Positions 1 through 64,000 of a stretch of DNA of 64,000 bases are shown one piece after another. Source of the DNA: Candidatus Woesearchaeota archaeon (lineage in GTDB: Archaea > Nanobdellota > Nanobdellia > Woesearchaeales > DSVV01); contig JACRPI010000020.1 of the NCBI GenBank assembly GCA_016214075.1, forward strand, positions 55,917 through 119,916, in the 5' to 3' direction. The translations under genes were made by a program, and so were the position numbers. Positions within the stretch are counted from its first letter, which is position 1. Every line of letters starts with the position of its first letter. The notes under the pieces are model-generated. The model was not told the origin of the DNA. It saw only the letters and a program-made list of their open reading frames with translations, and searched no databases.

Positions 1-1
1 G

Positions 2-1456
2 TTTCGTGAAGTGATTACTGCTCTTAATGGGCAATCTATTACTTCTCTTGATGATTATGCTGCCGCAATTTCTTCTTTGCAGGAAGGAGAACTTGTTCGG
101 CTTGAAACAATGTCTCGTTATACATACGACGGTGGGACACGATCGCTGCATATGCTTCGTCAAGAAATGCTCTACTCTCTTTATTATAATGAAACCACTG
201 GGCTCGGTATTGAAGTCTATGACGCGCCAACCTCTAACTTGAAGAAAGGACTCGATCTTCAGGGTGGAACGCGTGTTCTTCTTCAGCCAGAAGCAGAAGT
301 TTCTGCTGATGACATGGATCTTCTTATTCAAAATCTTCAGCAGCGCCTCAACGTGTATGGATTAACAGATCTCGTTATTACAGAAGCAAAAGATCTCAAT
401 GGCGCACAATTTATTCTCGTTGAAATTGCAGCTGTTACAAAAGACGAAGTGCAGGAACTTATAGGAACGCAAGGAAAATTTGAAGCAAAAGTTGCCAATC
501 AAACTGTTTTCAGCGGTGGCGAAGACATTGCTGCTGTTTGCCGCAGCGCAGACTGCAGTTTTGTTGTTGATCCGCAACGACCATGCCAAGGAAGTGTTGA
601 CTCTGGCTATTATTGCACATTCTCTTTTGCGATTACATTGAGTCAGAAAGCAGCAGAAAGACAGGCAGCAGTCACTGCAGACATTCCTTTGAGCAGTGAG
701 CAAGGTGGCGCGTATCTCGCGTCTGATCTTGATTTGTATCTTGATGATGTGCTTGTTGATACCCTCAAAATTGGCGCTGATTTGAAAGGTCGAGCGGTCA
801 CTGATATTTCTATATCAGGACCTGGCACTGGTCCGACGTATCAAGAAGCGGTGCAAAATTCTGCTCTTAACATGAAAAAACTTCAGACACTCCTTATTAC
901 AGGAAGCCTTCCAGTGAAATTAACCATTGTCAAAGTTGATTCTATTTCTCCAGCACTAGGAGAAGCATTTGTCAAGAATGTTCTTTCTGTTGTGCTCTAC
1001 GCAATTCTTGCAGTGGGCATTGTTCTTGGCATTCGGTATAGACATGTTTCTATTCTTGGTTTGATTATGGCTACGATGCTTTCTGAAGTGTTTATTATCC
1101 TTGGTTTTGCAGCATTCATTGGCTGGAACATTGATCTTGCAGCTATCGCAGGTATTCTTGTCGCAGTAGGAACTGGTGTTGATGATCAAATCGTTATTAC
1201 TGATGAGGTTTATGGACGAAAGAAAACAAGCCGACATCTTTCTTGGAAAGATAAATTGAAACGCGCGTTCTTTATTATTATGGCAGCGTATCTGACAACT
1301 GTTGTCGCGATGTTGCCTTTATTCTGGGCAGGCGCTGGCGCATTGAAGGGATTTGCACTGACGAGTATTCTTGGCGTTACTATTGGTGTCTTTATCACTC
1401 GACCAGCATACGCTGTCGCTGTTGAAGCGGTGCTGAAGGAAGAAGGAGATGAGTAA
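2..1456 (+). CDS. secD: Protein translocase subunit SecD (probably 5' partial; frame open at window edge)
   Basis: GLDLQGG motif, LQQRLNVYG, C-terminal TM bundle with IAGILVAVGTGVDDQIVI and LKGFALTSILGV. Confidence 0.95.
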   Translation, partial: FREVITALNGQSITSLDDYAAAISSLQEGELVRLETMSRYTYDGGTRSLHMLRQEMLYSLYYNETTGLGIEVYDAPTSNLKKGLDLQGGTRVLLQPEAEVSADDMDLLIQNLQQRLNVYGLTDLVITEAKDLNGAQFILVEIAAVTKDEVQELIGTQGKFEAKVANQTVFSGGEDIAAVCRSADCSFVVDPQRPCQGSVDSGYYCTFSFAITLSQKAAERQAAVTADIPLSSEQGGAYLASDLDLYLDDVLVDTLKIGADLKGRAVTDISISGPGTGPTYQEAVQNSALNMKKLQTLLITGSLPVKLTIVKVDSISPALGEAFVKNVLSVVLYAILAVGIVLGIRYRHVSILGLIMATMLSEVFIILGFAAFIGWNIDLAAIAGILVAVGTGVDDQIVITDEVYGRKKTSRHLSWKDKLKRAFFIIMAAYLTTVVAMLPLFWAGAGALKGFALTSILGVTIGVFITRPAYAVAVEAVLKEEGDE

Positions 1457-1506
1457 GAGATTTTCTGAAGCTTTTCCCTCTCTGAGAACCTCTACTCTTC
1501 AGGATT

Positions 1507-1671
1507 ATTAAAAAGTGGGCAAGAAAACCACGACCTTCAGGTCAGTGGATGAATTGCTCACAGCACGCCCACTTTTTAATTCCACAGACGCGCCAACAAG
1601 AGTTTGCGAGCCGTAAAACCCATGCCTTCAGGCATGGGATAGGTGAGCATAATAACATTGGCGCGTCTGTG
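1507..1671. mobile_element. Non-autonomous IS200/IS605-type remnant: two end-like hairpins, each inside a 14-bp inverted repeat
   Basis: AAGAAAACCACGACCTTCAGGTCAGTGGATGAATTG (1521-1556) and GCCGTAAAACCCATGCCTTCAGGCATGGGAT (1610-1640) resemble IS200/IS605 subterminal hairpins. Perfect IRs at 1507-1520/1567-1580 and 1583-1596/1658-1671. No transposase ORF. Confidence 0.65.
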
Positions 1672-2120
1672 TTATATACATTTATTTTTTCTTTTTTTAC
1701 TGCTTCAATAAACTGTTTATCAGAGCAGATAAACTCTTTTACAATCGATTTGTATGTTAACATTGTATGAAAATGTATGGCATCATTTATCGGAATGTGA
1801 TATTTTTGAATTAATTCAAGAGATGATAATATAGTGAGATGATTTATTGTTTCTAAAATAAGTACATCATTCTCCGTTAGTTCAATAATATCATGGATAA
1901 ACTCACTTATTATCTTTTTTCCTTCATCTTCATCAATAATCTTTTTTCGAATCCACTTGTCAAAAACAGAAATCGCTTCACCAACAAGAAATATTGAGGA
2001 TATAAGAATTATTTCCCCTTTCTTTGCTTGTTCAATAACTTCTGCTACCTTTGTCGCACCTTTTTCAGTTTCTTCAGAAGCATAGTATTTTACAAAAGCA
2101 GAAGTATCTATATATTTCAT
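1542..2120 (-). CDS. vapC: PIN-domain toxin (VapC); last ~40 aa read through the IS-like remnant
   Basis: N-terminal YIDTSAFVK, IPINDAIH, FICSDKQF; directly downstream of an RHH gene. Confidence 0.9.
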   Translation of the reverse strand: MKYIDTSAFVKYYASEETEKGATKVAEVIEQAKKGEIILISSIFLVGEAISVFDKWIRKKIIDEDEGKKIISEFIHDIIELTENDVLILETINHLTILSSLELIQKYHIPINDAIHFHTMLTYKSIVKEFICSDKQFIEAVKKEKINVYNTDAPMLLCSPIPCLKAWVLRLANSCWRVCGIKKWACCEQFIH

Positions 2121-2374
2121 TATGCTTCATCTCTTATTCCTCTTACTGCTTCTGAAAGACTTTGTTTTGCTACTTTTGATGCTTTTGTGACAATTTTTCT
2201 TACTTCTCTCTTTGTTGTTGTTCGTACCCCATATTTGAAGGCGAGTTGCCTAATTGCATCTCGCACTACTTCAGACTGTGATTTATACATCCCTTTTTTT
2301 ACAAGCTCCTGTGTCAGGTGCTTGACTCCACTAGTGACATCAGCTGTTAAGGTTACCATAGTATTTGCCTCCAT
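2120..2374 (-). CDS. Ribbon-helix-helix (CopG/Arc/MetJ-like) antitoxin; start may be 2359
   Basis: LVKKGMYKSQSEVVRDAIRQL signature; stop overlaps vapC start. Confidence 0.85.
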   Translation of the reverse strand: MEANTMVTLTADVTSGVKHLTQELVKKGMYKSQSEVVRDAIRQLAFKYGVRTTTKREVRKIVTKASKVAKQSLSEAVRGIRDEA

Positions 2375-2377
2375 GCT

Positions 2378-2395
2378 CTAATAGCCCACTATTAG
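2378..2395. promoter_or_regulatory. Candidate TA autoregulatory operator
   Basis: Inverted repeat CTAATAG-CCCA-CTATTAG immediately upstream of the antitoxin. Confidence 0.45.
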
Positions 2396-2496
2396 TATAC
2401 TGTTATTTAAATTTTTCTCTGGTTTGTCAAATCTTATTGATCTTTTTTATTTTGTAGTGAGATTTGAACAGAAAATTAATAAACAAACACATTTGA

Positions 2497-3024
2497 ATGT
2501 GGACAATGGAAAAAAGAAATGTCGCATATTTAATTGTCTTTTTACTTTTATTCTTGTCACTTATTGTTTCTCTTGTATATATCTCTTTATTAAAAGATAC
2601 TCTTTATCGACAACGTACATTCAATAGTATCAATGAAGATATTCTTCAAGCAGAATTATCTGGACTTTATGAAACACAATTACAAGAAGATGGTTTTTAT
2701 GTTTCTCCTACACTTGTTGGTGATGCTTCTACTGGTGTCAATGGAGTTATTCATTTCTATAATTTCTTTGATACTCCTAAAACTTTTAGCTTTCAACTTA
2801 TTTCTGGTTCAACAACAGACTTTCCTTATGATTCTCTTGAAATTGTTGCTCTTTCTTCAGAAGTTATAGATCCTGGTGAAGAATCAAATGCATTTTTCGT
2901 GTTCCAGATAATTGACGAAGATTCTTTTCTTCAACGAAGGGAGTCTGGTCAATACACTGTTCAAATTATTGTTGATGGTGAAGTGATTGGGGAGGATACT
3001 CTTGAGGTTATTGTTGTAAATTGA
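2497..3024 (+). CDS. Hypothetical protein with N-terminal membrane anchor and acidic extracellular domain
   Basis: Single hydrophobic helix (YLIVFLLLFLSLIVSLVYI) followed by beta-rich acidic sequence. Confidence 0.65.
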   Translation: MWTMEKRNVAYLIVFLLLFLSLIVSLVYISLLKDTLYRQRTFNSINEDILQAELSGLYETQLQEDGFYVSPTLVGDASTGVNGVIHFYNFFDTPKTFSFQLISGSTTDFPYDSLEIVALSSEVIDPGEESNAFFVFQIIDEDSFLQRRESGQYTVQIIVDGEVIGEDTLEVIVVN

Positions 3025-3080
3025 TACTTGCTATTCTCCAAACAACAACCTTTTAATATCCGCACGCTTTTTTGTTTCTT

Positions 3081-3500
3081 ATGAATGTGCATACAACCAA
3101 AACACATCCGCTCGCGATTATTTCTGTCATGCTTGCGACGTTGCTCACCGCGACTGGACAGTTCTTGTTTAAACTTGGCACAGCAAATCTTACTCTTGGC
3201 TGGGACCTTCTTCACAACTGGTATCTCATTGGTGGGTTTGCGATCTATGGGATCAGCGCGGTAATTCTTGTGATCTCTTTGAAGTATGGAGAGCTTTCTG
3301 TTCTTTATCCTGTTATTTCTTTGAGTTTTGTCTGGGTTAACATTATTTCTTTTGAATTTTTAGGAGAACAATTGACCACATTCAAATGGGTAGGAGTCAG
3401 TCTTATTATTTTGGGCGTCACTTGCATTGGGTTTGGCAGTAAAAGTGGTATTGGAGATGAAGCTTCTAAAACAGTTGCCTCAATAAAAGGTGAGCAATAA
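3081..3500 (+). CDS. SMR/EamA-like small membrane transporter (ArnE/ArnF-like)
   Basis: 4 TM helices; GQFLFKLG; LKYGELSVLYPVISLSFVW. Confidence 0.85.
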   Translation: MNVHTTKTHPLAIISVMLATLLTATGQFLFKLGTANLTLGWDLLHNWYLIGGFAIYGISAVILVISLKYGELSVLYPVISLSFVWVNIISFEFLGEQLTTFKWVGVSLIILGVTCIGFGSKSGIGDEASKTVASIKGEQ

Positions 3501-3850
3501 TGACCACAGCTCCTTTCGCAATAGGTCTTGTCCTTATCGCAACATTTATCGGCGCGTTTGGCGCGCTGTTCCTGAAATACGGCGCAGAAAAAATGACGCG
3601 GAAAAGCAAGCTTTCATTTTTGAACACACGATTGCTTTTTGGTACTTTTTTATATGGATTTAGCAGTATCTTTTTCCTTATCGCTTTAAAGAACGGAGAA
3701 CTTTCTGTTCTTTATCCTATCACTTCCTTATCTTATGTTTGGATTAGTTTATTGTCCATCAAAATGCTTGGAGAAAAAATGAACTTTTTCAAATGGCTTG
3801 GCATTACCGCGATTTTGCTTGGGGTAAGTTTAATTGGATTTGGAAGTTAG
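3500..3850 (+). CDS. Second SMR/EamA-like small membrane transporter
   Basis: Paralogue of upstream gene (ALKNGELSVLYPITSLSYVW); overlapping stop/start. Confidence 0.85.
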   Translation: MTTAPFAIGLVLIATFIGAFGALFLKYGAEKMTRKSKLSFLNTRLLFGTFLYGFSSIFFLIALKNGELSVLYPITSLSYVWISLLSIKMLGEKMNFFKWLGITAILLGVSLIGFGS

Positions 3851-3870
3851 TTGGAGTTTTGGTGAACACT

Positions 3871-4563
3871 ATGATTGCAAATACAAATAATACCATTGTG
3901 CTTTCTCTTGGTGGGTCTCTCATTTATCCAAAAGAAATCGATGTTCCTTATTTGAAGAAGTTTCGCGCATTAATTCTTTCTTATATCGCGAAAGGAAAAA
4001 AATTTGGCATTATTACTGGCGGTGGCGCTATTTGTCGAGAATATCTTCATAAAGCAAATGAAGTTGTTCCTCTGCAGCCATTTCAGAATGATATGATTGG
4101 TATCTTAACAACTCGCACTAACGCGCAGCTTGTTCGCGAAATTTTTGCGGAGTCTGCATACAAAGATGTTATTATTGACTATAGCAAAAAAATAGAGACA
4201 GACAAGCCCATTATTGTTGGCGCGGGATGGGTTCCTGGTTCTAGTACTGATAAAGATGCTGTCCTTCTTGCGCACATGTATGGCGCAAAGACTATTATTA
4301 ACTTAACTAATGTTGATTATGTCTATGACAAAGATCCACGAAAGAATCCTGACGCAAAAGCAATCAAAAAAATATCCTGGAAAGATTTCAAAGCAATTGT
4401 TGGTGGCGAATGGAAGGCAGGGATGAATCTTCCTTTTGATCCCATCGCAGCTAGCCTCGCGGAAAAAGAAAAACTTCGTGTTGTTGTTCTCAATGGAAAT
4501 AATCTTGACAATTTAGAGAAGTATTTGGCTGGCAAAGAATTTGTTGGAACTGTTATTGAATAA
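3871..4563 (+). CDS. pyrH: Uridylate kinase (archaeal type)
   Basis: VLSLGGS, ITGGG, GAGWVPGSSTDKDA, TNVDYVYDKDP, FDPIAA motifs. Confidence 0.95.
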   Translation: MIANTNNTIVLSLGGSLIYPKEIDVPYLKKFRALILSYIAKGKKFGIITGGGAICREYLHKANEVVPLQPFQNDMIGILTTRTNAQLVREIFAESAYKDVIIDYSKKIETDKPIIVGAGWVPGSSTDKDAVLLAHMYGAKTIINLTNVDYVYDKDPRKNPDAKAIKKISWKDFKAIVGGEWKAGMNLPFDPIAASLAEKEKLRVVVLNGNNLDNLEKYLAGKEFVGTVIE

Positions 4564-4590
4564 ATAAAATCTTTTTTTCTTGGTTATGCT

Positions 4591-5280
4591 TTAAAGAATT
4601 CCAAAAAGGTATAACGCAATTCCAATCTGCACGACATCAACCAACGCATGGATTATCCAACAAGTAAAAAGATCACGATATTTCTGGAAAATCATGCACA
4701 TAAATAAAGAATAACAAAATAGTCCAATGCACGCAAGCGCAAAAAGCGCTGGATAAGAAAACCATTGATAAAAATAAACAACATGGTAGAGGGTAAACCC
4801 AATTCCTGTCAAAATATATCCTACAAACCATCCGCATAATGTATGCACTTCATCAAAAAAGAATCCTCTCCAGAAGAATTCTTCGAGCAGTGAATTTAGG
4901 AAAATAATATACAAGCCAATCCAAATGATGTTTGCCGGGGTAATCGCCGCAGCCGTGTTGAGTTGCGCGATAATTTCTTCAATAGGAAGAAAATCCTTGA
5001 AAAGCAAGAATGCTCCAGCATAGATTGCGGAGAATAAAAGTCCCCAGCCAAGCGCGTGGGTGATTGATTTCTTGAATTTTGTAAAAGAGAAGTCGTGTGT
5101 TACTGCATTTTTCCATGACTTTTTATAGAAAAAAACTCTGTACACTATTGGAAGCAGAAAAATTATTTTATAGAGCGAAGAAGTAATGTATGTCGCTTCA
5201 AAGAAATACTGGATCAAGAAGAGAATAACTGCGGGGAGAAATGCTGCGAGGAGTAAAAGGGATATTTTGAGTGGTTTCAT
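4591..5280 (-). CDS. CPBP/Abi (CAAX protease-like) intramembrane protease; start uncertain (5280-5331)
   Basis: LEEFFWRG, FTLYH, WIIHALVD motifs; multi-TM. Confidence 0.9.
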   Translation of the reverse strand: MKPLKISLLLLAAFLPAVILFLIQYFFEATYITSSLYKIIFLLPIVYRVFFYKKSWKNAVTHDFSFTKFKKSITHALGWGLLFSAIYAGAFLLFKDFLPIEEIIAQLNTAAAITPANIIWIGLYIIFLNSLLEEFFWRGFFFDEVHTLCGWFVGYILTGIGFTLYHVVYFYQWFSYPALFALACIGLFCYSLFMCMIFQKYRDLFTCWIIHALVDVVQIGIALYLFGIL

Positions 5281-5387
5281 TTCTTCTCTCATTAAAGTCA
5301 GGATAGATTTAAATCTATCGAAGGAAACCATTATTTTTATAAATCCACAGAAATTTCTCTTCTTTACATATATTGGAGGATGACACT

Positions 5388-5795
5388 ATGGCAGTAGTAG
5401 GATTTAATTTTACAAAAATGATCGGCGAGAAGAACGCTGATCCAACAAAGAAGTTGAACATTGATCGATCAGTGAACATTCAGTCTGTTGAAGAAACACA
5501 TCTTAATGTCGGGACACAAAAACAGCAGGCAATGATTGTTTCTTTTGTCTACGCAGTCACCTACGCGCCTGGACTCGGCAAGCTGGAATTACAAGGAAAT
5601 CTTCTCTACATCGCGCCTGAAGAAAAACTTATGGACGCAGTCGCATATTGGAAGAAAAATAGTACCCTTCCTGTTGATGTGATGAATCCCGTGTTGCACT
5701 CTGTTTTTACACGATGCAACATTCAGGCACTTATCATGAGTAGAGATTTGGCATTACCACCACCATTCGCATTGCCATCTCCGAAAGTTAGATAA
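5388..5795 (+). CDS. Conserved-looking hypothetical protein
   Basis: GGAGG SD at 5375-5379; clean ORF with ordinary codon usage. Confidence 0.7.
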   Translation: MAVVGFNFTKMIGEKNADPTKKLNIDRSVNIQSVEETHLNVGTQKQQAMIVSFVYAVTYAPGLGKLELQGNLLYIAPEEKLMDAVAYWKKNSTLPVDVMNPVLHSVFTRCNIQALIMSRDLALPPPFALPSPKVR

Positions 5796-5874
5796 ATTTA
5801 TTTTCTAATTTTTTACTTTGCTTTTTTCTTCTATTTTTTCAATAATAAAAATTTTACACTTTCACAATAAAAAT

Positions 5875-5903
5875 ATCTGTGCGTCATTAATAGACGCACA
5901 GAT
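5875..5903. terminator. Perfect 11-bp hairpin (terminator-like or part of the adjacent repeat)
   Basis: ATCTGTGCGTC-ATTAATA-GACGCACAGAT. Confidence 0.45.
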
Positions 5904-5966
5904 CAGGCACATGCTCACCAAAAAAAGGTTCGCACGCGCCTGTTTCTAATTGCTCTTTACTTCACT

Positions 5967-6017
5967 ACGCACCAGCAACACCTCATGTCAGGGGGACCCA
6001 TTGCGGAGCAATGGGGT
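5967..6017 (-). repeat. Dispersed hairpin element, copy 1
   Basis: Minus strand: ACCCCATTGC-TCC-GCAATGGGTCCCCCTGAC ... TTGCTGGTGCGT. Confidence 0.9.
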
Positions 6018-6124
6018 CTTTATTCTTTTTTTATTCATTGAATACTATTTTTCTAAAATAAGCTATAGTAAATAACATTAATTTTCGGATATATAACCAG
6101 AGAATGTAATGTTATTTCCTAATA

Positions 6125-6176
6125 AGTGAATCACTTTTTGCTAGGAACTAAGTTCCGATTATTAAAGTGATTCACT
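6125..6176. promoter_or_regulatory. Candidate operator upstream of cdc48
   Basis: 13-bp perfect IR AGTGAATCACTTT (6125-6137) / AAAGTGATTCACT (6164-6176), central GGAACT-A-AGTTCC, abutting a TATA-like TATAATATAAA. Confidence 0.55.
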
Positions 6177-6250
6177 ATAATATAAACTGACTCAATCCTC
6201 ATGCACAAAATATTTAAAGCGACCAGCGTTTACCAGAAACTGTGGAACCC

Positions 6251-8524
6251 ATGACAGGAAAGACAACCAAACTCAAAGTTGCGGAAGCTATCCAAGACGA
6301 TGTTAACAAAGGAATTGTCAGAATCGATTCTAATTTTATGCATGAGCTAGGGATACGTCCAGGCGATATTGTTGAAATCAAAGGAGAGCGCATTTGCTAT
6401 GGTATCGCAGATCGCGCGTATCCTGGTGACATTGGTTTGAACATTATGCGTATGGATGGTATCATGCGTCGAAACGCAAAAACAGGTATTGGTGAAATTG
6501 TTCATGTTAAACGCGGTATTGTCAAAGAAGCAAAACGCGTTACTATCGCTCCTGCACAAAAAGGAATTCTTATTCGCGCATCTCCTGCTATCTTCAAACA
6601 AGGATTGCTAGGACGACCTGTTTTGAAAGGAGATATTGTTTCTCTTGGCGGCACTTCCAGACGACGAAACACGATGAATAATTCTCCATTCTTCAACGAT
6701 ATTTTTTCTGTTCTTGATGAAGGTATGGCTGGCTTTGGTTTCAGCGATATTCGTTTTATTGTCATTGAAGCAGAACCAAAACAGGCTGTCATCGTTACTG
6801 AGGCAACAGAAGTTCGCTTTAATCCAGAAGCTGTTGAATTTGATGAAGAAAAAGTTCTTGATGTTACTTACGAAGATATTGGTGGACTTACTGATGAAAT
6901 CAAAAAGGTTCGTGAAATGATTGAACTCCCTCTCAAATATCCAGAAATTTTTGAACGTTTAGGTATTGAGCCACCAAAAGGGGTCTTGTTACACGGTCCA
7001 CCAGGAACTGGAAAGACGTTGCTCGCGAAAGCTGTCGCAAACGAAACAAACTCCCATTTTATTTTAATCAATGGTCCAGAAGTTATGAGTAAGTTTTATG
7101 GTCAAAGCGAACAAAATATTCGCAAGAAATTTGAAGAAGCAGAAAAGAACGCTCCTTCTATTATTTTTATTGACGAAATTGACGCGATCGCTATCAAACG
7201 AGAAGACAGTCATGGTGAAGTGGAGCGACGTGTTGTCGCGCAATTGCTTGCATTGATGGATGGTTTGAAATCTCGAGGGAAAGTTGTTGTCATTGCGGCA
7301 ACAAACATTCCTGACGCGATTGATTCCGCGCTCAGACGACCTGGTCGTTTTGATCGCGAACTTGAAATTGGTGTTCCTGGTAAAGAAGCACGCCTCAATA
7401 TTTTGAAAATTCACACGAGAAACATGCCGCTCACTAAGGGGTTTGATCTCAAACGCTTTGCAGATATTACGCACGGATTTGTTGGTGCTGATCTTGCATC
7501 ACTCACGAAAGAAGCCGCGATGGTTGTTTTGCGTCGCTTGCTTCCTGATCTGAAATTAAAAGAAAATGAACCTATTCCAAAAGAATTTTTAGAAAAACTG
7601 AAAATTGGCACTGAAGATTTTATTGAAGCACTGCGAACTGTTCGCCCAAGCGCAATGCGCGAAGTGCTTGTTGAAGTGCCCAACATTAAATGGGATGATG
7701 TTGGTGGTCTCGGAAACGTCAAACAAGAATTGCGTGAAGCAGTCGAGTGGCCACTCAAATTTCCTGAAGCATATGGTAATTTAGGAGTAAAACCTCCACA
7801 AGGTATTCTCCTTTATGGTCCTCCTGGCACAGGGAAAACATTGCTCGCGAAAGCAGTCGCAAAAGAATGCGAAGCAAATTTTATTTTAGTGAAAGGTCCT
7901 GAACTGTTGAGTAAATGGGTTGGAGAAAGTGAAAAAGCTGTCCGTAAAGTTTTCAAACGCGCGCGACAAACAAGTCCCACTATTATCTTTTTTGATGAGA
8001 TTGACGCACTTGCGCCAAAGCGTGGTCCAGCTTCTTCAAGCAATGTGACTGAGCGCGTTGTCAATCAATTATTGACGGAAATTGATGGGCTCGAAGACTT
8101 GACTAATGTTGTTGTTGTCGCTGCAACCAACAGACCAGATATTTTAGACACCGCGCTTTTACGCCCAGGGCGATTTGATCGAATTATTTTAGTTTCTGTT
8201 CCTGACCTTGAAGCAAGGCGAGCAATCCTCGGGGTTCACGCAAAAAATATGCCGCTCACTCCTGACGTTGATCTTGACGATATCGCGAAGCGAACAGAAG
8301 GATATGTTGGCGCGGACATTGAAGCTGTTTGTCGAGAAGCAGCAATCTTTGTTTTGCGCGAAGATATTAACGCGAAGAAAGTCACAATGAAAGCGTTTAA
8401 TCAGGCGCTTGAAAAAGTGAAACCTTCTGTGACGAAAGAAATTGAAGAATCGTATAAACAAATGGAAGGCTACTTCAAACAAGCGCACGCGAAGGAAATG
8501 GATAAGCAGACATATTATGGGTAG
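6251..8524 (+). CDS. cdc48: Cdc48/VCP AAA+ ATPase
   Basis: N-domain [10 protein letters not shown]; two Walker A (GPPGTGKT) and Walker B (FIDEID/FFDEID); RRPGRFD. Confidence 0.98.
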
Positions 8525-8670
8525 TGTTTTATTTTGTTGTCTTAGATTCGCTTCGTTGCTTTTGAATCACTATTCTTTCTTTTTTAATAAAGTATTTTCT
8601 TTTAATAAAATAAAATGATAAGTTGTGTATGTGAACTTACTGGGCGATGTTTGTTTTGGAAGGTGCGTGT

Positions 8671-9462
8671 TTAGGGACAAACTGTTCTCTCTTTCATCTC
8701 AGCATATCTTCTTTCCACAATTTCTCTGAAGAAATCTGGAACGCCATCGCGGTTTGCGAAACGATATTGTGAACCTCTTTTTGTTATTCTTCCCATTGCT
8801 ACAGCAAATCCTGAATTAGGTTTGTAGAAGTCTGCAAGTTCATGGCCTGTTCCCATAAATAAAATGCTTTTTTGAGCAGCATTTCTTTTCATATTCTGGT
8901 AAATATATCTATCTCGCATTCGTGCCGTAATCGGATAAACTCCTGTAACCATTTGCAGCCATGCTTCTATAACTACTATTGGTTGATATAATAAGCGTGT
9001 TATTTTAGGGTCTAATAATTCTGTTTCAGTTGCTTGCATTTTCGTTTCAATCTCTCTAAAATTACATTCTGCTAAAATTGCAATTATTGTAGCTGAACCC
9101 TCTTCTAAATCTGATTCTGTAAATGCTAATTCTTCTAAATCTTTGCCTTCTACACCTTCTTGGTAAAGTGCTTCGCATTTTCTTTGAATTTGTGGCGTTC
9201 TATAATTTAATGATGCGGCTCTTCCTCTTGTCATTCCGTCAGAATACATTTCTGTTATCTTTTCTCTTAAGATAATATCTTTACTTATTTGGTGTGCACA
9301 TCTGAACATATCTTTTGCTTTTTCCTGTATTCTCTTTCCTCTTTTTATCATTTCTTCTGCTTCACTTCGATCTTTTTTTAGTCTAGAAAAAAATTGGTAA
9401 ACCTTTTCTATATTCTGGTTTGGGTGATTACTTTGCACAATATACACTTCTCTTTCTTCCAT
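8671..9462 (-). CDS. Hypothetical protein
   Basis: 263-aa ORF with TATA-like element ~25 nt upstream; no recognised family. Confidence 0.7.
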   Translation of the reverse strand: MEEREVYIVQSNHPNQNIEKVYQFFSRLKKDRSEAEEMIKRGKRIQEKAKDMFRCAHQISKDIILREKITEMYSDGMTRGRAASLNYRTPQIQRKCEALYQEGVEGKDLEELAFTESDLEEGSATIIAILAECNFREIETKMQATETELLDPKITRLLYQPIVVIEAWLQMVTGVYPITARMRDRYIYQNMKRNAAQKSILFMGTGHELADFYKPNSGFAVAMGRITKRGSQYRFANRDGVPDFFREIVERRYAEMKERTVCP

Positions 9463-9692
9463 TTTCTAGAGAATCACTTTTCTTCTTTTAAACTTTTCTA
9501 AAGTGTAGTCACTAAGTAGTGATTATGCTCTCGTCGACAAAAACGCATATCCCAACATAACATTTAAAAAGGAGGACAAATTCGTTCAATGAATGTGGAT
9601 GCTGGCTCAAATACTTTCTTTTGGTTAAACTGTGTTAAACGACGTAGTTATAGCTATAAGAAGCCAATTTTAGCCTGCGTTTGCAAAACAAT

Positions 9693-9798
9693 GCCTAGGT
9701 AGTGTAGTCTGGTCTATCATGAAGCCCTGTCGAACTGCCTTTTGCAAAAAAGGTGGTAAAGAAAGGCTTCGACCCGGGTTCAAATCCCGGCCTGGGCG
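9693..9798 (+). tRNA. tRNA-Asp(GUC) with 31-nt intron at 37/38 (9733-9763); no encoded CCA
   Basis: Acceptor GCCTAGG/CCTGGGC; anticodon stem AAGCC/GGCTT; CT-GTC-G; T arm CCGGG-TTCAAAT-CCCGG. Confidence 0.93.
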
Positions 9799-9884
9799 TT
9801 TACACGCTAGCAGCGGGATTTGAACAGTTACGTTCAATTCCAACTTTGGCGTTTTAGCTCCTCGTCGGGGCGTCCATTCACATT

Positions 9885-9959
9885 GGGCCGTTAGCTCAGC
9901 CTGGCTAGAGCACAACACTTTTAATGTTGGGGTCACGGGTTCGAATCCCGCACGGCCCG
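9885..9959 (+). tRNA. tRNA-Lys(UUU); no encoded CCA
   Basis: Acceptor GGGCCGT/ACGGCCC; CAACA-CTTTTAA-TGTTG anticodon arm; GGGTTCGAATCCC T arm. Confidence 0.96.
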
Positions 9960-10045
9960 TTTCATAATAATAGTAGGCGTGCGAGATATGAAGTCTGCAC
10001 GGTGTCATATTAAAAAAACAGCATCACAATCGAAGGTGGGGAAGC

Positions 10046-10291
10046 ATGGCAAAAAAAACATTTGATGTTAACACGCACGCACTTGTGCCAGAACATATTG
10101 TTCTTTCTGAAAAAGAAAAGAACCAAATCTTTGAAAAATATTCTATCTCTTTCAAAGAACTTCCGAAAATTCTTGCAAATGATCCAGTTATCAAACAGTT
10201 GAAACTTAAATCCGGCGATGTTATCAAGATCGTCAAAAAAAGCCCAACTGCAGGTATTGCAGAATATTACCGAGGTGTTATCAGTGAATAA
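10046..10291 (+). CDS. rpoH: RNA polymerase subunit H (Rpo5)
   Basis: HALVPEHIVL, LPKILANDP, GDVIKIVKKSPTAG. Confidence 0.97.
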   Translation: MAKKTFDVNTHALVPEHIVLSEKEKNQIFEKYSISFKELPKILANDPVIKQLKLKSGDVIKIVKKSPTAGIAEYYRGVISE

Positions 10292-11768
10292 ATACTCCAA
10301 GCTTTTAATTGAAAAGTATTTCGAAGAGCACTCTCTTGTCGCGTCTAACATTGTTTCTTTCAATAATTTTATTGATTTTGAACTGCAAAATGTTATTGAA
10401 CAAAACAAAATTGTCGAGCCAACAATTATTCCTCACAACATTGATGAATTTAAAATTCGCTTTGACAAAATCTGGGTCACAAAACCAGAAATTACTGAAG
10501 CAGATGGTTCCAAACGACCAATTTATCCTGCAGAAGCTCGCTTGAGAAAACTCAGCTACGCAGCCCCTATTTTTATTGAAGTTAGCGCACACATCAATGG
10601 TATTCAGCGAGAATCTTTTGTCACGCAGGTAGGAAGTCTTCCTATTATGCTTCGCTCTAAATATTGTCATCTTTCCGGATTAAGCAAAGAAGACTTAATC
10701 GCGAAAGGAGAAGATCCGAACGACCTCGGTGGTTATTTCATTATCAATGGAACAGAGCGTGTTCTTATTAACATTGAAGATCTTGCAGCAAACAAGTTTC
10801 TTGTTGAAGAAGATTCCCTCACTGCAAATAAATTTGTCGGAAAACTTTTTTCAGAGTACGGATCCTATAAAATCCCGCATTCTATTGAGAAACTCAACGA
10901 TGGGCTCTTTTATATTACATTTACACGCGTCAAACGTATCCCTATAATTCCAATCATCAAAGCATTGGGCTTAACGAAGGATGAAGAGATCATGCGCCAC
11001 ATTACTGGTGGCGAACAAAGTGACGCGGTCTTCGTCAACCTCTACGAATTCGTTGACATCAAAAATGAAGAAGAAGCTCTTGATTATGTCGCGAAAAAAA
11101 TAGGCATTACGCAGGCAAAAGATATTCGTATCGAGCGTATGAAAGAAGTTGTTGACAAATATTTATTGCCACATCTCGGCATCACGGAAAAAGACCGTCC
11201 TGCAAAAGCATACAATCTTTGCAAATACATTCGAAAATACTTGCAGGTCGCGGCAGGAGAATTGCCTGTTGACGATAAAGATCATTACATGAACAAGCGC
11301 GTTAAAATGAGTGGAGATCTTCTCGCAGATCTTTTCCAAGTGAATCTTAAAGTGCTTATTGGAGATCTTCTCTATAACTTCCAGCGCATTGTCAAGCGAG
11401 GAAAGTTCCCTTCCATTAAAGTGGTTATCAGAGAAAAATTATTGACGAGTAGAATTTACAGCTCCATGGCAACAGGATCTTGGGTTGGTGGACGAATGGG
11501 AGTAAGCCAGCGTATTCAACGTATTAACTTCCTTGAAACACTCAGCCACTTGCAGCGAGTTATTTCTCCGCTCAGCGCGAGCCAAGAGAACTTCGAAGCA
11601 CGTGAGTTGCACGCAACACACCTTGGGCGATTATGTCCTATTGAAACTCCTGAAGGAACGAACATTGGGTTGCGTAAAAATCTTGCACTTGTTGCAGAGA
11701 TTTCCCATGATTCAGATGAACAAGTAGTGCTCAAGCAGCTCAAGATGCTTGGCCTTAAGTCAGCGTAA
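10284..11768 (+). CDS. rpoB2: RNA polymerase subunit B'' (Rpo2 N-terminal part)
   Basis: GTG start with GAGGTG SD; GGYFIINGTERV; GRLCPIETPEGTNIGL. Confidence 0.97.
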   Translation: MNKYSKLLIEKYFEEHSLVASNIVSFNNFIDFELQNVIEQNKIVEPTIIPHNIDEFKIRFDKIWVTKPEITEADGSKRPIYPAEARLRKLSYAAPIFIEVSAHINGIQRESFVTQVGSLPIMLRSKYCHLSGLSKEDLIAKGEDPNDLGGYFIINGTERVLINIEDLAANKFLVEEDSLTANKFVGKLFSEYGSYKIPHSIEKLNDGLFYITFTRVKRIPIIPIIKALGLTKDEEIMRHITGGEQSDAVFVNLYEFVDIKNEEEALDYVAKKIGITQAKDIRIERMKEVVDKYLLPHLGITEKDRPAKAYNLCKYIRKYLQVAAGELPVDDKDHYMNKRVKMSGDLLADLFQVNLKVLIGDLLYNFQRIVKRGKFPSIKVVIREKLLTSRIYSSMATGSWVGGRMGVSQRIQRINFLETLSHLQRVISPLSASQENFEARELHATHLGRLCPIETPEGTNIGLRKNLALVAEISHDSDEQVVLKQLKMLGLKSA

Positions 11769-11780
11769 TGGTGATTAAAA

Positions 11781-13583
11781 ATGGTTGATGTCTATCTTAA
11801 CGGAAAATATGCAGGCGCAGTTGATAACGCACAGGACTTTATTGATCAAGTCATCTCTGAGCGAAGACGAGGAAAGCTTTCCGCAAATATTAATGTCTAT
11901 CATCCGAAAGAATACAATCAGGTTTTTATTGAAGCATCCAAAGGTCGTGTGCGACGACCGCTTATTGTCGTGAAAGACGGAAAATCAACGCTTACTGAAA
12001 AACAAGTTGCACAGCTTGAGAAAAATGAACTTTCCTGGAGTGATCTTGTGAATCAGGGAGTTATTGAATATGTTGACGCAGCTGAAGAAGAAAACATTCT
12101 TGTTGCATTTAGTCCTGAAGATTTGACTCCATCTCACACCCATCTTGAAATTGCTCCAATGGCTATCTTAGGATTATCCACTTCTCTTGTTCCATTTGGA
12201 AATTACAACCAGAGCACGCGTCTCAACGCGGGAAGCAAAAACCAGAAACAATCTCTTGGTTTTTACGCAGCAAATTATCACGTGCGCATGGACATGGACG
12301 TCAACATTCTTGACAACCCGCATCAGCCACTCTGTAAAACAGTCATGCATGATATCGTTGGTTACAATGAACATCCTTCTGGACAGAACATTGTTGTCGC
12401 TGTCATGAGCTACCGCGGATATAACATGGAGGATTCGGTTATTCTCAATAAATCCTCTATTCAACGAGGATTTGGACGATCTACATACTTCAGACCTTGC
12501 GTGAGCGAAGAACTTCGCTACAGTGGCGGTCTTGTTGATCAGATTGGGGTTCCTGACAAAGAAGTCAAAGGATACAAATCAGAACGCGATTACCGCTTCC
12601 TTGAAGAAGATGGTATTATTTATCCAGAATCTCAGGTTGCTGAAGGCGATGTTGTTATTGGAAAAACATCCCCTCCTCGATTCTTGAGCAGCATGGATGA
12701 ATTTAATCTTAACTCTAATCTACGACGAGAATCTTCTGTTTCCATCGCGCATGGAGATCAGGGAGTCGTTGACTTTGTTTTAGTTACTGAGAACGAAGAA
12801 GGAAACAAACTTGTTCAGGTACGACTCCGCGACCTTCGCATTCCGGAAGTAGGAGATAAATTTACCTCCAGACACGGACAGAAAGGGGTTGTTGGAATGA
12901 TTGTTGAACAAGAAGACATGCCATTTAGCGCATCTGGAATTACTCCAGACCTTATCTTCTCGCCGCACGGTATCCCGTCTCGTATGACTATTGCGCATCT
13001 TATTGAACTTGTCGGCGCTAAAGTTGGCGCGCTTTCTGGACGATACATTGATGGTACAACATTTGAAGCAGAAACAGAAGAAGGATTACGTCATGAACTT
13101 GTTTCTCATGGATTCCGTGAAAATGGAACAGAAGTTATGTACAATGGTTTGACTGGTGAAAAATTCCAGGCACGTATTTATGTTGGAAATATGTATTATC
13201 TCAAACTCAGGCACATGGTCGCGAACAAATTGCACTCCCGTGCTCGTGGTCCAGTACAACTCTTGACACGACAGCCTACAGAAGGTCGCGCGAAAGAAGG
13301 AGGATTGCGACTTGGAGAAATGGAGAAAGATACTTTCGTCGCGCATGGCGCGGCACTCCTCTTGAAAGAACGCTTCGATTCTGACAAGACTGTGCTTGCA
13401 GTGTGTGAAGATTGTGGTCTTCTCGCAATCCATGATGAATACAAAAATAGATCCCATTGTCCTGTTTGCGGAGAAAACTCCAACATTTCGCAGGTTGAAA
13501 TTGCGTACGCGTTCAAACTCCTGCTCGATGAGTTAAAAGGACTTTGCGTCTATCCTCGCATTGAATTAAAAAATAAATACTAA
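11781..13583 (+). CDS. rpoB1: RNA polymerase subunit B' (Rpo2 C-terminal part)
   Basis: GYNMEDS, GDKFTSRHGQKG, RQPTEGRAKEGGLRLGEME, Zn ribbon. Confidence 0.98.
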   Translation: MVDVYLNGKYAGAVDNAQDFIDQVISERRRGKLSANINVYHPKEYNQVFIEASKGRVRRPLIVVKDGKSTLTEKQVAQLEKNELSWSDLVNQGVIEYVDAAEEENILVAFSPEDLTPSHTHLEIAPMAILGLSTSLVPFGNYNQSTRLNAGSKNQKQSLGFYAANYHVRMDMDVNILDNPHQPLCKTVMHDIVGYNEHPSGQNIVVAVMSYRGYNMEDSVILNKSSIQRGFGRSTYFRPCVSEELRYSGGLVDQIGVPDKEVKGYKSERDYRFLEEDGIIYPESQVAEGDVVIGKTSPPRFLSSMDEFNLNSNLRRESSVSIAHGDQGVVDFVLVTENEEGNKLVQVRLRDLRIPEVGDKFTSRHGQKGVVGMIVEQEDMPFSASGITPDLIFSPHGIPSRMTIAHLIELVGAKVGALSGRYIDGTTFEAETEEGLRHELVSHGFRENGTEVMYNGLTGEKFQARIYVGNMYYLKLRHMVANKLHSRARGPVQLLTRQPTEGRAKEGGLRLGEMEKDTFVAHGAALLLKERFDSDKTVLAVCEDCGLLAIHDEYKNRSHCPVCGENSNISQVEIAYAFKLLLDELKGLCVYPRIELKNKY

Positions 13584-13599
13584 CCAAAAGGTGAACTGC

Positions 13600-17360
<3,761 letters not shown>

Positions 17361-17390
17361 AAAAGCATCACGATACGGAGTTGATTATGT

Positions 17391-17672
17391 ATGGCAGTAA
17401 AAGAAATGGACGCAAACATTAGTGAATTAAAGAAACTACTCAAATCAGACAAGATTATTCTTGGAACAGATCGCACGCTCAAACTTTTGAAGCTTGGGAC
17501 AACAGATCGTGTTTTTCTCTCCAGCAATTGTCCTGAAGAAGTCAAGAAGGATATTGAGTATTACGCAAAACTTTCCAATGTTCCATTAATTTATCTCAAA
17601 CAGCCAAATGATGAATTGGGCATTCTTTGTAAAAAACCATATCCGGTTTCTGTCCTCAGCGTGACCCAATAA
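17391..17672 (+). CDS. rpl30e: Ribosomal protein L30e
   Basis: IILGTDRTLK, SSNCP, ELGILCKKPYPVSVL; canonical position after rpoA''. Confidence 0.95.
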   Translation: MAVKEMDANISELKKLLKSDKIILGTDRTLKLLKLGTTDRVFLSSNCPEEVKKDIEYYAKLSNVPLIYLKQPNDELGILCKKPYPVSVLSVTQ

Positions 17673-17687
17673 TTTTTTGTGAATGTC

Positions 17688-18107
17688 ATGGTAAAAATCA
17701 CCTATACACAGGAACTCATGGGAACCATGGCTCTTTTTGATAAGATTACGCACGTTTCGCTCAAAGACTGCTTTGAAGACAAACACGGATTACTCACTTT
17801 TGTTGTTGATGCGCAGGATCTTGGGAAGGCAATTGGCAAAGGCGCTGTTTGTGTCCGACGATTAGAACAGCTCCTGAAACGGCGTATTCGTGTTATTGGA
17901 TTTCATCCAGATCTTCTGGAATTCGTGAAATATGTTATTCATCCACTACAAGCTCTTGTCGAGCAGGAAGACACTGTTCTCATCCTCAAAAATGAGGACA
18001 GAAAAACAAAAAGTTTATTAATAGGCAGAAACGCCCAGAACCTACGCAATACAGAATCTATTATTCAGCGATATTTTCCAAATATCGTCGAAGTTAAGGT
18101 TGTTTGA
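17688..18107 (+). CDS. nusA: Archaeal NusA (KH domains)
   Basis: GKAIGKGA, LIGRNAQNL; canonical operon position. Confidence 0.93.
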   Translation: MVKITYTQELMGTMALFDKITHVSLKDCFEDKHGLLTFVVDAQDLGKAIGKGAVCVRRLEQLLKRRIRVIGFHPDLLEFVKYVIHPLQALVEQEDTVLILKNEDRKTKSLLIGRNAQNLRNTESIIQRYFPNIVEVKVV

Positions 18108-18172
18108 TTGTGATAATAACTGTTAAAACTGACAAAAAATAAATAAAAAAAACAAGATAAAAGTGAACAAAC

Positions 18173-18592
18173 ATGGGAAAAAAAGCACGCGGAATTAATG
18201 CAGGAAAAAAATTGAAAAAAAGACGACATACATTCAAAAAAATCAGTAGAACAGTTCTTCGACTTCGCTCTGATCCATTAGGAGGATCTCATCAAGCAAA
18301 AGCAATTGTTCTTGAAAAGCTTCAGCTTGAAGCAAAACAGCCAAACTCAGCAATGAGAAAGTGCGCTCGTGTTCAGCTCATCAAAAACGGAAAACAAGTT
18401 ACCGCTTTCCTTCCAGGAGACGGCGCAACAAAGCTTGTTGATGAACACGATGAAGTACTCATTGAATGTATTGGTGGAAAATCCGGCCGAGCAAAAGGAG
18501 ATATTCCTGGTGTTCGATGGCAGGTTATCAAAGTCAATGATCAGTCTCTTAACGCACTACGACGCGGTAAGCTTGAGAAAGCTCGTAAATAA
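18173..18592 (+). CDS. rps12: Ribosomal protein S12 (uS12)
   Basis: [27 protein letters not shown]. Confidence 0.98.
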
Positions 18593-18610
18593 AAATAGAA
18601 GGTATCGACA

Positions 18611-19210
18611 ATGGCAGAAATCAAACTTTTTAACAAATGGTCTGTTCAAGGCATCACAGCACAGGATCCAGGATTGCAGTCTTACATTAGTCTGCGTCCA
18701 GTTTTCGCACCAAAGACCGGTGCACGCTACGCTGGCAACAAATTTCATAAATCCAAGATTAATGTTGTTGAACGACTCATTAACAAGATTTTGATTCCAG
18801 GTCATAAAGCAAGAAAACACTTTAAGTCCAGCGGGCACATTACAGGAAAAGCTTCTCACGCGTACACGCTTGTTGAAGAATGCTTCAATATCATCGAACA
18901 ACGCTTGAAGAAAAATCCTGTAGAAGTGTTTGTCAAAGCAATTGAAAACGCAGCTCCTCGTGAAGAGATTATCACTATCGAATATGGTGGCGCTCGTTAT
19001 CCAAAAGCAGTTGAGTGCGCTCCACAGCGACGTATTGACATTGCATTACGATACTTTACGCAAAGCAGCTATCAAAAATCGTTCAATACAAAGAAACCAT
19101 TTGTTCAATATCTTGCAGATGAACTTATCGCAGCATACCAATGCAGCAGCAACTCTCTTGCAGTTTCCAAGAAAAACGAACTTGAACGACAGGCGGATAG
19201 CAGTAGATAG
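18611..19210 (+). CDS. rps7: Ribosomal protein S7 (uS7)
   Basis: VVERLINK, AIENAAPREE, APQRRIDIALR. Confidence 0.98.
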   Translation: MAEIKLFNKWSVQGITAQDPGLQSYISLRPVFAPKTGARYAGNKFHKSKINVVERLINKILIPGHKARKHFKSSGHITGKASHAYTLVEECFNIIEQRLKKNPVEVFVKAIENAAPREEIITIEYGGARYPKAVECAPQRRIDIALRYFTQSSYQKSFNTKKPFVQYLADELIAAYQCSSNSLAVSKKNELERQADSSR

Positions 19211-19317
19211 GGTTTGACTTTTTTTACTTCTTTTTTTAGTATATTTTTTCTTTTCTTTCATCCTATCTTTATTTTATCTTTTTTCTTTATTTGTGTTTGG
19301 CATAAACTTTACTAATA

Positions 19318-19391
19318 ACCCCATTGCTGCGGCAATGGGTCCCCCTGACATTTCTTTTTCACTGAGCGAATATTTTATTTGTGGGTGCGTG
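19318..19391 (+). repeat. Dispersed hairpin element, copy 2
   Basis: ACCCCATTGC-TGCG-GCAATGGGTCCCCCTGAC ... CTGAGCGAATATT ... GGTGCGTG. Confidence 0.9.
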
Positions 19392-19497
19392 TTGTTGTCC
19401 TTCGTTTCTTTGGTTGGTGTTGTAAAACTTATACTCAAAGAAGTAAAGTTGTTTCTATTTCAAAAACTATTTATACTCTAATGACTTACTTCATACC

Positions 19498-20115
19498 ATG
19501 TGGACCTTCAAAAAATCGTGGAAACTTATTCTTGACAACCCTGAGCTTATTTCTTATGAACTTGCTTCAAAGGAACTTCGGGTTAGAATTGAAGCACGCC
19601 AGACAGACGAGAATATGTGGACTATTTTCAAGACATATCATGATGACGCCTCATTTACTTATACACAGGAATATCGCGCGTCAACCCGTGATGAAGCACA
19701 AAAAATAATTGCTTCTCTCCAAAATGAAAAGGTGTTGTCTAAAATAGAATTGCATGATCTCAAGCTTGTGCAGGCAAAAAAAGTTGCTGTCAAAGTTAAA
19801 CGACAGTTTAAAGATTACAATGTTGAAAAATGGAACTTTGCAGTCAATGATGAAGCGTATGAAAACGTCGTGTACGTTCGTGACGCTGATGTGAGTGACG
19901 TGAGCATTATCATGCATGAAAAAAATAAGCAATTTGAAGCAAATATTCTGTATGAACTCAAAAATGTGTTAGGTTTTGAGACGTCTGATCTTGACATTAA
20001 GCAAGAGTTGTACTATTATTCGACAAAATCTGACGACTACAAGAAAAACAATAAATTCAGTTTTGTTTTTGGCAATGTTGAAATGGGATTTGACACGCCA
20101 AATGATGAGAAGTAG
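19498..20115 (+). CDS. Hypothetical protein
   Basis: 205-aa ORF; no recognised family. Confidence 0.7.
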   Translation: MWTFKKSWKLILDNPELISYELASKELRVRIEARQTDENMWTIFKTYHDDASFTYTQEYRASTRDEAQKIIASLQNEKVLSKIELHDLKLVQAKKVAVKVKRQFKDYNVEKWNFAVNDEAYENVVYVRDADVSDVSIIMHEKNKQFEANILYELKNVLGFETSDLDIKQELYYYSTKSDDYKKNNKFSFVFGNVEMGFDTPNDEK

Positions 20116-20193
20116 TTCTTTTGTCTTCTTTCTCTTTGAATAGTGCCTTTCAAGCCATAACCATTATAAATTTCCTCACACTTTTGTTCTTTT

Positions 20194-21291
20194 ATGGCTG
20201 ATTATTCGACGCAAATTTTAGATCTTGAAAAAGAACTTTCCAATACAAAATATAACAAACGAACGCAGGGACATATTGGACTTGTTAAAGCAAAACTTGC
20301 TATGCTCAAAGAGAAAGAGCGCGCGCGTTCCAGCGGTGGCGCAAAAGGGCAAGGTTTTTCTGTTCGTAAAACAGGAGACGCTTCTGTCATCATGATCGGT
20401 TTTCCTTCCGCGGGAAAATCGACGCTTCTCAACGCAATCACCAACGCAAACTCTCCTGTTGGCGCGTATGAGTTTACCACCCTTGATGTTATTCCTGGTT
20501 TGCTTGAACACAAACACGCAAAAATTCAAGTTCTTGACGTTCCTGGGATTGTCCGTGGCGCAGCAATGGGTCGTGGACGCGGGAAAGAAGTTCTCGCAGT
20601 CATGCAAAACGCAGACGCAGTGTTGTTTATCGTTGATGTTAATAGACCAGAAGCGCTCGCTGTTCTTCAGCAGGAAGTATACGACGCAAATATTCGAGTC
20701 AATCAACGAAAACCTGACGTGAAAATTGTTCGAAAAACACGAGGCGGTGTGAGTATTGGTAAGACTGTGCAGTGTCCTGATTTAGATAATAAAACCATTG
20801 AAGCGATTTTCAAAGAAATGCGTTTGAATAATGTTGATGTTGTTATTCGAACCCCAATTGGTCCTGATCAACTTATTGACATTATTGAGGGAAATAAACA
20901 TTACCTGCCCGGCATTGTTATTTTGAACAAAATGGATATGGTTACTCTAGATGAGTTGGAGATTATTAAGAAAAATATCCACGCAGATGTTTGTATTAGC
21001 GCTGATAAAAAAATGAATACTGAACTCGTGAAGGATTTAATTTTTGACAGACTTGATTTGATTCGTTTGTATTGCAAGCAGATTGGGAAAAAGGCAGACA
21101 TGGATGTTCCGCTCATTATGCGACGGGGAACAACGCTTCATGACATGTGCCAGAAATTGCACAAAGATTTTGTTGAGAAATTTCGCTTTGCGAAAATTTG
21201 GGGAACATCTGTTAAATTTAACGCGCAGCCTATTCTGAAATTAAAGCATACATTGCATGATAAAGATGTTGTTGAATTGCATATGAAGTAG
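20194..21291 (+). CDS. drg: DRG/Rbg (Obg-family) GTPase with TGS domain
   Basis: GFPSAGKST, YEFTTL, DVPG, NKMD; C-terminal TGS (HTLHDKDVVEL). Confidence 0.95.
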   Translation: MADYSTQILDLEKELSNTKYNKRTQGHIGLVKAKLAMLKEKERARSSGGAKGQGFSVRKTGDASVIMIGFPSAGKSTLLNAITNANSPVGAYEFTTLDVIPGLLEHKHAKIQVLDVPGIVRGAAMGRGRGKEVLAVMQNADAVLFIVDVNRPEALAVLQQEVYDANIRVNQRKPDVKIVRKTRGGVSIGKTVQCPDLDNKTIEAIFKEMRLNNVDVVIRTPIGPDQLIDIIEGNKHYLPGIVILNKMDMVTLDELEIIKKNIHADVCISADKKMNTELVKDLIFDRLDLIRLYCKQIGKKADMDVPLIMRRGTTLHDMCQKLHKDFVEKFRFAKIWGTSVKFNAQPILKLKHTLHDKDVVELHMK

Positions 21292-21303
21292 ATAATTTAC
21301 TAT

Positions 21304-21648
21304 TCATCTCTTCGATCTTGTATAGTAAGAAAATGGTACAACACCAATGACCCCAAAAATAATGAATCCCCAATGATAATTACTTCTTTCTGTATCTGCT
21401 TCTGTGATTTCAGGATTACTTTCTAATGTACTCTTTCTTGCTTCAAGCTGTTTCATTGCAGTTTCTCTTACCGTGTCATCTAGGTACTGCAATCCTTTAG
21501 TAGCGTTTAATGTTTCTCTCACTGCATAAAGTTCTCTCAAGTCTTCTCTTTGATCTAATTGTGTGACTTGCTGACCACAGTAATACGCACTGCCTAATCC
21601 TATAATTGTTGCTGCGACTCCTGCATACGTGAGTATTTTGCTTGTCAT
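21304..21648 (-). CDS. Hypothetical two-TM membrane protein
   Basis: N- and C-terminal hydrophobic helices flanking a charged helical segment. Confidence 0.7.
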   Translation of the reverse strand: MTSKILTYAGVAATIIGLGSAYYCGQQVTQLDQREDLRELYAVRETLNATKGLQYLDDTVRETAMKQLEARKSTLESNPEITEADTERSNYHWGFIIFGVIGVVPFSYYTRSKR

Positions 21649-21684
21649 TGTTTTTCCCCCGTGGTTAGGTTGTTCTTTCCTGTT

Positions 21685-22086
21685 TTAATAGTTTACTGTT
21701 TTTTCTCTTCTTCTATACGCATTTTCATATTCTTTTATACTCAGGAGTGTTATAAATGGTCCAAATAAAGCAAACATTAATGCCAGTACTCCTCTATCTG
21801 TGTGGTAATCTAATTCTTCTCTCGCTTCTCTTATTTCTGCTTGCTCAGGATGAAGTTCTTTTAACTTTCCTTCAATAGAAGCATATAACTCTGCATTTCC
21901 TTGCGCAACACGATTTTGATACGCTCTTCTTTCTCTAATCCTTTCTAGCTTATTTATTTCACTTATTTCAGGATACCGTTCATGAATTCTTATTGTTTCA
22001 GCTATTTCATATGCAGCAAGGCTCGCACTACTTATTCCTACCATTGCCACTACCAGTAAACCTATATTTCTTACTGTTCTTGTCAT
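21685..22086 (-). CDS. Hypothetical two-TM membrane protein, probable distant paralogue of neighbour
   Basis: Same architecture; EIREAREELDYH vs EITEADTERSNYH. Confidence 0.7.
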   Translation of the reverse strand: MTRTVRNIGLLVVAMVGISSASLAAYEIAETIRIHERYPEISEINKLERIRERRAYQNRVAQGNAELYASIEGKLKELHPEQAEIREAREELDYHTDRGVLALMFALFGPFITLLSIKEYENAYRRREKTVNY

Positions 22087-22180
22087 TTTTCTAAGAGACT
22101 GCTCTCTCCTTTAATAGTTTTCTTGTTTCTTTTTTTTCTCTATTTCACTTTCGAAACATTTAAATACTTCTACATGTTAA

Positions 22181-22195
22181 CACGTAGAATACGTG
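22181..22195. promoter_or_regulatory. Candidate operator upstream of antitoxin-like gene
   Basis: CACGTA-GAA-TACGTG between TATA-like TTTAAATA (22160-22167) and GAGGTG SD. Confidence 0.45.
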
Positions 22196-22206
22196 AGGTG
22201 TTGACT

Positions 22207-22425
22207 GTGGCTCATAATATGACTGTTACCGTTGAAGATAATTTATGGGGTGAGATGCAACAGCATCCAGAGATTCGCTGGGGTACTGTTATGAAAGAAG
22301 CAGCTCGGGAAAAATTAAAAGCGCTTTTCATCCTTCAAAGGCTTGCTGCGAAATCATCGTTTACTGAAAAAGAGATTGAGGAGATTTCAGTAAAGCTTGG
22401 AAAAAAAATAACTGGAAGAAAATAA
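22207..22425 (+). CDS. Putative RHH-type antitoxin
   Basis: GTG start after GAGGTG; NMTVTVEDNLWGEMQQHPEIRWGTVMKEA resembles the archaeal 'HPEIxW' antitoxin family. Confidence 0.75.
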   Translation: MAHNMTVTVEDNLWGEMQQHPEIRWGTVMKEAAREKLKALFILQRLAAKSSFTEKEIEEISVKLGKKITGRK

Positions 22426-22426
22426 C

Positions 22427-22867
22427 TTATTTATTGTCTTCAATGAATTCATTTGTGTTCTTTGTCTTTACTATCTTTTGTTCTCTAAAATCTTTATCAT
22501 TTGTCCATATAAAATTCGCATTTATTCTAAGCGCAGTTGCAATATACGTAGCATCTTTTATATCTCTCTTTTTCATTATTTCTTCTGCTTTGTTCATGCA
22601 GTTACCATAATCACTTTCATTTACAATGGTAACATATCTTAGCAATGCACGTATTTCATTCTCAAACTCTTCTGGCATCTTTCTTGCTTCTTTACAAATA
22701 GCTTCTTTATGTTTTCTTATCTCTTCTATAATATATTGCGGTGCATAAAAAGAGTAGTTTTGCGCTGTTAGAATTATTAGTGTTGCTCTTGATCCAAAGA
22801 GTGCTGCGATTATAATGTTTGCATCTACTACTATTCTTGCTCTCTTCGGTCTTATCCATCCTCTCAT
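22427..22867 (-). CDS. vapC: PIN-domain protein (VapC-like)
   Basis: IVVDANIIIAAL, DIKDATYIATAL, IWTNDKDF. Confidence 0.9.
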   Translation of the reverse strand: MRGWIRPKRARIVVDANIIIAALFGSRATLIILTAQNYSFYAPQYIIEEIRKHKEAICKEARKMPEEFENEIRALLRYVTIVNESDYGNCMNKAEEIMKKRDIKDATYIATALRINANFIWTNDKDFREQKIVKTKNTNEFIEDNK

Positions 22868-24066
22868 AAATAATACCCCAACGTTGGCACGAGCAAACAA
22901 CCCATTGCCTGCGTTCTTGTGACTTTCACAATTCCTGGAATAATTCCTATCGCTGTTGTGGTTATGAGAACAAGAAGACCAAGCCATCCAGAAAAGAGGA
23001 TGGTTAAAAGAATGATCACCGCGATAATGATTCCCGTGAGCAGTTTGTAATTTATCTTTGTCACTATTTTACAAAACATCTTTCCTGTTTTGAGTGTGAT
23101 CATTGCTGCAATCGCTGCTGTGATAAGGATCGCTGCTGTAAAAAGGAATACTTCTTTCATTCCGATTGTGCCGAGGAGTTCTTCTATCCCAACAATTGCT
23201 CCATTTCTCGCTTTTTGGATTGTGTAGAGGGTGATAATGCTCATTAAGAACCCTGTCGCGTTGATACATCCTTGCAGAATCATATATCCATGATCTCCAA
23301 TGTTCTTCGCGAACTGCATGCCAAACAACGCGCCGATGTTTGGGCTTAACCCAGGAAACAGCGAAATAAATGCTGCGCTGAGCTGCCCTGCAATAATTGC
23401 TTTTCCTGCTGCTTTTTTGTCTACGTTAATCATTTCTGTGTCATATTGCATAGGGATATTTTCTTTTTCAAACAAACTCATGATCAGTGTCGCAATTCCA
23501 AAAAGACCGCTGAGCAGCGGAAATAGTGGATCTTTGATAGGTAATGCAAAAACTAACAGTCCTGTTATTCCTGCAAGAAGAAACACCACTGCTGCCCATA
23601 TTCTTTTTTTATTTTGTAGGAGCATCGCAATGATGATGAGAATCAGTAAAAATGCCATGTATTCTTTGATGATATTGTATATTTTTGGAATTAGATATAT
23701 TAGTGGATACATACAGAGTACTCCACCTATAATTCCAAAAAAACAGCCAATAATACTGAGTTTTACTGCCATTAATCCATTTCCTGTAATAAGATAGCGA
23801 TGTCCAGGAAGTACACTCAGTGCTGTTTCTGGATTTGGGCATCCTAAGAAAATACTTGGAATGATCTCTAAGAAAATATGCGTGACAGAGAGCGCGACAA
23901 TGAAAACGCAGAGCGTTATTGGTTCTGCGTATTGAAGGAGTGTTGCTGCTATGGTGACTAAAAGCGTGACCACAAGATTGACGTGGATCCCTGGCGCAAG
24001 GCCTGTTCCAATGCCGCAGATAATTCCTGCAGTTATTGCAATGATCAGTTCTATGAAAAGTTCCAT
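22864..24066 (-). CDS. TctA-like (DUF112) membrane transporter
   Basis: GLAPGIHVN, IPSIFLGCP, SVLPGHRY..GNG; highly hydrophobic. Confidence 0.85.
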   Translation of the reverse strand: MELFIELIIAITAGIICGIGTGLAPGIHVNLVVTLLVTIAATLLQYAEPITLCVFIVALSVTHIFLEIIPSIFLGCPNPETALSVLPGHRYLITGNGLMAVKLSIIGCFFGIIGGVLCMYPLIYLIPKIYNIIKEYMAFLLILIIIAMLLQNKKRIWAAVVFLLAGITGLLVFALPIKDPLFPLLSGLFGIATLIMSLFEKENIPMQYDTEMINVDKKAAGKAIIAGQLSAAFISLFPGLSPNIGALFGMQFAKNIGDHGYMILQGCINATGFLMSIITLYTIQKARNGAIVGIEELLGTIGMKEVFLFTAAILITAAIAAMITLKTGKMFCKIVTKINYKLLTGIIIAVIILLTILFSGWLGLLVLITTTAIGIIPGIVKVTRTQAMGCLLVPTLGYYL

Positions 24067-24194
24067 TGCTTTTTTTAGAACGTTAGTTAATAAATCTCTA
24101 TCTTCTGTTTTTCCGAATATCTTTCGGACTATCCGAAAAAAATAGGAGAAATTGCATTATTTTTTCGGCAAAATCGCTTTTTTCCGAAAATCTT

Positions 24195-25577
24195 TCAGAT
24201 ATACCGAATGCCCTTTATGAATGTTCCAACAACACTTCCTGGGAATGTCACTCCTTCAAATGGAGACCATCCTCCTTTTGTTCTTAGGTCTTCGCGTCGC
24301 ACTGTTGTTGGCTTTGTTGTATCGAGAAGCGTCAGTGAGCCATAATATCCTGCTTCTATTCTTCCAAACTTACCAAGACCTGTATGTAGTTGGTTGACAA
24401 AATTACCTGGATTTTCTGCGCAAACTCGCGCAATATCTTGTGGCATGAATCCATGCTCTTTCATGAGCCATGTAGCGATAAGACCATAGGTATCTAATTG
24501 CGGTGTTCCTGATGTTCCATCATGACATGCAAGCGCTCTACATCGTTCTAGATCAGTTTCTTTCAGATGCCTGTAATATTGTTCAGGAGTCATTCCCAAT
24601 CCTTCTTGTTCTTCTGTTTTGAATTGTTTGAATTTTTCCTCTAATGTGTGCGGCGCGTGATCTGTCGCAAGATGTTGAATGAATCCGCTTTTGAGTGCTT
24701 GAATCAATGCAAGCCTGTGTTCTCTTCCTTGCAACGCAGGATTCATCTGTACATACGGCCAGAATTCTGGTCTTTCTTGGAGCATATCTGCGTCATAGAA
24801 GAGGTGGAGTGGAGAAACTTCTAACGCGGTGTTGTATCCTCTTGCTCGATGTTTTGCGATCATCTCAAAACTTTTTCCACCGACAGGCCAATGACAGAGT
24901 TTCGCGTCAAGTTCATACTCTTCGATAATTTGTAGGACATATTCCAACGCTTTTTCCACGCATGCTACAGGTCTTCTTGCTGCGTGTGTTGCTTGTGTTT
25001 TATGTGTTTCTAGAACATCAAAATCTTCTACATGAAAACTCACTCTTTTTCCCTTATAATGTTGGAGTGTGTTTCTTAGTTCTTGTTCGTTTCTAAAAAA
25101 AAGCGTTCCGACAGATGGACCTGTAAACACTTTGTACGCGACTTCTTCTTCTAATGGTCTTGTCTCTGGACCAATTCCTACATAATGGAACATGGTGACT
25201 TCGTACTCATTGCAGCGGTGCTGATGCCAGTGGAGTTGTGCAGAAGTGATCAGTGGCGCAGGGGTGTTTGGCATGTCACTTGTATGAACGACACCTCCAT
25301 GAAGCGCTGCTGCGTTAACTGTTGCGTAGTCTTCTTTGTAGCATTGCTTTTCTGTTTCATCTTCTCGCGCGTGAATATGGATGTCTCCAAATCCTGGAAA
25401 TATAAGAACGCTTTCAGGGAATATATAATCTGGCTTCCCTATTGATCTTTGTTCGAAAAGTCCTGCTCCTTTTTCTACTCTTGTAATAAGTCCTGTCTTT
25501 GCGTCAATTGCAATTTGTCCAAAGAATACGTCGTCAGGTCTTACTATTTGCCCTTCAATGATAACATTATTTACCAT
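24195..25577 (-). CDS. pyrC: Dihydroorotase
   Basis: PGFGDIHIHARE, DMPNT, QMNPAL, TDHAPH, WSPFEG; adjacent to pyr genes. Confidence 0.9.
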   Translation of the reverse strand: MVNNVIIEGQIVRPDDVFFGQIAIDAKTGLITRVEKGAGLFEQRSIGKPDYIFPESVLIFPGFGDIHIHAREDETEKQCYKEDYATVNAAALHGGVVHTSDMPNTPAPLITSAQLHWHQHRCNEYEVTMFHYVGIGPETRPLEEEVAYKVFTGPSVGTLFFRNEQELRNTLQHYKGKRVSFHVEDFDVLETHKTQATHAARRPVACVEKALEYVLQIIEEYELDAKLCHWPVGGKSFEMIAKHRARGYNTALEVSPLHLFYDADMLQERPEFWPYVQMNPALQGREHRLALIQALKSGFIQHLATDHAPHTLEEKFKQFKTEEQEGLGMTPEQYYRHLKETDLERCRALACHDGTSGTPQLDTYGLIATWLMKEHGFMPQDIARVCAENPGNFVNQLHTGLGKFGRIEAGYYGSLTLLDTTKPTTVRREDLRTKGGWSPFEGVTFPGSVVGTFIKGIRYI

Positions 25578-25630
25578 GCTTTTCGGTGTTTTTTTAGGAA
25601 TTATAAAGCTATTCTTTCCTCTTTTCTGTC

Positions 25631-26161
25631 CTATTCTTTTTTTTCAAATTCGTTTTTGAGAATACTGTACATTCGTAAGTTACCATATTGATTGAGTCCA
25701 TTTAACGCTGCCATCCGCTGTGTTCCTTCATAGACAAATCCACATTTCTTAATTACTGTTTGCGACGGGATGTTTTGCTCTAACGCGGTTATATCTATGC
25801 GCACGACCCCTTTTCTTCTGAAGCCATACTCAATCATCTTTTTTACTGCTTCAGTCATATACCCTTTATTTCGATAATCTCTCCCCAGCCAATATCCTAT
25901 TGCTCCGCTGTTACTCTTTTTTCTATACAGAAAATTAATGGATCCCATAACCTCTCCTGTTTTGCTTTTTATTATGAAAATACTATCGTCATTCCTCTTT
26001 CCTTCGTGATAATACTCTCTTATTTTTTTCTTTGTTATAGGAAATGGAATTGTTGTCCAACTCGAGAGTTCTTTGTTTTCTTCTTTAATGATCTTGTACA
26101 CTGCGTTGACATATTTTGGATGTACGGGAACAAGTTCTAGGTTTTTTGTTCTTATTTTCAT
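25631..26161 (-). CDS. RimJ/RimL-family GNAT acetyltransferase
   Basis: IGYWLGRDYRNKGYMTEA, NIPSQTVIKKCGFVYEG. Confidence 0.92.
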   Translation of the reverse strand: MKIRTKNLELVPVHPKYVNAVYKIIKEENKELSSWTTIPFPITKKKIREYYHEGKRNDDSIFIIKSKTGEVMGSINFLYRKKSNSGAIGYWLGRDYRNKGYMTEAVKKMIEYGFRRKGVVRIDITALEQNIPSQTVIKKCGFVYEGTQRMAALNGLNQYGNLRMYSILKNEFEKKE

Positions 26162-26239
26162 TGTTATTATGATATTTTTTAGAAAGATTCTATATTAATG
26201 TTTTGGAAAATAAGAAAAAAAACAAAATCAAAAATGTTT

Positions 26240-27118
26240 TTACAATCGAACTGTCTCATTCATTTTTTGTAATGCCCGCACAGCTGCTCCTGCGTAGTCA
26301 TTTGGATTTCCTTCTTTTTCATATGCCCAATTAATATCTGAGGATGCATTTATTCTATGGATTCTTAGATCTGTACCACTTCTTCTTAATGCAGCAACAA
26401 CTTCTTCTAAGCTTCCTCCCTGTTTTCCGATTCCTGGAATTAAAAAGGGAACTTCTACTCTGCAGTTGACATAAAACCTACTTACTTCTTCCAGTTCTTC
26501 TGTGCCGCCTGTTCCGCCAAACACTGCGCCTATGCCTTGTTTGTACCACCGCTTTCCTATGAGTTCTGCAACATGTCCATATGTGTTGTTGACATCTTGA
26601 ATATCTTTTCTTCCTGGATTTGATGTTCGCAAAAGAATGTAGACCCCTTTTCCTGTATCACAGTACTTTACAAAAGGCATTATGGAATCTTCTCCCATGT
26701 ATGGCGCGACAGTAATTGCGTTAAAGTTCCATTCTTCAGAATTGAACAGCGCTTCTGCATACGCTTCACTTGACGCGCCAATGTCTCCTCGTTTCGCGTC
26801 TCCTATAATTGGAATGTTTAGTCTTCTGCACTCTGCGTTGATCGCATCCAATGCTTCAAGCAATCCGTAGCGTTTTCTTCCTCTCTCAAAATACGCGAGA
26901 TTTGGTTTCACTGCCGCGGGGAAAATTCCTTGTCTTTCACATTCTTGTAAAATGTTGATATAAAATTCTTTTACTGCTCTTTGCACATCTTTGTCTTCTA
27001 ATCTTTGATCGGGTTGGACTTTTGCTATCTTATCGAGTTGTGGATCAATGCCCATGCAGATGATTGATCTTGTTTCATCCGCACGCTGTTTCAGTTGGTC
27101 GAGGTAGTTCATTGTCAT
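26240..27118 (-). CDS. pyrF: Orotidine-5'-phosphate decarboxylase (long subfamily)
   Basis: ICMGIDP, KPNLAYF, DAKRGDIG, LRTSNP, LIPGIGKQGG. Confidence 0.95.
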   Translation of the reverse strand: MTMNYLDQLKQRADETRSIICMGIDPQLDKIAKVQPDQRLEDKDVQRAVKEFYINILQECERQGIFPAAVKPNLAYFERGRKRYGLLEALDAINAECRRLNIPIIGDAKRGDIGASSEAYAEALFNSEEWNFNAITVAPYMGEDSIMPFVKYCDTGKGVYILLRTSNPGRKDIQDVNNTYGHVAELIGKRWYKQGIGAVFGGTGGTEELEEVSRFYVNCRVEVPFLIPGIGKQGGSLEEVVAALRRSGTDLRIHRINASSDINWAYEKEGNPNDYAGAAVRALQKMNETVRL

Positions 27119-27129
27119 TGTTTCACCCT

Positions 27130-27804
27130 TTATTCAAAGCCGTGTTTTTTGCCCCAGCCTTTTGGGTCTGCTTTCCAGTCCATAACAATTGCTTCATGGT
27201 CAGCTGCTATTTTTTCTAATGCTCTCGCTTCTTCTACCATTGCAGTAAAGACTGTTCCTGTGTATAAACTACAGTTTGCTTCTCTAAATGCTTGTTCTGC
27301 TTCTGCCATTTCATAGGTTGAGATTGCTAAACATGCTTCGACAATTCCTCCTGCTTCTCGCACTGGTTGAATTGCTCGAACACTGCTTCCTCCTGTGCTG
27401 ATGTGATCTTCAATGATCAGTACTCTCTGTCCTTGTTCAAATCTTCCTTCTATCTGATTCTTTCTTCCGTGCTCTTTAGGTTTTTCTCGAATGTAAATCA
27501 TTGGTTTTCTTGTTCTGTCTGCAATGATTCCTGCCCATCCTATTCCCGCAGTTGCAATACCTGCAATTACATCATATTCTATTCTATGTTCTTGGATCAT
27601 GTCTAGATATACTTTTACAATAGCTTCTCTTGCATCTACATTAGAAAGTAATGCTCTGTTATCGCAATAGATTGGGCTTTTAATTCCAGATGCGTAGGTG
27701 TATGGTTCTGTTGATCGAATAATAACGCATGCTGCTTCTAGTTGTACTCGTGCCACTCTTCTTTCTCTGCTTTCTGCTGCATACAATGTAGTCATAGTTT
27801 TCAC
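27130..27804 (-). CDS. pyrE: Orotate phosphoribosyltransferase
   Basis: ASGIKSPIYCDNR, KPKEHG, PRPP motif LIIEDHISTGGS. Confidence 0.96.
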   Translation of the reverse strand: MKTMTTLYAAESRERRVARVQLEAACVIIRSTEPYTYASGIKSPIYCDNRALLSNVDAREAIVKVYLDMIQEHRIEYDVIAGIATAGIGWAGIIADRTRKPMIYIREKPKEHGRKNQIEGRFEQGQRVLIIEDHISTGGSSVRAIQPVREAGGIVEACLAISTYEMAEAEQAFREANCSLYTGTVFTAMVEEARALEKIAADHEAIVMDWKADPKGWGKKHGFE

Positions 27805-27819
27805 CTTGTTTCTTCCTTC

Positions 27820-28755
27820 TTACAAAATCTTTAGTTTTCCTTTCGCGTCATCAATACTCGCGTATCCTTTCTTCTCTAAGAATAATCTTAATTCATTATC
27901 CAATCGTTCAAAACATGTAGGACCTTCTTTTTGCAATGTTGTGCCGACTTGCACTGCGCTTGCTCCCGCTAACAAGAATTCAAACGCGTCAACTCCTGTC
28001 TGAATTCCTCCAACGCCAATGATGTCGATGTCTGCTCTGAGGAGTTCTCTAAATTTTCTGACATTCGCGAGCGCGATTGGTTTGATATATGCGCCTCCTA
28101 AGCCACCGAACCCTCCTTTTGGTTTGATAACGACTGATTCTGTTTCGGGATCAATGAAGAGCGCGTTGCCGACGGAATTAATGCAGGTCACAAATTTTAT
28201 GTTGTACTTATTTAGTATTGCTGCCATTTGTTCAAAGTGCACAAAATCAAAATATGGAGAGAGTTTAACGCCGAGCGGCTTTTTGCTGATCTTTGTTATT
28301 TCCCTCAGCACTACTTCTGTTTGTTCGAAATCATAACATACTTGTGGTTTTCCTACAATGTTTGGACAGGAAAGATTTACTTCATACGCATCAATTTCTG
28401 GAATAGTGTTGAGGTGATTAATGATTTTCATATTGTCTTCTAACTTTAATCCAGAAACACTCACCAAATATGGTTTTTTGAACTTGTTTTTTAGGATCGG
28501 AGCGAATTCTCCATACTTCATGTAGCCGAGATTTGGCAAACCCATAGAATTTATTGAGCCCAGATTGAGTTCTTTATATCGTGGTTCTGGATTTCCTTCT
28601 CGCGGTTCATATGTGCAGGATTTTGAAAGAATGACTCCGCTTTTTGACGCGCCTAGTGCTTCCAAATGTTCGATTGTTGTGCATTTTGGACCAGACGCGT
28701 TAAAGAAATAGGTTTCCAATGGAATTCCTCCAATGGTTGTTTTCAGGTTCGTCAT
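27820..28755 (-). CDS. pyrD: Dihydroorotate dehydrogenase, class 1A (fumarate-type) by motif
   Basis: NASG, SINSMGLPNLG, EVNLSCPNIVGKPQ, KLSPYFD, FGGLGG, GVGGI. Confidence 0.93.
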   Translation of the reverse strand: MTNLKTTIGGIPLETYFFNASGPKCTTIEHLEALGASKSGVILSKSCTYEPREGNPEPRYKELNLGSINSMGLPNLGYMKYGEFAPILKNKFKKPYLVSVSGLKLEDNMKIINHLNTIPEIDAYEVNLSCPNIVGKPQVCYDFEQTEVVLREITKISKKPLGVKLSPYFDFVHFEQMAAILNKYNIKFVTCINSVGNALFIDPETESVVIKPKGGFGGLGGAYIKPIALANVRKFRELLRADIDIIGVGGIQTGVDAFEFLLAGASAVQVGTTLQKEGPTCFERLDNELRLFLEKKGYASIDDAKGKLKIL

Positions 28756-28800
28756 TAAAAAAGAAGGAGAGGAATTCAGGTTTTAAATGGGTTGTGTTTT

Positions 28801-29718
28801 TTACATCGCCCGTAACTTACTAATTCTATCATTAATATCCGGATGCGTCGCAAATAATCCAGTCACAAAACCTTTTGTTTTTCTAAACGGGGTTGAAATA
28901 AACAAATGCGCTGTCGCTTTATTCGCTTTATCCACAAGCGGATCAGGATCTGCTTTGATCTTTTCGAGCGCGCTTGCAAGTCCTTCTGGATTTCTTGTCA
29001 GTAACGCCCCATTCGCGTCCGCGAGATACTCTCGTCTTCTGCTTACTGCTAACTTAATCATTTCTCCGATAATCGGCGCAAGAATCGCAAGCACAAACGC
29101 AACGACAATGAGTATAATTACCAACTGGCCACCATCTTTCCGATCTCTTCCTGCGCCACCCCACAAAAAGGTTCTGAAAATAAAGTCGCTGAGAAGAATA
29201 GTGATCCCTACGAGGACTGCGGTGATGAGCATCACCCGAATATCGTAATTTTTGATGTGCGACATTTCGTGGCCTATAACTCCTTCTATCTCTTGTCTGT
29301 TAAGCTTGTTCAGTAATCCTGTGGTAACGGTGATTGACGCGTTCTTTGGATCTGTTCCTGTCGCAAACGCGTTCAATGCTGTATCGTCAATCACATAACA
29401 TTTTGGTGTAGGAATTCCTGCCGCAATCGCTACTCCTTCTACTGTGTGGAACAAATGAGGAAATTCTCGTTTGCTGACTTCTCTCGCGCCTGTTGTTTTG
29501 AGAATAATATTGCTTCCTTGAGCATACATGATGATGGTGTAGAAAATCGCGCCAAAGATTGCCATGCCAAACCCAAAGATTGGTGTTCCGTAGAGGATGC
29601 CTAAGAAATATCCAAGTATCGCGATGATGAAGATGAATACTGACATAATGAGATAGGTCTTTATTTTGTTCCATCGTACTTCTTCATGGATATTGAGTTT
29701 TGTTTCCATTTTATTCAC
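28801..29718 (-). CDS. htpX: HtpX zinc metalloprotease (M48)
   Basis: NAFATG, HEMSH, SRRREYLAD, THPDINDRI. Confidence 0.96.
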   Translation of the reverse strand: MNKMETKLNIHEEVRWNKIKTYLIMSVFIFIIAILGYFLGILYGTPIFGFGMAIFGAIFYTIIMYAQGSNIILKTTGAREVSKREFPHLFHTVEGVAIAAGIPTPKCYVIDDTALNAFATGTDPKNASITVTTGLLNKLNRQEIEGVIGHEMSHIKNYDIRVMLITAVLVGITILLSDFIFRTFLWGGAGRDRKDGGQLVIILIVVAFVLAILAPIIGEMIKLAVSRRREYLADANGALLTRNPEGLASALEKIKADPDPLVDKANKATAHLFISTPFRKTKGFVTGLFATHPDINDRISKLRAM

Positions 29719-29770
29719 TTTTCTTATTTTATTTGTTCTTCACATGTCCTTAAAATATTATTTCAAAAAT

Positions 29771-29900
29771 ACCCCATTGCTGACGCAATGGGTCCCCCTG
29801 ACAATCTTGCTTTTGCAGGTGCGTGTTTCTGCTGCTGAGCGAATATTCGCCTTATTGCTTGAATCGCATCGCAGTCCTATTGAATCCCTATATCTTTATT
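29771..29900 (+). repeat. Dispersed hairpin element, copy 3 (with extended tail)
   Basis: ACCCCATTGC-TGAC-GCAATGGGTCCCCCTGAC..GGTGCGTGTTT..CTGAGCGAATATT..GCAGTCCTATTGAATCCCTATATCTTTATT. Confidence 0.9.
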
Positions 29901-29943
29901 ATTTATTTTTTACTACTGCATACATAATTAAAAAAAGAAAAAA

Positions 29944-30492
29944 CTAAAATTGAACCTTCACATTCTTGCGTTCTTCTTCTGGAACAGGATACATTTCTTT
30001 TTCCTTGAATCCAAATGATTTTGCAATCATGTTTGTTGGAACAGTTTCCACTTTATTGTTGTATTCCAAAACCATATCATTGTAATGCTGCCTTGCATAC
30101 GCAATCTTGCTTTCTGTGCCTGATAATTCTTCCTGCAATTGGAGGAAGTTTTCATTTGCCTGCAATTTTGGATAATTTTCAGATACTGCGAACAGTGTCT
30201 TTAGTGTGCCTTCAAGCATATTTTCTGCTTTTGCTTTGTCTTTGACAGAACTTGCGCCCATAAACGCTGTTCGCGCTTTTGTACATTCTTCAAGCACTCC
30301 TTTCTCATGCTTTGCATACCCTTTGACTGTTTCAATGAGATTTGGGATTAAGTCAAATCTTCGTTTTAACTGGACGTCAATTTGCGCCCACGCGTTGTCA
30401 ATTTGGTTTTGTAATCGCACTAAACCATTGTATAATACTATTCCTATAATGAGCAGCACTGCTGCGATAATTCCTACTATAAGCCATACCAT
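29944..30492 (-). CDS. lemA: LemA family protein
   Basis: [34 protein letters not shown]; canonical lemA-htpX pair. Confidence 0.97.
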
Positions 30493-30535
30493 TGTTGATC
30501 ACCTGTTGATTTTACTTAGAATACTTTATTTGGCT

Positions 30536-31309
30536 TTAAAGTTTGCGCTCTTTTACTCCATTATAAGATGTTTCTTTATCTTCTAATCTTCTAAACGGTT
30601 TCTCTTTGCACGCTTCTTCATGAACATGCGCAATAATACTTGCAGTTCGTGGTAAGATGAAAAATCCTCGCCCAATCTTCCAGTCAAAACCCATTTCGAG
30701 TATGACTGCAGCGATCGCGCCATCAATGTTGATGCAGAGTTTTTTTCCTTTCTTCTTTTCTAAATAGGATTCTATTTTTTGCACTGTTTCAATATATTTT
30801 CCTGCATAGCCTGCTTTCTTTGCTTGCTGAAAAATCGCCTGCGCTCGTGGATCATGGTCTGTGTAGATTTTGTGGCCAAAACCAGGAATGCGCTGCTTTC
30901 TTTCCATCATGTTGTCCACAATATGTTTCGCAATCTCTTCTGCTGATTTGTTTTTCATTTCTTCATCGATATGCGAATGAAGGAGTTGCGCGCATTGTTC
31001 CATCGCGCCGCCATGATGCTGACCAATCGCTAATATTCCTGCCGCAACCGCGCTGTTCATTTGTCCTGAACCAGAATATGCGATTCGCGCAGCGGTGATT
31101 GATGGTGGAGTTATTCCATGTTCCATCGCGCTGATAAGAATGGTGTTGAACAATGCTTCTTCTTTTTTGTTTGGAAGTTCTCCTTTCCAAAGTAACCAAA
31201 TTGCTTGGGTGAAATTGCATTTGGTCATCAGGTCTTCGACATTATAACCTCTGATGAGTGTCTTTTCTTCTGTCGCAACACTGATAGATGTTTTCCAGCC
31301 TTGTTCCAT
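30536..31309 (-). CDS. ccl: Citryl-CoA lyase (citrate-synthase homology domain)
   Basis: IRGYNV, EHGITPPS, HHGGAME, IPGFGH, DPRA, NIDGAIA. Confidence 0.88.
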   Translation of the reverse strand: MEQGWKTSISVATEEKTLIRGYNVEDLMTKCNFTQAIWLLWKGELPNKKEEALFNTILISAMEHGITPPSITAARIAYSGSGQMNSAVAAGILAIGQHHGGAMEQCAQLLHSHIDEEMKNKSAEEIAKHIVDNMMERKQRIPGFGHKIYTDHDPRAQAIFQQAKKAGYAGKYIETVQKIESYLEKKKGKKLCINIDGAIAAVILEMGFDWKIGRGFFILPRTASIIAHVHEEACKEKPFRRLEDKETSYNGVKERKL

Positions 31310-31370
31310 ATCTCTTGCTGAGATACGGTTGTTTATATTGCTTGTGGAAGAAGAATGTGTTGTTGCTATT

Positions 31371-31529
31371 TTATAACTCTCCTTTTCTGTCTGCTATGAT
31401 TGTATCATAAACAGACCATGCTTGACAACATCCGCATCCATTCTCATAATTTGGACAATGTTTTCCGTATAAGTTTTCTATTTTATGTTTCAGCCAATTT
31501 TCATAAACTCTTTCTTTCCTTTTTGTCAT
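31371..31529 (-). CDS. 52-aa Cys-rich microprotein (not in ORF track)
   Basis: Manual translation MTKRKERVYENWLKHKIENLYGKHCPNYENGCGCCQAWSVYDTIIADRKGEL. Confidence 0.55.
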   Translation of the reverse strand: MTKRKERVYENWLKHKIENLYGKHCPNYENGCGCCQAWSVYDTIIADRKGEL

Positions 31530-31605
31530 CACAAATGTTGTTATTCACTTCTATTTAACTCTTTCCTCAACAAAATATTTATACTCTTTTTTTATCCTTC
31601 TTTTT

Positions 31606-31983
31606 ATGGTCATAAAAAATGTCGTTACTGTTTTTATTTTTCATAATAATAAACTTCTTTTACTCAAAAGAAAAAAACAACCATATTTAGATTGCTGGGC
31701 TCCTCCTGGCGGGAAATTGGATGGTGATGAATCTCCTGAACAGGCTGCAGTTCGAGAGATAGTAGAAGAAGTGAATCTTCATGTTACTCTTGAAAAATAT
31801 CTTGGTTCGTATCTCAACCCAGAAACAGAAGTCCTCGATCATGTATTTACTACAACTTCTTTCTCAGGCACTGTGCATAACAACGAACCAGAGAAACACG
31901 AAACTGTTGCTTGGTTTTCCTTAGATGAAATCCCTCAAAACACGAGTTGGATAGTGAAAAGATGGCTGGAATTGAAGAAATGA
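31606..31983 (+). CDS. NUDIX hydrolase
   Basis: Nudix box GGKLDGDESPEQAAVREIVEEVNL. Confidence 0.93.
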   Translation: MVIKNVVTVFIFHNNKLLLLKRKKQPYLDCWAPPGGKLDGDESPEQAAVREIVEEVNLHVTLEKYLGSYLNPETEVLDHVFTTTSFSGTVHNNEPEKHETVAWFSLDEIPQNTSWIVKRWLELKK

Positions 31984-31989
31984 ACTAAA

Positions 31990-32880
31990 TTATTCTAACA
32001 ACTCCTTTACTCTCTCCACAATCTCATGATGCACTTCAACGACATGAACACCTGCAGAATTTAATGCAGCGACTTTCGCCGCTCGTGTTCCTTTGCCTTC
32101 TTCAATAATTGCTCCTGCATGACCTAATGTTGTTGAAGGGAGCATTTCTGCGAATTTTCCAGAAATAAACGCAATCACTGGTTTTGGATAGTTTGTTTTT
32201 TTGATATACTCCGCAGCGTCTTCTTCTGCTGTTCCTCCTATCTCTCCAAACAGAACAATTACTTTTGTTTCTTCATCGCTTTTGAACATTTCTAACAGTT
32301 CTACGTAATTTGTGCCCATGATAACATCTGCGCCACAACCCACTACTGTAGATTGTCCAATCCCTGCTTTTGTCAGAATAGATGCTGTTTCTGAAGACAT
32401 ACCGCCGCTCTTTGAAATAATTCCTACATTTCCTTTACTGAATTGTTCACTTGTTAATCCGCCAATCATCCCCACTTTTGCTTTTCCTGGACTAATGATG
32501 CCAATAGATGTTGGACCAATAATTGTTGCATGGTGTTTTTTTGCTAGCGCAACACAGTGTGCAGTATCTTTGATAGGAATGTTTTCTGTAATGACATTAA
32601 TGAGCTTGATGTTTGCTTCGAGCGCTTCAATCACTGCGTCTTTCGCTCCTTTTGCTGGCACGATAATTATGGATATGGTGATGTCTGGATGCGTTTGCAT
32701 TGCTTCTTTGCAACTATTGTAGACAGGAACTCCCTCTACTGTTTCTCCTCCTTTACCTGGACGGACTCCCGCAACGACATTTGTTTGGTAAGATTGCATA
32801 AACTGCGTTGCTCGAATTCCTTCTTTTCCAGTTATTCCTTGCACAAGGACTTTTGTTTTCTCGTTGATTAAAATGCTCAT
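31990..32880 (-). CDS. Citryl-CoA synthetase alpha / SucD-like CoA-binding subunit
   Basis: VLVQGITG, IGPTSIG, SKSGGM, GEIGG, phospho-His LGHAGA. Confidence 0.9.
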   Translation of the reverse strand: MSILINEKTKVLVQGITGKEGIRATQFMQSYQTNVVAGVRPGKGGETVEGVPVYNSCKEAMQTHPDITISIIIVPAKGAKDAVIEALEANIKLINVITENIPIKDTAHCVALAKKHHATIIGPTSIGIISPGKAKVGMIGGLTSEQFSKGNVGIISKSGGMSSETASILTKAGIGQSTVVGCGADVIMGTNYVELLEMFKSDEETKVIVLFGEIGGTAEEDAAEYIKKTNYPKPVIAFISGKFAEMLPSTTLGHAGAIIEEGKGTRAAKVAALNSAGVHVVEVHHEIVERVKELLE

Positions 32881-32933
32881 TTTTGTTTGCTCTCGTTGTT
32901 TTATTTTGTATTTTACTTCTTTTAATAATAAAT

Positions 32934-32995
32934 ACCCCATTCCCACTTCATGTGGGAATGGGTCCCCCTGATGTTTTTGCCTTTGTTGGTGCGTG
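32934..32995 (+). repeat. Dispersed hairpin element, copy 4
   Basis: ACCCCATTCCCAC-TTCAT-GTGGGAATGGGTCCCCCTGAT ... GGTGCGTG. Confidence 0.9.
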
Positions 32996-33037
32996 TTTTT
33001 TCTTTACTTTGCATTTTTTTACTTCTTTATTTTTTTT

Positions 33038-34231
33038 CTAACAAGCACAGCGTTTTCTCTCCTGTATTTTTTCAGCCATTTTTTTTGCCGCAACAGTAAT
33101 AGGTGTTTCATCGCCATACCATTCCATATCTAAGCAGAGTTCTTTTGCTGTTTGTTCGACTACTATTTTCGCTTCCTTATCTCCTGGTCCTGCGCGTCTG
33201 AAGATAATGGGATATTCAGGTTTTAATTCTTTGATGACTTTTATGATCGCAGCGATTGTTTCATGAATCTGCGTAAAATTCGCTTTTGCTCCGACGACAA
33301 ATAATCCCTTGAGATTTGGTTTGTGCATCACAATTCTTGTCAACGCTTCCACTTTTTCTGGACTTGGATTTCCACTGTATTCTGTATAATTCGCAGGCTT
33401 TTGCTTGTAGCTGATCAGCGCGTCCACTGCTGTAATGCTTGCGCCGCCACCTGACGCGAGTATGCCAACATCTCCTTCTAATTCGATGTATGTTTTTCCC
33501 GCAATTCCTCTGTGATCGAGTTCGTTGACCTTGTTTGCCGCGATTTCTGCCTCTGTTTTTTCTCTGCCTATTCCTACTCTTTGTGGGAATTGAATATTTT
33601 GTCTGAACAACGCATCGTCGTCAAGAATTATTTTCGCGTCAGCCGCGATGAGATCGTTGCTTTCTGTTTCAATAAGTGGATTTATCTCGAGTAATTTCAT
33701 ATCTTTGTCTATAAATAATTTGTAGAGCTTTTCCAATAGTGGAATCATCTGCAGATTTGCTATTCCTGCTTTGTGAAGGATGTGCTTTGCTTCATGTTCT
33801 GTGATGCTGTTGAGGATGTTTACTTGTTCCACAATCACTTTGCTTGGATGGATATTTTTTGTTTCTTCAACATCTACTCCTCCTTGACTGCTTGCGATGA
33901 TCACCGGATTTCTTGTCTTTGTGTCGTAGGTTATTGCGAGGTAGAACTCGTTTTTTATCTTGCACTTTGTTTCGATGAGGAGTTTTTTTACTGTTTCAAA
34001 GCTGTGGTGTTCGTGGAGGAGTTGTTTTGTTATTGTTTGAATCTCTTCTTTTGTTTTTGCGGATTTGATTAACCCCGCTTTTCCTCGCTTACCTTCTAAT
34101 GTCTGCGCTTTGATGATTACTTCTTCTGTTGGTTCTTGGATTTCTCTTGTGTTTTCTATTATGTATCCTTCTGGAACAGCTATTCCTGCTTCTTTGAGGA
34201 GTTGTTTTCCTTCGAATTCGTAGAGTTTCAT
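33038..34231 (-). CDS. Citryl-CoA synthetase beta / ATP-citrate lyase beta-like ATP-grasp subunit
   Basis: KLYEFEGK, GKRGKAGLI, LEINP; SGGGAS, ANYTEYSGNP and ANFT resemble ACL citrate-binding motifs rather than SucC NGAG/NFLD. Confidence 0.85.
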   Translation of the reverse strand: MKLYEFEGKQLLKEAGIAVPEGYIIENTREIQEPTEEVIIKAQTLEGKRGKAGLIKSAKTKEEIQTITKQLLHEHHSFETVKKLLIETKCKIKNEFYLAITYDTKTRNPVIIASSQGGVDVEETKNIHPSKVIVEQVNILNSITEHEAKHILHKAGIANLQMIPLLEKLYKLFIDKDMKLLEINPLIETESNDLIAADAKIILDDDALFRQNIQFPQRVGIGREKTEAEIAANKVNELDHRGIAGKTYIELEGDVGILASGGGASITAVDALISYKQKPANYTEYSGNPSPEKVEALTRIVMHKPNLKGLFVVGAKANFTQIHETIAAIIKVIKELKPEYPIIFRRAGPGDKEAKIVVEQTAKELCLDMEWYGDETPITVAAKKMAEKIQERKRCAC

Positions 34232-34293
34232 GAAGAATTGTCTCTTTGTTGTTCTTTTAAAGGTTGTGGAAGTTGGATGGAGAGGTTAGTATT

Positions 34294-34338
34294 TGTACCC
34301 CTACAAATTATTTTTTTTGATAGAATTGTAGGGGTACA
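34294..34338. terminator. 13-bp inverted repeat downstream of PEP-mobile gene
   Basis: TGTACCCCTACAA (34294-34306) / TTGTAGGGGTACA (34326-34338). Confidence 0.45.
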
Positions 34339-34344
34339 TTCTAT

Positions 34345-35397
34345 TTATGGTATTTTGGATAAAATTTTTTTCACAATCCCTTTCTCTGCATCCACTTCAA
34401 CAAGATCGCCGTCTTTGAGCATTCGTGTTGCATTCTTAGTTCCAATCACACAAGGGATTTTTAACTCTCTTGAGAGAATTGCTGCGTGACACACAAGTCC
34501 GCCTTCATCTGTGATAATCGCTGTTGCTTTCTCGATAAACGGCATGTAGATTGGACTTGTACTTACTGAAACTAAGATTTCTCCTTTGTTAAATATGACT
34601 CCTTTAATTGTTCGATCATTCACTATTCTGACTCTTCCCTTTACTATTCCAGGATATGCGCAGCGACCTTTGATCTCTTGTTCTTTTGTAATGGGTTCTA
34701 ACATTTCAATGATTTTTTCTGCATCAGTTCTGAAAGAAATATATTCTTTCTCATCAATGACTGCATAAACATAATTTCCTTCTTGATTCTTTCTCTCGTT
34801 ATACTTCTGCCACTCTTTTGCGAGAATTTCTTTATATGTCAGATAATTTACAGCATTTTCATTTACTCCTGCTTTTTTTGCTTCTTTTTGCGCAAGAGGG
34901 ATAATTATCTCTTCAATTATTCTTGGATAATATGATATTGCTCGTAGCTGTTCTGTCTTTTTGATCACTTCTTTGTCTTTGATTTCATTGAGAAATTCTC
35001 CTGCTCTGTAGGGAAGCGCTGTTGCATGCAGACTCAAAATGATTAAAAATTGCACTGCCTCTTGTAATGTTAGCGTTTCTTTTTTCGCAAGAATCCTTTC
35101 TGCTTGTTTATTGAGTTGTTCTGCTTTCTCAAGAAGTGTTCGTATCTTTTTTGTGTTTGTATAGATTTCTTTTGCGCATTTGTTATATGCTTCTACTTGT
35201 TCTTTTGGCCGGTAGCATCGTGCAACGTCTTTCTTTTCTTCTAGAAATAACACGTCTGGAAATCGTGCACCAAGAACTCGTTTCCATTCTTCTGATTCAT
35301 ACCATGTATGCCATAATGATGCACCAAAAAGATTAAATGGGCGCGTTAAGTAGTACTGCCAGTTTCTTGCTTTTAGAATGATGTTTATTTTGTTCAT
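34345..35397 (-). CDS. PEP-utiliser mobile (phospho-His) domain protein 1
   Basis: C-terminal GRCAYPG..AIITDEGGLVCHAAILSRELKIPCVIGT..LKDGDLVEVDA. Confidence 0.9.
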   Translation of the reverse strand: MNKINIILKARNWQYYLTRPFNLFGASLWHTWYESEEWKRVLGARFPDVLFLEEKKDVARCYRPKEQVEAYNKCAKEIYTNTKKIRTLLEKAEQLNKQAERILAKKETLTLQEAVQFLIILSLHATALPYRAGEFLNEIKDKEVIKKTEQLRAISYYPRIIEEIIIPLAQKEAKKAGVNENAVNYLTYKEILAKEWQKYNERKNQEGNYVYAVIDEKEYISFRTDAEKIIEMLEPITKEQEIKGRCAYPGIVKGRVRIVNDRTIKGVIFNKGEILVSVSTSPIYMPFIEKATAIITDEGGLVCHAAILSRELKIPCVIGTKNATRMLKDGDLVEVDAEKGIVKKILSKIP

Positions 35398-36473
35398 TGT
35401 ATCTTCCTTACAATTCCTTTCTCTGCGTCGACTTCGACAAGATCACCATCTTTCAGAATCTTTGTTGCGATTTTTGTGCCGATAATGCATGGTTTCTTGA
35501 TTTCTCTCGCAATGATCGCAGCGTGACAGATCAAGCCCCCTTCATTTGTCACAATTGCCTTGCATTTCTCCAAAACAGGCAGTAATGTTGGATTTGTGTT
35601 TATGGAAACAATAATATCTCCTTCTTGAAATTTATCCATATCATCCACTGCATTAATGATGCACACTCTTCCCTGGACAATTCCAGCACATGCACTTCTT
35701 CCCTGCACTTCTGTTTGTTCTTTCACACTGTTCTCTACAATATTGAGCTTTTCTTTTATCTTTTCATCGTAAAGGAAGATTGCTTTTTCTCTTTCATCAA
35801 AATACCACCAGCAGCCATTTTTTCGCTTGGAAATCTCTTGAACATCTTTCTGTTTTTCAAATATTTCTCTGACTTCTTCTGTTGTGCAGTATGCGTAATC
35901 TTTGGAATCAGCTCTTTTTGTTATTTCTGCTGCTTGCTTCCATATTTCTTCAATCACTGGTTGAAGTGCTCGTCTTGTTTTTTTTCGGAATGCTTGAAAC
36001 TCTTTTCTTATTTTTTCATATCTTCTTTGCTCTTCTTCAGTCATTCCTTGTTCCATCGCATATAATACATACCATGGAATGCAGGTGAGATAGAGAAAAA
36101 TATGCTCCATTTCATCAATAATCTCTCTGTACTGCTTTTTGAACTTTATATTCTTCTCTGAAAATCTCTTCATTAACGTTTCTTCTCTCTTTTGATACTG
36201 CTTCCCTTTCTTTATCCATTCTTGCAGTTTTGGATTCTTCTCTTTGATTATTTTAAGGAAATGTGTCACTACTGCTTTCATCTCCGCATCTGAGCGATAT
36301 GTTGTCGCAAATCCATCTTTATACCAACACAACTCTTTTCTAAATCTGAAGCCAGTCTCTTGTTCCATTAATGTACTATATGCTTTATAGAAAATAGAAA
36401 CATAGAAAATATTGCTCTTTCTCTCTAAATGCAATATCCAGTCTATTTTTTTGAGCGTTTTGATGGAAGTCAT
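35394..36473 (-). CDS. PEP-utiliser mobile domain protein 2
   Basis: AIVTNEGGLICHAAIIAREIKKPCIIGT. Confidence 0.9.
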   Translation of the reverse strand: MTSIKTLKKIDWILHLERKSNIFYVSIFYKAYSTLMEQETGFRFRKELCWYKDGFATTYRSDAEMKAVVTHFLKIIKEKNPKLQEWIKKGKQYQKREETLMKRFSEKNIKFKKQYREIIDEMEHIFLYLTCIPWYVLYAMEQGMTEEEQRRYEKIRKEFQAFRKKTRRALQPVIEEIWKQAAEITKRADSKDYAYCTTEEVREIFEKQKDVQEISKRKNGCWWYFDEREKAIFLYDEKIKEKLNIVENSVKEQTEVQGRSACAGIVQGRVCIINAVDDMDKFQEGDIIVSINTNPTLLPVLEKCKAIVTNEGGLICHAAIIAREIKKPCIIGTKIATKILKDGDLVEVDAEKGIVRKIQ

Positions 36474-36483
36474 CGTAGTTTTC

Positions 36484-36978
36484 TCACATATTCTCTATCT
36501 TCTTCATTACTTCTTTATACATATCAATAGAGAGATAAAAACCAGAAGAGATCATTCCATCAATATATTGTTTTGCTTCTTTTTTTGTTATTTTTTTCTC
36601 TTGCAATAAGAGTAATATTACATATACTGTTCCGTGTCTCTTTACTCTTAATGATTCTGCAACCTCTCGCGCATATATTTCATCTATAATCGCAATGGCG
36701 TTTTTCTCTCTTGCAAGAAAAATAACTTCTACATCCGCTTGGCTCAGGGGTATTTTTCTCTCTCTCTTTATTCTTGTTTTTTCTACAAGAAACTTCTTTT
36801 CTCTAATGAGGTTGTTCACATATGTCGCTTCAGTTTCTCTTCTTTCCAATCCTTTGAGAACAACTTCATCATACACACGTTGCGGTATGAATTTCCTTCC
36901 AGAAAGAAGTGAAACTTTCTCTAAAGCACGAACTTTTCCCAAATAGATAAGTGGTGATGCATCAAAGACATAATCCAT
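36484..36978 (-). CDS. PIN-domain toxin (DUF3368-like)
   Basis: YVFDASPLIYL, AIIDE..AR, HGTVYVIL. Confidence 0.88.
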   Translation of the reverse strand: MDYVFDASPLIYLGKVRALEKVSLLSGRKFIPQRVYDEVVLKGLERRETEATYVNNLIREKKFLVEKTRIKRERKIPLSQADVEVIFLAREKNAIAIIDEIYAREVAESLRVKRHGTVYVILLLLQEKKITKKEAKQYIDGMISSGFYLSIDMYKEVMKKIENM

Positions 36979-37274
36979 CAGAATGCCTCCAGATCCTCCT
37001 GGACAGCTCTATCTTTCACCCACTGAATTTTTGCTTCTTTTATTTTCGCAGTCAATGACCAGATATCTATTCCCGCAATCTCTGCCGCTTTACTTACTGT
37101 TGTTTTTCCCTCAGATAAAAGCTTGAGCGCGTGTTCGAGTCTCCACTCTTCCAACGATTTGAAGAGAAGTTTTCGTAATGCCGCTGACTTTTCCAAATGC
37201 TCTTCTTTCATATATACTTCTAATTCTGCTTCCAGGACTTCTGGAATTCTTGCGGAGATATTTACTTCAGTCAT
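36978..37274 (-). CDS. UPF0175-like antitoxin
   Basis: ISARIP, KSAALRKLL, EGKTTVSKAAEIAG; coupled to the PIN gene. Confidence 0.85.
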   Translation of the reverse strand: MTEVNISARIPEVLEAELEVYMKEEHLEKSAALRKLLFKSLEEWRLEHALKLLSEGKTTVSKAAEIAGIDIWSLTAKIKEAKIQWVKDRAVQEDLEAF

Positions 37275-37306
37275 AATGTATACATAGTATACCTTGTATA
37301 TAAAGT

Positions 37307-38671
37307 TTACGGAAGTTTTCTGACTGTTCCTTTCTCTGCGTCTACTTCGATAAGATCACCGTCTTTCAGAATCTTTGTTGCGATTTTTGTGCCGACAATA
37401 CAAGGCTTCTTCATCTCCCGCGAAACAATAGCTGCATGACTGATAATTCCACCTTCATTTGTCACAAACGCTGCTGCTTTTTGCATCGCAGGAAGGTATG
37501 TTGGATGTGTGGTGTTTGCAATGAGAATATCGCCGATCTCTACATTTTTGACATCATGGTACGATCGCACAATTTTGACTTTGCCTGTTATTTTTCCTTT
37601 AAAAGCAACAAGACCTTTTATAACTTCATTTTTCCCTTTATTCTCTATTTCTTCGATGCGTTTTTCATATTTTTCAGGAATATTTTTGTCTATAACTGTT
37701 ATTTTCAGATCTTCTCCCAAACACGTAATAATGCATGGCTTTTCTTTTCTTGCAGCAATTATTTTACTTGGATTATTTTCTTTTTTTAATGCACTTTCTA
37801 TCTCATCTAATGTCAGATATCCTACTTCTTCGTATTTTATTTTCCATGCTTTTGCTATTTCTTCAAACAAAAAAGTCCATGAATAGCAATGCATTCTTCT
37901 CAGATCATCTCTCCAATCTTTGAAGAAAATAATGTATGGCGCAAGTTCTAAGAACTTCTTTTCTTCAGGGGTTGGATTAAGGAGAGCAAACAGTTGTTTT
38001 TTGGTTAGTGCTTTTGCATCGTTGTGACTTTGAGCGGTGATATTTCTTACCCACGCTTCATCAAGGGGTCTATACCACACCACAGACCAGCTTCTGAGGA
38101 ATTGATATTCTTCTGCTATCTTTTTCGGAGAAATACCCTTGCTTATCTTTTCTTGTATCTCATGAAGCGCAGTATTTTTCCACGGCTTGTATGCTGCGGT
38201 GAGAATTTCATCTTGTTGGTGTTCTACTTTATTTCTTTTGATAATCCCATTCAGGAGCTGCTCAAAATCTGCCTGCCATGCTTCAATTGCAAGCCAGGAG
38301 AAAATACTATACACATAGTTGATTTGCATGAACTGTTCTCTGAACTCACGAAACGCTTCCTGCGTCTTTGTTCTCTTCTCTTTTTCCCACTTCTCTGTTG
38401 TCTTCTGTATCTTTTTCAGAAGGACTTGTCCTTCGTTATAGTATTTTTGAATTTGTTCTGGAGTATTGAAATATTTTTTGTACAGAAATCTTCCTACTTC
38501 TTTCTGATCTACCCCAATATAGTGGGTGAAATTCTTTTCTTGAAAATGCGTGAAAAACAGTTCTTCTTTTTTTTGCGCAAATTGCCAGACCGCATCGTAA
38601 AAAACAATGTCTAAGCCAGAGATCGTTGTGATGTCCACGCCTTCTCTCGCTAAAAGTTTTTGCCAGGTCAT
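37307..38671 (-). CDS. PEP-utiliser mobile domain protein 3
   Basis: AFVTNEGGIISHAAIVSREMKKPCIVGT. Confidence 0.9.
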   Translation of the reverse strand: MTWQKLLAREGVDITTISGLDIVFYDAVWQFAQKKEELFFTHFQEKNFTHYIGVDQKEVGRFLYKKYFNTPEQIQKYYNEGQVLLKKIQKTTEKWEKEKRTKTQEAFREFREQFMQINYVYSIFSWLAIEAWQADFEQLLNGIIKRNKVEHQQDEILTAAYKPWKNTALHEIQEKISKGISPKKIAEEYQFLRSWSVVWYRPLDEAWVRNITAQSHNDAKALTKKQLFALLNPTPEEKKFLELAPYIIFFKDWRDDLRRMHCYSWTFLFEEIAKAWKIKYEEVGYLTLDEIESALKKENNPSKIIAARKEKPCIITCLGEDLKITVIDKNIPEKYEKRIEEIENKGKNEVIKGLVAFKGKITGKVKIVRSYHDVKNVEIGDILIANTTHPTYLPAMQKAAAFVTNEGGIISHAAIVSREMKKPCIVGTKIATKILKDGDLIEVDAEKGTVRKLP

Positions 38672-38747
38672 GACTCAGATTCATTTTCTCTTCTTTTAAT
38701 ACTTTACCACCAAAACCATTAAATATTGCTCTTTCTAAAATCTCTTC

Positions 38748-40157
38748 ATGCAGCTCTCTCCAGATCAACAAAAGGCAATTGACAGCCAAAAAGCGCAATG
38801 TCCCTTCTGCAAGATTGTCAAAGGAGAAATTCCTAGCAAAAAAGTCTACGAAGATGATCAACTCCTCGCAATTCTTGACATCAACCCTGCCGCGAAAGGG
38901 CATCTTCTCATTATGCCTAAAGAACATTATCCCATTATGCCATTAATTCCTCCTCCTCTTTTTGAACATCTTTTTACGCGAACAAAACAACTTTCCGCTG
39001 CGATGAAAGAAGGCATGCTGCTTTTTGGCAACACGCTTTTCATCGCAAACGGCTACGCCGCTGGACAACAGAGCAGCCACTTTATGCTGCATCTTATTCC
39101 TAGGGAAGCTCCTGATGATTTAGAGTTTTTTCAACCTAAAAAAGGAATTATCGATAAAGCGAAATTGCAGGAAACATTCAATCTATTGAAGCACAATCTT
39201 CCGATCATGCTTCGCCAGCGCTTTTCGCTTTATCCCATTCCTGGGCAGGAACAACCGCGTGTTGAAGCACAGCAAACACAAGTACGTTCCTCAGTTTCGT
39301 CTGTTGAACAAGAATACTCATCTCCTCCACAACCATCAGCACTGCAACAACCTTCGTCATCAGTCCGCTCACCTGCAGGTTACACAAAAGAAACAGTCAT
39401 CAAATTGGTGGAATCTAATGATCAACTCAAACAATTTGTTATTCAATATCCTGAAGAATTCAAGAAACAAGTGCAGCAAAGCGGTCGCTTGAAATCTGTG
39501 TTCGCGAACATTGATGTTGATGACATTATCGCGCATTTCGCTCCTCCGAAAAAAGCAGAGTCTCAGTATTCTATGGATGAGCTTGTTGATTTGGTCAATG
39601 ATAATCCAAAACTCAAAGAGCTTCTTTTGAAACAGACCTTCTTGTTCACAGAAAAAATTCAGCAGGTTTCGGAATTGAAGGAACTCTTTGAAGGCGTTGA
39701 TGTTGAAGCATTAGAGCGCGCAGTGATTGCCCGCGATGTTCATCAGGAACAGGATGTGCAAGAAATTCTTGCTCCGTTTAAAGAGAAGACTGCTTCTGCG
39801 ACACAGTTTGCAAGTAGTCTTGTTGATACAGAGACGCTCAAAAACCTTGCGCCGCATCTGGAGATTCCTGCCGCAGAGAATCCTGCGGAGATTCAGGATG
39901 AAGATGAATCTATTACAAACCTTCATGCTTTTGGGGAAGAGGAATCATCTTCTGAAGCTGGCGAAGAGTACTCTGAAGAACAACAAGAAGAAGCTAAAGA
40001 ACAAGAGCAGCAAAAAAAATATGTAAAAAAACCGTTTTCAAAGAAACAGAAAGAAGGAAACGAAGCATCACCGGAAGAACCAGAAGAAAAATCAAAAAAA
40101 GGAGCAGATCTTGATCTGATTTCCCGCCTTCATCGGGAAATGTTACAACGACAATGA
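38748..40157 (+). CDS. HIT-like domain protein with long acidic C-terminal extension (degenerate triad)
   Basis: CPFCKIVKGEIP..DINPAAKGHLLIMPKEH; triad reads HFMLH. Confidence 0.85.
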   Translation: MQLSPDQQKAIDSQKAQCPFCKIVKGEIPSKKVYEDDQLLAILDINPAAKGHLLIMPKEHYPIMPLIPPPLFEHLFTRTKQLSAAMKEGMLLFGNTLFIANGYAAGQQSSHFMLHLIPREAPDDLEFFQPKKGIIDKAKLQETFNLLKHNLPIMLRQRFSLYPIPGQEQPRVEAQQTQVRSSVSSVEQEYSSPPQPSALQQPSSSVRSPAGYTKETVIKLVESNDQLKQFVIQYPEEFKKQVQQSGRLKSVFANIDVDDIIAHFAPPKKAESQYSMDELVDLVNDNPKLKELLLKQTFLFTEKIQQVSELKELFEGVDVEALERAVIARDVHQEQDVQEILAPFKEKTASATQFASSLVDTETLKNLAPHLEIPAAENPAEIQDEDESITNLHAFGEEESSSEAGEEYSEEQQEEAKEQEQQKKYVKKPFSKKQKEGNEASPEEPEEKSKKGADLDLISRLHREMLQRQ

Positions 40158-40726
40158 CGTGCCCTCTTTGCTCCATCAGCCAGAAACATGTTGCGAGCCA
40201 GATTGTGTATGAAGATGCTGTTTGTCTCGCGTATCTTCCTTCTGACGCTGCCGCTGTTGGTCATATTCATGTCATCCCCAAAGATCACATAGAAACGTTG
40301 GAACAGCTTCCTGATTCTCTCGCGACGCAACTCTTCTATGTCGCAAGCTACGCCGCAAGCGCGATCTATGAAGGACTCGCATCACACGGAACAAACATTA
40401 TTTGTAACAATGGCGCGGGCGCAAAAGGACATCTTTCTCTTCACATTATTCCCCGTTTTGAAAACGATGGCATTTCTTTGACGTGGCAGCCAAAACAACT
40501 TCCTCCTCCAGATTTTGAGGACGCGATGAAGAAGATAAAAGACAAAGCGGATTTTATTGATTACAAAGGCGCGAAGAAAGAAGCTCCTGCTCTGCAACAA
40601 GCAATACAGCCAGAAGCAGTTGCTGTTCCTCAAGACGTTGTTTCTGTAAAAGACGCTCCTAAAGAGATTATCACTACATCTGATGAAGAAAATTATATGG
40701 TCAAGCATTTGTATAGGATACCGTAG
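40154..40726 (+). CDS. HIT-like protein (degenerate triad)
   Basis: CPLC..VGHIHVIPKDH; triad reads HLSLH. Confidence 0.85.
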   Translation: MTCPLCSISQKHVASQIVYEDAVCLAYLPSDAAAVGHIHVIPKDHIETLEQLPDSLATQLFYVASYAASAIYEGLASHGTNIICNNGAGAKGHLSLHIIPRFENDGISLTWQPKQLPPPDFEDAMKKIKDKADFIDYKGAKKEAPALQQAIQPEAVAVPQDVVSVKDAPKEIITTSDEENYMVKHLYRIP

Positions 40727-40736
40727 AGCTGATATT

Positions 40737-42080
40737 ATGGGCAAATTTCCAGAATTAATGAAACTGAAAGAGGAATTCAAAAATAAGACTTTACTTGAGT
40801 ATGTTCATGAGCATTTATTGAGAAAAAGAGAATTATTACCTCTTGATGTTGAAGCATATAAAGTATTTTGCAAGAACTTTAAACAAGATAATATTCGCAG
40901 GATTTCAACTGGTTCTCATATGGCTTTTTTACAATGGGAAGAATCATTCGGTCTTGGAGAAAACATTCTTGTTAATCTCCCCCATCTTCTTAACGAAAAT
41001 GAAAATATTATTTCTTCTCCATGCAGTCGTATTACTTTTAAAAGCCAAACAAGGCCTGGTTCAGTTGATCTTTCACATATGGGTGAGAAGAGCATGAAGC
41101 TCTCTCGTTATACATTAAGAGGAAGAAGCAAAATAACTCTCAATAAAGCAGAGAAGATTACTGAACAGGAAATGGAAAACTTCTTACAATCTTTTTACAA
41201 GTTCCAGAAAAGCCCGTCTATGTTTAAATTCATCAATCAGGAGAAGTTATCAGCATTTATCAAATACGCAAAGCAAATGGTCAAAAAAGGAGAAACATTC
41301 AATGAACAAAGTAGTTGGTTTAGTAGTCAACTCTGGCCTCATCTTTTTAATGATTTTGAATCCTTTCCTCTTATCATTAAGCCCCTTGAAGATTTACAAG
41401 TTAAAAGAGAGAATCTGTTAGTAAATAAAAAATTACGAACCCTTCTTGAGAAGCATTTTAAAGACCATTATGGGGTATTATCTTCAACGTATTTTTATTA
41501 TGGTTCATGCAAATGTGGAATTGAATTTCCTTTAGAAAAAAGAGAAGATGCAGAATTGGTTTATCTTGAGGGAAACTGCCTTGATAAAGATTGCCTGTAT
41601 TTTGGAACTAAAAAATACAGCGTCGAAGGTAATAATATAATTAAAGAAGTGGAGAAGAAAAATCTAAATGAGACTCTTTTCATTACCTTCTATAATATTT
41701 GGGCATTAGCTGGCATTGATGTATTGGGAGGATTTAATCAAGCTGAATATCTGAAAGAATTTAGAGATAAGCTTTGTTTGATTTTTCAAGAGATTGGAGA
41801 AAATAAAAAAAGCGAAATTTTGAAGAAAAGAGCAACTAACTTATTAGACTTGGGCGTTTTTGCAGCATTCAATGCAGATGGAATACCTAAATCAGGCTCT
41901 CAAGTATTTTTAGAGGGAGGCTTAGATAAACAGTATGTTGAACAATTCTCTAAACTCAATTTTTCCAAGACAATTGATGTATCTTTACAGACTATTAACA
42001 GCTTATTTGGAGAAAAGCCAAATCATTCTTTAACAGTAAAAATGCTAAAAGATAACAAAATGGAGTTTATGATAAAATGA
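40737..42080 (+). CDS. Hypothetical protein coupled to the epimerase
   Basis: ~447-aa AT-rich ORF; ATGA overlap with next gene. Confidence 0.75.
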   Translation: MGKFPELMKLKEEFKNKTLLEYVHEHLLRKRELLPLDVEAYKVFCKNFKQDNIRRISTGSHMAFLQWEESFGLGENILVNLPHLLNENENIISSPCSRITFKSQTRPGSVDLSHMGEKSMKLSRYTLRGRSKITLNKAEKITEQEMENFLQSFYKFQKSPSMFKFINQEKLSAFIKYAKQMVKKGETFNEQSSWFSSQLWPHLFNDFESFPLIIKPLEDLQVKRENLLVNKKLRTLLEKHFKDHYGVLSSTYFYYGSCKCGIEFPLEKREDAELVYLEGNCLDKDCLYFGTKKYSVEGNNIIKEVEKKNLNETLFITFYNIWALAGIDVLGGFNQAEYLKEFRDKLCLIFQEIGENKKSEILKKRATNLLDLGVFAAFNADGIPKSGSQVFLEGGLDKQYVEQFSKLNFSKTIDVSLQTINSLFGEKPNHSLTVKMLKDNKMEFMIK

Positions 42081-43195
42081 TAGAAGCATACAAATTAAAC
42101 TTCAAATTTGAAGAGCCTGTCAGGATTGCTTGGAAAACATTTCACCATAACGCAGGCGATCTTCTGATTGTCAAGAGAGATAATTTAATAGGTTATGGCG
42201 AAGCTGTTCCTGACCCCTTCATTACAAAAGACACCCAAAAATCAGTTTTTCGTTACTTAAAAGAAAATGCTTTCTTACTTCCAAAAGAAATCAATCTTAA
42301 AACAATTCAAGAAATTCATAAGAAGTTGCCAGTAGGTTCACCAACTGCTCGCGCGGCTATTGACTTTGCTCTTCATGATTTATGGGGAAAGCAAGAAAAA
42401 TCAAAAATTTCAAACTTATATTCTAAGAATGTAAACATGCCTTTAAATTGTATAACCCTCTTTGGCAAAAATCCAAAAGAAACACAACTAGACGTAGAAA
42501 AAATTCTTAAAGCTTATCCTCATCTTAAAGTTATCAAAATAAAACTTATGGGAAAAAATGACATTAAAAGATGCGAGATGATAAAAGAAAAAATTGATGA
42601 AATGAAAAGAAAAATCTCTTATGTTCTTGATTGCAACCAAGCGTATAAAACAAGCGCAGAAGCTATAAAAATATTAAATCAACTTGGAAATATTCTCCAA
42701 GACGTCATACTTATTGAAGAACCAGTGCCAGCAAGACAATGGGATTTGATGAAAGAAGTTACAGATAATGTTAATATCCCTATATTTGTTGATGAATCAG
42801 CCGTAGATCTTGAAGATGTTAAAACAATCATAAAAAAACAATGCGCAAATGGAATAAACATCAAACTCCAAAAAACAGGAGGAATATGGCCAGCTAAAAT
42901 TATCGCAGAAGAATGTGAAAAACATGGCTTAAAAGTGATGGTAGGATGCATGTTTGAATCATCCATAGGAATAGCTGCCGGAATCCATTTTGCGCAATCA
43001 ACAAAAAATGTTATGTTAACTGATCTTGATTACGATTTACAGATGCCAGATATTTACAAATATAGGCCAACATTTGAGAATGGAGTTAGAAAATCTACAG
43101 ACAAAGCAGGCTTAGGAGTTGAACTTGATTTTACAAAAATTGAAAATCTGAAAAAATCTTCTCAAGTGATATTTGAAAAAGTACTCTTTCAATAA
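42077..43195 (+). CDS. Dipeptide epimerase (L-Ala-D/L-Glu epimerase-like, enolase superfamily MLE subgroup)
   Basis: KIK, DCNQ, EEP, DES, NIKLQKTGG, GCM and terminal DLD motifs. Confidence 0.9.
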   Translation: MIEAYKLNFKFEEPVRIAWKTFHHNAGDLLIVKRDNLIGYGEAVPDPFITKDTQKSVFRYLKENAFLLPKEINLKTIQEIHKKLPVGSPTARAAIDFALHDLWGKQEKSKISNLYSKNVNMPLNCITLFGKNPKETQLDVEKILKAYPHLKVIKIKLMGKNDIKRCEMIKEKIDEMKRKISYVLDCNQAYKTSAEAIKILNQLGNILQDVILIEEPVPARQWDLMKEVTDNVNIPIFVDESAVDLEDVKTIIKKQCANGINIKLQKTGGIWPAKIIAEECEKHGLKVMVGCMFESSIGIAAGIHFAQSTKNVMLTDLDYDLQMPDIYKYRPTFENGVRKSTDKAGLGVELDFTKIENLKKSSQVIFEKVLFQ

Positions 43196-43202
43196 ATTCT
43201 TC

Positions 43203-43967
43203 TTAATTTAGTTTCGCAAACAATCCTTTCTTCATGGTATATTTCTTTGCCCATGCTAAAAACAACACCGCGCCCACGAGCCACAAGAGCATTGTGCCAA
43301 TCAGCCATGGGATGTTGATTGTTCCCGCGCCTACTGACGCTTTCAAGATTTCAAAGCCATAATACGTCGGAAAGAAATGCGCGATGGCTTGCATTGCACT
43401 CGGGAACACACTCACTGGATAATACACTCCTGACCACAGGACAATGAGATCAGGTAAAATAAACGAAACCGCGAACGCGTTTTCATGATACATAAAACAG
43501 ATTCCTAACGTGATTAATCCAAGAATGACTCCAAATACGCCGAGCACTAATAATCCAACAAAAATTAACCCCCAATTTAAAAATGTGTGATGGAACAGAA
43601 ATTTCGCAAGAAGAAAATACAACCCCGCGACAAACGTAAACTTTAGCGTGCTCACAATGATATTCGCGATAATAGATTCTCCTAACGTAATTGGGGAAAT
43701 AAGGTAATGTCCGCTCATTCCGGACCAATATTGATCCATGTAATTCTGTGAAAATTCTATCTGCGCATGATAGACGGCTCTCCAGCCTGTGACGCCAAGA
43801 ATGACTGTTCCTAAAATGACTTCTCCCTGATCCAGATATTTGACAAACAGCGTGAGGGAAAGAAATAAAATAAGCGGCCACAGCGTAATATCAAAGAAGC
43901 GAAACATATTTCGTTTCATGATGACTGTACTCTGATACATCATTCCGTAGATTCTTTGTGGATTCAT
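43203..43967 (-). CDS. ABC-2 type permease
   Basis: 6 TM; SGVYYPVSVFP..FFPTYY. Confidence 0.9.
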   Translation of the reverse strand: MNPQRIYGMMYQSTVIMKRNMFRFFDITLWPLILFLSLTLFVKYLDQGEVILGTVILGVTGWRAVYHAQIEFSQNYMDQYWSGMSGHYLISPITLGESIIANIIVSTLKFTFVAGLYFLLAKFLFHHTFLNWGLIFVGLLVLGVFGVILGLITLGICFMYHENAFAVSFILPDLIVLWSGVYYPVSVFPSAMQAIAHFFPTYYGFEILKASVGAGTINIPWLIGTMLLWLVGAVLFLAWAKKYTMKKGLFAKLN

Positions 43968-43974
43968 TTTTTCC

Positions 43975-44904
43975 TCATCTTCTTTGTTTCTTTCCTGTTA
44001 GTTGGATAAATGTTTCTTCCAATGTTGGCTCCATAATCGAAATACCATATACTTTTTCTTTTCTTGCCGCAAGTTTTTTCATTATTTCTTTGATATGCTT
44101 GTACTCTTTGACATAAATAATACAGCCCGTGCTCATGATTTTTACTTCAAGTGTATATGGTTCTTTCTCAAAGACACTTTTTATTGTCTTTGGATCTTCG
44201 CATTCTATCTCAATTCCATTTCTTTCCACAACTAATTTTTTAATCTCTTTGATAGTTCCTTCCGCAACAAGTTTTCCGTTGTTGATAAGCCCAATTCTAT
44301 CACAGAGCTCTTCTACTTCCATCATATTGTGGGTAGTGAGAAGAATGGTATATCCCTGCGCCCGTAATTCTTTCATCAACGCTCGTATCTTGATCGCAAT
44401 CTCTATATCGAGACCCACTGTTGGCTCGTCCATAAGAAGTAATTTTGGTTTTGAAAGCAGCGCTTTCGCTAAAAGTGCTCGCTGTTTATAGCCAGAGGAA
44501 AGTTCGTTGAGTTGGGTGCTTCTTTTGTCTTTGAGTTCTACTCGCTTGAGTACACTTTCTCTTTCTTTTTGCCAGTCTTTGACATTGTAGAGGTGCGCAT
44601 ACACGGCGAGAAATTCATCCACTGATAAAGAGCTGTTGACGTGACTAAATCCTGGAACAACGTTGAGTATTTGTTTTATTTCCTGTGGTTCTTTGTCAAT
44701 GTCATAGTTGAAGACCGCAATTGCTCCTGTGTCTTTCGCGAGCAATCCCGCGATAATGCTGATCAATGTTGTCTTTCCCGCGCCATTTGGTCCGAGAAGC
44801 CCATAAATTTCTCCTTCTTTTATGCTGAATGAAACATTGTTTAGTGTTTGTTTCTTTGCTCCTGGAAATATTTTGCTGACATTTTCTATGTGGAGTGCGT
44901 TCAT
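43975..44904 (-). CDS. ABC exporter ATP-binding subunit
   Basis: GPNGAGKTT, LSSGYKQR, LLMDEPTVGLD, TTHNM. Confidence 0.95.
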   Translation of the reverse strand: MNALHIENVSKIFPGAKKQTLNNVSFSIKEGEIYGLLGPNGAGKTTLISIIAGLLAKDTGAIAVFNYDIDKEPQEIKQILNVVPGFSHVNSSLSVDEFLAVYAHLYNVKDWQKERESVLKRVELKDKRSTQLNELSSGYKQRALLAKALLSKPKLLLMDEPTVGLDIEIAIKIRALMKELRAQGYTILLTTHNMMEVEELCDRIGLINNGKLVAEGTIKEIKKLVVERNGIEIECEDPKTIKSVFEKEPYTLEVKIMSTGCIIYVKEYKHIKEIMKKLAARKEKVYGISIMEPTLEETFIQLTGKKQRR

Positions 44905-44957
44905 GAGTTTCTTGTTCTTTTTGTGGTATAAATTGCTTTGCTTTTTTTGTTCGCTTC

Positions 44958-45554
44958 TTAGAAGATGTACGAAATTATTGTTATAACTATTGCGCCCGCA
45001 AGCGGTATCCACAAATTATCGTCTATCTTGTATTTCCCCAGCTTCCATTCAATCGCTTCTGCGTTCATTATGACTAACGCCGCGCCAAACGCTGTTGCCG
45101 CTGGCATGAAAACTACTGCGCCTGCAAACGCCGCCATAATGCCCGCTATTATTCCTTCTGCTTTCTTTTTCTTGTTTAATGGATGTTTAATTTTGCCATA
45201 AAATCTTCCAACATAATGCGAAACGCTATCTCCTAACGCAAGCATGAGGATAGCCGCATATGCGGTGTTTGCATTGAAAAATAGAACGGTAAAAAAACAT
45301 CCCCACGCATACGACAATGCGCCATGCCCTTCTTTTGCATGCTCTCTTTCAAAATGACGAAAAAACCATGTGAATATTTTGCTCGCTCCTTTTTCCCAGG
45401 TGAAGTAAATTACTGTGCCTGTAATATTGATGATGAAGAAAAGCCACAATGGAAGGATTTCAAAGTACAGAAGCAGCACTAGCAAGATTCCAATTCCTGC
45501 ATGAAATGCTTGTCGCTTGATTTCTAGAATTTTTTGTTCTTTTAGTTCTTTCAT
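44958..45554 (-). CDS. Dolichol/phytol kinase family (CTP-dependent) membrane protein
   Basis: RQAFH, LALGDSVSHYVG, KKKAEG, IDDNLWIP. Confidence 0.85.
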   Translation of the reverse strand: MKELKEQKILEIKRQAFHAGIGILLVLLLYFEILPLWLFFIINITGTVIYFTWEKGASKIFTWFFRHFEREHAKEGHGALSYAWGCFFTVLFFNANTAYAAILMLALGDSVSHYVGRFYGKIKHPLNKKKKAEGIIAGIMAAFAGAVVFMPAATAFGAALVIMNAEAIEWKLGKYKIDDNLWIPLAGAIVITIISYIF

Positions 45555-45619
45555 CTTCCTTTCTTATCCTATTTTTCTTCTTCTTTATTATTCTATTCTC
45601 TCTTGTTATCGTATTCTTT

Positions 45620-46909
45620 TTACTTTATAATTGTCCACTTTTTTGCTTTTTCTTTAATTCTTTTATCTTTAAGAATTGCTTTGATCAGTTCTTCTGGTTT
45701 TTGGTATTTTCGTTTTATTTTTGCGTACAAGCGTTCGCCTTTGAAGAAGATTTCTTTATGCTTTGCGCGGAACGCTTTGACATCTTCTTGCAGTTTTAAT
45801 GGTGGTCCTTGCTGCTCTGTGATTGCAGAGAGCTTCTTTTCTTTTACCACAATCCAAATGAGCGCAGCCTTTTCCTGTTCTTCTTCCCAATCCCAACCAG
45901 ATTCTTCTGTATGAAACTCATTTCTCTCGAGTTCTTCTTTCATATATTCAAAGCTCTTGAAAATCTTTGTACCGATGGTGTCGAGTTTTCCATGTGTTGG
46001 CAATGCTTTAAGAATAATGCACGCCGCGTCTTTCTTTGCCGCGTCTTTTTTTATTTTCGCGATATCTGTTTTTGTGATACTCTTTCTTTTGAAAAATTCT
46101 ATACTCGGTTTTGCGAGCAACGCTGTTGCTTGATTTTTGATGGTGTAGAATTGTTCAAAACTCACTGCAGCTGCCGCGTTTCTTTCTGGCTGTACTGGAT
46201 CGATCATGATAATCGCGGATTGGAGCTTGTCAGGATTTAATGTGTTCATGTTTACCGCATGTGGTGTCATGTTGATGAGTTCTTTCTCCTGCCACTTTTC
46301 GATGTTTTCCAGCAGTGCTTTGAATGAGCCGTAGTAGACTGTTAGAAGGTCAACAACATGGCCAGAAAAGCCATTCATGTAACTTTCCGCGCCATAGACT
46401 TTTTGCGCTTTGAAGAAAAGTTTGGTGAGCAGGATTTGGTCTCTGATTTCTTCACTAATGTGTTGATTTAACCATTCGACGTGGAGCGGGCTCATGTCTG
46501 TAATATTCTTTGCCATGTTTTTGTTAGTGATATAGAGAACAGGGATGATTTCGTAATGCAGATCTTTCCATTTGCCTGTGAAATAATCTCTTGAACCATG
46601 GACTTTTTCGTATTTTACACTCTTTATTTTTTTTAGCGCAGTTTCTAGAATAGTTGAAAGATCTTTTTCTTTGTATTTGTCATATTGAAATCGCACGAAA
46701 ATATCGCAGTCAAAGTCGTGTTTGATGAATGTTCCTTTTGCCGCGCTGCCTCCAAGCATGACATACGCTTCGATTTTCATGTGATCTAACGCAACTCGGA
46801 TTTCGTGGAGAAATCCGTCTATTTTCTTTAAGATGATATCGTGTTCTTTCTTTGATGTTTTGTATTTCTTGAGAATTGTTTGCGTGACTTTGGTGAAGGT
46901 ATCTGCCAT
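45620..46909 (-). CDS. cca: Archaeal class I CCA-adding enzyme
   Basis: LGGSAAKGTFIKHDFDCDIFV, DMSPLH, GFSGHVVDLL, DPVQPERNAAAA. Confidence 0.95.
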   Translation of the reverse strand: MADTFTKVTQTILKKYKTSKKEHDIILKKIDGFLHEIRVALDHMKIEAYVMLGGSAAKGTFIKHDFDCDIFVRFQYDKYKEKDLSTILETALKKIKSVKYEKVHGSRDYFTGKWKDLHYEIIPVLYITNKNMAKNITDMSPLHVEWLNQHISEEIRDQILLTKLFFKAQKVYGAESYMNGFSGHVVDLLTVYYGSFKALLENIEKWQEKELINMTPHAVNMNTLNPDKLQSAIIMIDPVQPERNAAAAVSFEQFYTIKNQATALLAKPSIEFFKRKSITKTDIAKIKKDAAKKDAACIILKALPTHGKLDTIGTKIFKSFEYMKEELERNEFHTEESGWDWEEEQEKAALIWIVVKEKKLSAITEQQGPPLKLQEDVKAFRAKHKEIFFKGERLYAKIKRKYQKPEELIKAILKDKRIKEKAKKWTIIK

Positions 46910-47121
46910 GCTTATGTTTCTCTCTTTGTTGTATATAATGTTTTCGAAGATTGGTTCCCTCAGGAATTATTTTTAGTTTTTTCATTAACATGAACATAGG
47001 AAAGAGACGCTCGATAAGCGCTCGCGTCTCAACGCACAAGACCTCACAGCAACGTTCGGTCTTGTGCGTTTATACCCCATTCCTGACAACCTTTATATTT
47101 TCCTCTTACCTATTCATCTTT

Positions 47122-47280
47122 ATGAAGAAGAAAATCGCTTCCTTAAAGAAAAAATATGCTTCAATGACTTCTGTGCAGCAGAAATTCATTCGTTATGTTG
47201 TGATTATCAAAATTGCGATCTTCATTCTTTGCGGTGCGCTGCTTGCTTTGGCGTGGCGCTTGCTCTTTGTAAAGAACTAG
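47122..47280 (+). CDS. Small single-TM hypothetical protein
   Basis: Basic N-terminus plus one hydrophobic helix. Confidence 0.5.
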   Translation: MKKKIASLKKKYASMTSVQQKFIRYVVIIKIAIFILCGALLALAWRLLFVKN

Positions 47281-47287
47281 TTTTGTT

Positions 47288-47566
47288 CTACTTAATGAAG
47301 AGTAATGGATCCTGCACTGCTTCGATTTTACACTTCGGACACTTTGTTGGCGCTTTGAGCTTTGTTCGATCTTTCAACTGAAATCCACAACCATCACACG
47401 TTGCAGGAATCATCTCAATTTTCTTTGGTCGAATTGCTCGCTTGATCAGTTCTAAATCTTTAATTATATCTGCTGCTTCTACTTTGAAATAATTGGCGAG
47501 TTTATAGGCTGACCATGGTTCTAGTTCAAGCAGTTCTTTTATTTTATATTGCCTGTATTCGAGCAT
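47288..47566 (-). CDS. Archaeal HTH + Zn-ribbon transcriptional regulator
   Basis: IIKDLELIKR; PATCDGCGF..PTKCPKCK. Confidence 0.88.
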   Translation of the reverse strand: MLEYRQYKIKELLELEPWSAYKLANYFKVEAADIIKDLELIKRAIRPKKIEMIPATCDGCGFQLKDRTKLKAPTKCPKCKIEAVQDPLLFIK

Positions 47567-47584
47567 GATAATCACGCTGTTTCT

Positions 47585-48517
47585 TTAGTGATGACAAACA
47601 TGATGATACTTTCTCTCTTCCTCTTCCCACTCTGCAACGGTGGTAATCACAAAACCAAAGATGATAAACCCCGCGCCGATATACATCGGAACTGTCATTG
47701 GCTCACTGAACATCCATGAAATTAATCCAATCCCTATAACATTTCCTAAAATTAACATGACGCTTATGACTGAGGACTTCAAATATACTGTCGCGTAACT
47801 CAAACACATATAGGGAATAAGTGTACTAATTACCCCAAACAGAAGGAGCCAGAGCCAGCTTATTGGGTTGAGCAGCAAAATTGTTTTTGGATTTCCTGTT
47901 ATAAAGAACGCTATCATAAAGAAAAAGAAACAGAAAATGAACAGCCACGCAGTTCTCTTATAATATTCATAACAACGTCCTACTTCTCTGCTGAAAATGG
48001 AGTACACCGCAAAAAGCAATGTTCCTGTTGCCGCAAGCCCATACCCCAGCATGCTTCCTTCTTCTGTACTATTCATACCAAAGATGAAATACGCGCCAAT
48101 GATTGTACAGACCATCGCAGCAATATCTGCTTTTGTTATTTTTTCTTTCAGAACGATCCACGCGAGAATACCATCAAACAACGGATACATCATGTAGATC
48201 AACATTGCTTTGTTTGCATGAATATAGAGAAAGGAACTAAATAATGACGCAATGCTTGCAAACAACAAAAATCCTAAAATACAAAACTCTTTGAGCTCGT
48301 CTCCTTTTGCATGCACTATTGCTTTGAGTTTATTCTTCTTGACAATCATCACAACAACTGGAAACAACGCTGCCGCGATCAAGAAACGAATGGTCAGTGT
48401 CCCAATAGGGGAAAGTTCACCCATCAGTAGCTTGACAAATATCGCTGGAAACGCAAAACAGAGAGCGGTGATTGCTGTTAAAAGTAATGAAAAATGCATT
48501 TCCTTGAGTTTGTTCAT
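47585..48517 (-). CDS. DMT/EamA transporter
   Basis: 10 TM, two EamA repeats. Confidence 0.9.
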   Translation of the reverse strand: MNKLKEMHFSLLLTAITALCFAFPAIFVKLLMGELSPIGTLTIRFLIAAALFPVVVMIVKKNKLKAIVHAKGDELKEFCILGFLLFASIASLFSSFLYIHANKAMLIYMMYPLFDGILAWIVLKEKITKADIAAMVCTIIGAYFIFGMNSTEEGSMLGYGLAATGTLLFAVYSIFSREVGRCYEYYKRTAWLFIFCFFFFMIAFFITGNPKTILLLNPISWLWLLLFGVISTLIPYMCLSYATVYLKSSVISVMLILGNVIGIGLISWMFSEPMTVPMYIGAGFIIFGFVITTVAEWEEEERKYHHVCHH

Positions 48518-48529
48518 GAAGAATCCTCT

Positions 48530-49051
48530 TTATTGAAACTTATGCTTTCCCCGAACAATATCTATTATGTACGGAATGAGGAACGCGACGACAAACAGCA
48601 CAATGATCAACGCATAATTGTACTCTGTTTGTACCTTTAAGACTTCTTTTATTTTTTCTAATAATGTAAAGAGAATAATGAGGTCTAATAACGCGAATGT
48701 TGGGACAACAATGCCCGCGATGAGATGATGCCTATCTCCAAGATGTTCTATTGAATGAATCATAAAATTGAAGATTAGACCAAACCCAATCGCGAACATT
48801 CCAACGATCGCGTATTGCGCGTTTCCCTCAAAGAATAATAAAAATGGGATTAGTACTACTGCACCGAGAATGTTGGTGAAGATTAATAAGAGCATCGCGG
48901 TCATTGCGACGAAACGCTCCATCTTTTGTTCGACGCCACTCTTCTTTTGCGCAATGCTTTGCATGATTGCTATTTCACTTTGCATGATTTGTGGACTTTT
49001 CTCTGCTCTCTGCGTACTATTTCCTGCTTTTTTCCTTATTTTCTTCTGCAT
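48530..49051 (-). CDS. Hypothetical membrane protein
   Basis: About 4 TM helices after a basic N-terminus. Confidence 0.7.
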   Translation of the reverse strand: MQKKIRKKAGNSTQRAEKSPQIMQSEIAIMQSIAQKKSGVEQKMERFVAMTAMLLLIFTNILGAVVLIPFLLFFEGNAQYAIVGMFAIGFGLIFNFMIHSIEHLGDRHHLIAGIVVPTFALLDLIILFTLLEKIKEVLKVQTEYNYALIIVLFVVAFLIPYIIDIVRGKHKFQ

Positions 49052-49113
49052 AGCAGCATTATTGATCTAGGGGTTATTATACTTTGCGTCAAGAATACCA
49101 TCCACTCTTTTCT

Positions 49114-49593
49114 TCACGCAGCGTTTATTCCTTCTGCTTTATCAAACGCCTGGACAAGTTTCACTTCCGTGGTATATATTGTCTCTAATCTTGTGATTAT
49201 CGCATGTATTTTTGGCACTTCTTCTCTTGAATTCTGAACTGTAAATCGTGAAACCGCTCTATGCAATTCCACTAATCCCTTCACCTCTTCCTTCATCAGC
49301 TGGACTAGATTTATCGCTTCAGCATTTATTTTGTACAATAATTGTCCATTATGAAAATTTGTCTGCGAAAAGCGGATTAATCCTTCAAGGATATGCAAGT
49401 AATTTTTTCTTGCTTCCTCAAATTCAGGATCACCATGGCGAGTAACAGCAGCATGTGTCGTAAGATTCTGCATCATTTCTTTCAATTTTGGAAGCTGCGC
49501 TGCCAATCGTGGTGTCAATGCTTTTATTCCCTGTTCCAGTTGTACTCTTTCTGTCATTTTTCTCACTCCTTTCCCATGAGATCCGCAGTGCAC
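49114..49593 (-). CDS. Hypothetical helical protein (start uncertain)
   Basis: Open frame; no family recognised. Confidence 0.55.
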   Translation of the reverse strand: MHCGSHGKGVRKMTERVQLEQGIKALTPRLAAQLPKLKEMMQNLTTHAAVTRHGDPEFEEARKNYLHILEGLIRFSQTNFHNGQLLYKINAEAINLVQLMKEEVKGLVELHRAVSRFTVQNSREEVPKIHAIITRLETIYTTEVKLVQAFDKAEGINAA

Positions 49594-50252
49594 GCGCCTA
49601 ATATCGCAAGGATGCTTATCGCGGCGATTGTCTTGTATACCTCTTCAAAATTCGACTGCATGGTGATAATTCCAAACACAGCCAATACAATAAATGTGAC
49701 AAAGATCGCGCTTGCGTAAATAACAAGAATGCGCAACGGAATTATCTTTAAAATGGTTTTGTCTTCCACTGAACGAAAGCCGGAAAAATAGAGAAAGGAA
49801 ACGCCAATCAAAAAAGCGATGAAATAGAGCAACGACGCGCGAAGCATGGTAAAATTTTCCGCAACATCAAGCCCTTCAAGAAAAGAAAAATGCGCAACAA
49901 TTCCAATAAACGCGCCGATCATCCCTTTTGTAAAATCACGATAGGTTATCTTCTTTAGCGGGCTTCTTTTTACTTCCTGTTTTATTTCTTTTTCGAGCTC
50001 TTCAAGCTGCTGCAATGTGCTTTCCTCTTCTTCGGCAACTTTTTCAATTCTTTCTTCTTCCTTCTTTTCCTCTATTTCAAGCGTTTCAATCTTTTTTTCT
50101 TTCTCTTCAATTCTTTTTTCTTCTTGCTGAAGAATATTTTGTTTTTCAAGGAGCAATTTCTGTTGTTCAAGAATGAGATCTATTTTCTTTTCTACACTTG
50201 ATAACGCAGTGGTTCTCTTTTCAGTAGGTTTTTTTTGCTTCTTCTTTGGCAT
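49563..50252 (-). CDS. Coiled-coil plus multi-TM membrane protein (DUF2391-like)
   Basis: E/K-rich coil then DFTKGMIGAFIG and 4-5 TM. Confidence 0.7.
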   Translation of the reverse strand: MPKKKQKKPTEKRTTALSSVEKKIDLILEQQKLLLEKQNILQQEEKRIEEKEKKIETLEIEEKKEEERIEKVAEEEESTLQQLEELEKEIKQEVKRSPLKKITYRDFTKGMIGAFIGIVAHFSFLEGLDVAENFTMLRASLLYFIAFLIGVSFLYFSGFRSVEDKTILKIIPLRILVIYASAIFVTFIVLAVFGIITMQSNFEEVYKTIAAISILAILGACTADLMGKE

Positions 50253-50294
50253 GGCGCTTTTATGGGAGAAGGGGTTATTATAGTTTTGCGTTTC

Positions 50295-50669
50295 CTATGA
50301 AATTATTTGTGTATTCTCAAATCCTCTGAAATCATTGTCTGCTGTTATTACCTGCGCATTTTCCTGCGTTGCTGTCGCGTAAATAATCGCATCTGCAAGT
50401 CCTACCTTTTTTTCATGTTTCAGAATTGCAGCTGCTTTCGCAATCTCATTTGTTACAGGAATACTAAAACTATATTGCAGGAGAATTTCATTCGCTCTTT
50501 CTGCGTCTGCTTTATTTCTCTTGCTCAGCACATGTCGATATATTTCTGCAATATTGATTGTACTTATCATTATCTTTTCTTCTCCTTCAATAAGTGCTTG
50601 CACTTTTTTTCCAAGAAGGGATCCAGAGAAATACTCTATCCACAAATTTGAATCAATCAAGACGGTCAA
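50295..50669 (-). CDS. vapC: PIN-domain toxin VapC
   Basis: LIDSNLWIEY, STINIAEI, GLADAIIYATA, TADNDF. Confidence 0.93.
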   Translation of the reverse strand: MTVLIDSNLWIEYFSGSLLGKKVQALIEGEEKIMISTINIAEIYRHVLSKRNKADAERANEILLQYSFSIPVTNEIAKAAAILKHEKKVGLADAIIYATATQENAQVITADNDFRGFENTQIIS

Positions 50670-50847
50670 GTTCTTCCCTCTTGAATGTTCCTAATTTTGG
50701 AAACGCGCCAAAATACGATTTCTTTGGTTTTTTCGCTGCTAAAATCAGTTTCTTGATGACTTCATCAAAGCTTTCTGCTTCTTGCTCTGCTTTTACTTCT
50801 TGGAGCATATGAAACGTTTCTTCTTTTACTGCGACAGTTGTGGTCAT
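50653..50847 (-). CDS. VapB-type antitoxin
   Basis: TTVAVKEETFHML..ESFDEVIKKL; overlaps vapC. Confidence 0.85.
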   Translation of the reverse strand: MTTTVAVKEETFHMLQEVKAEQEAESFDEVIKKLILAAKKPKKSYFGAFPKLGTFKREELDRLD

Positions 50848-50848
50848 G

Positions 50849-50868
50849 TTATAATTTATAAATTATAA
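50849..50868. promoter_or_regulatory. Candidate TA operator
   Basis: Perfect 20-bp palindrome TTATAATTTATAAATTATAA 2 bp upstream of the antitoxin start (AT-only, so weaker evidence). Confidence 0.5.
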
Positions 50869-50976
50869 TTTATATTTAAATGTTTCGCTTGTTTTTCTTT
50901 CTTTGTCACTTTTTAGTGGTAAAATGAGGAAAAATATATAAAGGAGCGGTGTTAGGAAGTTACTGGGGAGAAATGA

Positions 50977-52278
50977 ATGACTTATATGTTACGCAAAGAT
51001 CTTAGCGGAAGAAATGGAAGAACTATCGCTCAAGCAGAATATGCTTTTATTCCGGGAGCAGAGCAGGAAGTGTTTCGTCTTATTTCTGGTCCACCTGGAG
51101 ACTTTCGCGTTGTTGGTGGTTCGATCCGTAAATTTGTTACTGGTTCTGATAGAACTTTAGAGACTTTTTTACTTCGTGAGTATGCTCAACGAGGATTTTC
51201 TGTTCCTCATATTCGCTCTGAAGACGAAGAGGGTTTTGTTATGAATTATGTTCCTGGCACAACCTTTTTTGAAAAGATCTTTTTTGATTCTGCGTTGGAT
51301 GTTCCTCATTATATTGCGCTTTTACGAGAGAAATATGCAGTTGCTTCTATTATGGATAGTGTCTTACCAGAGATATTACCTGAAGAACAGAAAGCTCGAC
51401 TCCTCTTGAAAGAAGAAGAAAAAATCAAAGCGCTTGGAGCAACTCCTTTTGCTATAAACAATACTCCTTATACCGCAAAAGTTAAAGGAAGATATACTCA
51501 TTTAGAAGGTATCGATGTGCCATCGACATTCTTTGATTTTCTTGCTACTTTTGAACAACGCTTTGCTCCTCTTTTACAATCTGAAAAACATTGGTTTATT
51601 GAAGCAAATGGTCGTAATTGGGTAGAAGATGTTCGTCTTGATCTTGGGGGCGTTTTTGAAGGACATCCCGATTCGTTTTTACTTGACACTCCGTATCTCT
51701 TTTCCAATACATATTGGCTTCGCAGAAAAGCAGAGGCAGACTTTTTCTTACCACGTTATAATGCAGTTGAAAAAGCAAAAAATGATATTGTTATGGAAAA
51801 TGCAGTGAACGAAGGACGAGATCCTACTCGTGCTTTATTTGCGTATCAAATTTCTCGTGTGTATAGAAACCTTCTCGAACTTGCTTATTGTTATAATGAT
51901 GCATGCAAAACAAAAGAAAATATTGCTGATGATCCTGTTCCTCAGGGTGCTCGTTTGTTGATGTATGCGTCTATGATTTTTGCGCATCAAGAAATGCAGA
52001 ATTCTGGGGTTACAACAACTTTAAACACGCTCATTCAACAACAACCCGAAGCTGTTTCTGATTTGGTTCAAGAGTATCAGTCTTATAATTCAGCAGTTGA
52101 TCATGTGGTTAGACAAATGATGGCAAAATTAGGGTTGATGGAGCCTGCAGTTCTTGCTCAGGTCTTTACTCATTTTGCGTTTATGCGCGATAATTATCGA
52201 ACGTATGGTCCGGATAGTCCATTCTCTATTTTCTCCATGCATAATTCCTATGCTGATATTCGTTTGGTAGATTCTTAG
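50977..52278 (+). CDS. Hypothetical protein, possible kinase-like/APH fold
   Basis: ETFLLRE..GFSVPHI..FVMNYVPG; FIEANGRN and DLG weakly resemble HGD..N and DFG. Confidence 0.6.
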   Translation: MTYMLRKDLSGRNGRTIAQAEYAFIPGAEQEVFRLISGPPGDFRVVGGSIRKFVTGSDRTLETFLLREYAQRGFSVPHIRSEDEEGFVMNYVPGTTFFEKIFFDSALDVPHYIALLREKYAVASIMDSVLPEILPEEQKARLLLKEEEKIKALGATPFAINNTPYTAKVKGRYTHLEGIDVPSTFFDFLATFEQRFAPLLQSEKHWFIEANGRNWVEDVRLDLGGVFEGHPDSFLLDTPYLFSNTYWLRRKAEADFFLPRYNAVEKAKNDIVMENAVNEGRDPTRALFAYQISRVYRNLLELAYCYNDACKTKENIADDPVPQGARLLMYASMIFAHQEMQNSGVTTTLNTLIQQQPEAVSDLVQEYQSYNSAVDHVVRQMMAKLGLMEPAVLAQVFTHFAFMRDNYRTYGPDSPFSIFSMHNSYADIRLVDS

Positions 52279-53138
52279 ATAAGGAGCGCCACTACATGCG
52301 ATGAAAGCGCAAATAAATATTCTGAAATGGTGTGCATAGAAAGAGACATAGGAACACCTTTCAGTTCTTTTTTTCGCACATCAGAAAGCATTGTGTTTAT
52401 GCGCATTGCTTCTTCGAGTTTGTTCGCAAAGAGTGCGGATTGCAGCGCAGCAAAAGCATCAGTTTTTTGCTTAAGAAGTTCATATTCATGGTTTGACCAT
52501 ACTTTTTTTGTTCTTCCAATATCCACATAACACCCTGCAATTTTCTCTGCAAGAAAAACAAGTGTATAATATTCATAGCATCTATCATTTTGGAACGTAG
52601 TTTTATTGATTATAAGTTGACAGTAATCTCTTAGTTTTAGGATAGATATTCTCAGATCTTCTGCTTCTTTTGTCGTTTTCTTTTCCTTGATGTTTTCTAA
52701 AACTTCTTCTTGAAGCACTGTAATTGACGTAAAAAACTTCTGTAATACTGTTGCAAGCGTTGCTGTGTCAATCTTTAGTATATTTTTGATAATTACTTCT
52801 CTTTTACTTTGCTTTACAATGACTAGGCCAAGTAAGGTATCGACAATGCGCTGCATTGATGCGTAAGAAAAGTCTTCAGTGCTTCTCAATGTTATTGTTG
52901 TATATCCTCTTCTATACGCAGAAGCAAGAATTGTTCTTATTCGTGAATCATTCTGATTCTTTATTTCAAACGTCGTTGCTCTCTCCTGTTTTTGATATTC
53001 TGCTGCAATAAGAAGATTTCCATGACGCTCTTCGATCGTCACTTCTTCCTCTCCTGAAAGATTGTGCGCTCTCACCCATTCGATAGGAAGCGTGACAGTA
53101 AACCCTCCCGCGCCTTGTTTGATGAGTTTTCGCTTCAT
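52275..53138 (-). CDS. AbrB/SpoVT N-terminal + PhoU-like regulator
   Basis: RKLIKQGAGGFTVTLPIEWV; LASAYRRGY; helical repeats. Confidence 0.85.
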   Translation of the reverse strand: MKRKLIKQGAGGFTVTLPIEWVRAHNLSGEEEVTIEERHGNLLIAAEYQKQERATTFEIKNQNDSRIRTILASAYRRGYTTITLRSTEDFSYASMQRIVDTLLGLVIVKQSKREVIIKNILKIDTATLATVLQKFFTSITVLQEEVLENIKEKKTTKEAEDLRISILKLRDYCQLIINKTTFQNDRCYEYYTLVFLAEKIAGCYVDIGRTKKVWSNHEYELLKQKTDAFAALQSALFANKLEEAMRINTMLSDVRKKELKGVPMSLSMHTISEYLFALSSHVVALLI

Positions 53139-53178
53139 CTCTCTTGGAGAGATGCTGTTTCTTTTATAGTTTTGCTTT

Positions 53179-53204
53179 TTATATTATTCATATTAATAAT
53201 ATAA
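53179..53204. promoter_or_regulatory. Candidate operator in divergent promoter
   Basis: TTATATTATT-CATATT-AATAATATAA inverted repeat. Confidence 0.35.
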
Positions 53205-53300
53205 GAAAAATATAAATACTTGATGGATAACTATTCTATAGTGACGAAAGTCATAGATTACAGAAACAACAAAAAAAGAGAAAACAAAGGTGAATGAAAA

Positions 53301-53744
53301 ATGAGTGGATACAATGAAAGTAATAGTGGTTGGGCAATGTTTGGAAAAGCAACAGTGTGGGTAGTAGGATTAGGAGCTCTTGGGACAGGATTATATTTTG
53401 GCGGAAACTCGCTTTACCAAGAAGGAGTTAGTGATGGGAGAAATACGACATTACGAGAAACTTCCGCAGCATATGAGCAAAAACAAGCAGATCTCGTTGC
53501 AGCAGGTCTTGTTCTTCCTGAAAAAGGCTGTTTGCGTTATAAGAAAGAAGTGAACAGAGATGGCGATCCTATTAACGTAATTTCTTGCAGTGGTTCTTCT
53601 GCTACATTAGAACTTCGTCTTGTAAATGACACATTTGGGATTTTGACTTATACACAAGGAGCTGTTAAAAACACACTTACTCCTTTGTATGGTGACTTTT
53701 TATCCTTAAATAGGTATGTTACAAAAATAGAGCAAGTAAAATAG
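53301..53744 (+). CDS. Hypothetical membrane-anchored protein
   Basis: N-terminal Gly-rich TM helix. Confidence 0.7.
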   Translation: MSGYNESNSGWAMFGKATVWVVGLGALGTGLYFGGNSLYQEGVSDGRNTTLRETSAAYEQKQADLVAAGLVLPEKGCLRYKKEVNRDGDPINVISCSGSSATLELRLVNDTFGILTYTQGAVKNTLTPLYGDFLSLNRYVTKIEQVK

Positions 53745-53869
53745 ATAACAAATAATTTTTTCTTTTCTTCCATTTCCTTTATAAACTTTAAGCTGCTATC
53801 GTAAGAAAACAGTAAAATCTTACGATGCCATCGTAAAGTTTATAAATAATCATGCTTTTCTTATGATAT

Positions 53870-55051
53870 ATGGAAGAAGCATTCACATTAATGAATCCGT
53901 GGTGGAGTAATAATTCTCTCAATACAGGCATCAGAAGGGAAAAATATCTCGTTCCGCTCCTTTCTTCTCTTGACAAAAAAGAAATTGCCTTTTTGACAGG
54001 TTTACGAAGAGTGGGAAAAACAACGCTTCTTAAACAAATTATTCAGGAACTCCTCGCAAAAACTGAACCAAACACCATTCTTTATCTTACTCTGGACTTT
54101 ATCACTTTTCATGGAATGACTATTCACGCGCTTATTGAAGCGTTTCGTAAAATGCATGGTCATACACGAGATAAAAAGATTTACTTATTTTTAGATGAGA
54201 TCGTCCATGTTCCCTCTTTTGAACAAGAGCTTAAGAATTTTTATGATTTGGAGCATGTAAAAATTTATGCCTCCTCTTCTTCAGCGTCTCTACTTCGTTC
54301 AAAAAATAATTATCTTGTTGGAAGATCGCGCATTATTGAGATTCATCCTCTTGACTTTTCAGAGTATCTTCTCTTTAAAGGAATCATTGTAAAAAAAGAA
54401 GAAAGTTATCTTCTTGACAAACATTTTGAGCAATATGTACTTTATGGTGGACTTCCTGAATATGTTATTACAGGAGATCCTCAAACGATTAAGACAACAA
54501 TAGAACAAATTATGTATAAAGACATTATTGCTGTTTATAACATTAAAGATAAGGAAACTGTAGAAAAACTCTTCTTGCTTCTCTGTGAGCGCGTGGGAAA
54601 GAGACTCAGTTATGCAAAGATTGCGCGTATCTTAGGATGTAGTGTTGATAGTGTTAGAAGATATATTGGTTATTTTGAGGAGACTTTTTTGTTTTATACT
54701 ATTGAACGATATGCACGCTCTCTTAATGAACGCACTTTTTCTCCTAAAAAAGTATACATCGCTGACACTGGCATTCATACTGTCTTTGTCGGGGCAAAAG
54801 ACAAGGGCGCTCTTTTTGAAAATCTTATTTTCATGGAAATAAAGGATAATTCTGTCCATTATTATTTTGAAAACGGAAAAGAAATTGATTTTATACTTGT
54901 GAAACCGAAAGAAAAGATTGCTATTGAAGTAAAATATAAAGAAAAAATAGAAAAAGAAGAGCTTTCTTTCTTTCATGAGTCTCCATTCTCAAAAAAAATA
55001 CTCGTTCAAAATTACAAAGATTTGCAGAAGCTCTCTTCCTTCATCGCTTAA
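53870..55051 (+). CDS. AAA_14 ATPase with DUF4143
   Basis: GLRRVGKTT, FLDEI, YGGLPE, KVYIADTG, LFEN, EIDF, IEVK. Confidence 0.93.
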   Translation: MEEAFTLMNPWWSNNSLNTGIRREKYLVPLLSSLDKKEIAFLTGLRRVGKTTLLKQIIQELLAKTEPNTILYLTLDFITFHGMTIHALIEAFRKMHGHTRDKKIYLFLDEIVHVPSFEQELKNFYDLEHVKIYASSSSASLLRSKNNYLVGRSRIIEIHPLDFSEYLLFKGIIVKKEESYLLDKHFEQYVLYGGLPEYVITGDPQTIKTTIEQIMYKDIIAVYNIKDKETVEKLFLLLCERVGKRLSYAKIARILGCSVDSVRRYIGYFEETFLFYTIERYARSLNERTFSPKKVYIADTGIHTVFVGAKDKGALFENLIFMEIKDNSVHYYFENGKEIDFILVKPKEKIAIEVKYKEKIEKEELSFFHESPFSKKILVQNYKDLQKLSSFIA

Positions 55052-55829
55052 TTATATTCCATCCCGCAAGAATATCATGCGTGAGAGAAGTATCTTTCTT
55101 TGGTCCAAGACCATCCTGAAATTCTTCGCCAATTACTTTTGCCGCGAGCTTTTTATAGGCAAGCGCGGCTTCACCGTCAGGATGCGTATACAGAACAGGA
55201 CCTTTCAACTGATACGCAGCGCGAACACTGCTCTCTTCAGGAATAACACCAATCACAGGAACTTCAAGGAACGCTTCAATATTCTGGATGTCAATTTCAT
55301 GCTCTTCACCACGAACTCTGTTGACAATAATTCCCACAACCTGTTTATTCAGTTCTCGCGCCATCTTGATTGTCTTTCTCGCGTCGCTCATCGCCGCTAA
55401 ATCAGGCGTGGTGATTGGAAGAACAAAATCCACCGCGTCAATAATTGTCTGCGCTTCTGGGCTCACGCCTGGCGCTCCATCGACAATAACAAGCTCTGCT
55501 TTTCCATCGAGTTCATGGATTATTGTTTTGAACCCTGCAAGATTAATTGCTTTTGAACTTTCATACGCGATGTTTCCGGGAATAATGCGAAGTCCGCACG
55601 GGTGATAATACAAACAAGAACTTAATGGTACTTTTCCGTCGAGCGCGTCATGGATAGAAGATGGAAGTGTTGGAACGCCAAGATGAATAGACATATTTGG
55701 CGCAGTAAGATCCGCGTCAATCGCAATGACATTTCTGCCAAAAAATGACAGCGCGCTTGCAAGATTGATTGATGTGGTTGTTTTTCCCACACCCCCTTTT
55801 GCACTAATTACTGCAAAGTATTTTGTCAT
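55041..55829 (-). CDS. minD: MinD/ParA-family ATPase
   Basis: KGGVGKTT deviant Walker A, IDADL, VDGAPG, IVNRV. Confidence 0.9.
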   Translation of the reverse strand: MTKYFAVISAKGGVGKTTTSINLASALSFFGRNVIAIDADLTAPNMSIHLGVPTLPSSIHDALDGKVPLSSCLYYHPCGLRIIPGNIAYESSKAINLAGFKTIIHELDGKAELVIVDGAPGVSPEAQTIIDAVDFVLPITTPDLAAMSDARKTIKMARELNKQVVGIIVNRVRGEEHEIDIQNIEAFLEVPVIGVIPEESSVRAAYQLKGPVLYTHPDGEAALAYKKLAAKVIGEEFQDGLGPKKDTSLTHDILAGWNIIKR

Positions 55830-55844
55830 TACAGGTCACTTCTT

Positions 55845-56315
55845 TTACATCAACGCTTTGATATAATCAAAATATTCCTTCATATTCTTGTAAAACTCTG
55901 TTACTTTATCAATGTGCACATGATATTCTCCTTCATCAAGTTGCGCGATCAGCGTGACATGTCTTCTGTATTCGTTAATGCTGTTGTACTCCGCTTTGCT
56001 TAATGTCTTTATGAGAATATAAAATTCCAAGAAATTCATTAATGTCTTGTCGTCGGGATAGAGGCGCTTGAGCTCCTTGCATTTCATCATCGGATGCGGC
56101 GTCAAGCTTTTTACTTTTCCTGTGCTTTTCGCGTGCTCGCCGAGCGCGTTCATCATGCATTCGCATGTCGCGATCATTCTCTCGACAACATTCTTGAGCA
56201 CGTCTGTTGTTCGTGTGTATTTTAGACTGACATAGATCAAGTGATCGACACGTTTCAATTCTTCGTATGCTTCTTCCAGTTGATCTCTCATGTTTTCACA
56301 CACTCTCTGATACAC
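55845..56315 (-). CDS. Hypothetical protein (HEPN-like helical appearance)
   Basis: ELKRVDHLIYVSLKYTRT, EYRRHVT; clean ORF. Confidence 0.7.
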   Translation of the reverse strand: MYQRVCENMRDQLEEAYEELKRVDHLIYVSLKYTRTTDVLKNVVERMIATCECMMNALGEHAKSTGKVKSLTPHPMMKCKELKRLYPDDKTLMNFLEFYILIKTLSKAEYNSINEYRRHVTLIAQLDEGEYHVHIDKVTEFYKNMKEYFDYIKALM

Positions 56316-56477
56316 ACTTCTTTATATTTCCTTCTCTTCTCTTCGAGAACTGAATTTTATAATGATTATATAATCATCTTTATAAGGTTTGTGTGTCTTT
56401 TTTGTTTTTGCTCTTCATTCTTTGTTACCGAGAGATGCTCCTTTTCGCATTTTTGCTTTCTCTCATTTTCGCAAAGT

Positions 56478-56485
56478 TTATATAC
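56478..56485 (+). promoter_or_regulatory. TATA box for the microprotein array
   Basis: TTTATATA preceded by purine-rich BRE-like GCAAAG, ~45 bp upstream of the 56528 ATG. Confidence 0.5.
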
Positions 56486-56527
56486 TATTCTTTCTGGTGA
56501 ATGATGTTACACAAAAGAGGTGTTTAG

Positions 56528-56695
56528 ATGGGAGATGCAAAAACAAGTTACAAAGTTGGTGGGAATCAAGCGAAAGGAAATCCAAAGAGTATTGAAGCGC
56601 AAAATAAAGTAGGGAATGTTCGCTCTTCAGGAACTATTAAAGGAACAACAGGAACACAACGTGGATTAGGCGCAGGATTAAAACGACGAAAATAA
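56528..56695 (+). CDS. Basic Gly/Lys-rich microprotein 1 (55 aa)
   Basis: Manual translation MGDAKTSYKVGGNQAKGNPKSIEAQNKVGNVRSSGTIKGTTGTQRGLGAGLKRRK. Confidence 0.75.
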   Translation: MGDAKTSYKVGGNQAKGNPKSIEAQNKVGNVRSSGTIKGTTGTQRGLGAGLKRRK

Positions 56696-56747
56696 TTTAT
56701 TCATATTTATAACAATTTCATAACAATAAATAAAAAAAGGTGAGAAT

Positions 56748-56915
56748 ATGCCAGATAAAAGCAAAACAAACAAAATTAAACATGGTGGTTCAGTAAGTGC
56801 TGTGGGCGCTAAGGTTACAAAAAGGACTATTGGTGAAAATGACTTTGATCAAGGTCAAGCAAGCACAAAATTTACTTCAAAACGTCAATTTGGCGGTAAA
56901 GTGAAAAGAGAGTAA
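56748..56915 (+). CDS. Basic microprotein 2 (55 aa)
   Basis: AGGTGA SD; MPDKSKTNKIKHGGSVSAVGAKVTKRTIGENDFDQGQASTKFTSKRQFGGKVKRE. Confidence 0.8.
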   Translation: MPDKSKTNKIKHGGSVSAVGAKVTKRTIGENDFDQGQASTKFTSKRQFGGKVKRE

Positions 56916-56930
56916 CGAGAGGCGAATATC

Positions 56931-57101
56931 ATGGTAGTTCGAGGACATACGCTTACTCAAGCACGGAAAGGATTTACTGATACATCTGAAAAAAATATAG
57001 CAAGAACTGTTAAAGCACAGTCTGGTTCAGGTCAGAAAGGTGCTAATGAATCAGGTGGATTTGCTGCTTCGCGTGGTCTTGGATTGAAAAAACGTTCATA
57101 A
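56931..57101 (+). CDS. Basic microprotein 3 (56 aa)
   Basis: GAGGCGA SD-like; MVVRGHTLTQARKGFTDTSEKNIARTVKAQSGSGQKGANESGGFAASRGLGLKKRS. Confidence 0.78.
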   Translation: MVVRGHTLTQARKGFTDTSEKNIARTVKAQSGSGQKGANESGGFAASRGLGLKKRS

Positions 57102-57129
57102 TTTGATAAAAAAAAGGAGGATGATTTTA

Positions 57130-57303
57130 ATGGGAGTAATACCACATGGAAAAACAACAGGTCAAGGAGTTAAAGGAAAAACAGCAGGTCTTAGCGCGAC
57201 CAAAACAGGCATTGCAGCAGGTCACTCATTTACTATATCTCGTTCAGGAAAGACAGATAAAAAATCAGGCCTTGCAGCATTAACAGGACGAGGAAAACAG
57301 TAA
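57130..57303 (+). CDS. Basic microprotein 4 (57 aa)
   Basis: AGGAGG SD; MGVIPHGKTTGQGVKGKTAGLSATKTGIAAGHSFTISRSGKTDKKSGLAALTGRGKQ. Confidence 0.8.
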   Translation: MGVIPHGKTTGQGVKGKTAGLSATKTGIAAGHSFTISRSGKTDKKSGLAALTGRGKQ

Positions 57304-57311
57304 TCTTTTTT

Positions 57312-57494
57312 ATGGCAATCAAAGGAAAAAGTACAGGACGCACTGCGCGTGAAAATGAACCAGCAGGTTTATGGCAGTCACGACAGCGCGCAGGAAAAGC
57401 GACGGGACTTAGTCGAGGATCCGCTAAACAGCTCTCTGGAAAATCTTCTGTTACTGTCAACAAACAGAAATATACCACAGATCAGTTTTCTTGA
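57312..57494 (+). CDS. Basic microprotein 5 (60 aa)
   Basis: MAIKGKSTGRTARENEPAGLWQSRQRAGKATGLSRGSAKQLSGKSSVTVNKQKYTTDQFS; followed by a T-rich tract. Confidence 0.75.
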   Translation: MAIKGKSTGRTARENEPAGLWQSRQRAGKATGLSRGSAKQLSGKSSVTVNKQKYTTDQFS

Positions 57495-57560
57495 TTTTGT
57501 TGTTTCTTTTTTCTCTTTTTTTGAGAAGTTTTAAAAGTATGTTCTTGTTTTTGGTTCTAT

Positions 57561-58724
57561 ATGAAAAAAACAGCTGTAAAAGCTTCGAAAACACTTTCTT
57601 CTCCTGCTCTCACACTCACGTTTCGCGGGTTTGAAGCGATTGCCGCCCTTGAAGTAAAAGAAATTCTTGGAAAAAAAGCTCTTGCTGCTGCAGAATATGT
57701 GACTTTCTCTGCAACAGATACAGAACTTGCGGAACTCTGCTATAAAACACAAGCAGCACGACGGGTTTTGCGGCTCTTTTGCACATTTTCTTTTTCTACT
57801 TTTGATTCTCTTGTCGCTTCGACAACAGCGCTTCTTGAAAAAGCAGATCTTTCGCTTCTTTCTGGAAAAACATTTCGTGTCGAATGCGAACGCTATGGCA
57901 ACCACTCTTTTAGCAGTCAAGAGGTTGCTGCGACACTTGGAGGTGTTTTTCTCAAGCAACAACCACAAGCGTCTGTTGGTCTTGACGATCCAGACATTAT
58001 TATTTATTGTTTTATTCGTGATGATCTTTGCATTCTCGGGCTTGATTTCGCAGGATTTGATCTTTCCAAACGAGAGTATAAAATTTACGCGCAGACTCAT
58101 ATGCTCAACGCGGCGTTTGCGTATTGCGTTGTTCGTTACACAGGGTATGCAGGGAAACAGGCGCTTGTTGATCCTCTTTGTGGCGTTGGTTTACTTCCTC
58201 TTGAAGCAGCGCTCTTTGCAACGCGCATGTCTCCACGCTTTTATCAGAAACAAATTTTTTTATTTCATCGTTTTTTGACAATTGATCTTGGAAAATTTGA
58301 CAAAGAAGTTCCTAAAAAAGTGCTTGACACGATTTCTCTTCACGGCTATGATGTGCATCTTCGTAATCTTGAGGCGTCCAAGAAACACGCGAAACTTGCC
58401 GGCGTCGCGAAGCATATCACTTTCGCGCGAGGAGACATTGAGTGGATTGACACAAAAGTTGATGAGAAATCACAGGACATTGTTGTCAGCCAAATGCCTG
58501 TTGAAGGCCGCGCAGTTTCTGAAAAAGATATGCTTAAACTCTACAAAGAGTTTTTTTATCAGCTTGAGTTTGTCATGAAGGATACTGGTGTTATGGTTTT
58601 GCTTTGTCAGAAAACAGCGGTTTTGAAAAATGCTTTGGAATATTTCATGATTGTCAAAGAACATATTGTTTGGCAAGGTGAACAGCAGTTTATTTTGGTT
58701 ACACTGAAGAAAGTGAAAACGTAA
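57561..58724 (+). CDS. THUMP-domain RNA methyltransferase (Trm14/RlmL-like), divergent motifs
   Basis: FRVECER..HSFSSQEV, VGLDDPD, DLSKREYK, VDPLCGVG. Confidence 0.85.
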   Translation: MKKTAVKASKTLSSPALTLTFRGFEAIAALEVKEILGKKALAAAEYVTFSATDTELAELCYKTQAARRVLRLFCTFSFSTFDSLVASTTALLEKADLSLLSGKTFRVECERYGNHSFSSQEVAATLGGVFLKQQPQASVGLDDPDIIIYCFIRDDLCILGLDFAGFDLSKREYKIYAQTHMLNAAFAYCVVRYTGYAGKQALVDPLCGVGLLPLEAALFATRMSPRFYQKQIFLFHRFLTIDLGKFDKEVPKKVLDTISLHGYDVHLRNLEASKKHAKLAGVAKHITFARGDIEWIDTKVDEKSQDIVVSQMPVEGRAVSEKDMLKLYKEFFYQLEFVMKDTGVMVLLCQKTAVLKNALEYFMIVKEHIVWQGEQQFILVTLKKVKT

Positions 58725-58807
58725 GTGCTATTGATCTTGCAAGTGAACTCGTTATCTTTCTATAAGAAGTAGAGGAAGTTACTCCTACTTATCGATACTT
58801 CCATAAT

Positions 58808-58985
58808 ACCCCAATGCTCTGTGGGAGCATTGGGTCCCCCTGACAATTTGCTTTTGTGGATGTGTGTGTATTGCTGGTGCGTGTTTTCTTCCTTGTTGAA
58901 TAAAGCTTCGCTAAGCTTGTGTCTGAATCGCCTCATCGAATAAAGCAATCGCTCAGCAGTCCTTGAGAATCCCTCTGTCTTTATT
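58808..58985 (+). repeat. Dispersed hairpin element, copy 5 (with extended tail)
   Basis: ACCCCAATGCTC-TGTGG-GAGCATTGGGTCCCCCTGAC..TTGCTGGTGCGTGTTT..GCAGTCCTTGAGAATCCCTCTGTCTTTATT. Confidence 0.9.
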
Positions 58986-59085
58986 AGTTATTTCATGTCT
59001 AAGGAAAAAAATATTTCCTCACCTGAAAGATCAGAGTGTACAAAAATTAGAAACTTATATATACCTCTCTTTCTAGGAATTTATC

Positions 59086-59412
59086 ATGGGCGTTCAGATC
59101 GAAGAAAAGAGTCAAACTCTATATCGTAAATTAAATCTCTTTGAGATTGGTCTCTTTTTTGCAGGTCTTGGCGTTATCTTTGTCGGTTTCTTCCTTCTTT
59201 ATAAACAATATAGTTTAGATGGCTATTTTTCCTGGGGTTTACTTCAAGGTGTCTTTCTCTGGTTGATTCTTATTGTTATTATTATTATCGCGGCGCTTCT
59301 TGAAAATGTTAAGGAAGAACTTTCTATTGTCATTAAAGAACATATTGCAGAGACGAAGTTATTACGTCAGGAAACTGTTTTATTGAAGGATTGCATTAAG
59401 AGAAAACGATAA
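59086..59412 (+). CDS. Hypothetical two-TM membrane protein
   Basis: Two hydrophobic helices plus C-terminal coil. Confidence 0.75.
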   Translation: MGVQIEEKSQTLYRKLNLFEIGLFFAGLGVIFVGFFLLYKQYSLDGYFSWGLLQGVFLWLILIVIIIIAALLENVKEELSIVIKEHIAETKLLRQETVLLKDCIKRKR

Positions 59413-59457
59413 GAATTTTTGATTACTTTTTTAAATCATGCTTCTTTTCTTCTGTTT

Positions 59458-60297
59458 ATGGGTATTGAAGTTCTTATTTGGGATTTTGATGGAACAGCAA
59501 CAAAGGTTGACGAGGAAGCTGTTAATTTTGTTGTTGGGTATAAAGAAGGCTTTGCGAAAGCAGTAAACGTTTCTCTGCGTACATTGAATCCTTTTTGGAA
59601 TATTATGGAGAGACGTGTTCGTGAAAATCCCACACAACATGGCTGGACAGTTAATGGTAAAATCGTTGCTCCTGCGTATGCAGATCCTTTAGTGGAATGC
59701 AGAACTATTGGAGATTTTCTTCTTCTTGAGCATGGAGAGTATCAACATGATCCTCAAAAAAGAGATGCGCTTCTTTACAAACTCTTTAGAGAAAATTATC
59801 CCAAATGCACCATTGTGTTTAAAGAAGACGCGGCGGCAGCATTTAGGGCTTCACAAGATTTTACCCCAACGTATGTGGTCACCAACTCAGAAACAGACGC
59901 TGTTCAGGGAAAAATTAACCTGCTTGGCACAGATGTTTCTCGAATCACTGTTCTTGGTGGCGCAAAGAAATACGTCCTTGATGATGAATGGATAGCTCTT
60001 CCAGAATCTTTGGAAGAACCAGGCTTTGGACGACCTCTTTATCTTCGTCGAAAAAATTATGCAGACATTCTTTCTCGCATTATGAAGGAAAAAGGGGTTG
60101 CTCCAGAACAGGTGCTTGTCGCAGGAGACATTTATGAGTTAGATCTTCTTCTTCCACAGCAACTCGGTATGCATATTGCATTGCTTCCTCGTGAGAGAAC
60201 TCCCGCGTATGAAAGAAGCGCAGTTACTTCATATGCTCGTGGTGTTGTTCTTGCAACACCCAGTGACGTTGTCCGGTATGCTCGGCAAGTACAATAA
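59458..60297 (+). CDS. HAD-superfamily hydrolase
   Basis: IWDFDGT (motif I), VVTNS (II), VAGDIYELDL (IV). Confidence 0.88.
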   Translation: MGIEVLIWDFDGTATKVDEEAVNFVVGYKEGFAKAVNVSLRTLNPFWNIMERRVRENPTQHGWTVNGKIVAPAYADPLVECRTIGDFLLLEHGEYQHDPQKRDALLYKLFRENYPKCTIVFKEDAAAAFRASQDFTPTYVVTNSETDAVQGKINLLGTDVSRITVLGGAKKYVLDDEWIALPESLEEPGFGRPLYLRRKNYADILSRIMKEKGVAPEQVLVAGDIYELDLLLPQQLGMHIALLPRERTPAYERSAVTSYARGVVLATPSDVVRYARQVQ

Positions 60298-60341
60298 TCT
60301 GGCACAAACTATTAAAACAAACAGCTCTTTTTCTCTCTTTT

Positions 60342-60662
60342 GTAGGGTGTCACGGTGTTATCGGAAACAACTCTGAAACGGGTTGTTCCTGAGGAAAGTC
60401 CGTCCATCACAAAAAGGCGACCTACGGAAGTAGGATCTTGAAAAAGATGGCAACCACACAGAAACGCACTCCTTTGCGATAATGGAATGACGCACGCGAC
60501 GTCTTTGGTAACAGAGATAAGTAAGCTGCTGACGTCTCGCAGAGTGAAGATGAAACGGTGAGCCCTTGCTGATGCAAGTTCGTTTTGAACGCTGAGTAGA
60601 ATACACTGACCACTTGTTCATGTTTCGTGAAAGTGCACAGAAGACGGCTTATGGCACCCTAC
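60342..60662 (+). ncRNA. rnpB: RNase P RNA
   Basis: P1 GTAGGGTGTC/GGCACCCTAC; GAGGAAAGTCC; ACAGAAAC; GAAACGG; GATGCAAG; ACAGAAGACGGCTTA; P2 CGGTGT/ACACTG; P3 hairpin. Confidence 0.93.
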
Positions 60663-60669
60663 TTTTTTT

Positions 60670-61155
60670 CTATTCTTTTCTAAAATTAGAAACAGTTACT
60701 GCTCCTTCTTTCCACCAGCACGCGTTCATTGTTTTTTCTGTACAGCATTCAGAAAATGTTGTTGCTCTCTTGACATCATCAATAGACCAGAGCGTGATGT
60801 CCTGTGTTCCGTCTTCTGCTTCCTCTCCAATATAATGATAATCTGTTATTTGAAATGGAGTTTCAAGATTATTTCTGAGTTCTTCAAGTACTTCTTCTGT
60901 CGCGACAAGGGTGTCTGCTTCTTTTTCTGCTCCAATAGCCATGCCTAAATCAGAACACGAAGTGCAGGTATCTTGGATGATGATGACGCGAAGATTATTA
61001 TTTTCATCCATGACCGGGACGAAATAATCGTATTGGAATATATCTTCTGCATATGGTTCAAAAAACTCATTATAACGAATTTGCGTTGGACAGGATATTT
61101 CTGTACAACTTGAAACAAGGAAGAATAATACCAAGAGCAGGAGGAGTTTTTTCAT
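60670..61155 (-). CDS. Secreted/lipoprotein-like acidic hypothetical protein
   Basis: MKK + hydrophobic core + LVSSC lipobox-like; several Cys. Confidence 0.75.
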   Translation of the reverse strand: MKKLLLLLVLFFLVSSCTEISCPTQIRYNEFFEPYAEDIFQYDYFVPVMDENNNLRVIIIQDTCTSCSDLGMAIGAEKEADTLVATEEVLEELRNNLETPFQITDYHYIGEEAEDGTQDITLWSIDDVKRATTFSECCTEKTMNACWWKEGAVTVSNFRKE

Positions 61156-61250
61156 TTATGGTTTTCTCTTTCTTTTGTTTACATACTTTTCTGTTCTTTA
61201 TTGGCCACTCACTAATAAAATTTATAAACCTCCTTCTTCGCCAAGATGTT

Positions 61251-61424
61251 ATGGCACAAAATAGAATCAACCTTCCTTCTGGGACTGGAGGACTTGTTCG
61301 TTATTTTGACGATTATAGAAGCAAAATCAGCATTCAGCCTGTTCATATTATCTTTCTTATTGTTCTTCTTATTTTTGTTATTATTTTACTTCATATCTTT
61401 GGCACGGCATTGCTCGGATTTTAG
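61251..61424 (+). CDS. secG: Preprotein translocase Sec61-beta/SecG
   Basis: PSGTGGLVRYFDD..KISIQP followed by one TM helix. Confidence 0.9.
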   Translation: MAQNRINLPSGTGGLVRYFDDYRSKISIQPVHIIFLIVLLIFVIILLHIFGTALLGF

Positions 61425-61433
61425 GTGATTTCT

Positions 61434-61793
61434 ATGTTTCCTGGCGGTAAAATTGATCCACGCATGATGAAACAAGCAATGCGTAAAATGGGTATTGAAG
61501 AAAAAGAACTTGCAGGTGTTCAAGAAGTTATTATTCGTTTTTCTGACAAAGAAATTGTCGTTTCTCCTGTTGCTGTTTCTCAAATCAGCGCAATGGGTAA
61601 TGTCAGTTGGCAAGTGCAGGGAAAAGCAACAGAACGGCCTCTTGACACAAAGCCTTCTATCTCTGACGATGATGTTCGTGTGGTGATGGAACAGACCGGC
61701 GCTGACGCAGAAGCTGCACGCGGCGCGATTGACGCTGCTGGCGGAGATCTCGCTGCCGCGATTCTTGAATTGAGCAAAAAGGATGAAGAGTAA
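61434..61793 (+). CDS. nac: Nascent polypeptide-associated complex protein (aNAC)
   Basis: PRMMKQAMRKMGI; C-terminal UBA (DDVRVVMEQTG..GDLAAAIL). Confidence 0.95.
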   Translation: MFPGGKIDPRMMKQAMRKMGIEEKELAGVQEVIIRFSDKEIVVSPVAVSQISAMGNVSWQVQGKATERPLDTKPSISDDDVRVVMEQTGADAEAARGAIDAAGGDLAAAILELSKKDEE

Positions 61794-61857
61794 TTAGTTT
61801 GCATTTCTTTTGCACCTTAGAAAAAATAAATAAAAAAACCAAGAAAAAACAAAAAAC

Positions 61858-62139
61858 TTATTCTCCGCCTTCATGAACATCTTCTGGATTGTAGTTTGGC
61901 ACTGCTGCTTTGCTGACAATCATAATGTCACCCATATTCTTGACCAATGCATGCGGGACAATAACTCCTTTCGCGTTTCCAAGAATTTTGTTGAGGAAGG
62001 AATTTTTTGTACTGCGAATTCGCCAGCCAAAAATCTTGTTATTGGTCAGAATGGATTCTTCAACATCACCAAAATATTCTCCTGTATCGGTAAACACTTT
62101 CATCTCGTAGGTATCTGTTATTCGCTTCATTTTTAACAT
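61858..62139 (-). CDS. PRC-barrel protein (CdpB-like)
   Basis: KVFTDTGEYFGDV..VIVPHALVKNMGDIMIV. Confidence 0.85.
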   Translation of the reverse strand: MLKMKRITDTYEMKVFTDTGEYFGDVEESILTNNKIFGWRIRSTKNSFLNKILGNAKGVIVPHALVKNMGDIMIVSKAAVPNYNPEDVHEGGE

Positions 62140-62269
62140 GGTCGCTCCCTCCTTTTTCTCTGTTTTCTTTACTGCTGAGATAGTGAATTTCTTGTTTTGA
62201 TCACTCTTCTCTAATGGTAAATCTTATCAAACTACAAACTATATAAGTATATAAAGTTTTTTGATTTGG

Positions 62270-62983
62270 ATGAAACTGAAATTTACGCAGGTTGGCAACG
62301 TTGTTCTTGTCGGAACATCGCACATTGCTTCGGAAAGCGTCAAAAATGTCGCTGCGGTGATCGATCATTTTGCCCTCGTAGGATCTTGCGTTGTGGGTGT
62401 TGAGCTGGACAAACAGCGGTTTTATTCTTTGGTTCATGAACAGAAAAAGACGTCCTCCTTTTCCTTTGAGAACATTCGTCGTTTTGGATTTAAGGGGTTT
62501 ATTTTTGCAGTGATTGCTTCGACGGTGACTGAGCGGCTTGCGAAAATGGTTGGCGCAAAGCCAGGTGATGACATGATGAGCGCTATTAAGGCTGCAAAAA
62601 AACATGATTTTCTTATTGCATTGATTGATCAGCCGATTCATATTACACTTCGTCGATTTTCTCAGACATTGACTTGGAAAGAGAAATGGCATTTTATTGT
62701 CGATATTTTCTTCGGGTTCTTTTTTCCAAAACGCGAAATGAAGAAATATGGGCTTGCGTCGTTTGATTTGTCCAAAGTTCCTCCTGAAACATTGATCAAG
62801 AAGTTATTGCTTGGGGTGGAACAGCGGTATCCGAACATTTATCGTGTTTTGATTTCTGAGCGGAATGTGTTTATGGCTCGTAAGATTCGGCAATTTCAAG
62901 AGAAATATCCTGATCGTGTGATCATTGTGGTCATCGGCGCAGGGCATGAGGATGGGATTAAGGAGTTGTTGAGTAAAGGATAA
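62270..62983 (+). CDS. TraB family protein
   Basis: LVGTSHI, VELDKQR, PGDDM, LIDQP, LISERN, VIGAGH. Confidence 0.92.
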   Translation: MKLKFTQVGNVVLVGTSHIASESVKNVAAVIDHFALVGSCVVGVELDKQRFYSLVHEQKKTSSFSFENIRRFGFKGFIFAVIASTVTERLAKMVGAKPGDDMMSAIKAAKKHDFLIALIDQPIHITLRRFSQTLTWKEKWHFIVDIFFGFFFPKREMKKYGLASFDLSKVPPETLIKKLLLGVEQRYPNIYRVLISERNVFMARKIRQFQEKYPDRVIIVVIGAGHEDGIKELLSKG

Positions 62984-62991
62984 GTTCTATT

Positions 62992-63888
62992 CTATTTTCT
63001 TTCTGTTATTTGTTCTTGTAAGGGGATTGGGATATAAAGTCGTGGTGCTACAAGCTTTCCTACTGCACAACCTCCTCCCAAATATGGTCCCTCATCAAGA
63101 AATCGTACTCTTGTTTCCCTCATTCTTTCCCCTTCTTTTCGTTCTATATTATCTAAAAAGACGTTTTCTTCTTCATCTGTGTTTGGCATTGGTTCTATCA
63201 TTAAACCCGCAGGATGATATCCTTCGGGGTCTCTGTTTACCCATTCTAAAACAATTCCTGTTTTGATATATGGTCTTTCTATCATCGGTTCTGTTTGTGC
63301 AACTATTTCTTGAATCATTTTAGTAATTGGTTCCCATGGATTATGTTTTAGTTCTCTTTTGTACCACTCTTCTCCATATTCAAGTATTCTAAGAACTTCA
63401 TCTGCTCGTGCAATTATTGCTGCTTTTTCTCTTCTTGAATATGTGCTTTTTCTGACAACATAAAAGTTTGTTCCATCTTGCCCCCTTACAACAGCATTAT
63501 AGTGCGCAAATAATATATCCTCTTGATAGAATAAGAGGTTTTCTCTTATCATTGCTTTTCCTTTTTCAGTGTTTTTGTCTATATTATACCTTTCTCCTTC
63601 TTCTCCAAGTATATTTTCTAATACCCATAATCCTTCAAGATCTCTTTTTCCGAATGCTAACGCAAATACTCCTGTTAATCCCCCTGCTTCTTCATAATCT
63701 CTAAGAACACCCATTTCTCCGCCAGTACAATACTTAAATAATTCTCTTTGTAACCTAAAAAATGCTTCTTCTCTTTTTTCTTCTTCTCTAAACTCTTCTT
63801 CTGTGAGAACACGTTTTCTGTGTACTCTGTCGATAGGTCTTGTTGACGTTACTATCTCTGCAGTAATAGATTCTGGATCATCTGTCAT
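62992..63888 (-). CDS. Hypothetical acidic protein
   Basis: 298-aa ORF; no family recognised. Confidence 0.7.
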   Translation of the reverse strand: MTDDPESITAEIVTSTRPIDRVHRKRVLTEEEFREEEKREEAFFRLQRELFKYCTGGEMGVLRDYEEAGGLTGVFALAFGKRDLEGLWVLENILGEEGERYNIDKNTEKGKAMIRENLLFYQEDILFAHYNAVVRGQDGTNFYVVRKSTYSRREKAAIIARADEVLRILEYGEEWYKRELKHNPWEPITKMIQEIVAQTEPMIERPYIKTGIVLEWVNRDPEGYHPAGLMIEPMPNTDEEENVFLDNIERKEGERMRETRVRFLDEGPYLGGGCAVGKLVAPRLYIPIPLQEQITERK

Positions 63889-64000
63889 TCTTAGTCAGGT
63901 TTGTTCTTTCTTTCTTAAATCTTCTTTCTCTTTTCCATCAAGAAAGCAAGTTTTATATATCTCATTTTCTCAAAAATCACATCTATGGTTGATTACGCTG

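Follow-up and report, generated by a model that had tools for sequence, protein, structure and literature searches.

A compact, modular family of intergenic hairpin repeats in a narrow group of uncultured archaea

Five hairpin-bearing sequences lie between the genes of a 64,000-nucleotide stretch of a Candidatus Woesearchaeota genome (hereafter the window, meaning the whole stretch analysed), and they belong to a repeat family of modular construction. On balance, though with only a little more confidence than doubt, we regard this family as small, non-coding and non-autonomous, with an organisation closest to that of the REP/BIME, BOX and PATE/MITE/SMR repeats. It is confined to a few closely related uncultured archaea, forming a genus-level group, in which about 30-45 copies are present per genome.

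Exact matches to TGGGTCCCCCTGA occur five times in the window, at 5988-6000 on the minus strand and at 19336, 29789, 32959 and 58831 on the plus strand, against about 0.3 expected; with up to two mismatches there are six matches against 0.29 expected, and none of 100 shuffles yielded as many. Each of the five is preceded by ACCCCA and a hairpin and followed by GGTGCGT, at a distance of 14, 35, 16, 16 and 32 nt in copies 1-5, respectively. When the window was scanned with a covariance model built from 56 copies, only these five were recovered (53.8-78.5 bits), the next-best match scoring 15.3 bits. All copies that had been described, with their places, stems and loops, are thus present. They are also intergenic in five cases of five, beside the genes that had been named: those for Cdc48, S7, LemA/M48 peptidase, an ATP-grasp/CoA-ligase pair and a THUMP methyltransferase.

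The core unit of the family, module A, is about 70-80 nt long and consists of a hairpin with invariant flanks together with GGTGCGTG. Its parts are arranged in the order (C)ATAA(T/A)-ACCCCA, hairpin, TGGGTCCCCCTGACA, a T-rich spacer of ~15 nt, GGTGCGTG and a T-rich stretch. The hairpin, flanked by ACCCCA on the 5' side and TCCCCCTGACA on the 3' side, is perfectly Watson-Crick over 8-11 bp or more, and its upper part varies freely. About half of the copies carry added modules, namely B, an optional internal second small hairpin (GCTGAGCRAATATTYGC) of a sequence unlike the first, and C, an optional 3' module made of TGAATCGCCTTACAGTCCTTGAGAATCCC and a T-rich tail. Module C does not fold alone; a candidate GGUGCG:CGCCU closing helix is possible. 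On the sense strand, T-runs follow both GGTGCGTG and module C, and the idea that an uninterrupted run after GGTGCGTG marks the short forms as terminated RNAs was abandoned, no association being found (p=1.0). The GTA/GTT difference serves as a subfamily marker.

These modules occur as mosaics (A-only, A-(B)-C, C-then-A, solo C and inverted doublets). The doublets, in which a second hairpin module is inverted at the 3' end, number four (L022, L035, L028 and L009) among about 85 copies. They alone have inverted termini, terminal inverted repeats being absent from the A and A-B-C forms, and no target-site duplication is visible at their flanks. The (C)ATAA(T/A) sequence stands directly before ACCCCA in most copies and, since it travels with the element in an inverted pair of orthologs, looks element-borne. 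A short peptide gene (ATGGGTCCCCCTGAC..., read as MGPPD...) was considered and rejected: spacers of 14-18 nt break its frame, which indicates that the element is not coding, and further breaks come from a 4-nt difference between hairpin types and from a TTG in copy 5.

In the window, copies 3 and 5 have the long A-(B)-C form, the other three a short one. Copy 1 (5961-6023, minus strand; 58.3 bits) is a module A laid out as ATAAAG, the ACCCCA-hairpin CCCATTGC/TCC/GCAATGGG, TGGGTCCCCCTGACA, 14 nt and GGTGCGT; the divergent Cdc48 gene is 224 nt away on one side, and on the other a 140-aa ORF has its 3' end toward the copy. Copy 2 (19312-19396, plus; 53.8 bits) is a module A with a B-like block, ACTGAGCGAATA, which splits the hairpin module from GGTGCGTG and accompanies the long, 35-nt spacer; it resides in a segment of about 200 nt (about 19249-19450) found in the window lineage only and flanked by the S7 gene and the conserved promoter of a 205-aa gene. 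Copy 3 (29765-29912, plus; 78.5 bits) is the full-length A-B-C form, with A at 29765-29830, the B hairpin at about 29833-29852, C at 29859-29889 and a T-rich tail to about 29912, antisense to both neighbours, lemA and the M48 peptidase gene. Copy 4 (32928-33000, plus; 73.5 bits; z = -4.7), with an 11-bp stem CCCATTCCCAC/GTGGGAATGGG, is likewise antisense to both of its neighbours, the CoA-binding and ATP-grasp subunit genes, and both related genomes (L024, L034) have kept it at the orthologous site. Copy 5 (58802-58986, plus; 70.1 bits), downstream of the THUMP methyltransferase gene, comprises A at 58802-58888 and C at 58947-58986; its stem is CCCAATGCTC/GAGCATTGGG, the GGATGTGTGTG/GGTGCGTG block is duplicated in its module A, and the metagenome genome likewise has its orthologous site (L029) filled. 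The match at 15.3 bits is a degenerate, hairpin-less relative (about 8522-8675, plus) downstream of Cdc48, in which a C-like block, TTAGATTCGCTTCGTTGCTTTTGAATCACTATTC, precedes ACTGGGCGATG...GGAAGGTGCGTGTTTAG; the same hairpin-less variant is found in L049.

The stem changes had been proposed to be compensatory, and the larger sample bears this out. Over 56 distinct copies, 99.2% of cells are paired and both sides change in 6 of 10 pairs; none of 500 shuffles did as well, and slid registers were paired only to 27-40%. One pair of orthologs differs by a compensatory C-G to T-A change at the stem base, and the hairpin subtype switches between orthologs. The covariation support is limited to the first hairpin. 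With about 375 Watson-Crick pairs against about 6 mismatches and no wobble excess on either strand, the stem is DNA-like, nearly wobble-free and without strand preference. Mismatches were too few, and showed no bias, for the strand to be derived from G-U versus A-C counts, and genome-specific homogenisation of the hairpin subtype was not significant (p=0.11).

A strict, 26-base pattern was used to search for the family. Among 185,579 species-representative genomes it gave 28 matches, all in one related MAG, and in metagenomes 34, of which 33 came from sample Ga0247727 (one genome) and one from Ga0209541. The dozens of copies per genome anticipated from the window were thus found; the accompanying density of one copy per 13 kb, however, overstates the genome average, which for strict matches is roughly one per 27-46 kb. 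In the loci recovered by the strict pattern the covariance model identified 77 copies, and in 130 kb from relatives at the copy-2 locus it identified none. In keeping with the original prediction, Rfam gave no match at the elements when the whole window was searched at the gathering threshold, and nothing credible for copy 3 at E<=10. Viral or plasmid origin was dismissed, as the two IMG/VR matches are due to chance and lack the hairpin.

Filled and empty sites were compared, as had been suggested at the outset, and presence, absence and orientation were found to differ between close relatives. Copies are gained, lost, truncated and inverted between genomes 85-96% identical. The segment of about 200 nt bearing copy 2 is missing from six relatives, one of them with a 96%-identical neighbouring protein; this insertion is longer than module A, and the filler of the site is different in every lineage. 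Copy 3 is absent from a relative whose LemA-M48 junction measures 13 nt, and its site in the related MAG is reduced to a B-like block. The hairpin module of L010 is missing from its ortholog L049, the 20-nt B block behaves as an indel between orthologs, and at one orthologous site the whole A-B-C unit stands in opposite orientations (L026 and L058). No exact insertion boundary or target-site duplication was definable at the compared sites, that of copy 2 included. Many sites are common to genomes differing by about 13-15% in genes, in a sample biased to shared intact copies. The possibility that copy 4 split an ancestrally overlapping gene pair was discarded because the pair of the distant relative is paralogous (29% identity).

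Within one genome, copies that are not orthologous share 71% identity overall and 54% between the motifs, thus giving no sign of recent bursts. Judging from these values, the copies within a genome are old, and their motifs have stayed nearly invariant nonetheless. Between orthologs, identity amounts to 93-98% in the core, 63% in the spacer and 66-73% in the flanks, a contrast that arises partly from sampling. The near-invariance of motifs in such old copies looks like in-situ purifying selection, which would count against a purely selfish element, as the latter does not predict it.

The copies are intergenic in 72 of 75 cases, and their neighbours are unrelated housekeeping genes. They have a distinct polarity: the sense strand contains 41-55% T versus 20-24% A, and the 3' side of the element faces a gene end in 49 of 71 copies versus 36 of 72 for the 5' side (p=0.027). 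In 36/72 copies the gene upstream runs in the same direction and ends about 55-95 nt before the element, a tight spacing. In 49/71 the gene downstream is convergent and has its end toward the element, which excludes a 5' leader or riboswitch of the downstream gene. Within co-directional gene pairs, antisense copies outnumber sense ones 25 to 13 (p=0.07). The window was uninformative as to a replication-strand bias, for which GC skew was inspected.

A separate problem is the enzyme that might move these elements. Mobilisation by an HUH transposase of the IS200/IS605 or RAYT type had been proposed, and this part of the original prediction found no support: Y1/RAYT probes detected no HUH/Y1 gene in the window or in 527 kb of related loci, and weak tblastn matches at 19368-19614 of the window and at 341-448 of L031 proved to be unrelated ORFs. 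More generally, neither the window nor the 527 kb surrounding 80-odd copies yielded a transposase of any kind, and nor did the intervals between closely spaced copies, where the genes are housekeeping ones. Nor was a multicopy gene found beside the elements.

Several known systems invite comparison. The BOX element of Streptococcus pneumoniae is modular, boxA-boxB-boxC, and the present family resembles it in having three ordered modules of which the middle and 3' ones are dispensable, in being intergenic and predicted to fold, and in its tens to about a hundred copies with no transposase known; BOX is, however, bacterial, unrelated in sequence and devoid of a hairpin with invariant flanks and a variable stem. 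Another group for comparison is formed by those bacterial MITEs, among them Correia (CREE) and ERIC, in which promoters, terminators or processing sites are found. The orientation of these small mobile repeats matters through transcription of neighbours, which recalls the T-rich polarity and orientation bias described above, but they possess clear terminal inverted repeats and target duplications, which are not evident in most copies here. As in classical MITEs, the elements are short, non-coding and multicopy, with filled and empty sites among relatives; unlike in the DDE-mobilised ones, terminal inverted repeats are restricted to the four doublets, without visible duplication.

With REP/BIME the family shares a short palindrome in many extragenic copies, with invariant bases around a stem that varies while remaining paired (PMC2817692, PMC3116915, PMC3733652), as well as mosaics with other short motifs, occasional inverted doublets, and vertical persistence at orthologous sites with occasional gain or loss. 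The REP palindrome bears a conserved GTAG or CGTC tag at one end (PMC3733652), whereas the tags here are ACCCCA and TCCCCCTGACA. BIMEs and REPINs are inverted pairs, whereas our copies are mostly singlets (4 doublets in about 85); in addition, the host is archaeal and there are long extra modules (GGTGCGTG, B and C). In bacterial REP/BIME and REPIN-RAYT systems the partner enzyme is usually encoded by one gene copy at another place in the genome (PMC2817692, PMC3116915, PMC3733652), and no RAYT gene was found in the window or the 527 kb of loci. An archaeal precedent for palindrome-bearing repeats without a transposase is provided by the PATE/MITE/SMR elements of Haloquadratum walsbyi, which outnumber the transposons there (PMC3119063). 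They are likewise non-coding and about 50-200 nt long, have a near-terminal palindrome and interiors that are heterogeneous, exist in versions that lack the core or consist of termini only, and show strain-specific insertions (PMC3119063). Terminal inverted repeats are not evident in most of our copies, and no target duplication was definable. PATEs, however, carry similar palindromes near both ends, common to resident IS605-type transposons (PMC3119063), whereas here the conserved palindrome is at the 5' end only, no IS605-type (tnpA/tnpB) gene was seen in the DNA sampled, the sequences are not similar and another lineage is involved. PATE inserts 3' of a fixed 4-6 nt target; the (C)ATAA(T/A) before most of our copies looks like a part of the element. 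The proposed assignment to a REP-like/MITE family therefore stands as regards a multicopy, lineage-restricted, intergenic repeat with a covarying hairpin, and fails as regards the GTAG/CGTC tag and paired arrangement of REP, the palindromes at both ends of PATE and the terminal inverted repeats in all copies of classical MITEs.

One plausible mechanism for such a repeat family would have the hairpin fold either as a cruciform or when the DNA is single-stranded. The hairpin and the invariant C-rich flanks may then constitute a recognition site for a trans-acting protein, which we infer to be a transposase/nuclease or its domesticated descendant. The gene for this protein would lie at some other place in the genome, and its product would copy or maintain the elements. 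Such putative recognition would account for motifs that are nearly invariant beside linkers that drift. A T-rich sense strand is a termination signal in archaea, so insertions might be tolerated mainly where this polarity is harmless, that is toward gene 3' ends or antisense in co-directional pairs. As a bolder and quite tentative suggestion, the elements could be more than genomic parasites, forming an archaeal equivalent of a domesticated REPIN-RAYT-type system or an entirely new protein-element partnership, in which one lineage-specific protein would bind ACCCCA/hairpin/TCCCCCTGACA and GGTGCGTG in single-stranded DNA or RNA, about 40 old copies would be kept by in-situ selection, and the host would use them as polar transcription stops or insulators.

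It is possible, if unlikely, that the copies represent some 30-45 paralogous small structured RNAs, or cis-acting RNA elements in neighbouring transcripts, whose hairpin and invariant single-stranded motifs UCCCCCUGACA, GGUGCGUG and GAAUCGCC...GAAUCCC are protein-binding or seed sequences under host selection. Motifs that stay nearly invariant while linkers drift, both among paralogs and in orthologous pairs, would suit such RNAs, as would the strong covariation with its compensatory change at the stem base, T-runs that could end a transcript, and the possible closing helix. However, upstream of the element there is only T-richness and no position-specific promoter signal, covariation supports hairpin 1 only, and G-U pairs are nearly absent from the stems, which favour neither strand. 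The variable segments are not guides, since conservation between orthologs does not extend to them; close relatives show truncation, permutation, inversion and loss of copies; there is no Rfam relative, and the family is missing from the more distant relatives sampled. Archaeal C/D box sRNAs have C (RUGAUGA) and D (CUGA) boxes bracketing guides of 10-12 nt conserved between orthologs. Here CUGA is present and the C box absent, and the spacer is the least conserved segment between orthologs (63%), which also disposes of a guide-RNA scaffold. Resemblances noticed by eye to a group II intron 5' end (GUGCG), to origin-recognition boxes and to hammerhead or HDV-like ribozyme cores were set aside, the element being far too small, the copies dispersed and Rfam support lacking, respectively.

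We consider it rather improbable that the elements are first of all polar terminator or insulator cassettes that a mobile mechanism has spread and the host now keeps, and in which the T-rich sense strand and hairpin stop polymerase arriving from the 5' side, ending co-directional upstream genes and shielding convergent downstream genes from antisense read-through. The T content of the sense strand and the gene ends on both sides agree with this, and the excess of antisense copies in co-directional pairs, copies 3 and 4 among them, is what a terminating sense orientation would produce. These biases in orientation are modest, however, and about 40 copies for roughly 1,500 genes are too few for a general terminator. 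Moreover, oligo-T suffices for intrinsic termination in archaea and a hairpin is not needed, and the invariant C-rich flanks, GGTGCGTG and module C would be left unexplained. It is very improbable that the element is a palindromic operator through which a dimeric transcription factor would define a regulon: divergent gene starts often follow the palindrome at 50-120 nt (36/72), but half-sites that vary freely while remaining complementary are the opposite of sequence-specific operator recognition, half of the copies have a gene start on neither relevant side, distances to gene starts are not fixed and the neighbours have no function in common.

Work on small transposase-free repeats is extensive in bacteria, but in archaea outside haloarchaea and Sulfolobus they are, to our knowledge, barely catalogued; the present family is a compact and easily searched example from an uncultured archaeal lineage. 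Its motif is a sharp metagenome marker for this genus-level group, and gains and losses of copies are usable for strain typing. The combination of old, diverged copies with almost invariant motifs is unusual and points to a dedicated binding protein. If the motifs are maintained by host selection, long-lived and vertically inherited partnerships between a repeat and an enzyme would extend from bacteria to archaea.

All five hairpin copies of the original prediction were found in the window as described, at 5961-6023 on the minus strand (copy 1) and at 19312-19396, 29765-29912, 32928-33000 and 58802-58986 on the plus strand (copies 2-5). Each carries ACCCCA and a hairpin whose folding agrees with the proposed stem, GGTGCGT follows in all five at a spacing of 14-35 nt, and the neighbouring genes are those named before: Cdc48, ribosomal protein S7, LemA with an M48 peptidase, an ATP-grasp/CoA-ligase subunit pair and a THUMP methyltransferase. 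TGGGTCCCCCTGA occurs exactly five times in the window, and at up to two mismatches six times against 0.29 expected, a number that no shuffled sequence reached. Scanning of the window with a covariance model returned exactly five copies (53.8-78.5 bits; next match 15.3), the long form being represented by copies 3 and 5 and the short one by copies 1, 2 and 4; a degenerate relative devoid of the hairpin lies at ~8522-8675. No match to a known Rfam family was obtained at the copies: apart from RNase P RNA and two tRNAs the Rfam scan of the window was empty, and copy 3 produced no credible match at E<=10.

Several other features of the window should be recorded. The archaeal RNase P RNA at 60342-60662 (+) is full length (141 bits). 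A tRNA at 9693-9798 (+; Rfam, 46 bits), adjoining tRNA-Lys(TTT) at 9884-9960, spans 106 nt and was missed by ARAGORN, and therefore it probably contains an intron. At 1585-1665 (-), within a called 192-aa ORF (1542-2120, -), a perfect 10-bp closing stem, GACGCGCCAA...TTGGCGCGTC, surrounds the hairpin CCCATGCC-TGAA-GGCATGGG; this stretch is 82% conserved in a locus of a related MAG (L003, 6109-6210), and no Rfam family matches it at E<=1. A perfect 11-bp hairpin, ATCTGTGCGTC-TATTAATG-ACGCACAGAT, located at ~5870-5905 (-) downstream of copy 1, in the gap that separates it from the end of a 140-aa ORF, stands outside the repeat family. The interval 34345-38671 (-) contains three paralogs, 350, 359 and 454 aa long, each with a PEP-utilising mobile domain at the C-terminus; two of the genes lie side by side and the third beyond two short ORFs, and their first 240 nt share 66-74% DNA identity.

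The element is a mosaic of up to three modules. Module A consists, in the 5' to 3' direction, of (C)ATAA(T/A), ACCCCA, the stem, TGGGTCCCCCTGACA, a T-rich spacer of ~15 nt that ends with TTGCTG, then GGTGCGTG and lastly more T-rich sequence. The basal CCCA/TGGG of its stem is constant; the upper part and the loop vary, the stem types including TTGC/GCAA, TTGCAC/GTGCAA, TTCCCAC/GTGGGAA, ATGCTC/GAGCAT, TGCAATG/CGTTGCA and TCTCAC/GTGAGA. One member (L016, 2684-2791, +) bears a T-rich loop insertion of ~35 nt with both invariant flanks kept, thus the hairpin loop tolerates large insertions. Module B is a small hairpin, GCTGAGCRAATATTYGC, placed either 3' of GGTGCGTG or, in the long-spacer form exemplified by copy 2, between the hairpin module and GGTGCGTG; its 20-nt block is an indel between the orthologous loci L048 and L017. 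Module C comprises TTGAATCGCCTTACAGTCCTTGAGAATCCC and a tail resembling TTTATTATTTATTT. About 40 copies consist of A only, about 35 are A-(B)-C, and a few are C followed by A or solo C, while in four doublets (L022, L035, L028 and L009) an inverted second hairpin module replaces the C end. The element does not code for protein, since its segments have lengths that fit no reading frame.

The compensatory stem changes claimed for five copies were borne out on a much larger set. When 56 distinct copies were aligned, pairing held in 99.2% of cells and two-sided changes were seen in 6 of 10 pairs; none of 500 shuffles was as good, and slid registers pair 27-40% of cells. Nearly all pairs are Watson-Crick (~375 against ~6 mismatches), and neither strand shows an excess of G-U; for this pattern an RNA stem would be no better an explanation than a DNA hairpin or a palindrome with correction acting on the DNA. 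For 17 full-length copies RNAalifold supported hairpin 1 only; it also suggested a GGUGCG:CGCCU helix, devoid of covariation because both its sides are invariant. The covarying hairpin might alternatively mark an sRNA family, a reading that has to be set against the scarcity of wobble pairs and the lack of any promoter-like signal at a fixed position upstream of the element, and that we consider rather unlikely.

The family is confined to close relatives. A strict 26-base pattern, with a chance expectation well under one match, was searched in 185,579 species (one genome each), and all 28 matches fell in a single MAG, CAYLMH01 (GCA_964385055.1, entitled 'uncultured Methanosarcinales archaeon'). 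Of 34 matches in JGI metagenomes, 33 were on long contigs of sample Ga0247727, taken here as one related genome, and one in Ga0209541. Both related genomes are distinct from that of the window, shared genes being ~85-92% identical to it. The covariance model, built from the 56-copy alignment, detected 77 copies above 31 bits in 463 kb of loci from these two genomes. Strict matches occur once per ~27 kb of contig in the MAG and once per ~46 kb in the metagenome genome, and the model adds roughly one quarter; hence, copy number is about 30-45 per genome. The expectation of dozens of copies was thus correct, but the density of one per 13 kb on which it was based is above average.

Comparison of filled and empty sites revealed considerable turnover. 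Copy 2 is flanked by the S7 gene and by a 205-aa gene (19498-20115, +), whose promoter, AAAAACTATTTATA, is conserved across all relatives. Contigs of relatives found through the 205-aa protein were compared. The spacer measures 287 nt in the window and 85 nt in the MAG (protein 96% identical), 153 and 129 nt in relatives at 95% and 87% identity, and 45, 51 and 39 nt at 90%, 65% and 52%; in the 97% relative the contig begins inside the spacer. The element was absent from all these relatives, and those spacers that are larger contain mutually unrelated filler. Copy 2 is thus a gain specific to the window lineage, at a fast-evolving spot. The model found no copy in 130 kb from the relatives compared at this locus. 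At the site of copy 3, the LemA-M48 gap is 13 nt in L066, a relative's locus (M48 91% identical), 75 nt with a B-like block only in the MAG, and 225 nt with the full A-B-C in the window. Copy 4 is common to the window and both related genomes, copy 5 to the window and the metagenome genome. As between the MAG and the metagenome genome, module A is present in L010 of the former whereas L049 of the latter has unrelated sequence there, and at one orthologous site (L026 in the MAG, L058 in the metagenome genome) the complete element stands in opposite orientations, the ATAAT leader and T-rich tail having travelled with it. The hairpin subtype differs, short versus long, between orthologs L011/L051, L019/L058 and L040/L005, and relative to its ortholog L048 the base of the stem in L017 has passed from C-G to T-A, a compensatory change, alongside other decay.

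In the spacer downstream of S7 each close relative (L062, ~9890-9960, with the 205-aa protein 87% identical; L069; L072) has an insert of its own that is unrelated to the others, one of the inserts being another hairpin, CAAAACTCTC...GAGAGTTTTG; this marks the spacer as a hotspot of intergenic turnover. The 205-aa protein has no Pfam domain and is 51-98% identical across every relative examined; its gene directly follows the rpoB-rpoA-L30e-NusA-S12-S7 cluster, with the strongly conserved AAAAACTATTTATA ~30 nt before the ATG. The M48 peptidase (28801-29709, -) is 91% identical to that at L066 18272-19180, whereas the neighbouring 205-aa protein there is just 52% identical; either very uneven rates or transfer of the lemA-M48 pair would account for this. 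Small gene-order changes occur near copies 3 and 4: the NUDIX hydrolase gene is at 31606-31983 (+) in the window and at 5684-6085 in the syntenic MAG region L024, which has additional VWA-domain and 241-aa genes.

Mobilisation by an HUH transposase (IS200/IS605 or RAYT), suggested originally, gained no support from the DNA covered: three Y1/RAYT probes gave no real tblastn match in 527 kb, Pfam identified no transposase among 28 window and locus ORFs, no multicopy ORF was found near the copies, and the genes between close copy pairs are housekeeping genes.

Crude ORF calls place 72 of 75 copies in intergenic regions, extending the location beside unrelated genes claimed for the window. On the same calls, the 5' neighbour is a co-directional gene end and a divergent gene start equally often (36 each), and the 3' neighbour a convergent gene end in 49 cases and a co-directional start in 22 (3' versus 5' side, p=0.027). 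Where the element sits within a co-directional gene pair, the antisense orientation (25 cases) outnumbers the sense one (13 cases; p=0.07). The sense strand is strongly enriched in T, which makes up 31% overall but 55% upstream, 41% downstream and 44% within the spacer. Such features could be read as those of a polar terminator or insulator, a role compatible with a mobile origin but, in our estimation, quite improbable. An operator site is very improbable.

On balance, these elements are probably a new variant of the general kind of small non-autonomous repeats represented by REP/BIME, BOX and haloarchaeal PATE/MITE/SMR (PMC2817692, PMC3116915, PMC3733652, PMC3119063). The match with this kind lies in a combination of features: the family is limited to one lineage, numbers dozens of intergenic copies whose neighbouring genes are unrelated, includes mosaic as well as truncated forms, and has been gained, lost and inverted between close relatives; its hairpin covaries, is free of wobble pairs and has invariant flanks, and Rfam contains no relative of it. 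However, the GTAG/CGTC tag of REP is missing and doublets are few, only one terminal palindrome is conserved in contrast to PATE, and most copies lack the terminal inverted repeats of MITEs. The REP-like/MITE reading therefore probably holds for the general kind, and not for membership in either family.

The main tension concerns age. Non-orthologous full-length copies within one genome have a median identity of 71% (maximum 84%; 54% between motifs), which shows that no burst occurred recently; across ~77 copies the motifs nonetheless vary hardly at all. In orthologous pairs identity reaches 93-98% in the motifs, 66-73% in the flanks and 63% in the spacer; the set is ascertainment-biased, and part of this contrast stems from the choice of loci by an exact motif. 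By-catch copies, on loci fetched for another copy, mostly have 1-2 substitutions in 27 motif positions, and the three ortholog pairs free of the fetching bias show one motif change in two cases and five in one. Old copies with intact motifs suggest either a binding protein, which would have a host-level role, or a long-lived, REPIN-like maintenance of the family.

What the first reader, a model, noticed from the sequence alone, without database searches (positions are those of the whole stretch)
30536..34231. Three-gene split ATP-citrate-lyase-like system in a reduced archaeon
Seen: same-strand beta (ATP-grasp), alpha (CoA-binding, GHAG phospho-His) and standalone citrate-synthase-fold lyase genes. 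The beta subunit has SGGGAS, ANYTEYSGNP and ANFT, matching ACL citrate-binding motifs (AGGGAS, NYGEYSGAP, IANFT) rather than SucC (NGAG, NFLDxGG). Established: citrate cleavage can be done by separate citryl-CoA synthetase plus citryl-CoA lyase (Hydrogenobacter). Inference: automated annotation would probably call this sucCD, but it more likely converts citrate to acetyl-CoA + oxaloacetate, or runs in reverse for substrate-level ATP. The cluster is interrupted by a NUDIX gene, a Cys microprotein and a repeat copy.
Basis: partly seen in the sequence, partly recalled or inferred. Interest (0 to 1): 0.62.

Follow-up and report, generated by a model that had tools for sequence, protein, structure and literature searches.

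The report
Split citrate-cleaving enzyme trio in archaeon
A tiny groundwater-type DPANN archaeon with no Krebs cycle carries the three genes of the two-step, ATP-dependent citrate-splitting system (citryl-CoA synthetase plus citryl-CoA lyase); this is a real but already recognised kind of system, and public pipelines often mislabel its first two genes as succinyl-CoA synthetase.

Summary
Three minus-strand genes encode a CcsA-like large subunit (33038-34231), a SucD-like small subunit (31990-32880) and a 257-aa citryl-CoA lyase (30536-31309). A NUDIX gene, a conserved 52-aa Cys-rich ORF and one copy of a dispersed repeat lie between them.

The large subunit hits Pfam Citrate_bind, falls below both NCBIfam SucC cut-offs and matches Hydrogenobacter CcsA best in the PDB. 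It carries the ACL-type citrate-site motifs. The lyase passes the NCBIfam citryl-CoA lyase cut-off. Neither synthetase subunit lies inside the SucC or SucD clade, although the deep branching is unresolved.

The trio is a conserved operon in many DPANN archaea and CPR bacteria. The genome (98% complete) has no match for aconitase, isocitrate dehydrogenase, PFOR, ACS or ACD. It has Pta-AckA, malic enzyme and an aspartate aminotransferase. I therefore favour cleavage of imported citrate to acetyl-CoA plus oxaloacetate. The direction is inferred, not shown.

This is not new. A 2022 preprint reports these homologs in DPANN and CPR, NCBI already names the lyase, and this scan has 287 earlier notes mentioning these enzymes, on other DNA. 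Verdict: a new member of a known kind, of modest interest. The open question is its role in an organism without a TCA cycle.

The parts
33038..34231 (-). Large (beta, CcsA-like) subunit of citryl-CoA synthetase, 397 aa: an ATP-grasp domain plus a citrate-binding domain. ACL-type citrate-site motifs: SGGGAS 33437-33454, ANYTEYSGNP 33365-33394, ANFT 33272-33283, FRRAGP 33185-33202.
   Evidence: Pfam ATP-grasp_2 scores 147 bits and Citrate_bind PF16114 scores 83 bits. NCBIfam SucC scores 240 bits against a cut-off of 370. The best PDB match is 6hxq_B, H. thermophilus CcsA, at 187 bits, ahead of Thermus SucC at 156. It lies outside the SucC, ACL and classic CcsA clades. Motif table; coordinates.
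32939..33003 (-). Copy of a dispersed intergenic repeat in the beta-alpha spacer. On the minus strand it reads GGGGGACCC, then a hairpin, then GGGGTATTTATTATTAAAAG; the A/T-rich tail could act as a TATA-like element about 45 nt upstream of the alpha start.
   Evidence: It is 74% identical to 29769-29833 and has more than 40 further copies across the genome. Sequence read. The element is also present in the same-genus genome G001, where this stretch is part of an 89%-identical alignment. The promoter role is inference only.
31990..32880 (-). Small (alpha, CcsB/SucD-like) subunit, 296 aa counted from Met23 of the 318-aa ORF: CoA-binding Rossmann domain (QGITGKEG, 32818-32841) and the phospho-histidine loop GHAGA (32110-32124).
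   Evidence: Pfam CoA_binding, Ligase_CoA and Succ_CoA_lig. NCBIfam SucD scores 314 bits against a cut-off of 336. The best PDB match is Aeropyrum SucD at 285 bits, ahead of H. thermophilus CcsB at 228. In the tree it lies outside the 100%-supported SucD clade and with the alphas of other DPANN trios.
31353..31993 (.). A 641-bp stretch absent from the same-genus genome G001, where alpha and ccl are 5 bp apart in the alignment. It carries the NUDIX gene, the Cys-rich ORF and the divergent spacer between them.
   Evidence: blastn of the window against L015. It is single-copy in the genome. The same NUDIX and Cys-ORF pair lies between alpha and ccl in GCA_053532915.1 (L141).
31606..31983 (+). NUDIX hydrolase, 125 aa, MutT-like, on the opposite strand inside the cluster.
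   Evidence: Pfam NUDIX at 2.8e-22. It reaches only sub-threshold scores against NCBIfam equivalogs. No link to the citrate enzymes is shown.
31371..31529 (-). A 52-aa Cys-rich ORF (H-C-x6-C-G-C-C), co-oriented with and directly upstream of ccl. Probably a real gene; function unknown.
   Evidence: It has no Pfam or NCBIfam hit. One homolog, 78% identical and 54 aa long, sits at the same position in a relative.
30536..31309 (-). Citryl-CoA lyase, 257 aa: the citrate-synthase large-domain fold with the catalytic His99 (HHGGA, 31004-31018), His146 (GFGHK, 30869-30883) and Asp196 (NIDGA, 30716-30730).
   Evidence: NCBIfam NF004869 citryl-CoA lyase scores 298.6 bits against a cut-off of 212. The best PDB match is 6hxp_A, H. 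thermophilus CCL, at 221 bits, against 80 bits or less for citrate synthases. The catalytic residues are invariant in A1. It groups with the Aquificota and Leptospirillum CCLs; E. coli citrate synthase and an ACL CCL domain are distant.

Best explanation
The three genes encode a two-step, ATP-dependent citrate-cleaving system of the citryl-CoA synthetase / citryl-CoA lyase (CCS/CCL) type. The proposed mechanism follows the known chemistry of the succinyl-CoA synthetase / ACL superfamily. ATP bound in the ATP-grasp domain of the large subunit phosphorylates the histidine of the GHAGA loop in the small subunit. The phosphate passes to citrate held in the large subunit's citrate-binding domain, and CoA displaces it to give citryl-CoA. 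The separate 257-aa lyase, which keeps the citrate-synthase His/His/Asp triad, then splits citryl-CoA into acetyl-CoA and oxaloacetate. These steps are inferred from homology and conserved residues, not measured here. The genome gave no match for aconitase, isocitrate dehydrogenase, a second citrate synthase, PFOR, ACS or ACD, so the module cannot belong to a TCA or reverse-TCA cycle. I infer that it works on imported citrate. In that scheme acetyl-CoA goes to acetyltransferases and through Pta-AckA to acetate plus ATP, which repays the ATP spent. Oxaloacetate goes to aspartate through the aminotransferase (a pyrimidine gene set lies next door), or to pyruvate through malic enzyme. The enzyme identity is well supported. 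The direction and the physiological role are inference, at roughly 60% for cleavage.
For: The large subunit hits Citrate_bind, both synthetase subunits fall below the SucCD equivalog cut-offs, and the lyase exceeds the citryl-CoA lyase cut-off. The best solved relatives are H. thermophilus CcsA and CCL. The large subunit carries the motifs that hold human ACLY Gly309, Asn346/Thr348 and Arg379 (numbering checked against PMC13670275). The catalytic residues of the lyase are invariant. The SucC and SucD clades, each with 100% support, exclude the window subunits. The beta-alpha-ccl order is conserved, often with overlapping genes, in Woesearchaeota, Nanoarchaeota, Aenigmatarchaeota, Daviesbacteria and Microgenomates. 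In this genome the lyase is the only citrate-synthase-fold gene and the synthetase genes are the only SucC- and SucD-like genes. No match was found for aconitase, IDH, PFOR/OGOR, Ldh-type MDH, thiolase, HMG-CoA reductase, ACS or PFL, and the single AMP-binding protein is PaaK-like. Present are Pta, AckA and malic enzyme and an aspartate-aminotransferase-like enzyme.
Against: The small subunit's best PDB match is an archaeal SucD, not CcsB. The large subunit lies outside the clade that holds the characterised CcsA, and AU tests cannot reject it being sister to SucC (p 0.41), ACL (p 0.23) or classic CcsA (p 0.19). No citrate transporter is identified: a TctA-family permease lies 6.5 kb away, but 36 of 41 relatives have one whether or not they have the trio, and there is no CitT homolog. 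The genome also has PDH E1 alpha, E1 beta and E2, so acetyl-CoA may come from pyruvate and the reverse reaction cannot be excluded. No canonical E3 was found, however. A repeat element and an opposite-strand gene break the operon, so co-expression of the three genes is not assured.
Confidence: 0.8

Rival explanations
1. The same enzymes run in reverse: acetyl-CoA (from the pyruvate dehydrogenase-like complex) plus oxaloacetate (from aspartate) form citryl-CoA, and the synthetase converts it to citrate while making ATP. This would be substrate-level phosphorylation, as reported from memory for the ATP-citrate lyase of Desulfobacter.
For: Reactions of the SCS/ACL superfamily are close to equilibrium (established knowledge). 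PDH E1 alpha (471 bits against a cut-off of 411), E1 beta, E2 and a LipA-like gene are present, as is an aspartate-aminotransferase-like enzyme.
Against: Citrate would be a dead end, because no aconitase or IDH was found. Pta-AckA already recovers one ATP per acetyl-CoA without consuming oxaloacetate. No canonical E3 was found for the PDH, and no PEPC, PEPCK or pyruvate carboxylase was found to supply oxaloacetate.
Confidence: 0.13
2. It is an ordinary succinyl-CoA synthetase (SucCD) that happens to lie near a truncated or degenerate citrate synthase.
For: The top NCBIfam names are SucC and SucD. The alpha subunit's best PDB match is Aeropyrum SucD. The AU test cannot reject the beta subunit as sister to SucC.
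Against: Both subunits score below the SucCD cut-offs. The beta subunit lacks the SucC motifs NGAG / DVGGGA / GGIxRC and has the ACL citrate-site motifs instead. Both subunits lie outside the 100%-supported SucC and SucD clades, which do include true SucCD from other DPANN. The third gene is a full-length citryl-CoA lyase above its curated cut-off, not a fragment. The genome has no enzyme found here that would make or use succinyl-CoA: no OGOR and no SucA or SdhA homolog.
Confidence: 0.03
3. The trio acts on a related hydroxy-tricarboxylate or dicarboxylate rather than citrate, for example 2-methylcitrate, homocitrate or malate.
For: The DPANN/CPR large subunits form their own groups outside the clade of the characterised CcsA. 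Earlier notes of this scan describe CCS/CCL-like trios in other bacteria with a probably different role (unchecked).
Against: All four positions that bind citrate in ACLY are conserved. The lyase groups with the characterised H. thermophilus CCL and keeps the whole citrate-synthase catalytic set. No propionate, lysine or glyoxylate pathway genes were seen next to the cluster.
Confidence: 0.04

Closest known systems
Citryl-CoA synthetase CcsA/CcsB plus citryl-CoA lyase Ccl of Hydrogenobacter thermophilus (PDB 6hxq, 6hxp; Aoshima et al. 2004, cited from memory)
   Same: Both have three separate polypeptides with the same domain set. H. thermophilus CcsA and Ccl are the best PDB matches of the large subunit and the lyase. 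The phospho-His loop and the lyase His/His/Asp triad are conserved. The lyases fall in one family in the tree.
   Different: The large subunit is outside the 100%-supported Aquificota/Leptospirillum CcsA clade. Its citrate-site motifs are ACL-like (ANYTEYSGNP, ANFT), not PANFTDIGGNP and TANNT as in classic CcsA. The small subunit is 296 aa and SucD-like in length, against 353 aa for CcsB. Here the three genes are clustered, whereas in the Aquificota loci examined ccl is not next to ccsAB. The host has no reverse TCA cycle.
ATP-citrate lyase (AclB/AclA of Chlorobium limicola, 6hxj; Methanothrix concilii, 6hxi; human ACLY)
   Same: The overall reaction is the same. The citrate-site motifs AGGGAS / ANY.EYSG.P / ANFT / RRGGP are almost identical, and the Pfam Citrate_bind domain is shared.
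   Different: In ACL the alpha part is fused to the CCL domain; here they are separate genes with an opposite-strand gene between them. The large subunit is outside the 100%-supported ACL clade. Its ATP-grasp half scores as SucC-type: ATP-grasp_2 gives 147 bits, while Citrate_synth_N gives 67 bits against a cut-off of 83. An ACL CCL domain is very distant from this lyase.
Succinyl-CoA synthetase SucCD
   Same: The two-subunit architecture, the ATP-grasp plus CoA-binding and phospho-His chemistry, and high similarity of the alpha subunit.
   Different: Both subunits are below the equivalog cut-offs and outside the SucC and SucD clades. The substrate-site motifs differ. The pair sits in an operon with a citryl-CoA lyase.
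CCS/CCL trios of DPANN archaea and CPR bacteria (bioRxiv 10.1101/2022.10.25.513756; NCBI 'citryl-CoA lyase' records)
   Same: This locus is one of them. It has the same gene order, the same motifs and 40-60% identity to trios of Woesearchaeota, Aenigmatarchaeota, Daviesbacteria and Microgenomates.
   Different: In this lineage the operon is interrupted by a NUDIX gene plus a Cys-ORF and by a dispersed repeat. The genome also lacks PFOR, ACS and ACD, which most of its relatives have.

Membership tests
Citryl-CoA synthetase / citryl-CoA lyase (CCS/CCL) | Large subunit has an ATP-grasp domain plus a citrate-binding domain | tested here: met
   Pfam ATP-grasp_2 at 147 bits and Citrate_bind PF16114 at 83 bits against a cut-off of 26.8. 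Best PDB match is CcsA, 6hxq_B.
Citryl-CoA synthetase / citryl-CoA lyase (CCS/CCL) | Small subunit has a CoA-binding domain and the catalytic phospho-histidine loop | tested here: met
   CoA_binding and Ligase_CoA domains. GHAGA at aa 253-257.
Citryl-CoA synthetase / citryl-CoA lyase (CCS/CCL) | Stand-alone lyase of about 260 aa with the citrate-synthase fold and the His/His/Asp catalytic residues | tested here: met
   NF004869 scores 298.6 bits against a cut-off of 212. 6hxp_A scores 221 bits. H99, H146 and D196 are invariant. It groups with the Aquificota and Leptospirillum CCLs.
Citryl-CoA synthetase / citryl-CoA lyase (CCS/CCL) | Synthetase subunits branch with the biochemically characterised CcsA/CcsB | tested here: inconclusive
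   The window subunits lie outside the 100%-supported classic clades. The backbone is unresolved, and the AU test does not reject a sister relationship (p 0.19).
Citryl-CoA synthetase / citryl-CoA lyase (CCS/CCL) | Citrate- and ATP-dependent formation of citryl-CoA, followed by its cleavage | not testable with these tools
   This needs an enzyme assay.
Succinyl-CoA synthetase (SucCD) | Scores at or above the NCBIfam equivalog cut-offs | tested here: not met
   Beta scores 239.6 bits against 370. Alpha scores 314.2 bits against 336.
Succinyl-CoA synthetase (SucCD) | SucC substrate-site motifs (NGAGL, NFLDVGGGA, NIFGGIxRC) | tested here: not met
   The window protein has SGGGAS, ANYTEYSGNP and GAKANFT. 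All 15 SucC sequences compared carry the SucC motifs.
Succinyl-CoA synthetase (SucCD) | Branches inside the SucC and SucD clades | tested here: not met
   The SucC clade (15 rows) and the SucD clade (11 rows) each have 100% SH-aLRT support and exclude the window proteins. A position as sister to SucC is not rejected.
ATP-citrate lyase (AclAB / ACLY) | Alpha (CoA-ligase) part fused to the CCL domain in one polypeptide | tested here: not met
   Alpha and ccl are separate genes 680 bp apart, with a NUDIX gene on the other strand between them. Fused forms do exist in other genomes of the same order.
ATP-citrate lyase (AclAB / ACLY) | Citrate-binding residues equivalent to human Gly309, Asn346, Thr348 and Arg379 | tested here: met
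   An alignment with human, M. concilii and C. limicola ACL shows all four conserved. The role of these residues is recalled from the ACLY structural literature. Their numbering is consistent with PMC13670275.
ATP-citrate lyase (AclAB / ACLY) | Branches inside the ACL clade and has an ACL-type ATP-grasp domain | tested here: not met
   The ACL clade has 100% support and excludes the window protein. Pfam Citrate_synth_N scores 67 bits against a cut-off of 83.

The most novel reading that the evidence does not exclude
The DPANN/CPR trio may be a third lineage of citrate-activating enzymes: split like CCS/CCL but with an ACL-type citrate site, and close to the point where ACL arose by fusion. In TCA-less, PFOR-less symbionts such as this one it would be the entry point of a short citrate-based metabolism. 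Host-derived citrate would be split into acetyl-CoA and oxaloacetate. Pta-AckA and malic enzyme would then turn these into ATP, acetate, aspartate and pyruvate, much as cytosolic ACLY feeds eukaryotic cells.
Probability: 0.35. Interest if true: 0.55.

Novelty: new member of a known kind. Interest (0 to 1): 0.3.

Why it matters
The CCS/CCL pair is usually read as a marker of the reverse TCA cycle and of autotrophy. In this genome no other TCA enzyme was found, so its presence cannot mean CO2 fixation. Metagenome surveys that score rTCA potential from these genes will overcount DPANN and CPR genomes. Pipelines that call the first two genes sucCD will invent a succinyl-CoA step that is not there. 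If the module does cleave scavenged citrate, it identifies a concrete metabolite that these ultra-small symbionts may take from hosts. It would also identify the main recognisable source of acetyl-CoA where PFOR, ACS and ACD are missing. The split and fused forms found side by side in one archaeal order offer natural material for studying how ATP-citrate lyase arose.

Tried and rejected
1. I first proposed that the trio is the sole acetyl-CoA source. That was weakened when PDH E1 alpha, E1 beta and E2 turned up, although no canonical E3 was found.

2. I tested whether the trio and PFOR/ACD/ACS are complementary among 41 relatives. G000, G001 and G012 have the trio and none of the three. G011, G020 and G031 have both the trio (or its synthetase genes) and PFOR. 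The holders are also close kin. The pattern is suggestive only.

3. I tested the nearby TctA-family permease as a citrate importer. The family is in 36 of 41 relatives regardless of the trio, so there is no specific link. phmmer with E. coli CitT and DcuC found nothing.

4. AU tests meant to pin the large subunit to one named clade rejected none of the three placements.

5. I asked whether the 641-bp NUDIX/Cys stretch is a mobile cassette. It is single-copy in the genome and sits at the same place in a second relative, so it was not shown to be mobile.

6. I looked for a link between the NUDIX gene and CoA. The only hit to CoA pyrophosphatase has E = 0.0099, so I did not pursue it.

8. No structure prediction was run; the sequence evidence was already decisive for the fold.

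Full report
**What is there**

The window comes from an archaeon: an archaeal RNase P RNA lies at 60342-60662. The genome is 1.62 Mb in 46 contigs, 98% complete and 1% contaminated. Close homologs and earlier notes place it among Woesearchaeota-type DPANN archaea.

The minus strand of 30536-34231 carries three genes:
- a 397-aa ORF at 33038-34231
- a 318-aa ORF at 31990-32946, whose homologs start at its Met23 (so 31990-32880, 296 aa)
- a 257-aa ORF at 30536-31309

Between the second and third genes lie a plus-strand NUDIX gene (31606-31983) and a minus-strand 52-aa Cys-rich ORF (31371-31529). Between the first and second lies a repeat copy (32939-33003).

**Identity of the three proteins**

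*Large subunit.* It has Pfam ATP-grasp_2 (147 bits) and the ACL citrate-binding domain PF16114 (83 bits, cut-off 26.8). Against NCBIfam it reaches 240 bits on the SucC equivalog, whose cut-off is 370. Its best solved relative is the H. thermophilus citryl-CoA synthetase large subunit (6hxq_B, 187 bits). Thermus SucC follows at 156 bits and C. limicola AclB at 123.

*Small subunit.* It has the CoA-binding and CoA-ligase domains and the GHAGA phospho-histidine loop. It scores 314 bits against the SucD cut-off of 336. Its best PDB match is Aeropyrum SucD (285 bits), ahead of CcsB (228 bits).

*Lyase.* It passes the NCBIfam citryl-CoA lyase model NF004869 (298.6 bits, cut-off 212). It matches the H. 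thermophilus lyase 6hxp_A at 221 bits, against 80 bits or less for any citrate synthase. The citrate-synthase catalytic residues His99, His146 and Asp196 are invariant in an alignment with DPANN, CPR and Hydrogenobacter lyases.

I took reference sequences from PDB alignments, from E. coli K-12, from named genome contigs and from genomes of the same phylum.

In the large-subunit tree three clades each have 100% SH-aLRT support:
- SucC, including true SucC of other DPANN
- ACL, including human, M. concilii, C. limicola and four DPANN ACLs
- classic CcsA, from Hydrogenobacter and Leptospirillum

The window protein is in none of them. It sits with its family's homologs in an unresolved backbone made of DPANN and CPR sequences.

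The small-subunit tree gives the same picture. The SucD clade (Aeropyrum, E. coli, Leptospirillum and DPANN SucD) has 100% support and excludes the window protein, which groups with the alphas of other DPANN trios.

There is a caveat. AU tests do not reject placing the window large subunit as sister to SucC (p 0.41), to ACL (p 0.23) or to classic CcsA (p 0.19). The deep relationships remain open.

The lyase tree puts the window protein in one family with the Aquificota and Leptospirillum lyases. E. coli citrate synthase and an ACL CCL domain sit on very long branches.

**Substrate-site motifs**

I aligned 67 large subunits on the human ACLY numbering. That numbering is consistent with PMC13670275. 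The citrate-ligand roles of Gly309, Asn346, Thr348 and Arg379 are recalled from the ACLY structural literature.

- All 40 DPANN/CPR sequences, including the window protein, carry ANY.E[YFH]SGNP, ANFT and RR.GP, as ACL does.
- Classic CcsA has ANFTDIGGNPP and TA[NS]NT.
- SucC has ANFLDVGGGA and NIFGGIxRC.

**Gene neighbourhood**

In the same-genus genome G001 the three genes are contiguous. Window 31353-31993 (641 bp, holding NUDIX and the Cys-ORF) has no counterpart there.

In a third relative, GCA_053532915.1, the NUDIX and Cys-ORF pair is again between alpha and ccl, and an ACT-domain gene lies between beta and alpha. The Cys-ORF is 78% identical there, so it is probably a real gene.

The beta-alpha-ccl order, often with overlapping genes, recurs in Woesearchaeota, Nanoarchaeota, Aenigmatarchaeota, Daviesbacteria and Microgenomates. 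In the Aquificota, Zixibacteria and Ignavibacteria loci examined, ccl is not next to a synthetase.

The repeat between beta and alpha belongs to a family with more than 40 copies in this genome.

TATA-like A/T boxes lie upstream of beta, alpha and ccl. The three genes may therefore not form a single transcript. This is inference.

**Distribution**

The trio is patchy. Citrate_bind occurs in 6 of 41 related genomes, and the lyase is above its cut-off in 6 of 41. A SucC-like match occurs in 44 of 201 genomes of the phylum, none above the SucC cut-off.

**Metabolic context of this genome**

| Status | Enzyme or family |
|---|---|
| Not found (profile search) | aconitase |
| Not found (profile search) | isocitrate dehydrogenase |
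| Not found (profile search) | PFOR/OGOR |
| Not found (profile search) | Ldh-type malate dehydrogenase |
| Not found (profile search) | a second SucD/ACD |
| Not found (profile search) | thiolase |
| Not found (profile search) | HMG-CoA reductase |
| Not found (profile search) | AcsA |
| Not found (profile search) | PFL |
| Not found (profile search) | GTP-PEPCK |
| Not found (profile search) | HMGL-like carboxylase or decarboxylase |
| Not found (phmmer with E. coli proteins) | ATP-PEPCK, PEPC, CitT, CitE/F, SdhA; only a weak 25-bit SucA hit on the PDH E1 beta gene |
| Present | phosphotransacetylase |
| Present | acetate kinase and a short malic enzyme |
| Present | aspartate-aminotransferase-like enzyme |
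| Present | PDH E1 alpha (above its equivalog cut-off), E1 beta, E2 and a LipA-like gene |
| Not found | canonical dihydrolipoamide dehydrogenase (E3) |

The one AMP-binding protein is PaaK-like, not an acetyl-CoA synthetase.

On the same strand, downstream of the cluster, lie LemA, HtpX, pyrD, pyrE, pyrF, a GNAT acetyltransferase and pyrC, followed by a TctA-family permease.

**How it most likely works**

The enzyme chemistry follows the SCS/ACL superfamily. The sequence is ATP to phospho-His, then citryl phosphate, then citryl-CoA, then acetyl-CoA plus oxaloacetate. This is inferred from homology and conserved residues.

Citrate has no other fate or source in this genome, so cleavage of imported citrate is the most economical reading. 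Pta-AckA would repay the ATP. The aminotransferase or malic enzyme would take the oxaloacetate.

The reverse, ATP-yielding direction is chemically possible. It would make a dead-end product and would offer nothing beyond what Pta-AckA already gives. I put cleavage at about 60%, reverse at about 13%, and the remainder on other substrates or on no clear direction. No transporter for citrate could be tied to the module.

**Comparison with what is known**

This is a member of the CCS/CCL kind. Three of its defining features were tested and met. Clade membership with the characterised enzyme is inconclusive.
- It is not SucCD: three features were tested and not met.
- It is not an ACL in architecture or clade, although its citrate site is ACL-like.

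**Novelty**

A 2022 preprint (10.1101/2022.10.25.513756) reports CCS and CCL homologs in DPANN and CPR and notes that they are misannotated as SCS or CS. PMC8091004 lists the genes in a few DPANN genomes as rTCA markers of unclear meaning. NCBI names the DPANN and CPR lyases 'citryl-CoA lyase', and one source tags a homolog K15232. This scan holds 287 earlier notes that mention these enzymes, in at least 266 other genomes. They include a CPR case read as an acetyl-CoA supply for sugar N-acetylation.

I found no paper addressing the role of the trio in TCA-less organisms. That remains the open and moderately interesting question.

Noticed in passing
L138:2548-4251(-) (G195) and L139:2671-4365(+) (G061): Two genomes of the same order encode a 564-567-aa protein in which the alpha subunit (residues 1-300) is fused through a linker of about 20 aa to a CCL domain, directly after a CcsA-like beta gene. 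Both halves group with the split DPANN forms, not with true ACL. This looks like an ACL-like fusion arising inside the CCS/CCL group. Four other genomes of the order have true ACL (L124-L127, L140).
   Followed up: partly
window 30536-31309 compared with 31990-34231: The lyase of this genus is sister to CPR (Daviesbacteria/Microgenomates) lyases with 96% support. Its beta and alpha subunits group instead with the same-family archaea G011, G012 and G020. The lyase gene may therefore have a separate history, possibly a replacement by transfer, which would fit the break in the operon at that point.
   Followed up: partly
G000:C2:36239-42421: A bacterial-type pyruvate dehydrogenase E1 alpha, E1 beta and E2 plus a LipA-like gene occur in a DPANN archaeon, with no canonical E3 anywhere in the genome. 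As called from the first start codon, the E1 alpha ORF has an N-terminal extension of about 95 aa rich in Lys and Arg.
   Followed up: partly
G000:C5:47839-48966 and 52876-53868: Bacterial-type acetate kinase and phosphotransacetylase genes lie about 4 kb apart, in an archaeon that lacks the usual archaeal ADP-forming acetyl-CoA synthetase.
   Followed up: partly
window 24195-28755: A pyrimidine gene set (pyrC, pyrF, pyrE, and a pyrD matching the NF002702 dihydroorotate oxidase equivalog), with a GNAT acetyltransferase inside it, lies on the same strand just downstream of the citrate cluster. The pathway consumes aspartate, which could come from oxaloacetate. This link is speculative.
   Followed up: no
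L141:2369-2743: In the relative GCA_053532915.1 an ACT-domain gene (124 aa) occupies the beta-alpha spacer where this genome has the dispersed repeat. It could be a small-molecule-sensing regulator of the synthetase.
   Followed up: no
window 36484-37274: A PIN-like (DUF3368) gene and a UPF0175 gene sit between the PEP-utiliser paralogues. They look like a toxin-antitoxin pair.
   Followed up: no
window 38748-40726: Two adjacent HIT-domain genes. The first is 469 aa, and its long C-terminal part has no Pfam match.
   Followed up: no
window 9693-9798: Rfam finds a second tRNA here (46 bits, 106 nt long, so probably intron-containing) that ARAGORN did not report.
   Followed up: no

Follow-up and report, generated by a model that had tools for sequence, protein, structure and literature searches.

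In a tiny archaeon from groundwater, three neighbouring genes, here called A, B and C, probably encode the substrate-binding and phosphohistidine-carrier parts of split dikinases that belong to the rifampin phosphotransferase (RPH) family and use ATP to phosphorylate small molecules; the genes form a recombining tandem array. The genes were analyzed within a 64-kb stretch of DNA, referred to as the window (Table 1). Genes A and B overlap by 4 nt (ATGA, from the ORF coordinates), and gene A is translationally coupled to gene B through this overlap.

Table 1. Features of the putative split dikinase array and their positions in the 64-kb window
Feature	Position	Strand	Description
Inverted repeat	34295-34337		Perfect 12-bp repeat: GTACCCCTACAA, 19 nt, TTGTAGGGGTAC; just 3' of gene A
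Gene A	34345-35397	minus	350 aa; short B-class substrate domain with R159, then swivel with catalytic H304
3' end of gene A	34345-34521	minus	Last ~140-180 nt; putative recombination breakpoint region; orthologous by position to the 3' end of the L001 468-aa gene
Gene B	35394-36473	minus	359 aa; short ~250-aa substrate domain with R163, then swivel with catalytic H317
3' patch of gene B	35414-35482		Encodes ..GTKIATKILKDGDLVEVDAEKG..; putative gene-conversion tract common with gene C
PIN-like toxin gene	36484-36978	minus	164 aa; DUF3368 C-terminal part; Pfam PF11848 E 1e-10, PIN match E 3e-5
UPF0175-family antitoxin-like gene	36978-37274	minus	98 aa; Pfam PF03683 E 6e-6, slightly under the gathering score; PADLOC PDC-S70
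Gene C	37307-38671	minus	454 aa; residues 1-345 substrate domain, ~346-454 swivel with catalytic H412
3' patch of gene C	37327-37395		Partner of the gene B patch; 66/69 nt match

The sole Pfam domain of each protein was a C-terminal PF00391 (PEP-utilizers; E 4e-24, 1e-22 and 5e-25 for A, B and C, respectively), and the Pfam search detected neither PPDK_N (PF01326) nor PEP-utilizers_C (PF02896) in any of the three. The swivel motifs were DEGGLVCH in A, NEGGLICH in B and NEGGIISH in C, and the catalytic His was invariant in the B family (83/83 members) and in the C family (81/81). Since PEP synthase reads GGRTSH at this place, its regulatory Thr is indeed replaced by V, I and I in A, B and C, respectively. 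These results agree with the first-pass annotation of this DNA, which had described three paralogues ending in a PEP-utilizer domain with the catalytic His intact, the Thr of the PEP synthase/PPDK motif replaced by V or I, and no ATP-grasp or PEP barrel. In sequence comparisons, archaeal PEP synthase had the most similar swivel (8a8e, E 1e-41 to 2e-35), and the ATP-grasp partner of relatives is also a Pfam PPDK_N protein. Identity as a PEP synthase or PPDK was rejected because the PEP/pyruvate TIM-barrel (PF02896), the ATP-grasp and the regulatory Thr are all missing.

The structures of B and C were modelled with AF2 (pLDDT 95.7 and 91.3, respectively). Foldseek returned RPH-Lm as the best match of both, with E 1.4e-11 for B and E 1.5e-13 for C (5fbu, TMq 0.56 over the whole chain); for either model the top matches were 5fbu, 5fbt and 5hv1, and they spanned the rifampin-binding and swivel domains. 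Both models have a beta-alpha-beta-beta topology plus a helical bundle, and no ATP-grasp fold was present in either. The N-terminal domains of B and C are thus predicted to fold like the RPH rifampin-binding domain and to precede the swivel; this comparison, which the first-pass annotation had proposed for the N-termini, revealed no nucleotide-binding domain.

The N-termini had been said to share only an initial W-x4-R pattern. The pattern is in fact W-x5-R, and far more is common: A and B are 36% identical over the full length (E 7e-46), and an invariant Arg is found in all three proteins (R159 in A, R163 in B and R254 in C). In a profile search against PDB sequences, positions 150-362 of the B family aligned with RPH 652-866, placing the conserved Arg of the family on RPH Arg666. 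RPH requires Arg666 and Glu667 for its second phosphotransfer (PMC4844700). The Arg666 position was occupied by Arg or Lys in 83/83 B-family members, and gene C carries an invariant motif, K251-D-W-R254-D-D-x-R258-R259, conserved in 81/81 members of its family. Equivalents of RPH Glu667 and Lys670 were kept only in C (D255 and R258); the corresponding residues are Lys and Arg in B (R-K..R) and Ala and Tyr in A (R-A..Y). The substrate domain of gene A had almost no relatives among 286 substrate domains of related loci.

RPH-Lm (PDB 5FBS/5FBT/5FBU and 5HV1) and the single-chain 'PRK06241' dikinases have the same order of domains as A, B and C, a substrate domain followed by a swivel, and the homology to RPH 652-866 extends to the catalytic His and the Arg666 position. 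On the other hand, the archaeal proteins have no ATP-grasp in cis, identity is only 14-22%, and the substrate domain has 250-345 aa compared with ~430 aa in RPH. The single-chain RPH enzyme (RPH-family dikinases, Stogios et al. 2016) was therefore rejected as an identity for A, B and C, which lack PF01326 and, in the models of B and C, any ATP-grasp. Nothing suggests that their substrate would be rifampin.

An RPH-like substrate domain plus a swivel without ATP-grasp is the architecture of HpeH, PpsA and CreH. HpeHI, CreHI and PpsAB are two-component RPH homologues in which the H or A subunit carries the RPH-type substrate domain and the C-terminal phospho-His swivel, the I or B subunit provides the ATP-grasp on a separate polypeptide, and the regulatory Thr of PEP synthase is likewise lost (PMC12167813). 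Compared by described domain architecture, A, B and C match the HpeH-type subunit. The two-component type itself is defined by the need for both subunits when a small molecule is phosphorylated at the expense of ATP, with AMP and Pi as products. HpeH, CreH and PpsA have ~600 aa and come from aromatic-degrading Actinobacteria and Proteobacteria, whereas proteins of the A/B/C type are shorter (350-454 aa) and are found in DPANN archaea and CPR bacteria. Moreover, one H and one I gene are adjacent in a catabolic operon in the HpeHI type, whereas the arrays contain several to 13 tandem H-type genes; no locus showed more than one ATP-grasp gene, which was often unlinked, and the setting is not one of aromatic catabolism.

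The first-pass annotation had suggested a phosphodonor partner acting in trans, and besides the two-component precedent this idea gained support from relatives of the array. C-family proteins fused to PPDK_N were found in CPR bacteria and one Micrarchaeota MAG (P0024, 792 aa; P0033, 788 aa; Micrarchaeota locus L013). Co-occurrence with standalone PPDK_N genes, a check proposed with the original suggestion, was also observed: of the 46 related loci that span at least 15 kb, 21 had a PPDK_N ORF no more than 10 kb away, which lay inside the array in a Nanoarchaeia locus (L028) and beside it in a Woesearchaeota locus (L071). The best 120 of 7998 candidates (E 1e-10) were standalone PPDK_N-only proteins of ~315 aa, 67-75% identical to the N-terminus of P0024. 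No PPDK_N ATP-grasp gene was found, even with archaeal queries, in the 64-kb window or in L001 and L008, the 21-kb loci of its two closest relatives, so that the partner is only putative for the source organism. In several relatives the C-type gene stands alone and no ATP-grasp lies within 10 kb of it, and standalone PPDK_N genes can likewise occur alone.

The absence of PPDK_N from the window and from the vicinity of solitary C-type genes could also mean that A, B and C work without an ATP-grasp, either shuttling phosphate between small molecules or being charged by a donor such as PEP synthase, PPDK or an Enzyme-I-like protein. HpeH alone was able to move phosphate from 4-phosphoacetophenone to acetovanillone (PMC12167813). 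However, the PPDK_N fusions in CPR and DPANN, the linkage to nearly half of the related loci and the lack of a PEP-binding barrel in A, B and C argue against this explanation, which we regard as rather unlikely. In the split dikinase that we favour, a separate ATP-grasp protein (PPDK_N, ~315 aa) would bind ATP and pyrophosphorylate or phosphorylate the swivel His (H304, H317 or H412). The charged swivel would then swing back to its own N-terminal domain, where the phosphate would pass to a bound hydroxyl-bearing substrate with the aid of the conserved Arg, giving substrate-phosphate, AMP and Pi. Since each paralogue has a distinct substrate domain, each presumably has a distinct substrate.

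The 3' patches of genes B and C were identical at 66 of 69 nt, including a 34-nt exact run, reproducing the earlier observation, and this run is the sole direct exact repeat of at least 30 nt in the whole window. Among codons for identical residues, 19 of 21 were the same in the two patches against 9.5 expected from codon usage, whereas the upstream swivel shared 16 of 35 against 14.6 expected (Fisher p = 7e-4), indicating that the similarity of the patches exceeds chance or amino-acid constraint. The DNA identity was limited to the last ~70-180 nt of the genes and not uniform along them, as simple duplication, the alternative named in the first-pass annotation, would have it. In the source metagenome, the k=31 contigs are interrupted at the B patch and again at the C patch.

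The patch could nevertheless be explained, without gene conversion, by amino-acid constraint combined with codon bias, or by selection at the nucleotide level, for example on a signal for the downstream gene. The patch peptide (GTK.AT..LKDGD.VEVDAEKG) is nearly invariant across the paralogues, and 17 nt separate the B patch from the overlapping start of gene A further downstream. However, no overlapping gene follows the C patch, and codon sharing was twice the expectation and significantly above that of the adjacent, equally conserved swivel codons, while most other paralogue pairs were near expectation. In addition, patch identity between B and C (63/66 nt) was higher than that of C against its own orthologues (58-59/66), and the five clearest high-identity paralogue tracts of other arrays were all at 3' ends and reached 218 nt. 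Constraint or nucleotide-level selection is thus an improbable source of the patch.

The 3' end of gene A also bears on the exchange of cassettes. A single blastn block joined window positions 34521-32003 to L001 positions 14219-16792 (83%). Gene A and the 468-aa gene of L001 have unrelated substrate domains, but their 3' ends are orthologous and the putative terminator hairpin is common to both; along their alignment the identity climbs from the GG..H motif up to the stop codon. The inverted repeat, matched 0 times in 100 shuffles, is kept in L001, and the hairpin probably marks the end of the array's transcript. Codon statistics, together with synteny across three strains, speak for gene conversion and for an exchange of cassettes whose breakpoints lie in the swivel-coding 3' end, in line with the conversion or exchange of the His module suggested initially. 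The swivel-coding 3' ends would be kept alike by gene conversion and would provide the homology for gain, loss or swap of whole cassettes. Such conversion is plausibly due to the need of all paralogues to dock on one common ATP-grasp, and a common docking surface may drive their concerted evolution.

The PIN toxin-antitoxin pair reported within the array was recovered as a PIN/DUF3368 gene and a UPF0175 gene between B and C, the former also matching PADLOC PDC-S70 (E 1e-21). The UPF0175 gene was missing at the equivalent position in L001 and L008. Both genes are inserts in the array, and the UPF0175 gene is outside the kinase system.

Co-oriented paralogue arrays are common in DPANN and CPR genomes, with a median of 3.5 and a maximum of 13 genes per locus (L029), so that up to ~20 kb is occupied by one paralogous family in genomes of ~1 Mb. 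BLASTP detected only 133 of 639 within-locus pairs of substrate domains, and the best match lay in the same locus for just 4 of 281 substrate domains, whereas the swivel domains of array paralogues all scored strongly, indicating that the paralogues are old and diversified. The C family counts over 3000 homologues across DPANN and CPR. C is the conserved core type, found once per locus, and A and B are rarer short-domain types. Although rph-like genes are mentioned in CPR resistome surveys (PMC8651080), no description of the split architecture or of the arrays was found in the literature searched. The very few relatives of the gene A substrate domain and the sources' labels (just 'PEP-utilizing enzyme' or 'phosphohistidine swiveling domain-containing protein') might suggest that A and B are duplicates (PEP synthase fragments) in decay or without catalytic activity, with no enzymatic role; this is highly improbable given the intact ORFs with coupled starts, the very high-confidence predicted fold of B, the full conservation of its His and Arg/Lys positions and the thousands of B-family homologues of equal length.

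A broader and more tentative reading is that DPANN and CPR possess a hub-and-spoke dikinase, in which one conserved ATP-grasp would charge many substrate/His modules, up to a dozen or more, in a set that can change. The modules would be the cassettes of the tandem arrays, and the swivel-coding 3' end would serve both as docking surface for the hub and as recombination handle, through which cassettes would undergo conversion, swapping, gain and loss from strain to strain. In the known two-component dikinases, one ATP-grasp works with one substrate subunit; a single ATP-grasp serving many subunits would be a new principle of organisation and would offer a natural library of substrate modules on a common charging enzyme. 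The locus also shows concerted evolution cleanly resolved by domain, its breakpoints lying within the swivel-coding region.

Thousands of such DPANN and CPR proteins are named 'PEP synthase/pyruvate phosphate dikinase' or 'PEP-utilizing enzyme' by the sources. Since the ATP-binding and PEP-binding domains are both missing, a gluconeogenic reading of these proteins in metabolic reconstructions would be wrong. If the hub-and-spoke organization is true, genome-poor episymbionts would phosphorylate small molecules derived from the host or the environment, in a repertoire that differs by strain, trapping or activating them for salvage, or inactivating them as RPH does rifampin. The combination of a conserved phosphocarrier with extremely divergent substrate modules points to an important, unstudied external small-molecule interface in these episymbionts.

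The three minus-strand genes A, B and C each encode a single Pfam domain, a C-terminal PEP-utilizers swivel domain, whose His lies in the motifs GGLVCH, GGLICH and GGIISH. PEP synthase has GGRTSH at the equivalent position, and its regulatory Thr is replaced by Val or Ile in A, B and C. The first-pass annotation had described this domain, its His, the Thr replacement, the lack of an ATP-grasp domain and a toxin-antitoxin (TA) pair inside the array, and all of these were confirmed. The archaeal nature of the window is apparent from an archaeal RNase P RNA; G+C is about 39%, and homologues are labeled Nanoarchaeota, Woesearchaeota or Micrarchaeota, with a groundwater metagenome as the source, 98% of the locus being present in one run (X1). 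A 106-nt Rfam tRNA match without an ARAGORN call, adjoining tRNA-Lys(UUU), is probably an archaeal tRNA containing an intron.

Features of the array and its surroundings (window positions)
Feature	Coordinates	Strand	Remarks
tRNA match (Rfam)	9693-9798		
tRNA-Lys(UUU)	9885-9959		
Short citrate-synthase C-terminal-domain gene	30536-31309		
CoA-binding/CoA-ligase alpha gene	31990-32946		
ATP-grasp_2 + citrate-binding gene	33038-34231		
Hairpin	34295-34337		Perfect 12-bp inverted repeat, 19-nt A/T-rich loop; between A and the ACL-beta-like gene; kept in L001
Gene A	34345-35397	minus	350 aa, intact; ATGA overlap with B
Gene B	35394-36473	minus	359 aa, intact; ATGA overlap with A
UPF0175/PIN-DUF3368 TA pair	36484-37274		Between C and B
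Gene C	37307-38671	minus	454 aa, intact
Two overlapping HIT-family genes	38748-40726		Divergent from array
465-aa ORF	40683-42080		No Pfam or PADLOC match
MR_MLE gene	42077-43195		Enolase superfamily
Archaeal RNase P RNA	60342-60662		

The N-terminal regions, first described as divergent, proved not to be unrelated. A and B were 36% identical over their full length, and the AlphaFold2 models of B and C (pLDDT 95.7 and 91.3, from input alignments of 81-83 sequences) shared an opening beta-alpha-beta-beta unit that leads into a helical bundle. A nucleotide-binding fold was not found in these regions with AlphaFold2 and Foldseek; instead, rifampin phosphotransferase (RPH-Lm) was the top PDB match for both B (E 1.4e-11) and C (E 1.5e-13, TMq 0.56 across the entire chain). 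Family profiles extended the sequence match to RPH past the swivel domain, with B-family positions 150-362 on RPH 652-866, and aligned RPH Arg666 with a conserved Arg of the B family. Arg666 and Glu667 are required for the second phosphotransfer of RPH (PMC4844700). The equivalent Arg is invariant in A, B and C, is Arg or Lys in all 83 members of the B family and lies within a fully invariant K-D-W-R-D-D-x-R-R motif in the C family. The structure match, the profile alignment and the conserved Arg indicate that A, B and C are predicted RPH-type substrate domains joined to a swivel domain without an ATP-grasp domain. The substrate domain of C forms a compact family whose architecture does not vary (89 clusters at 50% identity among 1.8 billion representatives). 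It contains many invariant Trp and Arg/Asp residues, which did not point to a particular ligand, and the neighbors of C-type genes gave no functional clue.

HpeH, CreH and PpsA have the same architecture as A, B and C, and ATP-dependent phosphorylation of their phenolic substrates requires the separate ATP-grasp subunits HpeI, CreI and PpsB (PMC12167813). The idea of a phosphodonor acting in trans therefore matches a described enzyme class, and the data support A, B and C as newly recognized archaeal representatives of a known class, the split RPH-family dikinases. Matches to rph-like genes are listed in one CPR resistome survey (PMC8651080).

The trans phosphodonor proposed in the first-pass annotation is favored by this enzyme class and by fusions and linkage in relatives, but no gene for the ATP-grasp domain PPDK_N was found in the 64-kb window using tblastn and phmmer with CPR (P0024, P0033) and archaeal (L028, L071, L013) queries. 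CPR and archaeal queries also found none at the loci of the closest relatives, L001 and L008, and PPDK_N was absent from 2.4 kb of sequence beyond one window edge. In CPR bacteria, C-family proteins occur behind a fused PPDK_N ATP-grasp (P0024, 792 aa; P0033, 788 aa), and one further fusion is encoded by a Micrarchaeota MAG (L013). Among 7998 candidates at E 1e-10, the best 120 matches were standalone PPDK_N-only proteins of about 315 aa that share 67-75% identity with the fused ATP-grasp. A PPDK_N ORF was located within 10 kb in 21 of 46 related loci of at least 15 kb, lying inside the array in Nanoarchaeia L028 and adjoining it in Woesearchaeota L071. Solitary C-type genes exist, as do solitary PPDK_N genes, and linkage of the two is not obligatory; the lack of PPDK_N in 64 kb therefore argues only weakly against a partner. 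The ATP-grasp_2/citrate-binding gene downstream of A, together with the CoA-ligase alpha and citrate-synthase-like genes that go with it, forms a set of ATP-citrate-lyase or citryl-CoA-synthetase type according to Pfam; it was rejected as phosphodonor because it occurs with the array only in close relatives and at one other locus, L021.

One 717-kb contig (CAZUKA010000001.1) carries two arrays separated by about 300 kb (L030 and L059; 7 and 2 paralogues), and a PPDK_N gene was seen beside the first array only; this arrangement is compatible with a single ATP-grasp serving dispersed modules. On a CPR contig (L006, 9051-9995), a 314-aa ORF without Pfam match lies directly upstream of a standalone PPDK_N gene in the same orientation and may be an additional partner.

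In a search covering a single genome from each species, the C-family alignment identified 78 loci in MAGs of DPANN archaea and CPR bacteria, many of whose records carry unreliable organism labels. The 46 loci spanning 15 kb or more had a median of 3.5 swivel-bearing paralogues (maximum 13, in L029), co-oriented everywhere except in L032, and never more than one C-type gene. Every swivel domain scored strongly, whereas substrate-domain pairs within a locus were detectable by BLASTP in 133/639 cases and only 4/281 substrate domains had their best match in their own locus, indicating that the paralogues are old types and not recent duplicates. Multi-paralogue recombining arrays are widespread in DPANN and CPR, and no description of this organization was found in the searchable literature. 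In L011 (654-2048) the two domains of the C-type gene, substrate and swivel, occupy separate ORFs, and in L074 the array genes are broken up into many short ORFs; frameshifts, sequencing errors or true decay may be responsible.

The near-identical patch at the 3' ends of B (35414-35482) and C (37327-37395) was reproduced exactly as first noted (66/69 nt, with a 34-nt exact run) and contains the sole exact repeat of at least 30 nt in the window. At identical residues, B and C shared 19/21 codons in the patch (9.5 expected) versus 16/35 in the remaining swivel (14.6 expected; Fisher p = 7e-4 between the two), and most other paralogue pairs shared codons at about expectation. In the 66-nt segment encoding GTK...EKG, B and C agreed at 63/66 positions, while C and its L001/L008 orthologues agreed at only 58-59/66; such greater likeness of same-genome paralogues is a signature of conversion. 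The protein tail GIVRKIQ is found in B and in the L001/L008 C orthologues, and GTVRKLP in C of the window. In other arrays, the five clearest tracts in which paralogues are 88% or more identical (L021, 218 nt; L012, 193 nt; L057, 160 nt; L022, 81 nt; L033, 61 nt) all lie 0-19 nt from stop codons.

Comparison of three strains revealed flanks common at 80-92% nucleotide identity and differing content between them: HIT, C - TA - B - A, ACL-beta in the window; HIT, 352 - C - 355 - DUF433 pair - 468, ACL-beta in L001; and HIT, 353 - C, ACL-beta in L008, where HIT and ACL-beta are the HIT-family and ATP-grasp_2/citrate-binding genes. By position, the last ~140-180 nt of A and the downstream hairpin are orthologous to the 3' end of the 468-aa gene in L001, yet the substrate domains of the two genes are unrelated and their lengths differ. 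The breakpoint therefore falls inside the swivel-coding region and represents a cassette exchange. Together with the codon counts and the excess of paralogue over orthologue identity, it supports the gene conversion or cassette exchange suggested earlier. The hairpin probably marks where a transcript ends or is processed; a bacterial promoter and terminator scan was uninformative, the host being archaeal. Metagenome contigs from other samples contained many joints between equivalent swivel positions of A, B and C, one of which (34418 to 37332) would yield the C|ACL-beta order of L008. They were discounted as recombinants because their sides were 20-77 nt, the contigs short and the likeness 85%, and some were clearly other paralogues.

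The TA pair matches the PADLOC candidate defense system PDC-S70, with E 1e-21 for the toxin and E 7e-8 for the antitoxin. In the L001 array a different small pair (DUF433 and a 64-aa ORF) occupies another position, and L008 lacks such a pair; the variable array locus seems to be a site where TA modules settle. An anti-phage defense role for A, B and C was not supported by PADLOC, which matched the TA pair alone. The first of the two HIT genes encodes 469 aa with a long low-complexity acidic/Ser/Gln-rich C-terminal extension. HIT genes also neighbor swivel genes at a few unrelated loci (L002/L003, L019, L025), and were rejected as conserved partners since they occur in few lineages only. Beyond the HIT pair, a 2.5-kb segment (40728-43199; G+C about 32.5% vs about 39% elsewhere) that bears the 465-aa ORF and the MR_MLE gene has no counterpart in L001 and L008 and appears to have been inserted recently between HIT2 and the ABC-transporter genes. 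Directly downstream of the array, the split citrate-lyase-like set (30536-34231), with an oppositely oriented Nudix gene among its members, represents unusual metabolism for a DPANN genome.

The initial observation is thus real and its interpretation supported. By analogy with RPH and HpeHI, the PPDK_N ATP-grasp protein would most likely bind ATP and charge the swivel His; the charged swivel would then swing back onto its own substrate domain, where a bound hydroxyl compound would receive the phosphate, the conserved Arg stabilizing the transfer, and AMP and Pi would leave as products. We infer that a single ATP-grasp serves many substrate/swivel modules, an unreported organization in which recombining multi-paralogue arrays would share a common, often unlinked ATP-grasp. 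Such sharing would account both for a constant swivel beside diverging substrate domains and for 3'-end conversion being tolerated or favored.

Follow-up and report, generated by a model that had tools for sequence, protein, structure and literature searches.

Within the window, the whole 64,000-nt stretch of DNA analyzed here, positions 56528-57494 of the + strand hold an array of five small open reading frames (ORFs) encoding proteins of 55, 55, 56, 57, and 60 aa. The ORFs, the signals around them, and the genes on either side are laid out below.

55845..56315, - strand: divergent gene for a 148-aa hypothetical protein (156 aa from an upstream GTG), the first gene of the minD operon
56470..56484, + strand: putative array promoter, a consensus match in a conserved block, with a BRE-like CGCAAAG and then the TATA box TTTATATA
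56516..56522, + strand: SD site of ORF1, AGAGGTG, 5 nt ahead of the ATG
56528..56695, + strand: ORF1, family A; 55 aa, net charge +10; called as a gene in NCBI nr
56738-56743, + strand: SD site of ORF2, AGGTGA
56748..56915, + strand: ORF2, family A', a probable paralogue of ORF1; 55 aa, net charge +8
56917-56925, + strand: SD site of ORF3, GAGAGGCGA
56931..57101, + strand: ORF3, family B, a paralogue of ORF4; 56 aa, net charge +8
57116-57120, + strand: SD site of ORF4, GGAGG
57130..57303, + strand: ORF4, family B'; 57 aa, net charge +9
57312..57494, + strand: ORF5, family C; 60 aa, net charge +9; no SD site; 8 nt past the ORF4 stop
57495..57526, + strand: T-rich tract 3' of ORF5, with T6 and T7 runs read from the sequence
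57561..58724, + strand: gene for a THUMP and UPF0020 methyltransferase, a predicted Trm14-like tRNA m2G enzyme, from Pfam THUMP and UPF0020 matches

The initial annotation had described five + strand ORFs of these lengths, 8-52 nt apart, whose products carry net charges of +8 to +10 and lack cysteine, transmembrane (TM) helices, and signal peptides. Each element of that description held. The gaps from ORF1 through ORF5 measure 52, 15, 28, and 8 nt, and Cys is absent from all five proteins. Their longest strictly hydrophobic run is 3 residues, so none has a TM helix or signal peptide. The annotation had also remarked that ORFs 1-3 were missing from its ORF track. All five are present as called genes in NCBI nr, and the omission would most simply reflect a length cutoff acting on ORFs of 55-56 aa. 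For ORF4 we prefer the start at 57130; an ATG at 57121 directly abuts the SD site, and the frame can be extended to 66 aa from an upstream TTG. Residues ahead of the sequence MG[VI][IV]P vary among relatives, which supports the 57130 start. Among the 174 ATG-initiated ORFs of 40-90 aa in the window, the array ORFs alone have both a net charge of +6 or more and a hydrophobic fraction under 20%, so their clustering is not a matter of chance.

Upstream of the array, AAAGTTTATATA at 56473-56484 is the sole exact copy of the BRE/TATA consensus in the 64-kb window, where 0.77 copies would be expected, in agreement with the TATA box noted there initially. The promoter block TTTCGCAAAGTTTATATAC is kept in four related loci (L002, L006, L007, and L008) and almost kept in the divergent L012 and L023. 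Because this is the best promoter match in the 64 kb, the array products are probably abundant. The choice of Arg, Gln, and Gly codons in the array is, in a small sample, closer to that of RNA polymerase and S12/S7 genes than to that of other genes (CGN for Arg, 85% versus 66%; CAG, 50% versus 35%; array versus other genes). SD-like motifs had been reported for ORFs 2-4. These are indeed present, and ORF1 has one as well: GAGGTG precedes it in seven of the seven loci examined. The SD sites of ORF1-4 are conserved. Ahead of ORF5 no SD site was found in nine loci, and in the same nine the distance from the ORF4 stop to the ORF5 start is 0-8 nt, or the two genes overlap. Lacking an SD site and starting 8 nt past the ORF4 stop, ORF5 is probably translationally coupled to ORF4. 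The T-tract reported downstream of the array was likewise found, as T runs at 57495-57526, and is likely an archaeal oligo-T terminator. A promoter-like sequence separate from that of the array, TTTTAAAAG, precedes the THUMP gene. A scan for sigma-70 promoters and intrinsic terminators, a model unsuited to an archaeon, gave nothing relevant.

Comparison with relatives bears on whether the ORFs are coding. The annotated frame is the only open frame across seven ORF1 orthologues and is open across eight ORF2 orthologues; among all orthologues of the array, it alone stays open. Against the window genes, dN/dS is 0.13-0.42 for ORF1, 0.15-0.77 for ORF2, 0.04-0.24 for ORF3 (the most conserved member), 0.29-0.67 for ORF4, and 0.10-0.26 for ORF5, and array substitutions are most frequent at the third codon position. 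Judged by these patterns, the five ORFs are genuine genes, conserved and under purifying selection, as the initial annotation had supposed, and nothing that it had listed as refuting was observed. An alternative-frame ORF within ORF4 (57146-57283) was rejected, being inconsistently open in orthologues and having the wrong codon-position pattern of substitutions for coding. Proteins shorter than 60 aa are often missed by gene callers; all five ORFs fall under common gene-calling length thresholds and belong to no database family, as would also be expected if they were spurious and lay in non-coding or RNA-coding DNA. That explanation is effectively refuted by the single frame open in all orthologues, dN/dS below 1, the third-position excess, the conserved SD sites, a composition unique in the window, and the lack of an Rfam match in the array region, where the only hit, CrcZ at E = 0.92, was judged to be chance.

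The array evolves at a dN/dS 2-8 times that of neighboring genes. The initial annotation had pointed to fixed length and charge combined with divergent sequence, and this pattern extends to relatives, which keep a length of 46-64 aa, a positive net charge, a composition of the disordered type, and the absence of Cys even at pairwise identities as low as 17-29%. Retention of these properties at such identity, together with the elevated dN/dS, fits selection on bulk biophysical properties.

By profile comparison, the five proteins fall into three families: A (ORF1 and ORF2), B (ORF3 and ORF4), and C (ORF5). ORF3 and ORF4 are clear paralogues, aligning in hhalign with a probability of 96.8% and, relative to column shuffles, z = 16.9. 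Paralogy is probable for ORF1 and ORF2 as well; their families align at z = 4.9, and intermediate forms occur in L016 and L023. In the latter, the first ORF mixes family A and A' features, and the family A protein has a net charge of +4. The ORF5 family stands apart from the other two. The statement that the sequences are not simple duplicates therefore needs qualifying for ORF3/ORF4 and, probably, ORF1/ORF2, since the five are not mutually unrelated. The C-terminus said to be shared by ORF1 and ORF3 is real; what they share is a short motif, G-x-G-[LV]-K-[KR]-[KR], that ORF2 and ORF4 have too. Conservation is also visible in the C-terminal half of ORF2 (ENDF..KRQFGGKVKR) and in the ORF5 C-terminal motif V-x-V-[NG]-K-x-K-Y, and ORF3 homologues were found down to 57% identity.

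At least 12 distinct sequence versions of the array, all with the same gene order, were found in other groundwater assemblies from several data sets. It exists in 3-, 4-, and 5-gene versions whose family order is always A-B-C, and the four-gene arrays of L012 and L016 have no ORF2. The best explanation is that A-B-C was the ancestral unit and that tandem duplication gave rise to the four- and five-gene versions. Named homologues come from metagenome-assembled genomes that NCBI labels Ca. Woesearchaeota or "Nanoarchaeota" archaeon, in line with the DPANN affiliation guessed at the outset. Run in full against 1.84 billion representatives, an HMMER search with the ORF3 profile yielded four true clusters for the ORF3 family; the remaining matches were long repeat proteins and were judged spurious. 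Pattern scans, which may miss divergent members, gave one locus in GTDB species representatives and two in JGI metagenomes. Family A members were gathered via synteny only, and ORF5 was searched as a single sequence against a word index. Within this sampling, the three families are restricted to one narrow lineage.

The genes around the array are conserved to differing degrees. The product of the THUMP gene scores 148 bits against the NCBIfam model Trm14_Arch, under the 280-bit cutoff. The gene adjoins the array in every locus whose sequence extends far enough, at THUMP identities down to 46%. It is inverted in L015; in L019 it begins 2 nt after ORF5, and there it is probably co-transcribed with the array. 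On the other flank, the 148-aa gene is kept in all loci except L019, with a dN/dS of 0.013-0.022, and has no family match. L019 carries a cca gene, for the CCA-adding enzyme, in place of minD and the 148-aa gene. In most loci, L019 excepted, the array lies divergently adjacent to the 148-aa/minD operon, and it is never in the minD transcription unit. The order minD-hypothetical-array-THUMP, which the initial annotation had suggested checking, was found in related loci, and the conserved neighborhood consists of minD, the 148-aa unknown, the THUMP methyltransferase, and a 108-aa protein. The array lies outside any ribosomal-protein operon, and the S12 and S7 genes are 38 kb from it. We treat the 148-aa gene as context for the array. 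The THUMP gene is likewise context, and part of the array's system only as a candidate; its synteny with the array may reflect no more than gene order inherited within a single order-level clade and need not mean that the two are functionally linked.

Composition was analyzed across 51 family sequences. In charge-hydropathy space, all 51 plot with disordered proteins, below the boundary (mean normalized hydropathy 0.36-0.41), and they have pI 9.9-12.0, 12-20% Gly, no Cys, net charges of +6 to +16, and about 75% polar residues; the L023 family A protein, at +4, is additional to these 51. This is the high-Gly, high-hydrophilicity composition of hydrophilins, which denotes a compositional class and not homology. 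RGRP, RGG, and SPKK are each found in 0 of the 51 sequences; GRG alone occurs in 18 and the KGG tripeptide in 2. AlphaFold2 models of ORF3 and ORF5 both have a mean pLDDT of 55, which is weak evidence of disorder given alignments of only 8-9 sequences, and the ORF5 C-terminal motif is modeled as a beta-hairpin at pLDDT about 70-74. The array proteins are probably disordered when alone.

Searches of Pfam and NCBIfam (E <= 10) and PHROGs with the five proteins returned no match, nor did 16 family B members scanned against Pfam. Profiles of the five ORF families (A6, A7, A3, A5, and A4) found no relevant match at E <= 10 among PDB chains, a set that covers chromatin proteins as well as ribosomes of archaea and eukaryotes; the only PDB match, a deacetylase chain at E = 0.24, was judged to be chance. 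The initial annotation recognized no family, and these searches bear it out. No relative of ORF3 or ORF5 was found in IMG/VR viral contigs, and no description of the array proteins or their accession numbers was found in the literature. The three families are previously undescribed.

Several known systems offer points of comparison. Small, extended ribosomal proteins of archaea and eukaryotes, such as eS30, eL39, and eL41, have 25-60 aa and a strongly basic composition with much Lys, Arg, and Gly; they are made at high levels and have no structure away from the ribosome. In a small sample, the array resembles S12/S7 and RNA polymerase genes in codon choice. Unlike ribosomal proteins, the array families have no Pfam, NCBIfam, or PDB match, lie outside any ribosomal-protein operon, occur in one narrow clade, and reach a dN/dS of 0.77. 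The array dN/dS is above that usual for ribosomal proteins, which speaks against a ribosomal role. A similarity of the ORF3 N-terminus to eS30 was considered and dropped, as it found no search support. Sul7d and Cren7 are folded SH3-like beta-barrels, whereas the AlphaFold2 models of ORF3 and ORF5, built on shallow alignments, show neither a barrel nor a confident fold. The array proteins are nevertheless like small archaeal chromatin proteins (Sul7d/Sso7d, Cren7, and other NAPs) in being about 60 aa long, Lys-rich, basic, lineage-restricted, and expected to be abundant; such chromatin proteins and other lineage-specific NAPs provide the background here (PMC7613761, PMC11841832). The family B profile retrieved no Sso7d or Sac7d chain from the PDB, and there was no Pfam match either. 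A resemblance of ORF3 and ORF4 to Sso7d in the pattern (S/T)FT...G.GKT.GRG was likewise set aside, as no search supported it. In their Lys, Arg, Gly, Ser, Thr, and Ala composition, and in short strings such as GRGKQ and TQARKG, the array proteins look like histone tails, protamines, and H1-like polycations; unlike histones, they have no histone fold, and none of the 51 sequences contains an SPKK or AT-hook motif. Strings of this kind, only 5-6 residues in length, are expected from composition alone, and we regard them as coincidence.

We give a probability of roughly 0.45 to the reading that the array is a self-contained operon of a groundwater DPANN archaeon, of the Woesearchaeota or GTDB 'Nanoarchaeota' type, and encodes abundant disordered polycations that bind nucleic acid. 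The operon would extend from the consensus BRE/TATA promoter to the oligo-T tract and would be translated into five small proteins, made, we infer, in quantity and in fixed proportion. Jointly, these proteins would bind nucleic acid electrostatically as polycations, and aromatic residues at a few conserved positions (family A, QLGF; family B, GH[VT]F and SG[LF]A; family C, GL[WFY]x[ST]R and KY) would provide stacking contacts. Their action would be like that of extended basic ribosomal proteins or small archaeal chromatin proteins. The adjacency of a Trm14-like tRNA methyltransferase in every locus and the cca flank in L019 hint towards RNA, and we consider RNA (ribosome or tRNA) a slightly likelier target than DNA. 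The absence of RGRP, RGG, and SPKK, the lack of a PDB match, and a position outside any ribosomal-protein operon count against a nucleic-acid role.

A rival reading takes the array proteins for hydrophilin-type protectants that would shield macromolecules or membranes during stress or dormancy (starvation, cold) with no specific binding to nucleic acid. Known bacterial hydrophilins (the KGG-repeat general stress proteins YciG and GsiB, and the minor small acid-soluble spore proteins, or SASPs, SspK-P) are small, Gly-rich, Cys-free, hydrophilic, and disordered, and occur as multiple similar genes per genome, some of them in small operons. The array shares with them its 12-20% Gly, its roughly 75% polar residues without Cys, its disordered charge-hydropathy position, the grouping of several similar genes in a single operon, and fast sequence evolution with composition kept. 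The array proteins, however, have no match at E <= 10 in Pfam, a library with established families covering KGG-repeat, LEA, CsbD-like, and minor SASP proteins; of the 51 sequences, only 2 contain KGG; the host is archaeal; and net charges of +6 to +16 are far above those of typical hydrophilins. The promoter, too, gives the impression of being constitutive and consensus-like rather than specialized, and we consider a protectant role rather unlikely. An alternative built on the neighborhood would make the array proteins accessory partners or substrates of an adjacent enzyme, either the Trm14-like THUMP methyltransferase, in the manner of Trm112-Trm11, or the MinD/ParA-type ATPase, in the manner of MinE or McdB; they might act as activators, RNA-recruiting tails, methyl-acceptor substrates, or basic MinD/ParA partner peptides. 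Small activators of THUMP methyltransferases are known, and the small protein Trm112 has a functional tie to one, a tRNA m2G enzyme with a THUMP domain (PMC6144793, PMC7641767). The array genes are small and always adjoin a THUMP methyltransferase gene, which in L019 follows ORF5 by 2 nt; in every locus except L019, the minD operon and the array diverge from one shared intergenic region, and the predicted ORF5 beta-hairpin could extend a partner's sheet. Yet Trm112 is folded and in many species has a Zn knuckle, whereas the array proteins have no Cys or Zn knuckle, no match to PF03966 or any other Pfam family, and no confident fold, and Trm112 activates Trm11 and other methyltransferases, whereas the array neighbor is Trm14-like. 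A T-tract and a separate promoter lie between ORF5 and the THUMP gene in the window, the minD and 148-aa genes give way to cca in L019, and 3-5 polycations exceed the need of one enzyme, all of which makes such a partnership improbable. The THUMP gene's inversion in L015 and its own promoter in the window weigh against a functional link to that gene.

DPANN lifestyles involve host contact, and the array products are small, cationic, multi-copy, and fast-evolving, as exported antimicrobial or host-directed effector or precursor peptides of an episymbiotic cell might be. We regard this as highly improbable, and, of the three candidate roles put forward in the initial annotation, the cationic effector or precursor is the least supported because the proteins have no leader, signal, or amphipathic segment and no processing or export gene lies nearby. 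The hydrophobic run never exceeds 3 residues, and the maximum hydrophobic moment of an 18-residue helix is 0.32-0.51 at negative mean hydrophobicity, below the surface-active range. The conserved neighborhood contains no protease, modifying enzyme, or transporter gene, and relatives of ORF3 and ORF5 were not found in IMG/VR viral contigs.

DPANN archaea are abundant in groundwater and largely uncultured, and many of their genes have no assigned function. Against this background, the array is a clean case of a small-protein operon that is demonstrably coding and conserved, real, and lineage-specific. If its products do coat RNA or DNA as polycations, they would bear on ribosome, tRNA, or chromosome organization in ultra-small cells with reduced genomes. 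We also advance, tentatively and with some doubt, that families A, B, and C jointly make up a nucleic-acid coat specific to the lineage of Woesearchaeales-type DPANN archaea, whether as new ribosomal- or tRNA-associated proteins or as a chromatin that does without histones and consists of free 'tail-like' polycations; this coat would be a major unannotated component of these ultra-small cells. With its A-B-C core and lineage-specific duplications, the array offers a compact example of disordered-protein evolution under constraint on composition, not position, and its proteins are short enough for chemical synthesis.

The array is a separately promoted operon whose small, strongly basic products form three new families. 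On re-reading the sequence, we found the five plus-strand ORFs where the initial annotation had placed them, separated by gaps of 52, 15, 28, and 8 nt; none encodes a Cys residue. The features are as follows.

56470-56484, + strand: conserved promoter block CGCAAAG-TTTATATA, read from the sequence
56528-56695, + strand: ORF1, 55 aa, net charge +10
56748-56915, + strand: ORF2, 55 aa, net charge +8
56931-57101, + strand: ORF3, 56 aa, net charge +8
57130-57303, + strand: ORF4, 57 aa, net charge +9
57312-57494, + strand: ORF5, 60 aa, net charge +9
57495-57526, + strand: runs of T downstream of ORF5, read from the sequence

The 64 kb window contains 174 ORFs that start with ATG and encode 40-90 aa; of these, only array members combine a net charge of at least +6 with less than 20% hydrophobic residues. 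All five are present in NCBI nr as called genes without a name. The annotated frame alone is stop-free in every orthologue; the other five contain stops in most orthologues and none is open in all. Where TTG replaces the start codon, in ORF3 of locus L015 and ORF5 of locus L010 (loci L001-L023 carry array relatives from other assemblies), the frame is kept. These are real genes in a conserved operon. The dN/dS comparison proposed with the initial annotation revealed purifying selection on all five (0.04-0.77; pairwise Nei-Gojobori estimates of each orthologue against the window, dS up to about 1). Values were 0.04-0.24 for ORF3, 0.10-0.26 for ORF5, 0.13-0.42 for ORF1, 0.15-0.77 for ORF2, and 0.29-0.67 for ORF4, with third-codon-position substitutions the most frequent. 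Set against 0.08-0.11 for the neighboring THUMP methyltransferase gene, 0.05 for minD, and 0.013-0.022 for the gene of a 148-aa hypothetical protein, these values show that the small genes are under selection 2-8 times more relaxed than that on their neighbors.

Searches by exact sequence and by homology showed that many other assemblies, most of them groundwater metagenomes, also carry the array. One copy is identical to that of the window (L005), four share 79-87% DNA identity with it (L001-L004), and further loci are L006-L012, L015, L016, L018, L019, and L023. A profile of the ORF3 family, run in a full HMMER search against 1.84 billion representatives at 50% identity, yielded four genuine clusters only; the remaining hits were long repeat proteins and were rejected. 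Word-indexed searches returned about 8 clusters at 90% identity for ORF3, likewise for ORF5, and 36 matches for the combined family of ORF3 and ORF4. Named homologues are limited to "hypothetical protein" entries of a Nanoarchaeota archaeon and a Candidatus Woesearchaeota archaeon; these names, on which assignment of the array to DPANN is based, fit the lineage guessed in the initial annotation. The window's gene content is archaeal (split rpoB, rpoA'/A'', a NusA-KH gene, S12, S7, NAC, and an archaeal CCA-adding enzyme). Scans of GTDB and JGI by sequence pattern, which divergent members may escape, found a single GTDB representative with the array (L013, contig CAYLMH010000006.1), whose title, "uncultured Methanosarcinales archaeon," is probably a mislabel. 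Profiles of ORF3 and ORF5, the two tested, detected no relative in IMG/VR viral contigs. In these searches, the three families are confined to a narrow DPANN clade.

When only close orthologues were compared, no ORF pair showed a convincing relationship; relationships became detectable once divergent members were added. The ORF3 and ORF4 families align over their full length (hhalign probability 96.8%, E = 3e-10, score 49.4), and none of 50 column-shuffled controls (10.5 ± 2.3) reached the observed score. ORF1 and ORF2 are probably paralogous, judging from a z score of 4.9 over 47 columns (hhalign) and from the lone "ORF1-like" protein of the four-gene arrays in L016 and L023, which carries both an ORF2-type SYT and an ORF1-type KVGGN motif and, in L023, also an ORF2-type QGFGGIKRK end. 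By hhalign, ORF5 has no detectable relationship to ORF1-ORF4, which all carry the short motif G-x-G-[LV]-K-[KR]-[KR] toward the C terminus. The array therefore comprises three families, A (ORF1, with ORF2 as A'), B (ORF3, with ORF4 as B'), and C (ORF5), whose order is fixed as A-B-C while array size varies: three genes in L019-L022 (A-B-C), four in L012 and L016 (A-B-B'-C) and in L018 (A-A'-B'-C), and five in the window and its closest relatives. The MAG scaffold L023 (616-1154) has two B' copies of 57 and 58 aa on either side of a run of N and a partial ORF5-like fragment, which points to an additional tandem duplication or to an artifact of scaffolding.

The promoter block is kept in relatives, divergent ones included, and lies about 45 nt upstream of the ORF1 ATG; the predicted leader would be short, with AGAGGTG at 56516-56522. 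An exact AAAGTTTATATA occurs once in the window, inside this block (0.77 expected), and four one-mismatch copies elsewhere suggest that it is the organism's promoter consensus. SD sites precede ORF1 through ORF4 in all loci. None precedes ORF5 in any locus examined, and ORF5 starts 0-8 nt past the ORF4 stop or overlaps it, which suggests that the two would be translationally coupled. Codon choice for Arg, Gln, and Gly resembles that of the genes for RNA polymerase and S12/S7 more closely than that of 16 other window genes and, in a small sample (19 Arg and 16 Gln codons), hints at high expression. A perfect 16-bp palindrome, ATGATTATATAATCAT, lies at 56362-56377 in the intergenic region between the array and the divergent minD operon; L002 and L006-L008 keep it with 1-2 mismatches, and it could be the TATA region for leftward transcription or the site at which a regulator binds.

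Across 51 sequences of the three families, the proteins are 46-64 aa long, with net charges of +6 to +16, pI values of 9.9-12.0, 12-20% Gly, about 75% Gly+Lys+Ser+Thr+Ala+Gln+Asn+Arg, and no Cys, and within-family pairwise identity falls to 17-29%; the L023 family A protein, outside this set, has a charge of +4. All 51 fall on the disordered side of a charge-hydropathy plot, and the proteins are probably disordered. From shallow alignments, AlphaFold2 gave mean pLDDT values of 55.0 for ORF3 (8 sequences) and 55.4 for ORF5 (9 sequences), the sole better-scored element being a beta-hairpin at the C terminus of ORF5, which covers the conserved motif V-x-V-[NG]-K-x-K-Y (about 70-74). Neither single sequences nor profiles matched Pfam, NCBIfam, PHROGs, or PDB chain sequences, and RGRP, RGG, and SPKK motifs were not found in family sequences.

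We infer that the small proteins are abundant, given the perfect promoter, SD sites, and codon usage, and that they may act together, given that they always occur together and in one order, with translational coupling. Their target would be a polyanion, since polycations of like charge that are nearly devoid of hydrophobic residues have few other possible ligands; the candidate that suggests itself is nucleic acid. The persistent proximity of tRNA enzyme genes slightly favors RNA (ribosome or tRNA) over DNA as the putative target, although the evidence does not discriminate between the two. In putative function, the closest likenesses are to extended basic ribosomal proteins and small lineage-specific archaeal chromatin proteins. 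The composition is also similar to that of hydrophilins, and the proteins could instead be stress protectants of this kind; membership in any of these three groups is unsupported by every sequence and motif test run. Export as cationic peptides is the least supported alternative: the longest hydrophobic run is three residues, helical hydrophobic moments are modest, and signals for export or processing, amphipathic segments, and linked machinery are all missing. We would class the proteins with small basic binders of the nucleic-acid type, not as categorically new.

The proteins may alternatively be partners of the adjacent methyltransferase or of MinD. On the divergent side lies an operon of the 148-aa protein and an archaeal-type MinD (TIGR01969, 198 bits; cutoff 201.75), and on the other a THUMP and UPF0020 methyltransferase whose best NCBIfam match, Trm14_Arch, scores 148 bits, below the 280-bit cutoff (for Trm14 function, see PMC3177210 and PMC9957541). 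The THUMP gene adjoins the array in every locus long enough to show it, down to 46% protein identity, with its orientation inverted in L015. In the three-gene L019, it begins 2 nt past ORF5, and the upstream neighbor (3-953, - strand) is a CCA-adding enzyme 69% identical to that at 45620-46909 of the window, so that two tRNA-maturation genes flank the array. The link to THUMP is thus more persistent than that to minD. Because all array genomes come from one clade, inheritance of the gene order is enough to explain it.

The THUMP methyltransferase of the more divergent relatives has a basic, Lys/Ser/Thr-rich N-terminal extension of 25-35 aa (L016, 4617-5207; L023, 1432-1600; L012, 926-1063), similar in composition to the small proteins; in the window's copy, this extension is short. 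The 148-aa protein encoded at the head of the minD operon (55845-56291, - strand; 56315 from an upstream GTG) is exceptionally conserved, with 98% identity where the THUMP enzyme shows 84-89% and 81-85% where it shows 51-62%. It has no match in Pfam, NCBIfam, PHROG, or PDB and may be a MinD partner.

Elsewhere in the window, a transcription/translation cluster (10218-21291) contains split rpoB, rpoA'/A'', the NusA-KH gene, S12, and S7. Past S7, where the usual archaeal gene order has EF-2 and EF-1alpha, come a 205-aa protein with no family match and a DRG-type GTPase. Genes resembling ATP-citrate lyase/citryl-CoA enzymes (30536-38671, - strand; citrate synthase C-terminal domain, CoA-ligase, and ATP-grasp with citrate-binding domain) precede three paralogues with a PEP-utilizing mobile domain; such metabolism is unexpected in a DPANN-type genome. 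Toxin-antitoxin or defense-type genes are scattered at 1542-2120, 50295-50669, 52275-53138, and 53870-55051 and comprise two PIN-domain genes, a weak MazE-like match, and an AAA_14/DUF4143 ATPase.
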